A stretch of DNA of 64,000 nt from Macrostomum lignano. Lineage: Eukaryota. The stretch covers positions 124,001-188,000 of the forward strand of contig NIVC01001189.1 in assembly GCA_002269645.1 (NCBI GenBank). The letters are read 5' to 3'. The notes under the pieces were generated by a model that did no database searches, was not told the DNA's origin, and saw only the letters and a program-made list of their open reading frames with translations. This document shows positions 1 through 64,000 of this stretch, piece by piece (positions within the stretch are counted from its first letter, which is position 1; each line of letters starts with the position of its first letter). Both the position numbers and the translations under genes were made by a program.

Positions 1-721
1 GAGCGACCCATCTGTGGGAGGCTTAGTTGTAGGGGGTGGGGGCAGCACAAGACAAGGCGGGCAGGCCAGCGAGCGGGGGCAAGGGGGAGGAGCCCGATGG
101 GGTCCAGAAAGGGGAGCAAGGTGCTGCGATTCTGCTGGCTAACTTGCTTCTAGTAAATAGTTTTTTGCTATAAGCCGGGACCTCTCCGTTGCGCCGTATC
201 CCCTTTCCTCCGTTCTCTTTTCCCTCTCCCCGTTTCTGGACTTCCCTTCCTTCCTTTCCTCCTCTCTTACCCCTTCGTCTCCTTCTCGTTCTACCCTCCC
301 AAAGCGGGGGTGGGCGAGGGGACGACGGAGGATTTTTGGGCGAGTGTGTGAAGGGGGCGGCAGCGCGTGGTGGTGGCGGGGCGTGCCGGCCTGGGCAGGG
401 CCGCGGCCGCCCAGTGACGTTGCAGAAATCAATTGGGCCAGGCCTGATAGGCTGAGGTGCGGGGGACTGCTGGGACAGGGCCGGGCGCGGGGGTACGGCT
501 TTGCAGCGGTCGGCGCTTATGCAAACTGTAGGAGGGTCTGTTGTACAGATTGCTCCGCTGGGAGTGGGGAGCGACCCATCTGTGGGAGGCTTAGTTGTAG
601 GGGGTGGGGGCAGCACAAGACAAGGCGGGCAGGCCAGCGAGCGGGGGCAAGGGGGAGGAGCCCGATGGGGTCCAGAAAGGGGAGCAAGGTGCTGCGATTC
701 TGCTGGCTAACTTGCTTCTAG
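1..721 (+). repeat. Direct repeat with 568-bp period (1-153 repeated at 569-721; left copy cut by window edge)
   Basis: gagcgacccatctgtgggagg...aacttgcttctag occurs at 1 and again at 569; very G-rich. Confidence 0.9.
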
Positions 722-1751
722 CCGGCACTTTCTCACCTGAGAAGGGACCGAGTTTGAATGCTACTAGCAACCTAGATAGCGATGCGAGCTTTATTGGCAT
801 GCGTAGGAAAGCTCGGACACCCCCCCCCGACTCGGCCAATCAATCAGTAATGATAATAGGATCTGAAATCGAAATCCAGCTAGAATTGAGAGGCTGCAGC
901 CTGCAGGAATTTTTTGCCCAGACTGCCTGGAGTCTAACTTAGCTCAGTTTGAAAAGAGAATTGCTCTCTGTGTGTGTCAGAGCAAGTCCGGAGGCGGGGG
1001 TGTCTTTAGGGTGATGGAGGACTGGCTGGAGGCACCCCAGCCTCCGTGCTTCATCGATAATTGCACTTCATTTTCGGCATTCCGTGGCCTCATGCCCGCC
1101 TGCTTTTTTCTTTCTCTATCTTTTTTATCGATTCTCAGAGTTCTCAGAGTTGACAGAGACTCGAAGAGGCGGACAGCAGCAACGGAGGAAGGTCCTGGCC
1201 CCGTAGCCAGGGCTGTCGGAGACGCTTGAATTTTTTTGTTCCACTCCGACATTGACTCGCGGGCCTGCAACAGGGGGGGGGGCGATCTGCCCACCCCTAT
1301 CAGGCAGTGGCCGGCGTCCCGATGAAGGGAATCGAGGGAACTGGTGGGGAGGGCGAATAAGGGGAGAACCAAATGCCATCGAAGAGGGATGAGGCCGGCC
1401 AACTCGCTCCCTCCGTCGTAAATCTTTCGCCCCGGCGCAGCTGCTGCGGAGGCTGGGGGAGAGCTAATTAGTGCTATAGAGACAGGGGGGTTCTTCAGCT
1501 TCCTCCCAGCCAGGGTTCGGTGCCCCTCAGTCATTTCGCTCCCTTCCAGTTCGCTAGGTACGTAGCGGAACCTGGCTGGGTCGCCCAAATTACTGCCGGG
1601 CGATGACGTCGAAAGCGTCACGATTGCCGAGGATGCGGGAGCCGCGGCGATAAACCGCTTGTGACTCGGTTCTGTCGCCAAACTTTTGACCTGCTAGTCC
1701 CCTCGTTCCAAGGCGAAAATGTCTACTTGGAGCGACCAAGGAATTACGTAC

Positions 1752-1768
1752 CGGATGCGGGACAGCAT
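1752..1768 (-). CDS. Candidate micro first exon of a PDE4 isoform skipping the UCR1 PKA exon (MLSRI+phase 2)
   Basis: acaATG CTG TCC CGC ATC CG|gtacgt; phase 2 matches the phase at the end of the UCR1 exon; very short, could be chance. Confidence 0.25.
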
Positions 1769-2810
1769 TGTAGAGGCCTGGCGCTTTCCTTCAATATGTT
1801 CTCGAGGACTATTGCGTTTCTTGTTGAAGAGTTCAAAGTGCAAGCCGGCGAAGGCAGGCCGCAAGGTGCGGTGAAAATCGAGGCAGTCTGGCGGAAGCTA
1901 TGGAAGGTTGGCGAAATTAACGAGAGCTTCGCCCTTTCTTTCCTCCGCCGTTTCTCCTTCCCTCTCTATCTCTGGTTCTGCGTCCTTCTGAGAGAGAGAG
2001 GCGCCAAGGATAGATGAAGCATGCACCGGACTACGGGGGTCGAGGAGCGAAAGCTGTTCGAGAAGCTTAGCGGATAAATTCCGCAAAAGGCCGAAGCCGG
2101 GAGGGCTGGAGGTCCGGTGGGTGCCCCCACCCAGAATTCCGCAGCGTGCACTATATATTTTATTGCCTTCTGAGCCAGCAGCCAGCTGCTGGTTGGCGGA
2201 TTCGACCCCTCTGCTGCCCTGCGCCCCGTGTCGATCTCTGATTTACTGCTTGCCCACCTTGTCTCCTGCTGCTGCTATTCCATGCGGAACATCTGCTTTT
2301 AGTGCGGCATAGGCATAGCTCAGCTTTTTAATGACGAAAGCGAGTGGCTTTCAGTCCGAGCTCACTTCTGCTTTAAGATGAAGCTGAGGATGTTTTCAAT
2401 CTTCTGCTCGGGAATGATATCATCTCTCTGAGTTCAAACTGGCCTTTATTTTGGCCCCGGGAAGTCCGTATAGACACTTGAACTATCTTTTTTAGGCACT
2501 TTAGGCGCACTAAGCACTACTTGTGAGTAGAGCATTAAGCGAATCACGAAATTTCTAGCTTCACTTTTTCCAAATACTAACAGCTTGTTAAAAAATTCAC
2601 TAACAAAAACAGAACCCAACTGTCAGCAAGATGATACGATCCTATAATGATGTAACCGATGACAGCTGATGACAACATTTTCCATAGCAACTGGAATCGA
2701 AACTGGACTGTTATCATGAGTCCTAATTAAGGAGAAACAAAAAACCTTGTATAGTCATTCTACCACGAAAACTATACATTCAAAAATGGATTGATTCTAA
2801 GAGAAACACA

Positions 2811-3383
2811 CCATAGACACTGACTGTGTGGATTCTACCACCCCATAGACACTGACTGTGTGGATTCTACCACACCATAGACACTGACTGTGTGGATTCT
2901 ACCACCCCATAGAAACTGACTGTGTGGATTCTACCACCCCATAGAAACTGACTGTGTGGATTCTACCACCCCATAGAAACTGACTGTGTGGATTCTACCA
3001 CCCCATAGAAACTGACTGTGTGGATTCTACCACCCCATAGACACTGACTGTGTGGATTCTACCACCCCATAGACACTGACTGTGTGGTAGCACCATAGAC
3101 ACTGACTGTGTGGATTCTACCACCCCATAGACACTGACTGTGTGGATTCTACCACCCCATAGAAACTGACTGTGTGGATTCTACCACCCCATAGAAACTG
3201 ACTGTGTGGATTCTACCACCCCATAGACACTGACTGTGTGGTAGCACCATAGACACTGACTGTGTGGTAGCACCATAGACACTGACTGTGTGGTAGCACC
3301 ATAGACACTGACTGTGTGGTAGCACCATAGACACTGACTGTGTGGTAGCACCATAGACACTGACTGTGTGGATTCTACCACCC
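2811..3383 (+). repeat. 32-bp minisatellite with 26-bp variants
   Basis: Unit ccatagacactgactgtgtggattctaccacc. Confidence 0.95.
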
Positions 3384-3507
3384 AGTCATTAATTTAGAGA
3401 AAGGTATTACTCGTAGGACCAGGGATAGAGAGGAGATTGGTAAATCTAAAAACACCAAGCATGGTATGAGATAATTACGCAAACACGACAGTATCCAGTC
3501 CACTTAC

Positions 3508-3672
3508 AAATCGCTTGTCATAGAGGAGTTCCTCGACGCCTTCGGTGACACATCGAAGTCAGAGTCAGACCTGTACAGGAAGGACTCGCGCCGCTGGTGT
3601 GGCAGGTGCTGCAGCACCAGGCCGCTGGTGCCCGGCTGCCCATCGGGCCGATGGCCAGCGTTCTCATCGAAG
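3508..3672 (-). CDS. PDE4: cAMP-specific phosphodiesterase 4 (dunce-like), first common UCR1 exon; rest of gene lies beyond the left window edge
   Basis: Manual translation [54 protein letters not shown] matches the PDE4 UCR1 signature ([16 protein letters not shown]..SRNSS). Acceptor ctaacgattcctacttcag|C, donor TT|gtaagt; 165 nt, phase 2/2. Confidence 0.95.
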
Positions 3673-3979
3673 CTGAAGTAGGAATCGTTAGAGATGGCGA
3701 GTGGGAGTGAGTACCGGTGCTTGACCTCATTTGACCCGACCTGAGTTGACCCAATCCGGTCAATCTTGATCGGAAGTTTTCTTTGAATTCAAAGTAGCTT
3801 TCATTAACCCAGCAACGGAAAGTGCACCTGAATTATCTCTGACTATTATTGTGCTTTCTTAGCCCAATTAGAATGCCGTGTTGAATATTATTATTCAGAA
3901 TTCGGCCAGGAAATGAGGTTTATTCGATTATGCAAATAGGCCGGCAGGCAAGCGCTGAATCGAAATGAAGGAACTGACT

Positions 3980-4388
3980 GCATTGCCGCAATCAGCAGCG
4001 GGATTCGGGCTTGTCAACAGTCTATCAGCTGCATTGCCGCAATCAGCAGCGGGATTCGGGCTTGTCAACAGTCTATCAGCTGCATTGCCGCAATCAGCAG
4101 CGGGATTCGGGCTTGTCAACAGTCTATCAGCTGCATTGCCGCAATCAGCAGCGGGATTCGGGCTTGTCAACAGTCTATCAGCTGCATTGCCGCAATCAGC
4201 AGCGGGATTCGGGCTTGTCAACAGTCTATCAGCTGCATTGCCGCAATCAGCAGCGGGATTCGGGCTTGTCAACAGTCTATCAGCTGCATTGCCGCAATCA
4301 GCAGCGGGATTCGGGCTTGTCAACAGTCTATCAGCTGCATTGCCGCAATCAGCAGCGGGATTCGGGCTTATCAACAGTCTATCAGCAG
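3980..4388 (+). repeat. 51-bp minisatellite, 8 copies
   Basis: Unit gcattgccgcaatcagcagcgggattcgggcttgtcaacagtctatcagct. Confidence 0.95.
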
Positions 4389-4544
4389 CTGAGGACTGTT
4401 CATCAGCCGGGATGAACTGCAAAACAAACTTCATCGATCATTGGGAGCCGATTCAATATAAGAGATTAAAGTGTGACAGGTGTGCCAAGCAGCTTATGAA
4501 TTTAATTGACTCCAGTTTGGCAGTCTTACATGTAGAGGGTAGAT

Positions 4545-4841
4545 ACGTAGAGAGTAGAGAGGAGAGAGGAGAGAGCAGAGAGGAGTGATTAGAGAGTAAG
4601 AGAGGAGGGAGAAGAGAGGAGAGAGGAGAGAAGAGAGATGAGAGAGTAGAGAGGAGAGAGGAGAGAGGAGAGATGAGAGAGGAGAGATGAGAGAGCAGAT
4701 AGGAGAGGGGAGAGATAAGAGAAGAGAGGAGAGAGGAGAGAGGAGAGAGGAGAGATGAGAGAAGAGAGAAGAGAGATGAGAGAGTAGAGAGAAGAGAGGA
4801 GAGAGGAGAGATGAGAGAGCAGAGAGGAGAGGGGAGAGATA

Positions 4842-4874
<33 letters not shown>

Positions 4875-5075
4875 AGAGAAAAGAAAGGAGAGAGGAAAGA
4901 GAAAAGAGGAGAAAAGTTTTAAAGGCATCAAATCTTACTTTAACACACATATACTCCTCTACCTCTATTCCAACTATTTAACAAGTCTTTGTTTGAGAAT
5001 GACTTCTGATTTAAGAGTGTATGAAAAAAAATAGTTCCGGGGATTGAAATTCACCGGATTTTAAGTTCATGGGTT
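4545..5075 (-). repeat. Dispersed repeat: unique head plus long purine/pyrimidine tract, homologous to 62130-62750
   Basis: Reverse complement shares cccggaactattttt..cata..gaagtcat.ctcaaacaaa.acttgttaa..gttaaa.taagatttga.gccttt with 62159-62278, then a CT-rich tract. Confidence 0.75.
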
Positions 5076-6289
5076 TTAACAGCTTGTCGCAAATATACTC
5101 ATATTTAGAGATAGCGAATTAGAGAAAGGAAAGGGGTTTCTAGCATTGGTGAGTCAAGAAGGGGGTTGGGGCGATCGATAGCGGTTACAGTACAGAGCGA
5201 AGGAGGGGGGGCGAGGCAGGTAAATTGTATATTAATTTGATAATTGAATATGAGCGTATTGAAAATAGGCAGAAATGGCTTTAAAAGAGCGACAGCACTT
5301 GTCCCTAGCGCAATCCTATGGTATTGTCTATGGCCTTCATCTTTTTGTACGCAAAAGCTTATTTCTGCCTACTTTCAAGGGCTAACGAATCGGTACCCAG
5401 TGCTCGAATCCTGGACAGATAGGAATCACTACACACTAAGAAGCGCTTTGCTACCGAACTCTCGCTCCCTCATTCCCAAGGAACTTCTACTAGCGACCTT
5501 GAAAAGGCGCCGCATCATACAATGGCAGGAGAAATAAGCAAGAAGAGGCACTGGGCATTGTCTTTCCGGTGTTGCGTGTCTGGGAAGGGGGCCCTTCGCC
5601 GGCCGGCCTGGCTGCACGTGTTCGGCCTTAAAGTACGGTCGGAATTCGCTTATTCGACCGACTGGATGCCTGCGCATAGGCAAACCATTGCAAAACCAAC
5701 AGGCGGCGGCACAGCAGGCGGTTACGAAGCCCGAGCCGAAGGAAAAGTGATGGAGAGTGCGCGAAGCTGTTCGCTGGTTTCCCCGTAACACAACGAATGT
5801 CACTCTGCCGGGAGGAACTGGGCAGCGAAAAGATAGATAGAGTAGGAAAGTGGAAGAGAAAGAAGGGGATGGAGTTGGAAAGGGATGAAACTCTCTTCTT
5901 TACCGCATTGTGTTTTTATGCAATATTAGTGCAACTGGGCGAGCAGCTGAAGAAGTCTTGAAACTAGAAGCGATTTAGACAGACTTATATTATCCTACAT
6001 CCAGTTAGCCACTAATATCTACAATACCGAATCCGAATTTTTGTTCCGAGCCCCTGAAATCTAAAGTTCTAGTTCGAAAATCCCTAGATCCAGGCTCCTA
6101 TATTCGATATCCCGGATGCAAAGCAAAATATTCGGGTAAAAGATTCAATTATGGAGCAGTCAAACAGAATAAGTTGAAGGTCCAGGATCCAAGGTCGCAC
6201 AACCAAGGTCCCAAATCGAAGGTCCAGAAACCAAGGTTCCAGACTCAATGTCCCAAATCAGAGGTCCCAGATCCAAGTTCAGAGATCAA

Positions 6290-6960
6290 AGATCCCAGTC
6301 CCAAGGTCCCAGTTCCAAGGTCCCAGATCCAAGGTCCCAGTTCCAAGGTCCCAGATCCAAGGTCCCAGATCCAAGATCCTAGATCCAAGGTCCCAGATCC
6401 AAGGTCCCAGATCCAAGGTCCCAGATCCAAGGTCCCAGATCCAAGATCCCAGATCCAAGGTCCCAGATCCAAGGTCCCAGATCCAAGATCTCAGATCCAA
6501 GGTCCCAGATCCAAGGTCCCAGATCCAAGGTCCCAGATCCAAGGTCCCAGATCCAAGGTCCCAGATCCAAGGTCCCAGATCCAAGGTCCCAGATCCAAGG
6601 TCCCAGATCCAAGGTCCCAGATCCAAGGTCCCAGATCCAAGGTCCCAGATCCAAGGTCCCAGATCCAAGGTCCCAGATCCAAGGTCCCAGATCCAAGGTC
6701 CCAGATCCAAGGTCCCAGATCCAAGGTCCCAGATCCAAGGTCCCAGATCCAAGGTCCCAGATCCAAGGTCCCAGATCCAAGGTCCCAGATCCAAGGTCCC
6801 AGATCCAAGGTCCCAGATCCAAGGTCCCAGATCCAAGGTCCCAGATCCAAGGTCCCAGATCCAAGGTCCCAGATCCAAGGTCCCAGATCCAAGGTCCCAG
6901 ATCCAAGGTCCCAGATCCAAGGTCCCAGATCCAAGGTCCCAGATCCAAGGTCCCAGATCT
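6290..6960 (+). repeat. 14-bp minisatellite
   Basis: Unit ccaaggtcccagat. Confidence 0.95.
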
Positions 6961-6985
6961 AAGGTCCTGAGTCCCAGTCGCGCAC

Positions 6986-7320
6986 CCGAGCATCTGGCGG
7001 GTCCGAGTGACTTTCACGGTGCTGCTTGTGAGCACGGAGCCAACAGGTGACGGCGCAGCTGAGGCGGGCACGAAGCCCTGCTGCATGTTCTTGATTATGC
7101 GGACCCGGCGCCGCTTCAAGATCTTCTTAGTGACGGTGATGTCCCCATTCGGCGTTGGGATCACCGAAGTCTCGTACTGGATCTCCTCCTGCGGCGGCAG
7201 CTCCTCAGTCTCCGTCCACTCCTCCAGTGCTGGCTGCTGCGACTCGTCCGGGTGCTCCGGAAGGCTGGCCAAGAGGCTCTGCATGGTCGGCTGCGGTTTG
7301 CTTTGCTTTCTTGCTTGCAA
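6986..7320 (-). CDS. PDE4: PDE4 alternative first exon A (MQARKQSK...TRTRQML+GG)
   Basis: ATG 7320, open frame to CTC GG|gtgcgc; phase 2 joins UCR1 as ...QMLG-FDEN; donor is non-optimal. Confidence 0.65.
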
Positions 7321-8369
7321 AGCAGCTGTTTTTGTCTCTTTAAGACACGCAGAATTGAGACAGAAAGCAGAGATGGCGGGACAGGCGAGGCTAAGCTGGC
7401 AGTGGCGGCCCTCTGTTTAGCTAGAGCCATTATGTATAAGGCCTTGTATAGTTCCCCGCCAACAGCCGGCCGAGCCGTTGGCACATCCCGGACACGCTCG
7501 CTGACGCGAAGCCCAGTGGGCCGGCGCCCCGCGGGTCCTCCGGAATCTCATCCCTCTACTGCTGGCCCGCGTGAAAGAGAGGCCGGGATCGGGGATTCGG
7601 GAGGCGGGGAGGGAAGAGGAGAGGGCGGATGCGACGAGAGAGATGGGGGGAAAGAAAATGAAAGTGGAGATGGAGAAACAGCCGGCTGCTGCGGGAGTTC
7701 ACAGAGATTCGATTTAAAATTTGCTTTGCGCAAAGTTGAGACTCCCGGGGGGCTCATTGGCTCAGGCGGGATCGGCACTGGTTTATAAACAGGAAGCTGC
7801 GATCCGGCTTCAACATCTCTGGATGTCGTCCTTAGTTAAAGCTTGCCTCAGTTTTGTTGCCCCCTCCCCGAGGGAAGATGAGCCGCTGGGTCTGGGCGGT
7901 GGGCGGTGGGCAGGCAGAGACCCAAAGAGAATTAATGCGGAACTGCCGCCCTGCCAGCCGGTAGCAGAAGAGGTGGGAACCCTGTGTCTCCCCCCCCCCC
8001 CTACCCTCGACCCAGTCCGGTCGCGCGTGCATCATTGAAGCGAAGAAATTAGGTCGCATGAATTCCTAGAATACAGGATGAAAATGTCGGAGATCCGCAG
8101 ATCATGACGAAGGGAATTCGGTCATCGGAGTGTGAGCAAAATTCACCAGGGAGTTGGACAGGGACTTTGGGAACAACTTGGATCGGTGTTGAAACGATAA
8201 TTGATTACCTGAGACTTGGGTCAAATACTGTCCCTTTGACTGCTGCCAATAAACTGGGGAAATGTAGAAATTTAACTAATTATTAATGAAGTCGCGTTGT
8301 TCGATGAATTAGCTACTGCTGAAGCTTATTAAGTTATTTTCTTAGAAAATAATTTCTTAACTTGCTCAT

Positions 8370-8776
8370 GCATTGTGAGTTGGATTGCTCAGGCATTGTG
8401 AGTTGGATTGCTCAGGCATTGTGAGTTGGAGTGCTCAGGCATTGTGAGTTGGATTGCTCAGGCATTGTGAGTTGGAGTGCTCAGGCATTGTGAGTTGGAT
8501 TGCTCAGGCATTGTGAGTTGGAGTGCTCAGGCATTGTGAGTTGGATTGCTCAGGCATTGTGAGTTGGAGTGCTCAGGCATTGTGAGTTGGATTGCTCAGG
8601 CATTGTGAGTTGGAGTGCTCAGGCATTGTGAGTTGGATTGCTCAGGCATTGTGAGTTGGAGTGCTCAGGCATTGTGAGTTGGATTGCTCATGCATTGTGA
8701 GTTGGATTGCTCATGCATTGTGAGTTGGATTGCTCAGGCATTGTGAGTTGGATTGCTCATGCATTGTGAGTTGGTT
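8370..8776 (+). repeat. 23-bp minisatellite
   Basis: Unit gcattgtgagttggattgctcag with alternating t/g variant. Confidence 0.95.
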
Positions 8777-9182
8777 TGCTCTGAAGCTTCATATCATATA
8801 AAATGACGGTTTCCAAACGTCTACTAGAGGATCCTCTTTGACGAATGGGGAAATTTTTCTGCTGGTGGGATGTCCAGAGCTTATTTCCCAATCCATAGTA
8901 AAGCTATTTCGCGGGAGCTGAAAACACCGCACTGGACTGGAGCAAGTAGTGCGCATAGTGGGTCTGTCAGAGCCGCTATATCTAAAATCTTCGCGCCAGT
9001 CTCTAGGCATTAGCTTCCCCCCTGCTGCGCACGCACCCGACAGAAGCCCGAGGCCCCATTCGGCACTGGTTCCCCCAAGCTGGGTTGCTAACGAGAGCGG
9101 AGGGGAGTCCAGAGAATGGACTGACGCGAGACCCGGAGCCCCGAGCCAATTTAGTGGACTGGCGCGGCTCATTCCGTCTCAC

Positions 9183-9235
9183 CCCCAGTCTCTCGCCCGC
9201 ATCTCTACAGCTCCTCTATCTATCAGTCCGAGCAT
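9183..9235 (-). CDS. Weak candidate additional PDE4 first exon (MLGLIDRGAVEMRARDW+GG)
   Basis: ATG 9235, 17 codons then GG|gtgaga in phase 2; short, may be chance. Confidence 0.25.
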
Positions 9236-9366
9236 CTATTCGCCCAAAAGCCCCAAGGCTCGAAGTGACAACAGTGCGTAGCGAGATGCAAATCTGAATT
9301 TCCAGCATTTCACTGGCTGCACTCGGGCTGGGCTTGGTCAGCTTCCTCAGCTTAGCTTGCAGCTAC

Positions 9367-9572
9367 CTGGTAGTTCGCTCCCAGACTCTCTGCACCAGCC
9401 GGGCGTGAATGAAGTGCCTTCTAGCGGCGTGCGCTGTACTGTTGGTCCACATCAGCGAGTGCCGCCGCTGGGTCCACCTACCCGAGCCACCTGAGGCGGC
9501 GGCGGCGGTTGCGGCAGCTGCTGAGCCGGCTGTTGCCAGACGCCTTAATTCTCGACGACGTCCGAATTCCAT
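9367..9572 (-). CDS. PDE4: PDE4 alternative first exon B (MEFGRRREL...QRRHSL...WERTT+AG)
   Basis: ATG 9572, ACC AG|gtagct phase 2; RRHS motif. Confidence 0.7.
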
Positions 9573-10379
9573 TCGGCTCTCTTATCACTAATATAGTTAT
9601 TATTAGCTAAAGCCTATAGGCCAAATTTCTGTTGCGCCTTCAACCTGCCGCTTGAATTGCCTCTTCTTTTTTCTCACGTTGCTTTTTTTATAAGCAGCGT
9701 CGGGGCATCGGATGAGTTCTCTGCCGTCTCCCCACGGGCCTCTCTTTCCACCCCTGTGGATACTTAATTGGGCCGGCTGAGGATTGAGTTACGCCAGGGA
9801 GAGGCTGGAGAAGGAAATAGACTGACTGAGAGCGACAGGAAGACGGTGCTCCTTCTCGGCGGCGAAAGTGGGGAGGCAGCTGGGTCTGGGCTCGGTCTGC
9901 TTTTGCAATTGGATTGACATCGCTGCCGTGACATCTGCCGCCGAAGTGCGTCACTCGCTCTCTCCAATTCTCCCTTTCCCCTGCGCCCAGCGCTCCCAGA
10001 TCCCACTAACTGCCTCTCCGGGGTCTCGGCTCACTTTTATTCACGGAAGCTCAGCCAGAAGCAGAAAAAATAGCCTTCGCGAAATAAACGGAAATTATTG
10101 AGGAGGCTCCTGCGGAATCAACACGAGTTCAATCTCACTTTGAATAGCAGCCCATCCTGTTTGATAGATTGTCTTGATTAAACTGAATTAAACTCGACTT
10201 AATAAAAATTAGTATTTTGTTCGGTGGGTTGATAAGGATATGTAGGCAATTTATACCTGCTCGAGTTGATTGAAAATGATTTCTTTCAGTTATCACTCGA
10301 AATTTTGACTATCAAACAGTTTTGTTGAAAGATTTGAAGTATTTGTGCAATCCGAAAGTAAATTCTAATCGGATTTTAG

Positions 10380-10665
10380 AGTTTGTGAAGTTTAGGGTTT
10401 GTTTAGTGTAGAGTCTGAAGTTTAGGGTTCGTGAAGTTTAGGGTCCGTGAAGTTTAGGGTCCGTCAAGTTTTGGGTTTGTAAAGTTTAGGGTTTGTGTAG
10501 TTTAGAGTCTGTAAAGTTTAGAGTCTGTGAAGTTTAGAGTCTGTGAAGTTTAGAGTCTGTGAAGTTTAGAGTCTGTAAAGTTTAGAGTCTGTGAAGTTTA
10601 GGGTTTGTGAAGTTTAAGGTCTGTGAAATGTAGGGTTTGTGAAATTTAAAGTTTGCGTAGTTTAA
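10380..10665 (+). repeat. Degenerate ~16-bp minisatellite containing TTTAGGG-like cores
   Basis: gtgaagtttagggttt / gtgaagtttagagtct units. Confidence 0.85.
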
Positions 10666-10732
10666 GTTTTGTGTAGTTTCGGCACTGTGACCCCCCCTTC
10701 CCCCCAGAGGACAGCTGACCCAGCGGACAGAC

Positions 10733-10908
10733 CTGGCCAGGGTGCTCAGCGCAGAGAATCGAACGCTGCGGCAGCCGCCTGCGCCTGGAGCGGCATTCGG
10801 CGCAGACACGCTCCGCGAGTGCAAGTACATCGCAGCTGCGGGCTGGCGGAGCCGCACTGGGAGCTGCTGCTGCTGCTGCTGCTGCGGATTGCCAGTCGCT
10901 GCTTGCAT
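10733..10908 (-). CDS. PDE4: PDE4 alternative first exon C (MQAATGNPQQQQ...RFSALSTLA+AG)
   Basis: ATG 10908 with in-frame TAA just upstream; GCC AG|gtctgt phase 2; donor non-optimal. Confidence 0.55.
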
Positions 10909-11934
10909 AACTGCTTAGGTGGAATCAGTTTGTATTGAGCAAATCCTATACTTCTCACACAATCTCCGTCTCCGCTGTCAAACTATATAGGCATGCGACT
11001 CTCCCCACCCCTCCTTGAGCTCCACTGCTGCCCCCCTTCTCCCGTTCTCTTCCCTCCATGGCAAGCGCGGGCTTGTCCCCGGGCAGCTTAGTAGGGCGCA
11101 AGGAGAAACGCGAGCAAGTCTAGAGGCAGCAAGGTTGACTTGTGCGTTGCTTCCGATCGAGGGGGCTTCGGCCCAGCCAGATGACGCGGTGGATGACGCG
11201 GCGAGTCCAAATCCCGACCTGCAGCCTGACAGCGAAGTGGGCGAAGGAGGAAAACGGGGAGAACGAAGGAGCTGGGTGAGGTGAAAGAGAGAGACGAAAC
11301 GGAAAGTGTGAGTTGTCCACTAGTGGAGTGGGAAGTTTTTAGGGGCTGGGGGATCATGAATGCACACAATGGGTGTTGAGAACATCGCTAAGAAAACGTT
11401 GCATAGTCGAACAAGAGGGCCGTAAGTCACATTGATTTTATTGTTTTGGCTAAGAGAAGGTGCACTGAGAAAGTGGAGTTTCCCTATGGAATTTCCCTAT
11501 GCAAAGTTTTGTAGGGAAAAATAGTTGATCAAGTTTACTGTTCACGTTCTATGTTACTTAACTAAAGCTTTTAAATTTGGATTGGGGTCTCTTATAAAAG
11601 TAATTTCGATGCTTTTCTGCTAAAATTTTTGTTCCATTTTGTATGTTCAGCCTTATGTGTTCGCTCTTACCAAATTAGTCATGAAAAAATTCATTTAAAA
11701 ATTATAACTCATACTAGCAATCAGCGCCCCCCGTTGGGGAGCCAAAATGCAGTACAAGTTTTCTAATAAACTACATGTAGCGTCTCTTTGAAATATACTT
11801 TGTAAGCAGTCCCTTGTAAGCCTTGACATGTCAGCAATTCCCCCCACAAGCCTTAACATATCAACAATTCCCCTCTTGACATTTCAGCGATGTCCCACAT
11901 AAGCCTTGAAATCTTAAAAAATCTGTCAACCTTC

Positions 11935-11978
11935 TAACCCTAACCCTAGCCTAACCCTAGCCCTAACCCTAACCCTAA
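11935..11978 (+). repeat. Short interstitial telomere-like (CCCTAA)n tract
   Basis: aaccctaaccctagcctaaccctagccctaaccctaaccctaa. Confidence 0.8.
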
Positions 11979-12625
11979 AGTATTAACATTTCAGTAATTC
12001 TCCCCAAGAGTCATTATAGCACTACACCATTATAGCGATTCCCTGCAAGCCACAACAACGTAGGGATTCCCAAATGAATCTCTTAATTTCGACATGACGC
12101 TTCTTTTATTTTTACATGACGCTTTTTCTATCATTAGAACTCAAAATTCGAGATCAGGCAACCAGGATTTTCGGGACAACAAGTCATTAAAAATGTTTTA
12201 AAGTAGAGCCAACTACTTTAAGTAGTTAATTTCTTAATCCTATTGATGGAGTGGGCTAAATCCTTGAAAAATATTATATTGAACTTTTTTTTCAAAACTT
12301 TCTTCCTTCCACAACTTGGGCGTTTTATTGTAAGCCGTATTTTGAAATTTCACGGGGAATTACTACTTCCATTTGGGCGTCTGTTTAGAGTTTTTCGTAT
12401 AACTTTGCGCTTGGCTAATAATTTATTGATTAACAAAGTTAACTCTCACTTGTCATTCGTTTTCGCTTTCTGTCTATGGCCAAATTAAGCTAAGAACTAA
12501 ATAAACATTTTAAATACGAGGCTCGTGAAGTGCTTTAGAATGATCTGATCTGTGTAGCTGCTATGCGGCTATTCACAGTCTTATAGCTCAACCACCAACC
12601 TGAATGGCCTTCGATCCGGACTCAC

Positions 12626-12945
12626 CAAGTGTTGCAAGAGTGCCGCCTGTACAGCAGCTGCAGGCCCACGCCAAGTCTGCTGTGCCTGTAGGCACCGGAC
12701 GGCATCGTGTCAAACCTGACTCGCTGGCAGTTCACATCCGCCACCGGCTCCTGCAGAACAGGCAGTTGCAGCATGGGAATCTGCGACACCTGCTGCTGCT
12801 GCTGCTTCTGCGCCCGTCGTTCCGTCGCTTGTCGACGGGACTCGCCTCGGCCGTTGTTGAAATTCACTTTTAGCCGAGCGAGCCTTTCGAGCTGGAGTTC
12901 GGAAGTTTTTTTCTTGCCCGACGCCTTTCTGCTTCTAGTGGACAA
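12626..12945 (-). CDS. PDE4: PDE4 alternative first exon D (MSTRSRKASGKKK...LYRRHSCNT+TG)
   Basis: ACT TG|gtgagt phase 2; spliced product RRHSCNTC-FDEN resembles vertebrate PDE4D3 RRHSWIC-FDVD. Confidence 0.85.
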
Positions 12946-14440
12946 GCGGAAAGTATGAAAAATTTTCTGCCTGGTGCTGCGATATCACTGAAAACCAAGT
13001 ATGAGTTCTGGTTTCTGGTTCTTCTACTTTCTCTTCGGCATTGCGCTCAGTCGCTTTTTCAGCCGTCCAACTGAGCGCACCGCTGCCTCTCTCCTTCCCC
13101 TGTCTTTTGTACCCTCGCCTCTTCTCAGCGAATTTCCGAGCACGGGCCAGCTGCGAGAAAGGCATCAGGCATTGCTGCGGCGACTGTAACAGATTGCTGC
13201 ACCGTGTTTCTCACCCCATCGTTCGAATTTATTGTCGGCTTCTCGTCCCGCTCGGGACTCAAACGACCCGCGCCCGACAATGGAGCAGAGTTGCCAGCTC
13301 AGGCGGTGGGGGGTGGGCGAACTCGAATACCAAGGCGAGTCAAGTGCTGCTATGCTACTCTATTGTGAGTGGACGTGTATTTGCTTTATTTTACCTCCGC
13401 GGACCCCGCGATGCGGCACAATAAATATTTGGGTGGGGGCAGGGCGTGATAGAGAGACAGCGCAGGTGTGGTGGCGGCGCCCCAGTTAGCAGAGGCCCGT
13501 CCAGGCTCAAAAAGATTCTGAAGTGGCCTTTGGCTGCGGCCGGTATTCCTGTCCCCCCCATTTGATACTCAGCGGCCCCCGTGACCCCACCGCCTGTAAA
13601 CCTGCCCCCCCCCCCCCAGTTTCTCAAGCGGCCATAAACAGTGCCCTAAAACTGTACCGAATTGGCGCGGAACCAAAATCTATTTACGAGCGTAAGATAT
13701 TAATTAAGAGCGTAAGAGCGTAAGTGATTATTCCAATTGGGAAGCGATAATTAATTTTTTAAAATTACCAAAATGATGAGCTTAACGTTTGAGGCGTTCA
13801 GAGGCTCATGAAGCATGCCTTTGTACTGATAGTAGTTTAGAGTGCATTTCAAAGGTAAAGAATATTCCGCTCTTTACTTTTGTTCGAACAGAAGTCTTTC
13901 CATTCTCTCCACCTGTAATTCACTAACCTACAAAGTTGCGTTCAGAGAAATTCAGGACCTGTGTAAGTATACGTACACCAGCGTATGTGTGTTCAGGGGA
14001 CATTGAGAAAGGCCTTAGTAGGAACTAACTATTGCCAACAGCTCCAAGGGACTCCAAACTCTATTCAATAATGAGTAGAAAATCCCCAGCAAAGTGTCTT
14101 GAAGGGAAAACTTAGAGAGAAGAGTAAGAATCGAAAAGTTCCATAAGTAGGTGCATATGAGTACTAGGGTGGCAAAATGCAAAAAGAAACGAGTCTGCTT
14201 AAGGCCCAAAGCCTAGAAGATTTTTGTTTTTTTACAAGCAGTAATGCTAGGCCAAACTACCAGCGCAGAGCCAGCCTTCCTGCTCCGGGAAACGGAAGTC
14301 AGCTGTCCTGATACAAAATCGAATCGCTGCGCAGGTGCGTGACACGTCAAAGGAACGGCTCAAAGGACAAAGAAAGCCGCGCACATATTGAATAAAGCAA
14401 AGAAAACTGCTTCAGCTGAAGCTCCTGACAGGCAACTCAC

Positions 14441-14568
14441 TGCGGCAGGGACCTCCGACCAACCATGGCCAGCATCGTCTGCCGGCTGCCGCCACCGCTG
14501 CCTCGGGCCTCCCGGTGCGGCGGCACCTGCGACCAGTCCACGGAAACTCGCTTGTTCCTGGCTTGCAT
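14441..14568 (-). CDS. PDE4: PDE4 alternative first exon E (MQARNKRVSVDWSQ...MVGRRSLP+CA)
   Basis: aaaATG at 14568 after an in-frame stop; 42 codons then CA|gtgagt phase 2; below the ORF-track size cut-off. Confidence 0.7.
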
Positions 14569-15664
14569 TTTCACCCGATCCGGCTGAGACTCTGCTCACC
14601 TCCGAGTCCGAGTCTGTCCGACCAATTTATCCTCATCCGGGCGCGTATTCGCCCTCTCGCTTCGCTGCCTCGACCAAATTCGACGTCACAATGGAGCAGC
14701 AAATCGTTTCGGCAAAAGCGTTATTTCTACCTTCCTATTCTCTCTCCCCCTCTCTCTTCTCGACCTTCTCAGACTAGCCGCATCTCGAGGTCCAGGGGCC
14801 ACCTGCATCGTTCACTGCGAAATCATTGATTGATTTGGAGGGGACGGTGAGCCTACGCGGCAATAAGTAAACCGCCGATGAAGGGGGCCGCAATGGTAAT
14901 TCGGCGAGCGCAGTAGGGCGTGTAAAAAATGATTGCGAGTCTCGGACCTGTAAATGCAATTCCTGAATACGTTTGATTTATCGGCTAACATTCGACGATT
15001 GTGTAAAAACAGACCAGCGAGAGGTCAAAACCAGAAGACATTTTTAATTGAGGAAAGAATTCGGATTCGATTACAAATACGCAAAAACGTCGCAAATATC
15101 ACTTTACTGACCAGTTTCTCAAAGGGAGCTGGGAAACTTGGGAAGAAGTAAAGCTACCTTCTTTCTCCACGCTAAGAGGATCTAAAGTGCTCTCGGCACC
15201 GAACAAGACTACCGTTGATTGGGCGCAGTTCCCACTCGTTCTGCAGTGCCAGCGTGGAGGGGACCTGGCCGGGGAAGAGATCAACATCCGACTAAATCGA
15301 ATTCGCCTTTCTGGCGCGACTTGATTGCACTTTGCGTGCGTGGCACTGTATTCAATCTCATTGCCGCTTCAGCCACATCTACCGGCACTAGAATCTATCT
15401 TCAGAGATTCTATGAGTGCTCACTCACAGCAATTGACTGGCAACCCCAGGGTGATACTCGAAGACCCTGAACTTTGATTTACCTTAGTACTTTCTCTGAA
15501 GTCCATGTAGCATAGAAGCTGTAACTGTAGAACTGATGTCAAAATTATTTTGTTCAAGCTATTGAATTTGAGCTTGGTGTTCTTGTTAAGACGTTACTAG
15601 AGCCTTAGTGCTAGTTACTAGGGATAGGTAGCTGAGCGTTAACGCATCCAACGCTAAAGCCCTT

Positions 15665-16490
15665 GGACTGTGGGTGAAGTGTTTGATGCGCTGGTTTTGT
15701 CCAGCAAAAGGACCGTGCGTGAAGTGTTTGATGTGCTGGGGTTGTCAAATCCAAGGACTGTGAGTGAAATTTTTGATGCGCTGGGGTTGTTAAATCCAAG
15801 GACTGTGGGAGAAGTGTTTGATGCGCTGGTGTTGTCCAGCAAAAGGACCGAGCGTGAAGTGTTTGATGCGCTGGTGTTGTCAAATCCAAGGACTGTTTTT
15901 GATGCGCTGGGGTTATCCAACCCAAGGACCGTAGGTGAAGTGTTTGATGCGCTGGGTTGTCCAATCCAAGGACTGTGAGTGAAATGTTTGATGCGCTGGG
16001 TTGTCCAACCCAAGGACTGTGAGTGAAATGTTTGATGCGCTGGTTTTGTTCAATCCAAGGACTGTGAGTGAAATGTTTGATGCGCTGGTTTTGTTCAATC
16101 CAAGGACTGTGGGAGAAGTGTTTGATGCGCTGGGGTTGTCCAACCCAAGGACTGTGAGTGAAATGTTTGATGCGCTGGTTTTGTTCAATCCAAGGACTGT
16201 GGGTGAAGTGTTTGATGCGCTGGGGTTGTCCAACCCAAGGACTGTGGGTGAAGTGTTTGATGCACTGGGGTTGTCTAATCCAAGGACTGTGGGTGAAGTG
16301 TTTGATGCACTGGGGTTGTCCAATCCAAGGACTGTGGGTGAAGTGTTTGATGCGCTGGGGTTGTCCAATCCAAGGACTGTGGGTGAAGTGTTTGATGCGC
16401 TGGGTTGTCCAATCCAAGGACTGTGGGTGAAGTGTTTGATGCGCTGGGGTTGTCCAATCCAAGAACTGTGGGTGAAGTGTTTGATGCGCT
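15665..16490 (+). repeat. 44-45-bp minisatellite
   Basis: Unit gtgggtgaagtgtttgatgcgctggggttgtccaatccaaggact. Confidence 0.95.
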
Positions 16491-17743
16491 AGCGCCGCAG
16501 AAAATAGATTTTAGGTACAAAACAGGCCCTGCGGCACGCGTTGTTCCGCTTACAAACGGCACCCCTATTTAAGGCTCAGAGAAGCCAACTAGAACAAGTC
16601 CGGCACGCGATTGAAATCTGAAGTTTATTTTTTAGCTCTTCCATGATTCCCTTTCCGATCAGATTTTCTGCTTGAAAGTGTTGATCCAGTCAAGCCCGCA
16701 ACACAGAGACGGCGACGCCCGGAGGGGAGAAAATTTGAGTAGCGAAAGAAGCCCAGCACGCGATCCGTGAGCACTTGAAAAGAAGCACCAAATATGTACT
16801 ATTACTATCGACAGAAAATAACATGACTGCCTCCATCTGATGGACCCACGGTTTTATGACACAATTAGCGAAATTAGCTCGGTGATATGGCTGGGAAACT
16901 GCGTAGTTTTTAATCAATCCGGCGATGTAATGTACGAGCTAACAACTAGCAGCGAGATTCACCTTTTTAACTGAAAAGCCAGTGCAATCAAAAGGTAGGG
17001 TGACAAAGCAATAAATTTTACTGCCCCATTCTCTGACCTAATGCTACATATAGACTATCTCACTGACGCTACTACCCTTACCATCGCTGTATCTATGGCC
17101 CGTCTCTCACTGACGCTACTACCCTTACCATCGCTGTATCTATGGCCCGTCTCTCACTGACGCTACTACCCTTACCATCGCTGTGTCTATGGCCCGTCTC
17201 TCACTGACGCTACTACCCTTACCATCGCTGTGTCTATGGCCCGTCTCTCTCACTGGAGCTACTACCCTTACCATCGCTGTGTCTATGGCCCGTCTCTCAC
17301 TGACGCTACTACCCTTACCATCGCTGTGTCTATGGCCCGTCTCTCACTGACGCTACTACCCTTACCATCGCTGTATCTATGGCCCACCTCTCACTGACGC
17401 TACTACCCTTACCATCGCTGTATCTATGGCCCGACTCTCTCACTGGAGCCACTACCCTTACCATCGCTGTGTCTATGGCCCGTCTCTCTCACTGGAGCTA
17501 CTACCCATACCATCGCTGTGTCTATGGCCCGACTCTCACTGGGGCTACTACCCTTACCATCGCTGTGTCTATGGCCCGACTCTCACTGGGGCTACTACCC
17601 TTACCATCGCTGTGTCTATGGCCCGTCTCTCACTGACGCTACTACCCTTACCATCGCTGTGTCTATGGCCCGACTCTCTCACTGGAGCTACTACCCTTAC
17701 CATCGCTGTGTCTATGGCCCGACTCTCTCACTGGAGCTACTAC

Positions 17744-18542
17744 CATGGATGAATGAATAGAATGGATTGCTATTCTGGCTCTGGCTATTTTCGTTTTTGA
17801 CTCTTTTGCATCCGGTTCCCCCCCCCCGTGCCTTTTCATTGGTTGATGATTGCCATAGACAATTTTCGGCCTTCGCCCCTTTCTTTCGATGCACAAGCGC
17901 AAAGAACTGAGAATCTCAGTTACTTGCAGAGAATATCGAGCGCTCGATATTCTCTGGTTACTTGTTTGTCAATTGAAGTTGTTAATTGAAGCAGAGGAAT
18001 GATAACAAATCCCCTGCAAATTACAACAGTAATGATTTCAGATTTTCATGTCGAGGGTGCGATGACAATGCTACAATAATGGTCAAGACAAACTGCGGTG
18101 CCATCTTCACATTGCTCATCCATTCGGTCAGTTGAAGTGGAGATTTGACAGGAAAAGAAAAGAAGCTGATATTCACTCCAGTGTCGTCCCGCATCCCTGA
18201 CTTGGATAGACATCCTAGTGCAGCACAGTAGCGCTTTGAGCCATTAGGCATGGTAGTGATAAAAGTAAAATAAGCAGTGAGTAAACAACAACAACAAGCG
18301 CAAAGAACTGATTTTATTGTAGACGAATCGACTCTCGAATCGTGCTTGTAGGTCTTCCCCCTTTATTTCAAAACACGAGCGAAAGCGCTTGTGCATCGAA
18401 AGAAAGGGGCGAAGGCCGAAAATTGTCTATGGCAATCATCAACCAATGAAAAGGCACGGGGGGGGGGGAACCGGATGCAAAAGAGTCAAAAACGAAAATA
18501 GCCAGAGCCAGAATAGCAATCCATTCTATTCATTCATCCATG
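17744..18542 (-). mobile_element. Non-autonomous P-superfamily element with ~157-bp TIRs, 8-bp TSD and truncated THAP ORF
   Basis: TIRs 17744-17900 / 18385-18542 starting CATGGATGAATG; TSD gctactac at 17736-17743 and 18543-18550; ORF 18021-18251 MPNGSKRYCAALGC...SFFSFP...W is a THAP N-terminus. Confidence 0.85.
17927..17956. mobile_element. 30-bp perfect palindromic insertion with 8-bp TSD
   Basis: cagagaatatcgagcgctcgatattctctg flanked by gttacttg on both sides. Confidence 0.8.
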
Positions 18543-21075
18543 GCTACTACCCTTACCATCGCTGTGTCTATGGCCCGTCTCTCTCACTGGAGCTACTACC
18601 CTTACCATCGCTGTGTCTATGGCCCGTCTCTCTCACTGGAGCTACTACCCTTACCATCGCTGTGTCTATGGCCCGTCTCTCACTGACGCTACTACCCTTA
18701 CCATCGCTGTGTCTATGGCCCGTCTCTCACTGACGCTACTACCCTTACCATCGCTGTATCTATGGCCCGTCTCTCACTGACGCTACTACCCTTACCATCG
18801 CTGTGTCTATGGCCCGTCTCTCACTGACGCTACTACCCTTACCATCGCTGTGTCTATGGCCCGTCTCTCACTGACGCTACTACCCTTACCATCGCTGTGT
18901 CTATGGCCCGTCTCTCACTGACGCTACTACCCTTACCATCGCTGTGTCTATGGCCCGACTCTCACTGGAGCTACTACCCTTACCATCGCTGTGTCTATGG
19001 CCCGACTCTCTCACTGGAGCTACTACCCTTACCATCGCTGTGTCTATGGCCCGTCTCTCACTGACGCTACTACCCTTACCATCGCTGTGTCTATGGCCCA
19101 TCTCTCACTGACGCTACTACCCTTACCATCGCTGTATCTATGGCCCGTCTCTCACTGACGCTACTACCCTTACCATCGCTGTGTCTATGGCCCGTCTCTC
19201 ACTGACGCTACTACCCTTACCATCGCTGTGTCTATGGCCCGTCTCTCACTGACGCTACTACCCTTACCATCGCTGTGTCTATGGCCCGACTCTCACTGGA
19301 GCTACTACCCTTACCATCGCTGTGTCTATGGCCCGACTCTCACTGGAGCTACTACCCTTACCATCGCTGTGTCTATGGCCCGACTCTCACTGGAGCTACT
19401 ACCCTTACCATCGCTGTGTCTATGGCCCGTCTCTCTCACTGGAGCTACTACCCTTACCATCGCTGTGTCTATGGCCCGTCTCTCACTGACGCTACTACCC
19501 TTACCATCGCTGTGTCTATGGCCCGACTCTCACTGGAGCTACTACCCTTACCATCGCTGTGTCTATGGCCCGTCTCTCACTGACGCTACTACCCTTACCA
19601 TCGCTGTATCTATGGCCCGTCTCTCACTGACGCTACTACCCTTACCATCGCTGTGTCTATGGCCCGTCTCTCACTGACGCTACTACCCTTACCATCGCTG
19701 TGTCTATGGCCCGACTCTCACTGGAGCTACTACCCTTACCATCGCTGTGTCTATGGCCCGTCTCTCACTGACGCTACTACCCTTACCATCGCTGTGTCTA
19801 TGGCCCGACTCTCACTGGAGCTACTACCCTTACCATCGCTGTGTCTATGGCCCGACTCTCTCACTGGAGCTACTACCCTTACCATCGCTGTGTCTATGGC
19901 CCGTCTCTCACTGACGCTACTACCCTTACCATCGCTGTATCTATGGCCCGTCTCTCACTGACGCTACTACCCTTACCATCGCTGTATCTATGGCCCGTCT
20001 CTCACTGACGCTACTACCCTTACCATCGCTGTGTCTATGGCCCGTCTCTCACTGACGCTACTACCCTTACCATCGCTGTGTCTATGGCCCGTCTCTCACT
20101 GACGCTACTACCCTTACCATCGCTGTGTCTATGGCCCGTCTCTCACTGACGCTACTACCCTTACCATCGCTGTGTCTATGGCCCGACTCTCACTGGAGCT
20201 ACTACCCTTACCATCGCTGTGTCTATGGCCCGACTCTCTCACTGGAGCTACTACCCTTACCATCGCTGTGTCTATGGCCCGTCTCTCACTGACGCTACTA
20301 CCCTTACCATCGCTGTGTCTATGGCCCATCTCTCACTGACGCTACTACCCTTACCATCGCTGTGTCTATGGCCCGTCTCTCACTGACGCTACTACCCTTA
20401 CCATCGCTGTGTCTATGGCCCGTCTCTCACTGACGCTACTACCCTTACCATCGCTGTGTCTATGGCCCGACTCTCTCACTGGAGCCACTACCCTTACCAT
20501 CGCTGTGTCTATGGCCCGTCTCTCACTGACGCTACTACCCTTACCATCGCTGTGTCTATGGCCCGTCTCTCACTGACGCTACTACCCTTACCATCGCTGT
20601 GTCTATGGCCCGACTCTCTCACTGGAGCCACTACCCTTACCATCGCTGTGTCTATGGCCCGTCTCTCACTGACGCTACTACCCTTACCATCGCTGTGTCT
20701 ATGGCCCGACTCTCACTGGAGCTACTACCCTTACCATCGCTGTGTCTATGGCCCGACTCTCACTGGAGCTACTACCCTTACCATCGCTGTGTCTATGGCC
20801 CGACTCTCACTGGAGCTACTACCCTTACCATCGCTGTGTCTATGGCCCGTCTCTCACTGGAGCTACTACCCTTACCATCGCTGTGTCTATGGCCCGACTC
20901 TCACTGGAGCTACTACCCTTACCATCGCTGTGTCTATGGCCCGACTCTCACTGGAGCTACTACCCTCCACAGCTCTGCCCTCCTATTGTTTTGTCTATGG
21001 CCCGACTGTCGCTGATTTCCCTCGTTCCCAAAAACGTTGATGCGTAGCATTTTAAACGAAGCGGCTCGCACTCAC

Positions 21076-21197
21076 ATCGCCAGGGTGTGCCTGCGGCACC
21101 GGTGCCTGGCTGAAAAGTTGCGCAGTTCGCCCAGATCGCCGAAGCTCTCTTCGTCCTGCTGGCTGACTAGCACAGTAGGCACTTGCAAACGGGCCAT
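21076..21197 (-). CDS. PDE4: PDE4 alternative first exon F (MARLQVPTVLVSQQDEESF...CRRHTLA+AT)
   Basis: ATG 21197 (an in-frame start is also annotated at 21278); GCG AT|gtgagt phase 2; RRHT motif. Confidence 0.8.
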
Positions 21198-22074
21198 GGT
21201 TGCGTTGCGGCGACTTTCTCTCTCAATAAAGATCAACCAGCTGGTTTGGGGCCGGGCAAAACAGGAAATAGAAAACAACTGGAGTTGACTGGCGGCGACC
21301 CGGGAGCGGAGATTATAGACTTAAGCCTCGACGGAACCCATCCTCCGGCGAAAGAGTGTGGCATAAGGGTGACTGAAAGTTAGTTTTTTTTTAAACTCAG
21401 CCGCTTGCCCCATTTTCAAGCCTTCGTCACTCTTTGGCCCGCTGCACAAGTGCTTAACGGCATTGGAGCGTGCGGGCAGCCTGGCTGAGCACTGGACGGG
21501 CGAATGAGTGGCCAGCCAAGAGCAGCGGGGGCAGAGAAGAGAGGAGAGAGCCGGGGCGGGAAAGATATCCTGCGACCGCGAGGCCGCTGCCGATTTTTGT
21601 GTTTTGTTTTGCCTGACTGAGCTCACAGCATGGGCTGGGAGCCGCCTTTCGACTCTGCCCCCCCCCCCCAACTCACCCGCTTCTGAAAGCCGGTGCCGCA
21701 CCGGCGCTTAGGGGATTCCGGCAAAAACGGGAAGAAGAAGAAGGCGGTGGAAAAAATTCCCATCCTCCTGCTCCCCATCATAGCAGCACAAATTCTGCAA
21801 TAGCTGCGCTATCGATGGCCGAACACGCGCGAATTCGAGCATGCGTGGAAAAACTGGCGATGGGGCAGCGAGCTTCTTCTAGGGGATGCAGAAGGAAATA
21901 AAAATTCACGACTGTGGAACAGAGGGCCGAGCTTTGGTCCTGGGGTTGTAAAATGAAACTATTAAATTTATGCAATGTGGAGCTCCCTTAATGGTCATTC
22001 TGGGGCGAGTTTAATCAAATCTTGGAAGAAGTTTTGAAGTTTTGCTTAGAAATCTGGGGTTTAAATTAGTATAA

Positions 22075-22740
22075 ACCCATCTAGAATGAGGACCCATCTA
22101 GAATGAGGACCCATCTGGAATGAGGACCCATCTAGAATGAGGACCCATCTGGAATGAGGACCCATCTGGAATGAGGACCCATCTGGAATGAGGACCCATC
22201 TGGAATGAGGACCCATCTAGAATGAGGACCCATCTGGAATGAGGACCCATCTGGAATGAGGACCCATCTGGAATGAGGACCCATCTGGAATGAGGACCCA
22301 TCTAGAATGAGGACCCATCTAGAATGAGGACCCATCTGGAATGAGGACCCGTCTGGAATGAGGACCCATCTGGAATGAGGACCCATCTGGAATGAGGACC
22401 CATCTGGAATGAGGACCCATCTAGAATGAGGACCCATCTAGAATGAGGACCCGTCTGGAATGAGGACCCATCTGTAATGAGGACCCATCTGGAATGAGGA
22501 CCCATCTGGAATGAGGACCCATCTGTAATGAGGACCCATCTGGAATGAGGACCCATCTGGAATGAGGACCCATCTGGAATGAGGACCCATCTGTAATGAG
22601 GACCCATCTGTAATGAGGACCCATCTGTAATGAGGACCCATCTGTAATGAGGACTCATCTGGAATGAGGACCCATCTGGAATGAGGACCCATGTGGAATG
22701 AGGATCCATCTGTAATGAGGACCCAACTAGAATGAGGACT
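22075..22740 (+). repeat. 17-bp minisatellite, array 1
   Basis: Unit atctggaatgaggaccc. Confidence 0.95.
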
Positions 22741-23559
22741 CAAGGAGCATGACGCTAGAAGTTGAGCAAGGCGGACGATTAAGCCAAATAAAAGTGCACA
22801 ACGACAAGTACTTATTCAGTGAGTAAAAGCAGGCAGATCGAGGGTCTGGCAATTCTGCCGGCTCTTCATCTCTCCATTCAGCGCTCTCACTCAGTCTCTC
22901 AGAGGTGCAATGTAAGGGAAATATATGAGCAGCAGGAGAGACTCCCTGGTTCCGGAGGCAAGGCAAGGAATCCCCCGGTGGTGCCTCATCAATTATCACT
23001 GCAGCTGGTCTGTCCGTGAAGCTTGAGCAGGAAAGTTGCGGAGGCCTACTGGGAGCACAGAAAATATGGAAACTGACGCAGCTCGATTCCCCTGGCGCAC
23101 CGGCAATCCCTGTGAGCAGTAGGCGGATTCCCCACTGTACCAGCCTACTCCGGAACTCGCAGATTTGAAGCAAACGGAGTCGCCACCTGTGTTTGCTGTG
23201 CGTGATCAGGTGTCGGCCTGCCTCCCTACCTTCTGCGCGGTAACTTTGTAATTTCCCCCGAAATGATATTAAACCAGAGAGAGGAAGAATAGTCTAACAA
23301 TTAAGAGTTAAACAAACCCCATAGCGAACTTCGGTGTGTGTGCTGCAGTTTGTGCTCAGCGTGCTCAACACTCGTGCTCAAGTACTCGAGTCCGATTCCG
23401 TGAGCGGCCACATTTATTTAGAGCTCCAGCACTAAAATTCGCCAGAGGACTGTTGTATCAAGGGCTCAGAAATGCCTGCATGCTGTCACCTTGGTTTTTC
23501 TGCAGAGGTCACAGCTCCCTAAGCGAAGTAACCGACTATAGTCCATCTAGAATGGAATG

Positions 23560-24160
23560 AAATGAAATGAGGACCCATCTGGAATGAAGAACTATCTGGA
23601 ATGAGGACCCGTCTGGAATGAGGACCCATCTGGAATGACGACCCATCTGGAATGAGGACCCGTCTGGAATGAGGACCCATCTGTAATGAGGACCCATCTG
23701 GAATGAGGACCCATCTGGAATGAAGAACTATCTGGAATGAGGACCCATCTGGAATGAGGACCCATCTGGAATGAGGACCCATCTGGAATGAGGACCCATC
23801 TGGAATGAGGACCCATCTGTAATGAGGACCCATCTGGAATGAGGACCCATCTGGAATGAGGACCCATCTGGTATGAGGACCCATCTGGAATGAGGACCCA
23901 TCTGGAATGAGGACCCATCTGGAATGAGGACCCATCTGGAATGAGGACCCATCTGGAATGAGGACCCATCTGGAATGAGGACCCATCTGGAATGAGGACC
24001 CATCTGGAATGAGGACCCATCTGGAATGAGGACCCATCTGGAATGAGGACCCATCTGGAATGAGGACCCATCTGGAATGAGGACCCATCTGGAATGAGGA
24101 CCCATCTGGAATGAGGACCCATCTGGAATGAGGACCCATCTGGAATGAGGACCCATCTGA
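23560..24160 (+). repeat. 17-bp minisatellite, array 2 (same unit and orientation as array 1)
   Basis: Unit atctggaatgaggaccc. Confidence 0.95.
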
Positions 24161-25585
24161 AATCTGGAATGAAATGAGGATCTGGAATGGAATGAGGAAC
24201 TAACCGACTAAAGCTGCATTCAACCAAAGAGGGGATCAGTTTCGTGAGCAGTTCTCCTGCAATGAGGAAAGTTGTTCTGTCATGCCCTTGTTTGAAATTC
24301 GTCATCTCTAATTGGGTCAGCGCCTTCGCTGCCAGTATCTGAAAGTTAAGCAGCCTTGGCCGCGGTTAGTACGTGGCTGAGGCAGGTCAAAGCTTGGCAT
24401 ATTTCTACAGTTTATATCTTCACGGTCAATTGTGAGACAGAGGCTTCAAATCACCTGACCTCTTTGTCAAATTAACTCTGCACCCCACAGTCCCTAATAG
24501 TCTAATTGCCCGAGCTACTCACTAGCTTGAGAATTGACAGCTACAAAACCAGGCGCAGTCGGAGCAGCGGGTCTCCGGTGGAGCCGATCGATTGGAGATT
24601 GAATTCCACTGACCGCGGCTTCAGAGCCAGGCCGGGCAGGCAGCGGCTTGATGGAGAAAGAGATTGAAATTGGATGAGGCAGGCGGGGCTAATGAGACTG
24701 CATGCGGGAGGCGCTAGGAGTGAGCATAAATGGGATTTGTTAAGTTTTCCTTCCCCGGACCAGATGGAGGCGAGAGTCAGTCTGGAGGCAACCTGCTCAA
24801 ACTGCTCACTTTGTCCAGCTGCACTTTTATGGAGATCCTAGTTTGACCAGAGCGAGCTCAATAATCATGTTTAGCTGCTTGCCAAAAGAACTCATTAGGA
24901 AAAGTGAGAAGTACTTTCCGAGCTTAAAACACCTGAGAACTGTAGTTTCCGATCCCCTGTTTCTTGGAATCCTCGGCTCATCTCGAATGTTTTCTTGGAA
25001 ACGAACTTTTCTGAAAGTAAATTGCTCTCTGCCTCTCTTTTTGCACTCCCAAAGTAACTTTTTCATTCCTTTCCTTTTTCTATTGGCACTGCTAAGCTTG
25101 TAGCTGGAGTGAGTAGTTTAGCTGTACTCTTCTGCTAATACCCTTCAGGCTAATATTTCCCATTTGAACTCTTAGCTTCACAAAGATCTGGAAGTTCTCT
25201 AAGCACCTGTTTTTCTCCTGGTTTCTCAGAAAATTAAGAAAAAAACAGAAATAGAAGAATGGCGCTGCTTTAGAGGCAATTAGGGATGCTGCTCGCTTTC
25301 TAGGAAGCAGGTGCGATCGATTTTTGGGGTTAACTGAGCTGGGATTTCAATTTCTGCCAGTACCGTCTCTCTGAGCAGTCAAAGGTAGCCAGTTTGCTGT
25401 GTAACTGAGACGAATAAAGAAAAAGCAATTGAGCTTGTAGAAGAAAGCGGAGAAATACTCCATTTATAATTTAATGCCAAACATGTTCGCTACCCAGAAT
25501 GCTACTTTTAGTAGTACGGTGCGGAAAATTCTATTCTGAAGTGCAGCTGGACACCGGACGGGCGGCCTGGGCCAAGCGGACTCAC

Positions 25586-25917
25586 GCTGAGCTGAAGCTC
25601 TTGGCCGGGCAAGGCCGTCGATGGCTGCTTCTGCCGGCCGGCGCCGCCGATGAGCAGTCCGACTTGGAGATGCGCAGCAGGTTGCGCCGCCGCCTGCGCC
25701 ACACCTCAGCGTCGCCGTGGGAAAAGTGCCGACTGGCGTAGCCGCCGCCGCCGCACAGGGCGCAGCTGTCTCTGGCTGCCTCGCTGTCCAGCACAATGGG
25801 AGGCACCGGCAGCGGCGGTAGCGAAGTTCGGTGAGACTGCGGCTTGTCAGCATCTGCCGCTTCATCATCCTGCCTGCTCCACAAGTGCTGCTGCTCCAGC
25901 TTGTGATCGACTGGCAT
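25586..25917 (-). CDS. PDE4: PDE4 alternative first exon G (MPVDHKLEQQ...PAKSFSS+GC)
   Basis: aaaATG 25917; TCA GC|gtgagt phase 2; 110 codons + 2 nt. Confidence 0.8.
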
Positions 25918-26694
25918 TTTTGCAATTCGGAATCTTCGGTTTGTTTTTTAGCCGTTCCTAAGTTTCTTTATGGTTTTTTCAGACATTTATTAATAAGCTG
26001 GCAGCCAATGATTGTTCGGAAAGGAAATCACTCGCTTCGAGTTGATTCCTGGATTCCAGGTCGGCCTTAGCTAGAATTTGGCTTCTGTACAAGGAGGCCC
26101 GCCCATCCACTCAGCTCCACCCGCCGTATCAGCAGGGCGCTCTCAAAGGAGAGAAACTAAAGAGGAACAGGAATAAAAGGGAGCAGAGGAAGGCGGTCCG
26201 GACACTCGATGAATCCGAGCCCTGCTCTGCCCCAGTTTTGCTTGGAGAGTAGGCCGCAAGCACTGAGAACCGCGAAGGGGGCCGGGGGGAACTCACCAAG
26301 GAAAATGAGGAGTCCAACCCCGCTATAGTCTTCCTCCCGTGACGCATGAAGCGGCCCCCCGCTGCGCTGCGCCTTATCAGCAGCATAAAATTTCTTTGTA
26401 GCCAGCAGCGAGCCAGCGGCCAACTCTCGCTAGACTCAGCCGGTTCGACTATTCTCCGGCTCTGCTGCACTTTTACTCTTCTTGATGACTATCTGAGTTG
26501 ACGGTTGAGTAGAACAGTTTAAAAAGCACAGTTTCTTTTGACGCAGAGTTACAGTCTGTTTACGAAGTAACTAAAAAAACAAAAACTATTTCTCGAATGG
26601 TTTTTGATAATTACGAGTACGTTGATACTGTATGCGTGGGAGGCTTAGGATTAGGGATTAAAGTTCTGACAGTACTGGACTTCGTGTGCATGCA

Positions 26695-26998
26695 CTGAAG
26701 GCAGTACTGGAGACGGTGTACTGAAGGCAGTACTGGAGACGGTGTACTGAAGGCAGTACTGGAGACGGTGTACTGAAGGCAGTACTGGAGACGGTGTACT
26801 GAAGGCAGTACTGGAGACGGTGTACTGAAGGCAGTACTGGAGACGGTGTACTGAAGGCAGTACTGGAGACGGTGTACTGAAGGCAGTACTGGAGACGGTG
26901 TACTGAAGGCAGTACTGGAGACGGTGTACTGAAGGCAGTACTGGAGACGGTGTACTGAAGGCAGTACTGGAGACGGTGTACTGAAGGCAGTACTGGAG
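26695..26998 (+). repeat. 26-bp minisatellite
   Basis: Unit gaaggcagtactggagacggtgtact. Confidence 0.95.
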
Positions 26999-27433
26999 TC
27001 AGGAAAGGAAAAAGCATCAAAACTTGCCATTTGAGAGGAAGAAATGATAGAAATTTGGCAAGAAAAAAGCAATGGGAGCAACTGCTCCGATTGTACCTGT
27101 TCTCTGCAACTAAGTGTTAATTTTTGCACCTGGTGATGCTAGTGAATTATGAATCGGCTGGGACAAACACAGCAATCTCTGGCCGATCTTATCGCCAGCT
27201 ACAGAACCGCCTATTTATGCTACATAGAACTGCCCACATCAATAATTCAGATCGGCGGGGTGGCTTTGGGTCCGGAAATTTTGCCAAAATTTGTCTGCAT
27301 TTCTTTACACGGTCTCTCTCAGTTCTTCAGTTCCCAGTTCCCTTAAAAAATCCTCAGTTCCCAACTCCCTCAGTTCCCAACTCCCTCAGTTCCCGACTCC
27401 CTCAGTTCCCCAGTCCTCTCAGCTGCAGCTCAC

Positions 27434-27771
27434 CGCTCCCTGCTACGGCTGTGCGTGATCCTTATCCTGGGCATGCTGGGCGCCTGGTTGCACCTGACAG
27501 GCTGCCCTTCCGCCGGCCCGCTGCCGTAGAGGACGTGGTCGGAGTGCCGCCTCTCGTGCTGCTGGGGCGTTTCGGGTGGCGCCAGAAGGTCCTGCTTGAG
27601 ATGTCGGAGCGGGTTCTGGTCTGTGCGTGTGTGCGTATAAAGCTGGGACCGCGGGTTCTGGTCTGTGCATGTGTGCGTATAAAGCTGGGACCGCGGGTTC
27701 TGGTCTGTGCATGTGTGCGTATAAAGCTGGGACCGCATCGTGAAACACAATCTGCTAAATGACATCCACAC
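27434..27771 (-). CDS. PDE4: PDE4 alternative first exon H (..MRSQLYTHT..ERRHSD..RITHSRSRE+CG), with a 3 x 42-bp in-frame repeat
   Basis: GAG CG|gtgagc phase 2; RRHS motif; start codon uncertain. Confidence 0.7.
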
Positions 27772-28169
27772 TTGCTCTAACTGTGCCAGTAATTTCCCAC
27801 GGAAGCTCGACTTTAATCTTCCATCCTTATTGAAGAGTCTTTCTTGGCTGTGATTGATAGAAAAATATGGAACACATTATGGCCTCTAAGTAGTTGTCTA
27901 AGTAGTAGTGTCTGAGTAGATTGAGTTTCTAAGAAAAAGCTGGAATCTTGTATATCCCGAGCCGAAATTCGACTCCATTTGAACTGGCTTTCAAAAGCCT
28001 TGAGTCAACCAAAAGCAAGTTTGCCTTGGGCGTCAGTGCATTTACTTTTAAAGTAAACTTAGACCACTATGATTACATCATACTACTTTCTGAGGCGATG
28101 TAGTAGCATATGGAGGGATGAAATGGATTTATTGAAAAACCTTTTCCAATAATTACATTTATAAAACAT

Positions 28170-28738
<569 letters not shown>

Positions 28739-30226
28739 CACTGCAGCACTGCCAGCAGTTCGTGACTGCTTCAAAGCCAGCAGGAAGCACAATATCTCAA
28801 TTCTTGGCCTGTTTTCAGTTCGCCATGGCCAGGCAAACAGGACCTCAAAAATTATACGTGGAAGAATTCGTGATGCCCGTTTCCCTTTCCAGACTGACAG
28901 GTCTGTTAGTGCAACAATGGAACAAAGGCCGGGGGTGGACAGACTTACGTGATTTGAGCTGGCAGCCGCAACCACAAGCAGCTGGTCGGACCGAGACGGC
29001 AGCATCGTTGATTTCAAGCTAATGCTCTGACAGGATCCGGAAAAATTGCGTCTCAAATACTCTGGCTATGAGCTCGTGCTGATTTTACTGCCAAGATTTG
29101 AGCTGCAATCTGGCGGGGGTGCTCCGCGGCAGGTCCAATAGGCCGGTAGCTGCAGTGAGCAGCCCCCGAGCTCAAATGCTGAATGGCTGGTCCTTCCGTT
29201 TCCGCTCTGGTAGGGCTGCGTCCCTGGCTTTTGCTTGCTTCCGCTTTCCTCAGGCGCCACAAAGCCTCCTCCCGACTGGCGATTTTGCCATGGGGAGTCG
29301 AGAAATTTGAATCTTTTGTTGACTTCCTCCAAGTCTTCTTACGAATAGCTTCTAATGAGGTATCAATCAGAGCATTCATGCAAGCAGCAATGCGTGTCAT
29401 TTATTCCGTAAACATTTGTTTCCTATAGTTTATAGAATTCTAATTATCAACGAATATTCAAGGTCGTAGACTAACGGTAACTGACCCTATACGACTGCCA
29501 GAGCTCAACTTCACAATGGCCACTATTCGAAGAAGCTACGATATTATCAGGACCCCAACACTCGCGATTACAGCTAAAACATCGCGTCAGAAATCCCCTG
29601 ATTGTGAGTGACGTCACATCCGTGATGAAATCAGAGGGATGAAAGTAATTACCGGTTGAGCTTTTCACCGTAGTTAGATTAACCGTGAATTTTGGCTTGT
29701 GAAGATATTGCAAAATATTCAAGGAATTTTTATGTCTATCTATCCAGCGTTGACTTGTTTGTTCAGAAGGCTTTGCGAGTTGTCTGGCATGACATGTTCA
29801 CTCCGTCTACTGGGAGTTTGATTGATTAAAGGCCTGCATAGCCACGAAACTAACTATTTATTAGCTCTTTTGCTTTCGCACTTTAACAATTTTGCTAAGC
29901 TAATCAGTTAAAGCTGTGTGTGAAGAGCTTTCTGTGGATGGCAGTTGGCTTGAATTGCCAAGCTTTCGAAGGCTACTCCATCTTCATTGTTCTGCCTGCT
30001 GCTGGGGCGAAACTACGGAAGGCTAGGAAAAGGCCCATTGTTCCCTATTGAACTGCTTGCCTTTTCCGCTTGCATCTACTGGCAAGCGGCCGCGGATTCC
30101 GTCCGGTCTCAGGAGTTTAATTGATTGAGGCACTTTTCTCTTCAGCCGCCAGCAGTGCTCCCGGGCTGCACTCACGAATCTCGAGACAATATTTGTGACC
30201 CCCGGTTGATGACAAAGCACTAAAGC

Positions 30227-31633
30227 ATTGAGTGTCCACTGCCTCAGCTGCAACTCATTGAGTGTCCACTGTCTCAGCTGCAACCCATTGAGTGTCCACT
30301 GTCTCAGCTGCAACCCATTGAGTGTCCACTGTCTCAGGTGTAACTCATTGAGTGTCCACTGCCTCAGCTGTAACTCATTGAGTGTCCACTGTCTCAGCTG
30401 CAACTCATTGAGTGTCCACTGCCTCAGCTGTAACTCATTGAGTGTCCACTGTCTCAGCTGCAACTCATTGAGTGTCCACTGCCTCAGCTGCAACTCATTG
30501 AGTGTCCACTGTCTCAGCTGCAACTCATTGAGTGTCCACTGTCTCAGCTGTAACTCATTGAGTGTCCACTGTCTCAGCTGCAACTCATTGAGTGTCCACT
30601 GCCTCAGCTGTAACTCATTGAGTGTCCACTGTCTCAGCTGCAACTCATTGAGTGTCCACTGCCTCAGCTGCAACTCATTGAGTGTCCACTGCCTCAGCTG
30701 TAACTCATTGAGTGTCCACTGCCTCAGCTGCAACTCATTGAGTGTCCACTGCCTCAGCTGTAACTCATTGAGTGTCCACTGTCTCAGCTGCAACTCATTG
30801 AGTGTCCACTGCCTCAGCTGTAACTCATTGAGTGTCCACTGCCTCAGCTGCAACTCATTGAGTGTCCACTGCCTCAGCTGTAACTCATTGAGTGTCCACT
30901 GTCTCAGCTGCAACTCATTGAGTGTCCACTGCCTCAGCTGTAACTCATTGAGTGTCCACTGCCTCAGCTGCAACTCATTGAGTGTCCACTGTCTCAGCTG
31001 CAACTCATTGAGTGTCCACTGTCTCAGCTGCAACTCATTGAGTGTCCACTGTCTCAGCTGCAACTCATTGAGTGTCCACTGTCTCAGCTGCAACTCATTG
31101 AGTGTCCACTGCCTCAGCTGCAACTCATTGAGTGTCCACTGTCTCAGCTGCAACTCATTGAGTGTCCACTGTCTCAGCTGTAACTCATTGAGTGTCCACT
31201 GCCTCAGCTGTAACTCATTGAGTGTCCACTGTCTCAGCTGCAACTCATTGAGTGTCCACTGCCTCAGCTGTAACTCATTGAGTGTCCACTGTCTCAGCTG
31301 CAACTCATTGAGTGTCCACTGCCTCAGCTGTAACTCATTGAGTGTCCACTGCCTCAGCTGTAACTCATTGAGTGTCCACTGTCTCAGCTGCAACTCATTG
31401 AGTGTCCACTGTCTCAGCTGTAACTCATTGAGTGTCCACTGTCTCAGCTGCAACTCATTGAGTGTCCACTGCCTCAGCTGCAACTCATTGAGTGTCCACT
31501 GCCTCAGCTGTAACTCATTGAGTGTCCACTGCCTCAGCTGTAACTCATTGAGTGTCCACTGCCTCATCTGTAACTCATTGAGTGTTCACAGTCTCAGCTG
31601 TAACTCATTGAGTGTCCACTGTCTCAGCTGTAA
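30227..31633 (+). repeat. 30-bp minisatellite, about 47 copies
   Basis: Unit cattgagtgtccactgtctcagctgcaact. Confidence 0.97.
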
Positions 31634-32446
31634 CGGCTGTAGTCAACATTGGTTTCGAAAAGTCCTAAGTCATAACCGTTTAGGTATTCGCTGTCACAGG
31701 ATCGACAAAAGTAAAAGTTAAAAGCCCATTAACCCAAGCTTCGTTCAGTTGTCTCAATATCTGGTGCTGAGTTTTAGCTGTTTACCTCGCCTTACCTTTG
31801 CTATCAGCTCAAGTCTGCTTCTATTTTCCTTTCCTATTTTAGGAAGTTTAAAAGCTTGCCATCCAAACAGCCCAGCACTAGACACATTGATTAAGAGAGC
31901 TTTGCAAGCAGCTGTCTAACCGTCTATGCGAACAATGCAAATAAATATCTGAAACACCATTTATCCGTGCTTTCCACTGCAGAATCTTGCACTTTACGAT
32001 CCATTAGCAGAAGAAATATTCAGTGAATATTTGTGAATATCGGATTTCTGATATGAAGTTTCCGTTTTTTCATTGGTCTGCTTGTTAGCAAAACTCGGGC
32101 CTGTAGAAGTGTCACAATGCAGCATGATTTAAAGCGCAATAGTAACGCATGCAGTCACTCACCTCCGAGCCTCAGATTTCATGCCAGAAGAGAACTGCGC
32201 GCCCAGATTCTGGCCGGAAAAGGAGACTTGAGTACAATTGTACAGTCAGCTAAGTTGATAGTTTCAGCCAAGCAAGTGGAGGATTCCCATTTGGCAGCAG
32301 TGTAGAGTAGGTTTCGGCCATAGACATAGGGAGAGGCATACGAGTAAACGGAAAAGGGCAAGCTCTAGTTGACATCTAGTTGATACATGTCTAGTTTGGC
32401 CATAGACATCAGCACAAAGAAGGATTCCAGCAGCAACCTCTCTCAT

Positions 32447-35514
<3,068 letters not shown>

Positions 35515-35540
35515 CTCCTCTCTCTCTCTCTCTCTCTCTT

Positions 35541-35597
<57 letters not shown>

Positions 35598-35647
35598 CTG
35601 TCTGTCTGTCTCTCTCTGTCTCTCTCTCTGTCTGTCTCTCTCTCTCT
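35515..35647 (+). repeat. Compound (CT)n/(CTGT)n microsatellite, right flank of the Penelope element
   Basis: Direct reading. Confidence 0.97.
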
Positions 35648-36923
35648 TAGTTTTCAACACTGTTATTGCATTCTTGAGCTCATCAAAATCACTGGCTTAC
35701 CAGAAGCAATACGTGTATCAATAAAACTTTCTGTCTCGCTATGCAGGCACAAGCTCGTGAAATACATTACTTCAAGTAGACTATAAGCGCATTTTTATTC
35801 TAGGGTTTTGGTGGCTATTCAGACCGCCGCTGATGCATATTGCAGGACATAGCGATCGGCCAGACAGACAGGAGGGCCAGAACATGCAGCTGAGAAATCC
35901 TTCACCCCCACCCAAAAAACCAGGATCTCAGAGCGACCTCATAAATTTTCTTCCGGAATCCTGCAGGCAAGCCGAAATGAACTCGGAGGAGACGCGAAGA
36001 GGGGGGAGGTTGGTGGACAACATCAAGCTAGCAGGGATGCTGCGTCTCTCTCTCTCTCTCAGCGTCTCAGCTGCATCATCTCATCCTCACCACCGCCTTG
36101 AGATACCCGTGCACCCCCATCGCGGGACAGCCCGTCTCTGGCCCAGTTAACCCAATCAATCGATCTAACTAGATCGCGGGGGGATAGGCCTGAACAAAAT
36201 CATGCAGGCCATGAAGGTCCTCTCAGTCCAGGCCAGGCCACTGTGTCCCCTCTGACCAAGCCTCTCAGATTCTCGGCTTTACAGCCACCATGTTTTCCCC
36301 AAGTTAATAGCAGCTTATATATGGGTTATAGCTGGGTGCAACGATATTCTAATAGGGGGCAACACTTTAGCAAGCAGATGAGAATATAAGCTTGCTCATC
36401 ATTCAAGGGCGACAGTGGCGTTGCATTATTGAATCAAAGTTTCGGGATTCGATTCAGGGACCACAGGCGGTAATAGGATGCAGCACGCCGTTATTACTTT
36501 ATTACTGTTATCAGAGTCGGGGGGACTGTGCGCAACCTGGAGCACTTTAGGCGACATTGTCTCACAACCGGCGAGAGGCATTGCTGCCCATTCCGCAGAC
36601 TCCCCTGAGCAGGCACACAAGCGAGCGGATACGTACGCAGTCATACGCACAGGCACACACTCACAGCGGCCCTGACTTTATTCATGCACAAGCAGAGCCA
36701 AGCTGAGATTCTAATTCAGCCCCAGATTATTGTGACTGCATATCGGAAATCCATATCGGACTCGCATAGCGGTTGTCTAAAAAATGGCGATTATTTATGC
36801 TTTACGAGCTATAAAATTGGTCTCTCAATTCGATGTTCAGTTATCACATTTGAGATTTGTAGCACTACTGATGCTAATCAAATCATTTCATGTTTAGCAT
36901 TTCAAGCTTGGATGCCCCATGGC

Positions 36924-36943
36924 CATGGATGAAGGAATCCATG
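36924..36943. mobile_element. 20-bp TIR-only P-like relic with near-perfect 8-bp TSD
   Basis: catggatgaaggaatccatg (start matches the 17744 element terminus); flanks cccatggc / gccatggc. Confidence 0.5.
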
Positions 36944-39054
36944 GCCATGGCCTTAATTGTATACTTAATGATTCTAAATCCATGCTTGTGATTGTTGCGT
37001 TGTTCAAATAAAGTTGCAAACTAAAGAGTAAAGAAAGATCGTGCATGGGTCTTCTCTAGGCGAGGACCTATACTAAAAAGAAGTCTTGACCATAGACACT
37101 TACAACACGACTCTGACGGACCGACCAAATGGACAGAAATCTATTCTTTCCGTTTCATTGATTCTTTGGTCCAAACCGCTTAGGCTTTGAACTCGATTCC
37201 AGGCCTCGGCGAAGTAAAGAAACGGAAAGAACTTATAATTCTATTCCTTCATCCATGCCCATGGCTTCTCTCACTCGAGTTTCTCAGTCAGAAATTTGCT
37301 TTTGTCTATGGCCCAAACTATATTTGTTCTGTAGGCTTTCAACGCTGGATGTCTGTTTTCTACAAAGAATACCCAGCATAAGACAGAATGCCAAATTTTC
37401 AGCTGCAGTTGCAACAACAGATTATATTACCTAGATGGGCCACTGGCCTGGCTGCAGCGCGAAAACCTCGGGGTTTTGACCATAGACAGTTGCTTCTGCT
37501 GCTCTCAAGACATTAGCAGCAGCTAGTGTGTGGCCCTAACCCCTGGGTTTTTGGGGCCTCGGGGACGGCCGCTAAAACATTGGCGAATGCTGGAGTGACA
37601 CATCAAGGTAATTATAGACTCTGTGGTTGCAACTAAAAATACAGCTTCCCGAGCATTTGTGTTTTGACCATAGACAGAAGCTGCATTCTTTACTGCAACT
37701 GCAGCTGCAAAGTTGACATTCTATCGGGGGGCGTGTCACAAGCACGAAATTTCAAATCGTCAAAAGAGAGAATCTTTTGCAAGCTCGAAACATTCACAAA
37801 CTCGAAACTTCAGAAACTCGAAACTCGAAAAGTAAAATGTGGATTACTTTTACTAAACAATAGCTAAAAACTTCACAATCTCTGGAAGTAGTAAGAAAGT
37901 TTCTGGTTTCTATTAGTTGCTTTTCTAACAGCCCTTTCTGAGTGCAAGTTATTTCGGCTGGAATTATCGCTCCGAAAACTCAAATTAAAATCAGGTTTGT
38001 TAAGCCTATGGATAATTGATTCACATATCATGTTTTTTGAGCTTATAAGTGTGACCGACAGGATTTTCGACGATGTGAAGTTTCGAGCTTGTGAAATTTC
38101 GAGCTTGAGCTTTTTTTAAGTTAGCACGACAAAGGGAATGCCATACACACAGTGTGTCGACTGAACGTAATTCTTAGAAAAAGATTTCCAACATTTTCAA
38201 CAAGGAGTTCCTATGTAAGGAAGATTTTGGCTTGAATAATTTGTTTTTATAAGTAAAGCTTTACAGAATTACATAAAGCAATAAATCAGCCATTCACAAT
38301 TTAAATTTAAGCGCTATTTTTTGCCGAAAAATGAAAAGCTCTTATCTTTGTAGTGGAATTTTTGCGCAAAACCAGCCTTCAAATACGGTATTTTCTAAGA
38401 AACGAAGTTCCCCGGTCCTACTTAGGTCGTCCTTGATTGCCTATTCTCGCTGGCTATTATGGCTCAATTGTGGCAGATTTTGAAAGAAGACGAAGCCAAG
38501 GTTGACCACAGACCAAATACAAATGGTAGGAGCAATAGATTTATGTTATAAAGTCAAAGAAAAAGTTGAATTATGTGGACCTGGTGTAATTTGTATTTGC
38601 CATTCATAAATCAAAGTGATTTAATATGCATTTAGGTGATACGAAATCAATAACAAGCAGCTGTCATAGCCTGCAGATATGAGCAGTTGTTTATATAACA
38701 AACTAAACTTCATCAGCAATGGGGAGGGAGTTTGCAACGATACAAGTAGAAAGCATTAATGAATCCAGTCTAAGAGTAAGCAACGCCTTTGACTCTGTGC
38801 TAAACACAGCCCACTCCGAAACAAAATTAAACGCAGCGAAAGAGAGCCTTCGAAGAGAGCAGCTAGCGTCGAAGTTGAAACGGTGGTAACTCGAAAATTA
38901 AACGCATAACCAAACACAGTTTTCTGTTTTATCCTGTACAGTAAAACAGCTTAGTAAATGCAAATTCTGAGTATATTTGCTGTGAAAAATGAAGACTAGA
39001 AGAGTTTGCCAAAGTATTAATTGATAAAACAAGTCAAAAATCACTGTGTTTACA

Positions 39055-39460
39055 TTCCAGGGTGTTTAGCTTGGGGAGGGGTGTTTATCTTGGAGAAGGG
39101 TGTTTAACTTGGAGAGGGGTGTTTAGCTTGGGGAAGGGTGTTTAGCTTGGGGAAAGGTGTTTAGCTTGGGGAAAGGTGTTTAGCTTGGGGAGGGGTGTTT
39201 AGCTTGGGGAAAGGTGTTTAGCTTGGGGAGGGGTGTTTAGCTTGGGAAAGGTGTTTAGCTTGGGGAGGGGTGTTTAGCTTGGGGAGGGGTGTTTAGCTTG
39301 GGAAAGGTGTTTAGCTTGGGGAGGGGTGTTTAGCTTGGGGAGGGGTGTTTAGCTTGGGGAGGGGTGTTTAGCTTGGGGAGGGGTGTTTAGCTTGGGGAGG
39401 GGTGTTTAGCTTGGGGAGGGGTGTTTAGCTTGGGGAGGGGTGTTTAGCTTGGGAAGGGGT
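39055..39460 (+). repeat. 19-bp G-rich minisatellite
   Basis: Unit ggggtgtttagcttgggga. Confidence 0.95.
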
Positions 39461-40081
39461 GGCGAGTCCCCAGTCTCAGTTTGAGGCTAAGCTAACTATG
39501 CAAACTACATAAGGGCCTTGGTTGGATCTGGGCTCTGGAAAAATGAATTGTATACTTAAAGCAGCATAATGGCATCACAATACGCCAATAAAAGCAAAAA
39601 ATGAAAAAAGCACAAACAGATATGAAAGCAATGAAGCGTATTATTCCGTATTTTGATAATAAATAAGCTGTCAAAGTAAACTGGGAAGAAATTCTAGGAA
39701 AAAAAGCGTTAGTAAAAAATGGGGATATCGCGTAACACAGTGTTGGGATTTGGGATCAGTTTGTACCACAGTCTGCATGGGATGAGCATCCGAGGTATTA
39801 AATAAACGATAGACTAGAGAACAACAACTCGCCGAGCCGAACTGCTCAGAGTGCAGAAATTTGTTCAGGTGCTAACAAAAGAACTCACAACTGTCCGTGA
39901 CAATTAACAGACAACCTCTATACAGAGGAACAATTTAAGGGCCCTACAAGGACTGCCCTGGTAAAAGGCAACCGTGTTTACTTTATTTGATAGTTATGCC
40001 AATCGTGAGAACGGGGATTGTCACCTGTGAAGCTTGCCCATTTGATTTTCAACAGACCTCTGACAGCTGTAGAAACCGAAC

Positions 40082-40844
40082 TCAGAGCTTGTCCTGCACG
40101 TACTGCGCCTCAGCTGTCACGCTGTAGTTCTCCAGAGCGTCCTTCAGGTAGGAAAATGTCGGCCTGCTTGCCGGGCATTCCGCCCAGCAGTCGCTCATGA
40201 TCAGGTAGACGCCCGGGTCGCAGCGAATCCGGCTGCCGTCGTGCGGGTTCGGCATCCGGTAGCCGCCGGCCACCGCCTGCAGCACCTGCCGGTTGGCCAT
40301 GCCCGGGTACGGCACCCGGCCGTAGGTGACAATCTCCCACATCAGGACGCCGAACGACCACACGTCCGATTTGACGCTGAACGCCCGCTGCCAGCCGGCC
40401 GCCTCCGGCGCCGTCCATCGGATTGGAAATTTGGCGCCGGCCGTGGCTGACCCGGCCGCGTCCATGATGCGAGCGAGGCCGAAGTCGGCCACTTTGAGCC
40501 AGCGGTTCTGCCCCACCAGAATGTTGGCCGCGCGCAGGTCCCGGTGCACAAAGTTCATGGTCTCCAGGTAGGCCATGCCGTCGGCCACCTGGGCCATCAT
40601 GTCTATTAGCTGGTCAAAGCACAGGCTCGAACCGGCCTCTCGGCGAAGAAAATCAAGCAGAGCGCCCTCCGGCATGAGCTCGGTGATGATGTAGAGCGGC
40701 TCGCCGTCCGTGCAGACTCCCAGCAGTTGCACAACCCGGGGATGGTTCAGCCGGTGCAGAATCCGCGCCTCCGAGATGAAGCGCTCGGCGTCTGTGGCGT
40801 TCGGCTTCATCGTTTTGACGGCTACGTCAAGACAGTCGTTCCAT
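40082..40844 (-). CDS. Src-family tyrosine kinase exon 4 (kinase domain and C-terminal regulatory Tyr)
   Basis: Acceptor gccaccag|A; VAVKTMK, HRDLRAANILVG, DFGLAR, KFPIRWTAPE, KSDVWSFG, tail EAQYVQDKL*. Confidence 0.95.
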
Positions 40845-40924
40845 CTGGTGGCGGGGGAAAGATCAACTAAAAATTCAACTCTCCTACGTGTCTTTGGAAC
40901 TCAAGTCAATCTCATGATTAAGGA

Positions 40925-41400
40925 GAAGAATAATTCGATGATTGGTGAGCATAAGAATTTCATGATTCGTGAGCAGAGCTCCATGATTGGTGAGCAGAAG
41001 AACTCCATGATTGGTGAGCAGAAGAACTCCATGATTGGTGAGCAGAAGAACTTCATGATTGGTGAGCAGAACTCCATGATTGGTGAGCAGAACTCCATGA
41101 TTGGTGAGCAGAAGAATTCAATGATTCGTGAGCAGAAGAACTTCATGATTGGTGAGCAGAACTCCATGATTGGTGAGCAGAAGAATTCAATGATTCGTGA
41201 GCAGAAGAACTTCATGATTGGTGAGCAGAACTCCATGATTGGTGAGCATAAATCCATAATTGGTGAGCATAAATCCATGATTGGTGAGCAGAAGAACTTC
41301 ATGATTGGTGAGCAGAAGAACTTCATGATTGGTGAGCAGAAGAATTCAGTGATTGGTGAACAGAAGAATTCCATGATGGGTGAGCAGAAGAATACCATGA
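40925..41400 (+). repeat. 21/24-bp minisatellite in kinase intron 3
   Basis: Unit atgattggtgagcagaagaactcc. Confidence 0.93.
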
Positions 41401-41444
41401 CAGAAGAACCCTACGGCTCATGGAGTTGACTCAAAAGCGCCTAC

Positions 41445-41761
41445 CTGGCCAGATACACCTCGCCAAAGGAGCCTCCGCCCAGCCGGCCGCCCAGCCGGAC
41501 GCAGGCCCTGTTGACCTCAACGTCGCGGAATTGCACCGGCGGCTTATAGGCGCGCGGACAGGGCGCGGTTAGCCGACAGCCGATGCCGCCGATGTCTTCA
41601 ACCTCCGAGTAGTGGGCGAGCAGGTCGCGCAGAGTCGGGAAGGTGACTCGAGGCGCTATGTAATAACCGCCAGCGTCTGTGCACCGGATGCGAAAGTGGC
41701 GCACCAGGAAGTTCCGGTCCAGATTGGGGTCCTTGACGCGGACACTGAGAGCGTATTGGCC
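41445..41761 (-). CDS. Src-family kinase exon 3 (SH2 C-half, linker, G-loop)
   Basis: ttctacag|GGC CAA TAC; GQYALSVR..VRHFRI..YYIAPRVTFPTLRDLLAHY..LGGGSFGEVYLA; AG|gtaggc. Confidence 0.93.
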
Positions 41762-42299
41762 CTGTAGAAAAGGTAAAACAAGGTCTTCTAAAAATGAACT
41801 GGAAGCGAACCACAAAAGTCCTGGTGAACTTTCAATAAAGAACTCCTTCGAAAAATACCACCGTCTCATATCAAAGTATTCCTTGTCTGTTTTTACTTAA
41901 CTAAAACGTAAAATTATTCACAAGAGCAACGCCTTCGGCGACATCGTCCAACAACCAAGACCATTTCTCTGACTCCTGAGAACATGCAAACACGCCAATA
42001 TTGTACTATAGGGTTATGCAGCGACCTTGACTTTATTCTCTCATGGGTGTGAATCGCAGGACAACTCCTGGCCAGTTATTGCGCACAAGCCAATAATGAA
42101 TTTTGACCACATAGGGAATCAAACCAGGAGTCGTGGCGCGAGAGTCGGACACGTTTACCGCTGAGCTGGTCCGCCTCCAAACTACGTAAAGCAATGCATA
42201 GCTTTATAATTATGGTACGGACTAGGAGTTTTAGCCCGTTCAGGGTTTTTTCAAACCTAATGACAATAATTAATAATTAATTACACCTGCCCTAATGGG

Positions 42300-42540
42300 C
42301 AGATGCGCAACCGACAGCTTAGACGTATACATTATTGCGGGGCGCGTCTGATGGCTGCGTACGGCTGTTCAATCGAAGGACTGGGGGGTCGCCACACGCT
42401 TCCTCAACTACTCTAGCTAATGCTGGCACCCATTTTAATGCAGAGTTGAGTGTCTTACCCAAGGACACAATTTTTTCCCAGCGGGTAGAGAATCGAAACC
42501 CTGACCTTTCACTCGTGAGTCCAACGCTCAACCATATACT
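42300..42540 (-). mobile_element. tRNA-derived CORE-like SINE in kinase intron 2
   Basis: Minus strand: A-box-like tggttgagcgttgg, B-box-like ggtttcgattct, then tgtgtccttgggtaagacact...aaaatggg resembling the CORE-SINE domain. Confidence 0.7.
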
Positions 42541-42683
42541 TCTAAGGCTATGAAATGCCTTCTAAATTGCTGCTCCAATCAATCAGAAGTCTTTTTTCAC
42601 GACTGTTTCCGCTACATGAGTACGCGGACCTCCCCAGTGCCACTCCGAGACACCGCCGACAGCTGAGCCTTTCCATCCCTCAC

Positions 42684-42858
42684 CTGCGAGCTGGGCCGCA
42701 ATATGTAGGTGCCGCTTGGATTTCCGGGCAGCAGGAGGTGCCGATCAGCGTCCCGACGGCTGACCTCGAACCAGGCGGCCAAGGAACTGGCCCGATCGTC
42801 CGACTCCAATTGCAGGTGATTGCCGGGCACGTAGCCTGTGAGACCGGTAGCCGAGTGC
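42684..42858 (-). CDS. Src-family kinase exon 2 (SH3 end, SH2 start)
   Basis: gttgccag|G CAC; TGYVPGNHL..WFEVSRRDADRHLLLPGNPSGTYILRPSSQ; CAG|gtgagg. Confidence 0.93.
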
Positions 42859-43279
42859 CTGGCAACAGAGAATTCGAGTGTTCGATTAAAAACCCTCAAC
42901 AAGATAGAAGAGATGCTGGCAAGTGAAGGCTTTAAGGAGACAAGGTCTAAGCAGGGAACACTGTAGATAAGAAAGTGACATCCACTCAAAAACGGGGCAG
43001 AAGTGGACGAAACTCAGGTAGTAGCCTGGAGTATAGGCGGAGAAGAGCTAGTAGTACCTTCTTGCTCAGGAAGTCAGCGTTGTTATATGATTCAAACCCG
43101 CAATAATATTGGTAATAGTAACTGCAGGAGGGCTGTGGGCAGGACATGATTGTAAAACTGTTGTGTTCCTGGGTTGCTCCTTTTGGGCAAAGCAAACATG
43201 AGATTCCCATTGGAATAGGATACCTAAGATTGCCCCTCTTCAGTGACACCTACGAGGGCATATACTGAATCAGTTCTAC

Positions 43280-43704
43280 CTAGCGAACCACCAGGGCTGT
43301 CGGGTGCCGCCACTAAGGATCTCCAGTTTGTCGCCGACGCAAAACGCCAGGTCGTCCTGATGTTGCGCCTTGTGGGCGAACAGGGCCCTCGCTACCAGCT
43401 GGCTCTGACGTCTGGCTGGAGGCGGCGGCGGCGGCAGCTGCTCCACCGAGTGCGGCTGCGGCAGGCGGCAACGGATTCTGGTCACCGGGGTGGCGGCACC
43501 CACCTGCCAGGCAGTTGCCTGATGATGTTGCTGCTGTTGATGCTGTTGGAACTGCTGGTATTTGTAGTGCTGCTGTTCATACTGCATCTGCTGCTGCTGC
43601 TGCTGCTGCTGGTGATATTGCAATAGTTGTTGCTGCTGCTGCTGGTAATAGTCAAGCAGTGGAGGCTTCTCGCCAGTGACAGGCCTAGACAGAAAGCAGC
43701 CCAT
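43280..43704 (-). CDS. Src-family kinase exon 1 (MGC acylation signal, poly-Q unique region, SH3 start); spliced protein 559 aa
   Basis: MGCFLSR..., ARALFAHKAQHQDDLAF..GDKLEIL..WWFAR; AG|gtagaa; phases of all four exons are consistent (total 1680 nt). Confidence 0.92.
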
Positions 43705-46509
43705 AGTTACAAGTTACTGGCGAGTCCTGCAACATGGATTTCGGATTGCTTTAGATTCTGCTATGCCCTATTAGGACATCTTTGTCAAGATATTATTTAA
43801 CATTGAAGAATATAGAATTTATATAAAATTTATAGCCTTAAAACCAATGGATTTTAAGCTTATAATAGATAAAAGTTCAAGAATATTCATGTACTAAGAA
43901 ACTAATAGCAACCAATTTAAGTACACTAGAAAAAGTTGATTTACAAAAATTCTATTAAAACACATTCCTAAAGCATGGCTCTAGGTTAAAGATATAAAAG
44001 TAAAATATAGATTAGCAATAAAAAATAATTTTTTTATAGTAAACAGTAAAAAAAGTTTTTAATTTACATATTATCACTCTTGATGTTGATGTTGATATTA
44101 GGCAAAGCCTAATAATGACAAATCGCTTAATGTCTCCAAAAAGGCTCTTTAAGACTTTAATTAATACATAAAAAATAATATCATAAAATATTAAAATATA
44201 CTAAAATGCGTATAGTATATTTTGATAAAAATCTAGTTAGGTCGGAGCGCAAGCATAGACCGAGATAAGATGCAGTACCCAACCTACCACACGTAAAATG
44301 CACAATTTCTGAATTGAAAATGGTGTAGAATAAAAATGGTACGTGCTAGGGACAAACAGTTTGTTAATAACTCATGATTTCTTCCTTCAAAATAGAAGAT
44401 CATTACTTAAAATGCTTCACTATCTGGTATCAAGTAGATTGGTTAATACATTATGCCTATCATATAATTAACATATTTGCTTGCTATAAGCAAGAATAAG
44501 AATATAAGATATAACTATTAGATTAAGAATGTCCTTTTAACAATATTTTAGTGAAATTGATTTGACTTTGATTCCATAAAAAAGGAAATTAACACTATAA
44601 TCTTTGATATGATATGATCAGTATTGTTTTAACTTTCTGAAGTTGTTTAATCTAATAATTTTCTGGCTATTAACTTAATGAAGTCAAACTTTTATATAGG
44701 CCTAGCAAAAGTTACTACAGTAAAAAGACAAAAACTATTAAATAAATTGATTAACTGTCAGATTTTTCATTAAAGATACTAACAAAATAAAACACTAAAA
44801 TATAATATTCAAGCCATCCTGTCTGTTGTACGAAAAACATCATAAATAGACACCGAATCATTAAAAAATTGCAATGCAGGTGTAAACTCACTACAGGCGG
44901 CTTAGACAAGTACGCGCCTAATTCTGCACTGCAGCACTGTTGCAGAGTTTACTGATAACTTTTCGAGATCTTACGAAATTCAATCCATCCTTAAATTGAA
45001 AGTTTCAAGGATTCACGAAAATAAAAAGAATTGGTTGAATCAAACGATTCAGCTTCGATTATTCGTGAATTAAAACAAAAGCACTCCCACAATATCAGAC
45101 CGTTGCAAATAATCATTTTACAGATGCTTTAAATTTCGTTTTTTAGCTGATTGATTCGTTTTTCTCACAGTAAGAAAAGAAAAAATTGTTGAATAATAGT
45201 GAGTCATTTGGAATAATGCTCAGAAAATCATCATTCGTTCTATTTCTGTCGACAGGGATAAGAATAGCAACTGGGAAATTAAGTGGGGAAACTCAGAGAT
45301 AGAAAGTCCATTTAAGGACAAGGGAGAACTGACAAATCGTTAGCTATAGAGAACTCCACACCTTCAGCCTCTTGCACATGGCGCGAGATGCGCGTCTAGT
45401 TGACCTAGTGCCTAAAAATGCACGCTGCTATATTGAATTTTTAGTCGACAAGCAAAATGTGCAGAAAAGTCGAATATGGCGTTATTCAATAACTAGAATT
45501 CTTGCTTGGCTTTCATGCTAACATAAATATATCAAAAGAGACCACTTTCACTGAGCAGTGGATATATATTATGTTCGTGTTACTTTTAGACATTTTTATT
45601 ATGAAATAATTAAATAGAGTTGTTATAGCTGTAAGTACTAGTTTGCGAGGCAGTGATCACAGCGTAGTAAAATGAGGGAGCGAGATGGAAACTAGTCAGA
45701 TTTACACTGGCCCACACACAAGTGTATATAGTCACACTCATGCGCCTGTAATAACCAATAAATTTGAATCCAAACCTATGGCTACATTGATTCATGGCTT
45801 AAACTACAGACGAGAAGTCTGGAGAAGCTATTAGTCATTTCATTTTTACAACAGATATACAACAGATCCTGACAACATATAGTGCCGTTTTTGCCTTCAA
45901 TTTTTTTAGGCTAATTTTATATTTATAATGGCTATATTGTCTTCTTGTGCTCACGCAGGAAAAGGTTCTGATTAATGATTGTATTAAACCTATTAAACTC
46001 TTAAAGGAAGGACAATAGCAAAAATCAAGGTAAAAAATCACATATGAGCTGTACTAATTCAAATTTGAGTCATTAGATCAGTAGATTTACTTCAGTAGAT
46101 TTTAGGCTAAATTTTAAGTCAGCGATTCTCAGCGAACTCAGTGAACTCAGAAAAAACACCCAGTTTTTTATCACATTTTTAAGTTTCCACCCCAAAAACT
46201 TTTCTTTGATCTCAGCCCTCGCGATTTTCGTCTCAACTGTGAGTGATGCGCTTTGCGCCACAAGCTAGGCCCCAGCTTAGGCTGGTGAGGAGAGAGTCGA
46301 GAGTAATGGCTAGAATTGTATTAAGGCTGTCACTTGTTAACCACTGGTTTCGGGGCGATAACTTTAACATGATGCTCAGTGTACATGTACGAGCATATAC
46401 TTTTACAGCTACCGGTATTATTCAATAATGTTTGATTCAGATGGTCGTATAGATGCAAATATTTTTAGATTTTAGTGGCTTTCACAGCAGAAGTTATAAA
46501 ACATTGTGG

Positions 46510-47976
46510 TTATTCAGCCGACGAGTCTTGCGAAGTCGAACACTCGTCCGCGTCGGACTTGGTCTTGATCCTTTCGGCCACAGCTGCCGTAAATGCAGCG
46601 CCCTTTCCACTACCGTCCTCGGCAAGAATCAAGTGGGTATAAACATTCTCACAATGAATGTCTAGAAGTTCTTGAATGAGAAACTGCAATTTCGGGTGCT
46701 TTTTGTACAGAGAGCCATCAACCGCGATTGCGACCTCAGCGCGCTGAATGCGCTCGACGAACACGGACAGTCCGGCAGCGACAATCTGAGCTGCGCGCAC
46801 CGACAAAGCGTTCGCCAGGTACCGAACAACGTGGTAGTCCTCATCAGAGATGCTGCTCAGTTTCAGCTCCTTCAGACAGCGGTATGTTTGGCTCAGGTCT
46901 CGGTGATTGTCCTGCTCTACTCGAGAGATGAAGGATGAAGGGAAGCTGCCTGGTGTAAGCAGCGCCGGAGACGGCTGGCCTCCGAAGACGAGACCCTCGT
47001 CGCAGAGCTTCACGAGAGTGACGCGAGCCAGCTCTCCGAGGTACATTCCGCTGAAAAGCTTCTCGAACGTGTACGTTCCGGCATAGAGCGACTCGTTATC
47101 TAGCTGGAAGTCGAACTCAGTCTTGAGAAACTTGATCACTCCATTGTCTCCGAACGCACCCCACTCAGTGTTCACAATGACGTATTCGTACTCTTGAAAC
47201 TCGGACGGCGAATGTCCAGTCAGAGACTGCCACTTTGGAATGTTGCAGATTCTCTCCATGTAGCAGACGTTGCTGCCGGTTCCCATGATGAGCCCGATGC
47301 CGCACGATGCGTCCATGAATGCACCACTCATGAGTGTTCCAGTGGTGTCGTTCAGAACTGCGAGTACGTCGATTTTGAGCGAGTGTTTGTTGATTGCGTC
47401 TTGCAGAAGCTTCACCGGATCTTTTCCGATTCCGTCTTTGATTGATAGGGACTTGTTCAAACGCTCGATCACACCGGAAGTGAGAGAGGTGAGTCCCAGA
47501 GGGTATGAGTACGTGAATCCGAGCGGAATTCGCTTTTCGGAGCTGTCCAGCTTCTCCTTGTGGACGAACTCGGCCAGCTTATCAGCGATAAAGTCAAACA
47601 ACTCGGCTGCCGTTCCCTTGAGTCTCTCAGTCGGGATGGCAAAGTTCTCGCAGCTGCTGAAACACCTGCTGCCACTGCGCAACGAAACATCGAGAATTCG
47701 AAAGTTTGTTCCGCCGAGATCCAGCGCCAAGAAGTTTCCTCTCTCGGAACCGTTAAGCAATCCGCGAACAAACGTGACAGCCATTTGAAGCGAGCTCGCT
47801 TTCCTTTGTTCTGGGTCATCGCTGAGTCCTTTCTCAATCTCCTCCCTGAGTCTATCTTTGAGCTCGCAGATCTGTTGATGGCTTATTATGAACTTGCTTA
47901 TCATGGACTTTATTCGCCAATCTTTTTCCGAGGTGACTTCCATATCCAATCGACTTGATCGTCTGATACGACTCAT
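46510..47976 (-). CDS. HK: Hexokinase (single ~50 kDa unit), intronless, copy 1, 488 aa
   Basis: LALDLGGTNFR, LGFTYSYP, LNDTTGT, GTGSN, NTEWGAFG, FEK..SGMYLGE, AVDGSLY, EDGSGKGAA. Confidence 0.97.
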   Translation of the reverse strand: MSRIRRSSRLDMEVTSEKDWRIKSMISKFIISHQQICELKDRLREEIEKGLSDDPEQRKASSLQMAVTFVRGLLNGSERGNFLALDLGGTNFRILDVSLRSGSRCFSSCENFAIPTERLKGTAAELFDFIADKLAEFVHKEKLDSSEKRIPLGFTYSYPLGLTSLTSGVIERLNKSLSIKDGIGKDPVKLLQDAINKHSLKIDVLAVLNDTTGTLMSGAFMDASCGIGLIMGTGSNVCYMERICNIPKWQSLTGHSPSEFQEYEYVIVNTEWGAFGDNGVIKFLKTEFDFQLDNESLYAGTYTFEKLFSGMYLGELARVTLVKLCDEGLVFGGQPSPALLTPGSFPSSFISRVEQDNHRDLSQTYRCLKELKLSSISDEDYHVVRYLANALSVRAAQIVAAGLSVFVERIQRAEVAIAVDGSLYKKHPKLQFLIQELLDIHCENVYTHLILAEDGSGKGAAFTAAVAERIKTKSDADECSTSQDSSAE

Positions 47977-48749
47977 CCTGACCTTTGTAAGCTAGTACAG
48001 AGCAAAGTATGTGTACTCGTGATAGTGCGACTGGGCACAGTGTTGCTTCGAACTGAGATCTTATAGCTTTGTCGGTGCCTAGGAGTAGAGGTGTGGCTAG
48101 AACTGCATATTTTAGCTAAATTGATTCATGTTTATGTTAAAGTACAGTGACTAGGTGAGAATTGCTTCGCTTGAATTCGCTATCTCTGTCAGATCAGACA
48201 GAAGCAGCTTGTGAGCCTCCTTCCTTAATGGACCGCGGCTGCGCTTGATTTGCATCTCATTCTAGTCGCACATCTGCGGCATGCCGAATCACCCGTGTGA
48301 GAAAAAAGATTCAGTGAGAATTAATGAAATCGCAGAGGTTTTTCTCATATCTTGCAGTTTCTTTTGCTTACACAAAACTACACCACATGACACCAGAATG
48401 TCACTTGTGGGCTTGCAGTTAACGGTGCAAAGCGGTTTGTCTTTTTTATTTATCGAGGTACGCAACTAGGCATTATGGAATTCTATTTGTGCGGCTTGCA
48501 AAAGATCGAATCTATTTTATGACCTCGAACCCTTAAAAATCCACAAGGCTTGCACAGCAAATTGAAAAAGCAAATGCATAGTCAAACAATGTTTCATGCT
48601 GATCTGTAGCTCGTTAAACCTAATTGAATACGTTACAGATCAACTTCGCAAAAAACACTTTGCATTAAAAACACGGCTCAAAATATTCAAGGATCGAGTC
48701 ACTGATGCAAGAACTTGGCTGTGAATTTCACATTCAGCCATCAATTGCT

Positions 48750-49900
48750 TGTCGAACAAGGCAGCGCAGTACATATGTGAATATGTGATTTATACTACTC
48801 TCAGTACAATTTTTGGCTGTAATGCAGCCTGAAGTTTGGTTGACTGTAGTGACAAGTGTGTCCCGTCGATGCGCAGCCAGTGTCTAACCTTCGAGTTATT
48901 CGGCAGTCAGAGCGATGAATAAAGACTGCTATTGAGCCAATTCACTCTTCAGCTCAGCCTCCCAGCGCGAAATAGCTTCTTAAACAGGCGTGAGGAAAGG
49001 ACTGCATTGATAGCAGCCTCTTGACATCGACATTGCCGGGGACCCCGTAGTCTTTGGCATTAATATGAGAACTTACGCTATCGATGGTGATGTGGCAGTT
49101 GGCTTCAAGAAAAGCTGCAATAAAGTTTTTTATGGTGATGTGCAGGAATTTTCCTTTGTCACACCCTTTGTTATGCGTGTAGAATTGACGTAGAAAAATA
49201 TCTAGCTAAGAAAATGGTGATGCGCAGTCCCTTTCGCAAGCCGCCCTGCCAGTACAGTGCTCTCCGCTCCGTGAGCGACCTTGCAACCGGTGGAACGATC
49301 GGGGCATCAAATCCAAACTCATCGATGAATATATTTTATGGATTGTGAGAACTTCCGCTAAACAAACCCACTCGCAAAACTCCAAGCGCGTCAATCACCG
49401 GGGGTGTTTTTCCGGCTGGTAGATCCATTGCCAGCTGCCTGTTGTATAGGGCACCATTTTCACTGATACAATTGTCCGTGAATTGAAACTTATTTGGAAA
49501 ATTTTGCCGCAGATTAGCATTCAATTTCCTTAACGTAATGAGCAGGTTAGATTCAACGAATGCCTGCATCTCCATATTCCACTCGACTCGCTTCGACCCA
49601 CATTTTAGGAGCGTTTCGATTTTTCCAGAACAAACAGTCGTATACTCGTACGTTGTTGTTCTTTTGACATTGAGATGTCCTGCAAAAGCGGTGAAATCCT
49701 CCCCTTGTTCAAAGGCTCCGATGATCCTACCTCTGTCAGCATTATATCAGATACTAATCCTGTTGTTGGTTCGGCGAATTTTTTGACCGTTAGCCACGCC
49801 AAGATCTTGTGCTCCGAAGCTGTTGTGTTGTCCTCATTCTCACCGCCTTCCTCAAACAGTTCTTGGTCTTGCTTTTCCATCTTGTCTTTTTCGCAAGGGT
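48750..49900 (-). pseudogene. Possible highly degenerate Mutator-like transposase remnant
   Basis: Broken frames containing WLRIDGTH (48858-48881) and WRC/C..H-like segments; many stops. Confidence 0.3.
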
Positions 49901-50069
49901 ACTCGTTCTAATAGATATTTTTGTTGCCCTATCCAAGGACAACTTTATCACGTGATCCTATCATAATATCATTATGATCCTAAAATCCTTGGTCCTATCA
50001 TTATGCAGTTTAACGGGAGTTTTAGCCATAGACGGTTAGTCCAGTTTTACGAGCGTATTAAAGTTAATG

Positions 50070-50830
50070 CTTCTCTTTTACAAACTCTAAAACTTCCACA
50101 GCAGGACTAAGCCAGGGAAGCCTCTATGGTCGCTGCGCTCCCCAGGAAGGGACACTCACCCGCCCCACCCCACTCCGCTATACAAGTTGAGGGGAATGGC
50201 ATAGAATATGAAATGATGCTGCTGCTTATCGATTTCTCGCTAGAGCAGTTTGTACGCGAACTTTTGTAACACCTCTCGTATTTCATAGCTTGCTAACTGG
50301 AAAAATAATATATACACAGCCGGAGCTTCTGGAAAATGGATCTCTGCAATTCCCCGAAAGTGGACAGCAGCAGAGTTGGAGAAGTTGCGCTGAGATCCTG
50401 CGATGTTTTGCGTTGAATAGTGCAAACCGCATCTTTCTATGACTTTTAGTTAAAAAGTTATCAATCATAGAAATGAATAAACGTTGCATTTTCCTATCAC
50501 TGCTTTCCAATTGGGTTTTTACCCCTAAACTTGTATGCTGCCTAAACTAGTGTCCCTTCCTTGGGGAGCGCAGCGACCATAGAGGCTTCCCTGACTAAGC
50601 ATAAAGGGGAATCCATCGGTGAATTCCTTGCAAGTCTACGGAAGCTGGCTATCACGAGTGGCTTTGAAAGATTTTTAGATGATGCACTGAGAAACTGATT
50701 TTTCGTTAGCCTCAGGAATCATCTGATCCAGCAACGACTGCTGCAAGAATAAAACTTGACCCTGTCGGACGCGCTCACCCTAGCAACTGCAATCGAAGCA
50801 GCGGAGAAGGGTGTGTTGAGCTTATCGGAG
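50070..50830 (+). mobile_element. Degenerate Ty3/Gypsy gag fragment, split by a MITE
   Basis: Removing 50113-50593 and one TSD restores FHSRTKHKGESIGEFLASLRKLA...IQQRLLQE*NLTLSDALTLATAIEAAE. Confidence 0.75.
50113..50593. mobile_element. P-superfamily-like MITE, ~45-bp TIRs starting CAGGG, 7-bp TSD
   Basis: TIR cagggaagcctctatggtcgctgcgctcccc..gaagggacact; TSD actaagc at 50106-50112 and 50594-50600. Confidence 0.85.
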
Positions 50831-51511
50831 AAATTTGAGAAACTGAAACAAGCTGAAGAAAGCGGACAGGTTGCAATATCAATGACAGGGGCGAATGTTA
50901 TACATTGATAAAGAACTCCAGATTTAGATCTGCGAGCTTCCGATTGGCCGAGCAAAAACTGCTTGTATTCAAGCGCTTGTTTTTAAGACTACTTTTTTAG
51001 GCTCATGTAGCTGTGCAACGCTTACAAGTATCTTCGCATGAACAAAGCAATAACATGCATGTGATTGAGGGGTAAAAGTAGCAGGTACGAGTACATTAAA
51101 TTTATTTAATTTAGTGGGCTACTTAAAAAGACAGCGACAATCGAATAGATTAGAATTTAGTGTTTTCTGTCGGAGTTCAAAATAGAAAAAAGGTCTTTAA
51201 GCGTCAAAAAGCTAACGGGTCTTTTACTCCAATATCGTGTAGATTAATGGTACCTCGTAACTTCGTGTTACTTGGCCGTTTCGGACTAAATTTATAGAGA
51301 ATGAAACAAATCGAAAAAGATAGGATCGATATTCGACTCAAAATGGAATGACAAAATATTTAAGCATCAACTTGGGCAATAAAAGCAAAGCAGCAAAGCG
51401 GATGTCCTGCAGATCTTGATCCGATCAGATTCGGATCTTTCACAGTCGGGAGTCAAAGCAAACAAAAAGCGCACTATTGCCACAACCTGCTCTCAGAAAG
51501 ATAATTCACTT

Positions 51512-52951
51512 TTACTCGCCATTTGAGGTCTCGTCCCTTCGAAATCTGTCAACAACAGCAGCGGTGAAGGCCGCGCCCTTGCCGCTGCCGTCCTCAGCGT
51601 GTATTAGCCTTGTATGCGTTCTTGGGCAGTACTTGTCCAGGAACTCCTGAATCAGACCTGGTAGCACAGGATGTTTGGTGAATAGGGACCCGTCGACCGC
51701 GATTGCGACCTCAGTGCGCTGAACGCGCTCGACGAACACGGACAGTCCGGCAGCGACAATCTGAGCTGCGCGCACCGACAAAGCGTTCGCCAGGTACCGA
51801 ACAACGTGGTAGTCCTCATCAGAGATGCTGCTCAGTTTCAGCTCCTTCAGACAGCGGTATGTTTGGCTCAGGTCTCGGTGATTGTCCTGCTCTACTCGAG
51901 AGATGAAGGATGAAGGGAAGCTGCCTGGTGTAAGCAGCGCCGGAGACGGCTGGCCTCCGAAGACGAGACCCTCGTCGCAGAGCTTCACGAGAGTGACGCG
52001 AGCTAGCTCTCCGAGGTACATTCCGCTGAAAAGCTTCTCGAACGTGTACGTTCCGGCATAGAGCGACTCGTTATCCAGCTGGAAGTCGAACTCAGTCTTG
52101 AGAAACTTGATCACTCCATTGTCTCCGAACGCACCCCACTCAGTGTTCACAATGACGTATTCGTACTCTTGAAACTCGGACGGCGAATGTCCAGTCAGAG
52201 ACTGCCACTTTGGAATGTTGCAGATTCTCTCCATGTAGCAGACGTTGCTGCCGGTTCCCATGATGAGCCCGATGCCGCACGATGCGTCCATGAATGCACC
52301 ACTCATGAGTGTTCCAGTGGTGTCGTTCAGAACTGCGAGTACGTCGATTTTGAGCGAGTGTTTGTTGATTGCGTCTTGCAGAAGCTTCACCGGATCTTTT
52401 CCGATTCCGTCTTTGATTGATAGGGACTTGTTCAAACGCTCGATCACACCGGAAGTAAGAGAGGTGAGTCCCAGAGGGTATGAGTACGTGAATCCGAGCG
52501 GAATTCGCTTTTCGGAGCTGTCCAGCTTCTCCTTGTGGACGAACTCGGCCAGCTTATCAGCGATAAAGTCAAACAACTCGGCTGCCGTTCCCTTGAGTCT
52601 CTCAGTCGGGATGGCAAAGTTCTCGCAGCTGCTGAAACACCTGCTGCCACTGCGCAACGAAACATCGAGAATTCGAAAGTTTGTTCCGCCGAGATCCAGC
52701 GCCAAGAAGTTTCCTCTCTCGGAACCGTTAAGCAATCCGCGAACAAACGTGACAGCCATTTGAAGCGAGCTCGCTTTCCTTTGTTCTGGGTCATCGCTGA
52801 GTCCTTTCTCAATCTCCTCCCTGAGTCTATCTTTGAGCTCGCAGATCTGTTTATGCGTCGGGAAGAATTTAGTGATGATAGACTTGATGCGCCAATCCTC
52901 CTCGCTGGTCACTTCCAAATCCAGCCGACTAGACCGTTTAACTCGGGGCAT
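51512..52951 (-). CDS. HK: Hexokinase, intronless, copy 2, 479 aa
   Basis: Same motifs as copy 1; central region near-identical at DNA level. Confidence 0.97.
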   Translation of the reverse strand: MPRVKRSSRLDLEVTSEEDWRIKSIITKFFPTHKQICELKDRLREEIEKGLSDDPEQRKASSLQMAVTFVRGLLNGSERGNFLALDLGGTNFRILDVSLRSGSRCFSSCENFAIPTERLKGTAAELFDFIADKLAEFVHKEKLDSSEKRIPLGFTYSYPLGLTSLTSGVIERLNKSLSIKDGIGKDPVKLLQDAINKHSLKIDVLAVLNDTTGTLMSGAFMDASCGIGLIMGTGSNVCYMERICNIPKWQSLTGHSPSEFQEYEYVIVNTEWGAFGDNGVIKFLKTEFDFQLDNESLYAGTYTFEKLFSGMYLGELARVTLVKLCDEGLVFGGQPSPALLTPGSFPSSFISRVEQDNHRDLSQTYRCLKELKLSSISDEDYHVVRYLANALSVRAAQIVAAGLSVFVERVQRTEVAIAVDGSLFTKHPVLPGLIQEFLDKYCPRTHTRLIHAEDGSGKGAAFTAAVVDRFRRDETSNGE

Positions 52952-55216
52952 TGTTTTAGACTAGAATACTTGAACTTCGTTGGAAAACAGCTCGCGACTG
53001 CTATACTTCTGACCTCCAATTTTCTCAGTGCTTAGCGAAAGATTTTCAAGACTGCCGGACAGAAATTGATTGGCGTATTATATCTGCTTTTGAAGAAGAC
53101 TCCCCTGCTTTTGTGTTTAAGACTAGCAGCAACGCTAAGGACAGCTTATCTAAGAACGCCTTCTATGTGGTCTTATCAGCGGGCAGTCCCAGCCGAGCTG
53201 TGAAACTCCTGTTTTATTTGCTTGTTGCTATCTGGCTTAGTGTACATTGTCGCTGTTTAACCGTAACATGCTTCCTGTACAAGTTGCTGGGCTCTATGCA
53301 GTTATTTGTGTCTTTGCAAGCTCTTTTCAAAAGCTTTTTTATTCTTAAGATAACAATGACCCTGCGGTAGGCAAGGATTGTTGGCCTTTGAATTTTAATG
53401 CATACAGCAGATATCGCGGTAAAAATTAGAGCCAATTGCTCAGAGTAGTATAGATATATAACTAAACGCATTTTTTGATGTTAGTCTGCAGTTTTTTTTG
53501 CTTGTGTTCACTTAGTACGGTTATGAGACCACCTTTCTCTTATCTGTTGCTTTTGACCACACGCGACACAACTTTCTAACCCTCTTTGTGGTGGCGTCGG
53601 TCAATTTGACATGACAAATGTACTATCAGTTTAAATGGTGGCTTTTGATTTTTTGACTCTGTAGCTACACATTTTATAGCATTTAATGTCAACAATGTCA
53701 GCGGTTTCTGGGAAAGAATTAAATAGTGCTTCATGATGTGGTTTGGACACTTAGTGGCTAACTATGCTAAATATAGTCGAAGTACAATATCATTGGATTT
53801 TGGCTGACGGGAGGGGGTTTCATACGACCGAAATTTCTCAACGCTGAAAATTTTGCGTGGTCCTCGTTATATTAAGTTTTCTAAGTTGTGAAATTTTAGT
53901 CTTGTGAAAGCGACCCGGACTGGCATCTTCAGGTCTGTTTTCTGACAACAAAAAAGTTCTGAGAGATCTTTGCAATTCTGTCCAATCGTGCAATCCTGTG
54001 AAATATTTTTGTTCCAATCTAATATTTTAAGTTGACATAAAATTTCCATTTTGATCCGAGAGAGACTTGGACTTTGGTTGCACCTTGTTTTGATGCCACG
54101 GGACCTCGTCTGCAGTTTTTGATTATAAAAAATGAGGCAGTTAGTGACACTGACAGTTTTTATGACAAGTGACACGGCAGTGCTATGTCTGTGTTCATGC
54201 TTATACTATGCAATATACTCTTGGTAGATAATCAGCAATGATACGACTGGCCCATACTTTGTAGGTAAAACACAACAATCATATGTATAAAATGGGATAG
54301 TTTTTTAAATGCCCCCTTGGTGTCACATAGCCTATACATCGTCCCCCAATTAGCTGACCAATGGGGAAACCTGATCGCTCAAATACAGTGGCATTTCGGT
54401 AAAGCCATGCAGGAAATTGCTGGAGTTACATTTCTCTTTGGATACTTACATCGACCTTGATTGGAATTTCCAATCCAATGTGCATCAATGAGAGACTTAG
54501 GCGAATCAAAACAGTCCCAATTCAGCTCAGCGGAGTGAAATATCGATGGCTGTGGATTAAATGAACCACGTCACAAATGGAATCAATCTTACATGTCGAT
54601 CAAATTTCTATTCAAAAGAGTTTTGGCCATTCGTTTTCAAAGTTTCCGGATTCTGAGTCTTCAATTTACCATGCAGTCGTGAAAATTAAGAAACAGTCTC
54701 TGCGCAACCACTCACAAAAGCTAGTTTTAAAGTACAAATACTCTTCTCTTCATTCAACTGAGTGGCTTATGGACTTTCTTTCTTTAGTCAAGCAACCCGC
54801 GTAGTGTCAAAGAGAAAGTATTCTGTACGAGCTAAATGTAGCTGTGTGTTGAATAGACAATACTTTTGGACCATTCTAGCCATCGTACATTAAACATAAA
54901 CTTGTTGCCATAAATTTACTTTTTGATCAAAGCAACCGAATGAGACAATGACTGCTGTACTTTTGCATTTATTCTATCGCATTGTATTTTTCTTTGCATC
55001 CTTCTTGAGTGTTAGTATTAGTACAGAAAGCTTTGCTACTTTGAGTAGCATTCAATTAATTGCAGCCTTGATTCGTGCAAACAACGAATAGGCGTCCACT
55101 GAAGTAGAAAAAAATCTGATTGGTCCACAAAAAGCTATACATTACAGTGGCATTTAATGCTATCTATCTAGAAGCTTATGGACGCGAATCGCTAATCTGC
55201 TTAGGTTTCCATCTTT

Positions 55217-55624
55217 ATGAAATTCGCATCATTTCGTGCAGTTGGTCTTGCTGGCTGCTGCTTGACCTGCCTGCACAGATGGCAGAGAGCTCTGGCTGCT
55301 GCCGGTATCGAGTCCATCAATTCGACCCTGAATGCGTCAGGCAACTGGAGTGTCGACGGCGTCGGAGACAGCGAAATTGACGAGCACAATCATCCACCAT
55401 CTTCGTCCAGATACCGATCGGCATTTGTTCTCATAGTCAGTCTGAGCGCGATGTGCCTTCTGGCGATGGGCTTCCTGGCCTACGGCCTGTTCTCCCGCGC
55501 CGAGGCCATCAAAGATGACGACGCTGCGGCCGAGATGGACTTGGATCAGGCCATGTTCGGAGGCCTGCACGACGGAGTTGGCGGCGGCGGCGGCGGCGGC
55601 GGTGACGGAGGTTTTGGCGACTGA
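55217..55624 (+). CDS. Small predicted single-pass membrane protein of unknown function, 135 aa
   Basis: GC-rich ORF in AT-rich context; hydrophobic N-terminus, N-glycosylation sequons NST/NAS/NWS, TM segment AFVLIVSLSAMCLLAMGFLAYGLF, acidic/Gly-rich tail. Confidence 0.6.
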   Translation: MKFASFRAVGLAGCCLTCLHRWQRALAAAGIESINSTLNASGNWSVDGVGDSEIDEHNHPPSSSRYRSAFVLIVSLSAMCLLAMGFLAYGLFSRAEAIKDDDAAAEMDLDQAMFGGLHDGVGGGGGGGGDGGFGD

Positions 55625-56669
55625 TTTTTCGCCGAAATGTTTCTACTGCCTGTTACTGTGCTGTTTTACTTGGGCCAATTTAACCAATACTTTCAATTGA
55701 AACGGATTCACTTGTCTACCAGAGACCGTGTTGCTATGGTGGTAGTTAGTTCCGATGAACTCTGAGCCAGTTGGTTCGACGACTTAAGTATTGTTTAAGT
55801 AAGTAGTCCTTGCCCTGAGCACGCAAACGCACAGACAGGCACACACTCTCAGGATGTACAGCGGTCCTGACTTGTCTTTACGGGTAATTGTTACTCTGCA
55901 TACCCCTCGTGGTAATGGTGAGAGTTTAGGACCAAAATGTTACTAATTGCAAAACTGCTATATGCTTTAAGTTTCTGGTAAAAAAAACTAGTGGACGTGA
56001 GACAGACTATTAGGTTGAAACTGAAGTAAATATTCTTACAGCTTGTCAGATCTTGCGACTCTTTGTCGAAAAAAGGAAGCCCATTTGGCTCGTTAGTCCA
56101 AATTTGATTTCTCTCTGCATGTGCTCCCTCTACAGGTTACTGATGATCCCCTGCCTCTATCTGTTAGCATGCTTTTTGTATTTGAACTATGCTGATTAAC
56201 TCTCTCTTGCGAATACCTTTATTTGCCGAGTACACACCACCAATGCTGATGCTAATATTGAGGTTTTTTATTTCGCAAATAGGAATTACGCGCAAACTGT
56301 GTGCGTCAAAGTTCGCGCAGTAAATACCGTTTTTCGATTCGCGTGAAGCCAATCTTCCTTCGCAAATATACAGTATAAATGCCTTCGTGGTTGTAAATAA
56401 CGTACGAGTATATGGCTGCTGTCTATCTGAAGTGCTGCCGGCCACAAATCGATCAGCATCAGGTTCTGTTCAGGTCTGTTTGACCGGATTGTCACTGCAG
56501 GTTTACTGCAGTCTCTGACTCATCAATGCAGTTCCACTATACGGTTCGGTTGCGCTGATGGATTGAGGGCGCAGTAACAATCCGATAGTTAAACTGTGGA
56601 CGAATCGTGCGCGGTCCGTGCTCCCGCAGGATATTGCCAGCAGCCAGGCCTCTAAAGCACTAGCCAGTC

Positions 56670-56704
56670 CAGGGAATATTCTACTCTATGTAGAGTATTC
56701 CCTG
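56670..56704. mobile_element. 35-bp hairpin insertion with CAGGG termini and 7-bp TSD
   Basis: cagggaatattctac-tctat-gtagagtattccctg flanked by gccagtc on both sides. Confidence 0.75.
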
Positions 56705-58867
56705 GCCAGTCCCTCTATCTAGATCGGGGGCAGAACAGGAAATGTAACTTCCGCAAAAGCAAATTTGCATTAGATTTTGCTGCGAACGGGAAAATAACAG
56801 AAGGTTAGGACTCGTTGAATCACTTTAGTCCGCTGAGACCATCTGCTGGCTCCCAAAAGGCGAGCCATATTTGAATTTTCTAGTAAACCAGCTGCAGATT
56901 GCGGGGGCGGGTTTTACCTAAAAATGCTGGATTCTTCGTCTATTCGTCTATGGATATTCGTCTATTTAAGGGTCCGCTTCTCCCGTGTTTTCCCATGGAA
57001 GCCCAGAAGCATCGGTGATGAGCAGTACATACGCGTACTTCTTTAAACTTTGCCAAATTTGGCTAAGCATAAACAGATCTGTATATGGATTCTCAACGTT
57101 GACAAAGGAAGATTTGAAGCCTAGCCTAGTGAGGGATGCGTGGAATCAATACACATAAAATTTGGGCTGGGCACGCAGCTCAGATCGGAGAAGGATGCGT
57201 TGTTTGTTGATTAAGATGTTTGCAATCAATATTTCAGCCGGGGCTTGATGTAGACTGTCGCTCTGAGCGGGCGGGCGGCTATTGCAGCCCCATGCTGCAG
57301 CAGAATCTAAGCTATTACGAGTATAAGCTGCGAATAAGCGAGGCGAACACGCGCCCAGGTGACTCCACACGCGTAAATGCTGGGGGAATGTGTTTAGGCC
57401 ACGCGAAATATAATCCAGACAGGTAGAGAGGAGGGCCTTTCAAGAGGCAGACAGACAAAGGGAATGGAAATAGAATAGGTCTCGTCACATTTTCTCTGCA
57501 AACCGGATAGAACTAATGGAGAGAAAAGGGATTACGAAGCTTATATAATATGCCTATGTATAGATACTCTTATGCAGCTGCGTATATATACTGCATGCGG
57601 ACTGCATTGGGTCTCAATATGGACGACTACATGCATGCAATCAATTTTAGAGTTATTTACATTTTGCAAAATCCCGAGATGATGTGCGCAAATAGGGAAT
57701 TATGTCCCTGTATTATTGTTTCATGACGCAAATTCTAGTTTTTTATGAGATTACACCGTTTACATGTATTCGCCATTGACTGAATTACATATAAATTGTC
57801 AAATTATATTAGCGAAATAGAATTATGAAGCCGAAAAAATGGAGTGCGTCCGAGTGCCACTTCAATCATCCGAGATGCGTGCATGACAACCGAAAATAAT
57901 TCCAACGAAAGGCATCTCCAACGAAGCATCAAATTATAAAACATGCAAAATGCTATTGCAAACACAGCTCTGAATTTTGTGTTCGCTTCTAAAAATGATC
58001 AATAATAGATCGTCCATCGCTGCTTCAATAAGCCTCAGCTTCCAGAATTGACTCAGCCAGTCAGTTCGTGGATACAATCTGGGGTAATTACGTAGATTGG
58101 ATAGAAAATTCGCCTCAATCGAATAAATATTTACACTTGAATAGAAATGGCCTTCGCGCATCACCACAGCGTAAGATGAGTAAACGTAAAGACGTAAAGC
58201 ATATGTATCACCATATAGGCTTGGGTGTACTTCTGTGCAAACAAAGCATTTTGTTAATTCGCAGGAGGGCGTCGAAGTAACGGAATGCAAGTAATGAGAC
58301 CTGTGATGCACGTAATGGGCACCAGCTTGTAATTCACGCCAGTTTAGAAAATGATGCAGCTGTCAGCACGTACGGCCCGGTTCTATCTTAGTTAATCACC
58401 GCAAAAATACGACCATATAATGGGCTGTGTGAAATTCGATCCCATTTTTGCGCTGCAAGCCATTCAATTTTTAATGAACCCGGCCGCTGACGGATGTGAG
58501 ACATATGGGTAAAGAAAACACGGGTACAGTAACTATAGTATTAAATATTTAGTAATTATGCTCGCTTGCGTTCGGTTTCGCTTAACTGAAAGGCTTACTC
58601 CATAGCACATCGTTGTACTTTTACAGGCATATATAAGCGTAGTACCTCATACGCGTACGTAAAAGTCATTTCGAAAGTGAAACGCAAGGGATACGAGCAC
58701 ACGGATACACACGGACCTACCTATACTTTTGGGTATGTAAAAATTGAAGACTTTTGAACATTATATGCTGCATGCTACACATATTGCTCAACTACTGCAG
58801 CGCCAGATACTACGAGGGGTGTCCCAGAAGTATGTGTCACTTTTGCTTGCTTCCACAAGTATATATA

Positions 58868-59481
58868 CCTTTTCAAGCTGGACTTTGGCAAAAGTGACTT
58901 CAATTTTGGCAGCCCATAGAAAAAGCATACGCCTGCCAGCAACATGTCTATGGTCAACTGTGGTAGAATCGGTTAGAGCGTGCATTCAACTTTGGCAAAA
59001 GTGAGCGAATTTTGGCAACTCAACCGAACAAGATGCCGAACGCGCGTATATCGCTGCAGGATCGAGAACGGCTGGTGCGCAGCTACCAAGAAGGAAGAGA
59101 CTGGAGACGACTGGCGAAGGACCTCGACATAAAGAGAACCACGGCCGACACAATTATCCACAGGTTTGTCACTGAAGATCGCGTTGCGCTGAAGCAACGA
59201 GGAGGAAGCCGTGAGGCCAAAATTTACACCACCAATGTTAAATGCTGTGACTCGGTTTGTTGAAGAGAAGCCCACCATAAGGTTGAGGGAGATAAAGGAG
59301 AAGATGGAAGCCGAACTTCCAGGCGCACCTGGCGTGTCGGTGCAGGCAATCAGCCTGGTTGAATGCACGCTCTAACCGATTCTACCACAGTTGACCATAG
59401 ACATGTTGCTGGCAGGCTTATGCTTTTTCTATGGGCTGCCAAAATTGAATTGTCACTTTTGCCAAAGTCGAGCTTGAAAGG
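58868..59481 (+). mobile_element. Internally deleted Tc1/mariner-type element, ~123-bp TIRs, TA TSD, N-terminal HTH fragment
   Basis: TIRs 58868-58990 / 59358-59481; fragment from 59033 MPNARISLQDRERLVRSYQEGRDWRRLAKDLDIKRTTADTIIHRF..GGSREAK, frameshift, ..VEEKPTIRLREIKE. Confidence 0.85.
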
Positions 59482-62129
59482 TAAATATTAATGTGTGTTA
59501 AAAAATCATATGCCTTAAAAGTCAGCGGCTTATTTTAACTTTCATGCCATGAAAGTCCGATTTTTATAAGTGCTTCCTGCTGTAAGCAGCATGCATTTGT
59601 TTGCATACCCTTAGCCATAGAAATACGCACCACATAGTACTTCTATGCTCACTCAGAAGAAAGCCACAAGTAGAGCTGCTCAAGCACAGAGTTGCAAGAC
59701 AGCAGCTGCAAGATCTGTTCCAGTCATGGACCAGATACCCTTGTGACGTTTGAATGCCGACAAATTTTTTTTGGAGTCGAGGTAATGAATTTTTCATAAG
59801 ATATTCAAGATTTGTCGACCAGCCGGACTAAATTCAAGTCGTAACAAAACTGGTTTCGGTTGTCCAGGTGGGCATTCGCATAACCATACAAATAGAATTT
59901 TACAAGTGCAGTTTTTAAAAATGTGATATTTATAATTAACCACAGCCGGTGTTCTATTTTTGAGAAAATACAAATGTTTTAACAAATACAGTTTACTAAA
60001 TAAGATTTCTATCGACAGTTAAAAGGTATGATAAGATGATAAGATGTAGATTCTAAAATATTTGCAGTGAGATAATTGATAATAGCATTCTGTTAATTTT
60101 TTATTGAGTTTTAAACATGACTTTCTTGCGTTTACTTAGCCAGCCCCTTTTTTTGTCGCGCCGCCCGGGCCCCGCCCGCCACCCGACGACAACCGGCTAG
60201 CCGGGCCAAAAGCTTACAAAATCATCGGGCTAACCGGCAGGAAAGCGCGCTCTCGAGCTCTCGCTTCTCCCGGCTAGAGGGCCCAAAGCGCGCTCCCATA
60301 CAATCAAATGGGCGCCCGCAGGCACGTTAGCTGGCTAGTTTTTAAATGATTCTGTTCTGGTTAAATAACTATTAAGGTAAAATACTGAAATATTAGTAAC
60401 TAGTAAAGTAGTAATTAATTATATTTCAAAAGGAATGGCATCAACTGACGAGCGACAACCGTTGTTATTGTTGAGATTTAGGATCTTTTCATACATGGAT
60501 CGATTGATTAGATGTTTAAATTGATATTTTAATACTAAGTATGCTAGATTCATGTATGATATACTAGATACAATTTATACTCGTAATGACTTAATATTGT
60601 ACATTTTAAAAAATCTGTTTCCCAATTTTCAATGACTTGGACATGTTTTCTAAAAAGAGGTCATTTAATTTTAATTTAACGACTAATGACAATTTCTTAT
60701 TTTCCTACAAATACTCTTTGAGAGACAAAGAGACAGATAAAATGCAATTTATTAATAGAATAGCATCGCAAAATTTGCAGTCATGACTGATTACTTAAGC
60801 TTAGCTGAATGCTGTAGATCATATAAAAATGAAAAGAAAATTTTTTTATTTTTTTAATTTATGTAGGCTAGTCATTTGAAGTGGGGCAGAGGAAGTTTTT
60901 TTTGGAAGTGGGTTGAATTATAATTTGTTGCTATCACTAATGGGGTGGGGTGGATTCCACGTTGAAATGCTATTGGCATTGAGTTTGCACAAATAAATCT
61001 GGAAATCGTGTGCAGACAAATCACAATGCGTTATTTCCTCCTGTTTTACTCCAACAGCCAGGTCCTCAATTCCAGGGGGAGGGTAGTTGCAATTGTAGTT
61101 GAGCAGTCTTATGCAGGCATAGTCATTCAGACTTTAGACTCAATAGTCTAGATACCATAATTTTCTTTCTGAGTTTCTGAACTGATTACTGTCAATAGAG
61201 TAGTGCTGCCACCACTGTAATTTCGTATTACGGAACGTAAAGATCTCAGAGCTCATTTGGAGTTGAGATTAATTCTGTTGTTTAATGCCTTACAGGCAAA
61301 TAACTCAAGTTAAACTGTTAAGGGCTTTGTTTAATTAATGAACTTATTAATTAATAGTAGGCAATTATTATTATTTTTATTTTTATTGTTACAAATAAGA
61401 GATCACGGTGGAGCCGGGTGCCAACGACAACTATTTAGTCAATGACACTAAACAATTTAATAAAAGCACACAAAGAAAGTAGATAAGCAAGCGGGAGCGA
61501 GTAAGAGAAGGAAAGCAAGAGCAAAGCATAGGAAGAAAATTGGTGGCTTAAATTAGCCTTATAAAAGTAAAACTATGCCGTCCAGCGAGGGATAGGGCAG
61601 CAGATGGGGCAGAATGGCAAGGGATGGGGCAACAGATAGGGCAACAGACGACACTATTAATGCAAACAGAGAATAACAAAAAATTAAACCACAGCATCTC
61701 ACATACATGTGCAACTTCTGAAATTACGCTGGCCGTGCGACTTAGTTTTCGATAAAAAATGTGACTTACCTATGAAAGAGCCAAGCAAAAACTTTAGGTA
61801 AACGGCAGGAGTAACTATGACCATGTTTTTAAAGCTAAATGCCTCGCCAGCTAATTAGTGCTGCGTGCAGATTCCGCGTTTTTATAACAGCTAATCAGTG
61901 TCATCTAGTGGCGGCATGAAGCAATTAGTAAATTGTCAGTACAGTGTAGTGAGCATACTACAAAAGTCATGATTCATGAATGTCCAGAAGTAAGTGAAGT
62001 GAATACAGTGTGACCTATAGCTCAAGAACGATTTGCTAGACGATTTGGCATGGAAGATGAGAGCCCTGATTCAGATGGCTCATCAGATGCAGAATACGAA
62101 TCCAGTAGAGATACAAGCTGTGAAAACCC

Positions 62130-62750
62130 ACAGATTTTTAAACCACTGAATTCTAATTCCCGGAACTATTTTTGCATAGATTCTAAATTTGAAGTCATGC
62201 TCAAACAAAAACTTGTTAACAGTTAGGAAAAAGGCAAATATGGGAGTAATGCATGTTAAACTAAGATTTGAGGCCTTTGCAAATTCTCTCCATTCCTCAA
62301 TCTTCTCATCCTCTTTTTCTTTTCTCTCTCATCCCTTATCCCTTCTCTCTTTCCTCTCCTCTCTCCTCTCTTTCCTCTCCTCTCCTATCTCTTCTGTCTC
62401 CTCTCTACATTCTTATCTCTCCTCTCGTCTCTCCATTCCACTCTACTCTCTCATCTTATCTTCCCTCTCGTCTCTCTCCACTCTACTCTCTCATCTTATC
62501 TCTCGTCTCTTTTCTACTCTCTCATCTCTCCTCTCTTCACTCTCCTCTCATCTCCTCTTTATCCTCTCTTCTCTCATCTACTCTCTCCTCTTTCCTCTTT
62601 CCTCTCTTCTGATCTCATCCATCATCTTTTCTTTCCTCTTTCCTCTCATCTCCTCTTCTCTCTCATCTCTTTTTCCTCCCTCAGCTTTTCTCTCCTCTTC
62701 TATCTTTTCTCCCATCGCATCGCTCGCCTCTCCTCTGTTTGCTTATCTCT
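62130..62750 (+). repeat. Dispersed repeat with CT-rich tract (homologous to 4545-5075, opposite orientation); followed by an AG-rich tract at 62800-62960
   Basis: See 4545-5075. Confidence 0.75.
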
Positions 62751-63224
62751 AATCTTCTATTCCCTCTACTTTGAAGTAAGAAATTATGCACATATTTTTG
62801 CTGAAGATAAGAGAGAAGAGGGCATTGAGGAGAAAGGGTAGAGAGAAAGGGGGAGAAGAGAGGAGAGTAAAAATGAGAGGAGAGAGATGAGAGAAGAGGG
62901 AAAAGGGGGAGAGAGAGAAGAGGGGAGGCAAGGTAGAGAAGAAGAGAGAGATGAGAGTTGAAGAGACACCAACCTTGCTGGTTAGGAAGTTTCAAAGAAC
63001 CCGAGGGGCGAGGGCCAGATAGAGGGGCTTCGCGAGCCGGAGTTTGCCAACCCCTGCTCCAGAGTTTGAGAAATCAATGGGAAACTGTTGACGCAGGCTT
63101 CTGATTTCAAAGATCTTGTCTGTGGTTGAAGGCTTCTATTCTGTTTTTGCTCTCCTGCCAAACTTGCACCTACTACCCCCTGATTGCCTCTGATTGTGAC
63201 TTACTTCCCTCTTATTGCGACTTA

Positions 63225-63690
63225 GTTGCTTCTTTTTGCGACTTACCTAATCCTTTTTGCGACTTACCTAATCCTTTTTGCGACTTACCTAATCCTTTTT
63301 GCGACTTACCTAACCCTTTTGCAACTAAAAGACTTACCTAATCCTTTTTGCGACTTACCTAACCCTTTTGCGACTTACCTAATCCTTTTTGCGACTTACC
63401 TAATCCTTTTGCGACTTACCTAATCCTTTTTGCGACTTACCTAATCCTTTTGCAACTTACCTAATCCTTTTGCGACTTAGCTGATCCTTTTTGCGACTTA
63501 CCTAATCCTTTTTGCGACTTACCTAATCCTTTTGCGACTTACCTATCCTTTTTGCGACTTACCTAATCCTTTTTGCGACTTACCTAACCCTTTTGCGACT
63601 TACCTAACCCTTTTGCGACTTACCTAATCCTTTTTGCGACTTACCTAACCCTTTTGCGACTTACCTGATCCTTTTTGCGACTTACCTGAT
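63225..63690 (+). repeat. 20-21-bp minisatellite containing GACTTACCT
   Basis: Unit ttttgcgacttacctaatcc(t), about 22 copies. Confidence 0.95.
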
Positions 63691-64000
63691 TATTTTTACA
63701 ACTTAGTTTGCTTCTTTTGCGAATTGTTTTTTTTTGCTTCACCATTTTCCCTGAACTGCTATTTCTTTCGCTTTCCTCTTGCCTTTCTTGGTTCTTGTGT
63801 TTTTCTGTTTTTGGTTGACTCAATTTTGCGACTTACCCCTGGTCAGCCACGATTTACGGTGGCCGGATCGGCCAGGTCGGCCAGCAGTTGTGCATGTATG
63901 GCATCTCACTCTTGCAAAACAATATAATAGATATACATGCCATAGTCCGGATCATGGCAGGCATACACTGGAATGAAAATTCATGTTTTTTCAATTTTAC

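Follow-up and report, generated by a model that had tools for sequence, protein, structure and literature searches.

Candidate alternative 5' coding exons upstream of a common UCR1 exon in the PDE4 (dunce-type) gene of Macrostomum lignano

The PDE4 gene of flies, dunce, is transcribed from several promoters into at least eight transcripts with five N-terminal classes (bioRxiv 10.64898/2025.11.29.691281), and mammals have more than 20 PDE4 isoforms, every one of which carries its own unique N-terminus for targeting (PMC5872356). One of the latter, PDE4D3, carries an RRHS motif whose serine (Ser13) is a PKA site, and phosphorylation of this residue enhances mAKAP binding (PMC7770493). Among the vertebrate PDE4D isoforms the N-termini switch exactly ahead of the sequence FDV[DE]NG. 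The flatworm M. lignano serves as a model for regeneration and stem cells and is amenable to transgenesis; here we present a first map of the 5' region of its PDE4/dunce gene.

The window that we analyzed is a 64 kb stretch of the M. lignano assembly GCA_002269645.1 (Mlig_3_7), bases 124001-188000 of contig NIVC01001189.1; coordinates below are positions in this window (Table 1). By homology, it contains on the minus strand the 5' part of a gene for a dunce-type, cAMP-specific phosphodiesterase (PDE4). There is no further PDE4 exon in positions 1-3507, the next exons being located past the left end of the window, where we assume an intact gene to continue with the rest of UCR1, UCR2 and the catalytic domain. 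Upstream, the PDE4 5' region is bounded by a gene for a Src-family tyrosine kinase, which is also on the minus strand; the window further contains an annotated hexokinase gene, which maps to this contig at 100% identity. In a collection of 5.8 billion proteins, among them the GenBank annotation of GCA_002269645.1, no protein contains this UCR1 exon or any of the eight N-terminal peptides considered here.

Table 1. Features of the PDE4 5' region and its upstream neighbors; ^ marks a splice junction, and E1 to E8 are candidate 5' coding exons.
Feature	Coordinates	Strand	Start	Donor	Details
First common PDE4 exon	3508..3672	-		TT^GTAAGT	UCR1 start, PKA site RRES; acceptor ctacttcag^C
E1	6986..7284	-	ACCATGC, 7284	CGG^GTGCGC (non-consensus)	99 codons + 2 nt
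E2	9367..9572	-	ATG, 9572	CAG^GTAGCT (non-consensus)	In-frame RRHS inside
E3	10733..10908	-	ATG, 10908	CAG^GTCTGT (non-consensus)	
E4	12626..12774	-	ATG, 12774	TTG^GTGAGT	Ends ...LQLLYRRHSCNT
E5	14441..14568	-	ATG, 14568	GCA^GTGAGT	Ends ...MVGRRSLP
Additional short ORF	15424..15506	-	ATG	GTGAGC	Phase 2, 83 nt
E6	21076..21197	-	ACCATGG	GAT^GTGAGT	40 codons + 2 nt; encodes MARLQVPTVLVSQQDEESFGDLGELRNFSARHRCRRHTLA
Additional ORF	21627..21781	-	ATG	GCT^GTGAGC	Phase 2
E7	25586..25917	-	ATG, 25917 (A at -3)	AGC^GTGAGT	110 codons + 2 nt
E8	27434..27765	-	ATG, 27765 (first in frame)	GCG^GTGAGC	Contains RRHSDHVLYGSGPAEGQPVRCNQ
Retroelement reverse-transcriptase ORF	32542..34656	+			Between Src-family gene and PDE4 first exons
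Src-family tyrosine kinase gene	40082..43704	-			SH3, SH2, kinase; GenBank-annotated, 561-aa product

The first common exon has the PKA site in the form RRESF(L/I)Y(R/K)SDS and is 57.6% identical to dunce (tblastn); as a query of protein representatives it retrieved 344 proteins at E<=0.001, of which the named ones are PDE4/dunce. It is in phase 2 at both entry and exit, as the first-pass annotation of this DNA had held for the acceptor at 3672, and its first nucleotide is the third base of the junction codon, such that N-terminal exons would join in phase 2 right before FD(V/E)xNG. Across 165 distinct PDE4 N-terminal variants, K, Q, E, M and W never occur as the residue at position -1 of the junction. 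This would follow from a conserved phase-2 intron, with the third codon base being a pyrimidine contributed by the common exon. The sequence comparison indicates that the position and phase of this junction are common to vertebrate PDE4D and arthropod dunce.

Upstream of the common exon, the first-pass annotation had proposed at least eight ATG-initiated first exons on the minus strand. All eight frames are indeed open from the proposed start to the donor and are 3n+2 in length, minisatellites do lie between them, none of the eight junctions to 3672 yields a stop codon, and five of the donors are, as it had noted, GTGAGT (E4 to E7) or GTGAGC (E8). Three of the proposed starts proved not to be ATG codons (7320 and 12945 are TTG and 27771 is GTG), and for these frames (E1, E4, and E8, respectively) Table 1 gives the first in-frame ATG. 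In 3673-40081, 51 of the 76 minus-strand ATG ORFs that are 120 nt or longer contain a GT at 3n+2. The plus strand gives 54/72 and Markov simulations about 35, and hence this bare combination proves nothing. This frequency, the non-consensus donors of E1 to E3, and the lack of any match in the protein collection or annotation are all consistent with the eight ORFs being essentially chance occurrences in GC-rich, repeat-rich intron or intergenic DNA, with at most E6 being real, as is a raw local-alignment ranking against decoy ORFs in which E6 was only sixth and E8 14th, after low-complexity segments. That explanation is opposed by the phases of the consensus donors: on the minus strand, the GTRAGY donors that end ATG ORFs of 120 nt or more number six in phase 2 and one each in phases 0 and 1, whereas the plus strand has 0 to 1 and simulations average 1.39, not one of 100 reaching six. 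Only this consensus-donor subset exceeds chance. The motif GT[G/A]AG is enriched at M. lignano donors, being found in ~65% of 187,627 cis-splice regions (PMC8629364). Also opposed to a chance origin are the codon-usage ranks of E7, E4, and E5, the first place of E6 in an end-anchored scan (both described below), and a fourfold in-frame concentration of RRH[ST], which the six-frame translation of the whole 64 kb contains seven times, with four of these in frame within E2, E4, E6, and E8. We consider it very improbable that chance explains the set. Two more phase-2 ATG ORFs, both absent from the earlier list, end in GTGAGC; the longer of these has a codon score of 0.07 and no homology, and neither it nor the 83-nt ORF has support beyond its donor.

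The best-supported candidate for an alternative 5' coding exon is E6, as its peptide is homologous to a segment of Drosophila and aphid dunce (...GSIGDLQKYHSRYLKNRRHTLANVR^FDVENG, the end of the segment reading RRHTLANVR^FDVENG), with matches to dunce isoform I and an aphid PDE4. The predicted product of splicing E6 to the common exon aligned with P0214 continuously across the junction (BLASTP, E=3e-19), and the local alignment score of E6 was 56 relative to a null maximum of 32.2±3.5. In an unbiased, end-anchored scan that covered 1403 GT sites on the two strands, E6 came first. The homology support for E8 and E4 is weaker than, but similar to, that for E6. The spliced product of E8 aligned across the junction with the PDE4 N-terminus of a psyllid (Cyamophila, P0155), and the local score of E8 was 55, reached by 2.5% of shuffles; the N-terminal half of E8 is a 42-bp tandem repeat in three copies (27609-27736) and its codon-usage signal is weak. 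Splicing of E4 to 3672 would produce RRHSCNTC^FDENAG, in which the junction-adjacent RRHS matches that of vertebrate PDE4D3 (FRRHSWIC^FDV) and those of a sea spider (RRRHSWICG^FDV) and a sea cucumber (LLLRRHSC). The local alignment of E4 alone was not significant (15% of shuffles reached its score), and E4 is one of only two sites at which a GTRAG donor is combined with [RK]Rx[ST]. In E4 and E6, the two best supported of the four exons with a PKA-type RRH[S/T] site, the motif is at most about seven residues from the junction, as is the RRHS of mammalian PDE4D3.

Codon usage points to E4 as well as to two exons for which local alignment detected no significant homology, E5 and E7. In a scan of 445 open segments the retroelement ORF was the top segment and E7, E4, and E5 ranked second, third and fourth, making them the top non-transposon segments, as judged by a model trained on only about 1000 codons of two genes that in leave-one-out fails on hexokinase. 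E5 scored 0.50 bits per codon, the best of its six frames, and if spliced to 3672 would yield RRSLPH^FDENAG. The exon peptides are short and probably disordered, with no Pfam match. On these sequence features E4, E5, E6, E7, and E8 are well supported as putative alternative 5' coding exons.

The remaining three frames are weaker. E1, whose codon-usage signal (0.40 bits per codon) is confined to its own frame, is a plausible candidate exon whose splicing is predicted; its donor, which is not GTRAG, is 19 bp ahead of a 14-bp minisatellite, and local alignment revealed no homology. E2 and E3 likewise had no homology by local alignment and cannot be told from chance ORFs: the codon score of E2 is about 0, that of E3 is not frame-specific, and a 16-bp minisatellite begins 43 bp past the donor of E3. 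For E2 a weak phase-2 donor at 9451 could be used instead, which would lead to RRHSLI^FDENAG. We put the number of alternative start exons at about five or six, eight not being proven; what stands of the proposed array feeding one UCR1 exon is a PDE4 5' region with several upstream coding exons apparently built for phase-2 splicing, without the full count.

The first-pass annotation had further described the exons as a lineage-specific cassette resembling protocadherin or UGT1A, that is, at least eight mutually exclusive first exons. That all eight frames and phases are as proposed with no stop codon from any splice, that E1 has a codon-usage signal and that E2 holds an RRHS are in keeping with such a cassette. 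Insects share the junction and at least E6, which is orthologous to the insect dunce segment, and vertebrates share the RRHS type; the layout is thus not restricted to one lineage, and E2 and E3 are unsupported. Protocadherin alpha/gamma and UGT1A do have the same topology of several upstream exons, presumably with their own promoters, spliced to shared downstream exons; the likeness ends there, because their variable exons are tandem paralogs that each encode a whole domain, whereas the M. lignano exons have no significant mutual similarity. An all-against-all Smith-Waterman comparison with shuffles produced no exon pair above z=2.7, the alignments obtained being of low complexity, and at the DNA level self-matches were limited to the flanking repeats. 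We find a cassette of this kind very improbable.

A further possibility is that the exons are real and that some are spliced in series rather than being mutually exclusive, for example E8 and/or E7 to E6 to UCR1, producing one or a few long N-terminal regions. This would resemble Drosophila dunce isoform I with its N-terminus of ~540 residues, as the E6-like segment occupies residues ~490-540 in Drosophila isoforms of 1190-1215 aa and is located at ~387 in the aphid protein, and E6 itself might be an internal exon instead of a first exon, given that in the long Drosophila isoform the segment resembling it comes after ~500 residues. AG acceptors that are compatible with phase 2 and have pyrimidine tracts lie within the open frame upstream of the start codons of E4 (12934), E6 (21240 and 21288), and E8 (27847), and E4 has 70 open codons ahead of its first ATG, its frame being open as far as 12984. 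The region upstream of the E4 ATG has a low codon score (0.09), though, and every exon starts with an ATG of its own that is preceded by an in-frame stop, with start contexts (ACCATG in E6 and E1, A at -3 in E5 and E7) that also argue against serial splicing. Moreover, a sea spider gene model begins MSDNKVAKLQVP..., similar to the E6 start MARLQVP, and the vertebrate N-terminal variants each join the common exon directly. We regard serial splicing as unlikely.

Our preferred explanation, to which we assign a probability of roughly 70%, is that the M. lignano gene has one common UCR1 exon and several alternative 5' coding exons upstream, and that this is the ancestral metazoan layout of PDE4 rather than a lineage-specific cassette. 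It is based on sequence anatomy, phase statistics, homology and codon usage. The upstream 24 kb would carry several alternative 5' coding exons, each with its own ATG, an upstream in-frame stop and a phase-2 donor, and since the acceptor at 3672 is also in phase 2, joining any single exon to it would produce a long isoform of PDE4 that differs in its N-terminal peptide. We infer that the exons are transcribed from separate promoters and are each spliced straight to 3672, and by analogy with mammals and flies the N-termini may direct localization or regulation. More tentatively, and with somewhat less than even odds, at least two or three types of N-terminal exon may predate the protostome-deuterostome split and coexist in one flatworm gene. 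The types we propose under this reading are RRHS(W/C), which is PDE4D3-like and represented by E4; RRHTLA/RRFTVAH, comprising dunce isoform I and a PDE4D5-like type and represented by E6; and RRHS...CN, which is psyllid-like and represented by E8. If so, targeting exons that bear PKA sites would be an ancestral modular feature of PDE4 and not vertebrate or insect inventions, and M. lignano would offer a compact, transgenesis-ready system in which to test isoform-specific cAMP compartmentation.

The locus is an ordinary example of a well-known, ancient gene architecture and opens no new question. As in vertebrate PDE4D, in which the D3, D4, D5, D7, D8, and D9 N-termini all join right before FDV[DE]NG, the M. 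lignano exons would join at this junction, and the ends of two vertebrate types can be compared with those of M. lignano exons, D3 with E4 (above) and D5 (QRRFTVAHTC^FDV) with E6 (RRHTLAI^FDE); beyond the short basic motif, the peptides of M. lignano cannot be aligned to those of vertebrates. Vertebrates have four paralogous PDE4 genes that extend over hundreds of kilobases, whereas a single locus is seen in this M. lignano window. As in Drosophila melanogaster dunce, where several N-terminal classes feed a common FDVENG... exon, the dunce homolog of E6 lies directly ahead of the common exon, with intron position and phase equal. The fly segment differs in ending a ~500-residue N-terminal region, whereas the M. 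lignano frame is closed 42 codons upstream of its ACCATGG start, and the M. lignano exons, unlike those of dunce, lie within 24 kb packed with minisatellites. M. lignano shares the PKA-type RRHS/T motif by the junction with vertebrates, echinoderms and chelicerates, and the phase-2 junction and at least one N-terminal exon type with insects.

The common exon of the PDE4 (dunce) gene, the first that all isoforms would share, opens the regulatory region UCR1, and its first base completes, as third base, a codon begun upstream. Any exon spliced onto it from upstream must therefore end in phase 2, in agreement with the first-pass annotation of the acceptor at 3672. This exon was the sole match in the window to a dunce query (tblastn), the rest of the gene lying beyond the window's left end. 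A full HMMER search of the exon against 1.84 billion representative proteins gave 344 matches at E<=0.001, and the named matches were PDE4/dunce proteins of insects, one crayfish and one sea cucumber, alongside an unnamed sea spider gene model. The word-indexed protein search with the same exon produced a single match, to a 70-aa metagenomic fragment, in a collection that does contain eukaryotic PDE4s, as judged with a human PDE4D query. The eight concatenated N-terminal peptides matched nothing in the protein collection at E<=0.001 and no annotated protein carries any of them; this missing annotation lends the exons no support and is no evidence against them.

All eight candidate first exons (E1 to E8, Table) are minus-strand frames that are open from proposed start to proposed donor with a length of 3n+2, and no stop is created by splicing any of them to 3672. 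The five donors described as gtgagt or gtgagc are so in the sequence. The starts were correct for five exons, but TTG stands at 7320 and 12945 and GTG at 27771, and an in-frame ATG is first reached at 7284 (E1), 12774 (E4) and 27765 (E8). A generic donor weight matrix was rejected as evidence, as it scored the E1 to E3 donors at 5.5-6.0 vs. 5.5 for the true UCR1 donor and gave no separation. Within E2, a weak phase-2 GT on the minus strand at 9451 (GAT/GTGGAC, splice points marked here and below by a slash) directly follows an in-frame RRHSL, and a splice there would give RRHSLI/FDENAG, which is nearer the pattern of E4, E6 and PDE4D3 than is the product of the donor at 9367. Neither the N-terminal peptides nor the product of E6 and UCR1 had a Pfam match, apart from a single sub-threshold one (DUF4887) to the extended E4 frame.

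Features of the window bearing on the PDE4 5′ region and its neighbors
Feature	Position	Strand	Description
Common PDE4 exon	3672-3508	minus	acceptor ctacttcag/C, donor TT/GTAAGT; start of UCR1 including PKA site
E1 donor	6986	minus	GTGCGC
E2 donor	9367	minus	GTAGCT
E3 donor	10733	minus	GTCTGT
E4 donor	12626	minus	GTGAGT
E5 donor	14441	minus	GTGAGT
E6 donor	21076	minus	GTGAGT
E7 donor	25586	minus	GTGAGT
E8 donor	27434	minus	GTGAGC
Minisatellite array	6177-6967		past E1 donor
Minisatellite array	10375-10690		past E3 donor
47-bp-unit array	17058-17744		~14 copies
47-bp-unit minisatellite array	18543-20966		~51 copies; past E6 donor
Minisatellite array	27352-27422		past E8 donor
42-bp x3 array	27609-27736		within E8 ORF; codes for RSQLYTHTCTDQNP three times
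(GATA)142 microsatellite	28170-28738		perfect; 100% matches over 569 bp
Retroelement reverse-transcriptase ORF	32542-34656	plus	704 codons; weak RVT_1 match; (CT)n flank 32450-32805
Src-family tyrosine kinase gene	43704-40082	minus	SH3, SH2 and kinase exons; annotated 561-aa product
Hexokinase gene, intronless	46510-47976	minus	488 aa; Pfam Hexokinase_1 and Hexokinase_2
Hexokinase gene, intronless	51512-52951	minus	479 aa; Pfam Hexokinase_1 and Hexokinase_2

The reasoning by which the exons had been proposed, that an ATG-initiated ORF reaches a GT after 3n+2 nucleotides, carries no information, as 51 of the 76 minus-strand ATG ORFs of >=120 nt between the acceptor at 3672 and the Src-family gene do so (plus strand, 54/72; Markov simulations, ~35). 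Donor quality is more discriminating. Six phase-2 GTRAGY sites follow an ATG ORF of >=120 nt (12626, 14441, 21076, 21627, 25586, and 27434), relative to one in each of the other two phases, 0 to 1 on the plus strand and a simulated mean of 1.39, with six reached in none of 100 simulations; GT[G/A]AG, the motif enriched at M. lignano donors, occurs in ~65% of cis-splice regions (PMC8629364). Four of the seven occurrences of RRH[ST] in the six-frame translation of the 64 kb are in frame within E2, E4, E6, and E8, and when both strands and all phases were considered a GTRAG donor with [RK]Rx[ST] among the ten residues before it was found only at E4 and E6, both phase 2 and on the minus strand. 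A codon-usage model built from the hexokinase and Src-family exons of the window ranked the retroelement ORF first among 445 open segments, followed by E7, E4, and E5. The ATG-to-donor part of E1 scored 0.40 bits per codon, a signal confined to its own frame, the score of E3 was not frame-specific, and those of E2, E8 and an extra ORF at 21781 were near zero. Codon usage is supporting evidence only, because the training set is small and leave-one-out fails on hexokinase.

The strongest individual case is that of E6. Many N-terminal fragments of PDE4 were among the matches of the UCR1 exon to representative proteins, and E6, once spliced to 3672, forms one uninterrupted alignment through the junction with Drosophila dunce isoform I (cluster P0214, containing Q9W4T4; E=3e-19), as GDLGELRNFSARHRCRRHTLAI/FDENAG vs. 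GSIGDLQKYHSRYLKNRRHTLANVR/FDVENG. The E6 part alone scored 56, vs. a shuffled-query maximum of 32.2+-3.5, and in an end-anchored scan of the 1403 GT sites on both strands that are preceded by 25 open phase-2 codons, 21076 ranked top. That scan took the place of two approaches that were set aside: tblastn of 230 PDE4 N-termini on the window, which gave mostly low-complexity noise, and a decoy-ORF ranking by raw local score, which was confounded by repeats. E8 also aligns across the junction, with a psyllid PDE4 N-terminus (RRHSDHVLYGSGPAEGQPVRCN vs. RRHSVNLLSGAAAYDGLNVHCN), at a score attained by 2.5% of shuffles. The end of E4, LLYRRHSCNTC/FD, resembles sea cucumber LLLRRHSC, sea spider RRRHSWICG/FD and vertebrate PDE4D3 FRRHSWIC/FD, a likeness that is not significant by local alignment alone. 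E1, E2, E3, E5, and E7 had no significant match. The similarity between E4 and E6 is not significant, and the idea that one is a copy of the other was rejected.

Not all of these exons need be first exons, as some may instead be used in series: the segment resembling E6 lies ~500 residues into the fly isoform, and the start codons of E4, E6, and E8 are preceded by phase-compatible acceptors. In M. lignano, approximately 30% of genes receive a trans-spliced leader that terminates in ATG, its last bases being TTGCATG, and the reported acceptor motif is YTNCAG. Such motifs occur on the minus strand at 12891 and 21278, at codon boundaries of the open frames that precede the E4 and E6 ATGs, so that the leader's ATG would be in frame with both exons; putative trans-splicing at these sites is a speculative reading of the motifs.

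The exons were correctly described as separated by minisatellites, arrays starting between 12 and 110 bp beyond the E1, E3, E6, and E8 donors, and tandem arrays make up ~30% of 3.5-27.8 kb (a rough figure from summed array lengths). The larger array of the 47-bp unit also has higher-order periods of 190, 239, and 378 bp. Leftward along the minus strand, the locus comprises the two tandem hexokinases, the Src-family gene, the retroelement ORF and the PDE4 5′ region. The hexokinase copies are ~97% identical over 1254 nt; the 479-aa protein is a product annotated in GenBank assembly GCA_002269645.1, and an exact look-up of the 488-aa protein found no annotated product on record. The Src-family protein begins MGCFLSRP, followed by a glutamine-rich stretch, and brute-force splice reconstruction of its 561-aa product from GTRAG/YAG sites only gave no solution. 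The C-terminal VYVGET of the retroelement resembles a GIY-YIG motif, which suggests a candidate Penelope-like element. An Rfam scan of the whole window gave zero matches. Positions 41512-62951 are 100% identical to the NIVC01001189.1 locus, which places window position x at x+124000 of the contig. In papers GCA_002269645.1 is cited as the M. lignano assembly Mlig_3_7. Two further contigs of this assembly, NIVC01003705.1 and NIVC01004366.1, are ~99% identical to 45485-61340, their collinearity ending at 45485 and continuing into sequence 81% similar to inverted 11713-12133. These contigs probably represent duplicated-chromosome redundancy of the assembly together with a dispersed repeat.

Exon anatomy, phase compatibility and the homology of E6 are read directly from the window, and the array, a genuine feature of the gene, is partly as first described. 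At least eight first exons had been claimed; eight are not shown, and a credible count of alternative 5′ coding exons in the PDE4 gene is about five or six. By analogy with mammals and flies, each would lie downstream of its own promoter and be spliced to 3672, producing long PDE4 isoforms, each with its own short N-terminal peptide, which would steer localization or partner binding. The RRH[S/T] sequences of E4 and E6 (adjoining the junction), E8 and possibly E2 are putative PKA sites comparable to Ser13 of PDE4D3, whose phosphorylation strengthens mAKAP binding (PMC7770493). The RRS that adjoins the junction in E5 departs from the RRxS pattern.

The proposal of a lineage-specific cassette was not borne out, as the junction is common to vertebrate PDE4D and arthropod dunce and E6 matches dunce. 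Vertebrate PDE4D (120 proteins) has at least six N-terminal classes, all switching exactly before FDV[DE]NG, and many database PDE4 fragments read through the acceptor from genomic DNA (...FFLFSLCS/FDVENG), indicating the same intron position. Across 165 distinct variants, K, Q, E, M, and W are absent from the last position ahead of the junction, although they account for 11% at neighboring positions; this is the pattern predicted for a common exon that contributes a pyrimidine to the third codon position. From the shared position, this residue bias and the E6 homology we infer that the junction and its phase are older than the flatworm lineage, as is, at the least, the E6 exon type. The likeness drawn to protocadherin and UGT1A holds for topology only, since the eight exons have no detectable similarity to one another. 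The closer parallels are dunce, with several promoters, at least eight transcripts and five N-terminal classes (bioRxiv 10.64898/2025.11.29.691281), and mammalian PDE4, with >20 isoforms that each have a unique N-terminus (PMC5872356), the published architecture of both being the same as that of the M. lignano PDE4 5′ region.
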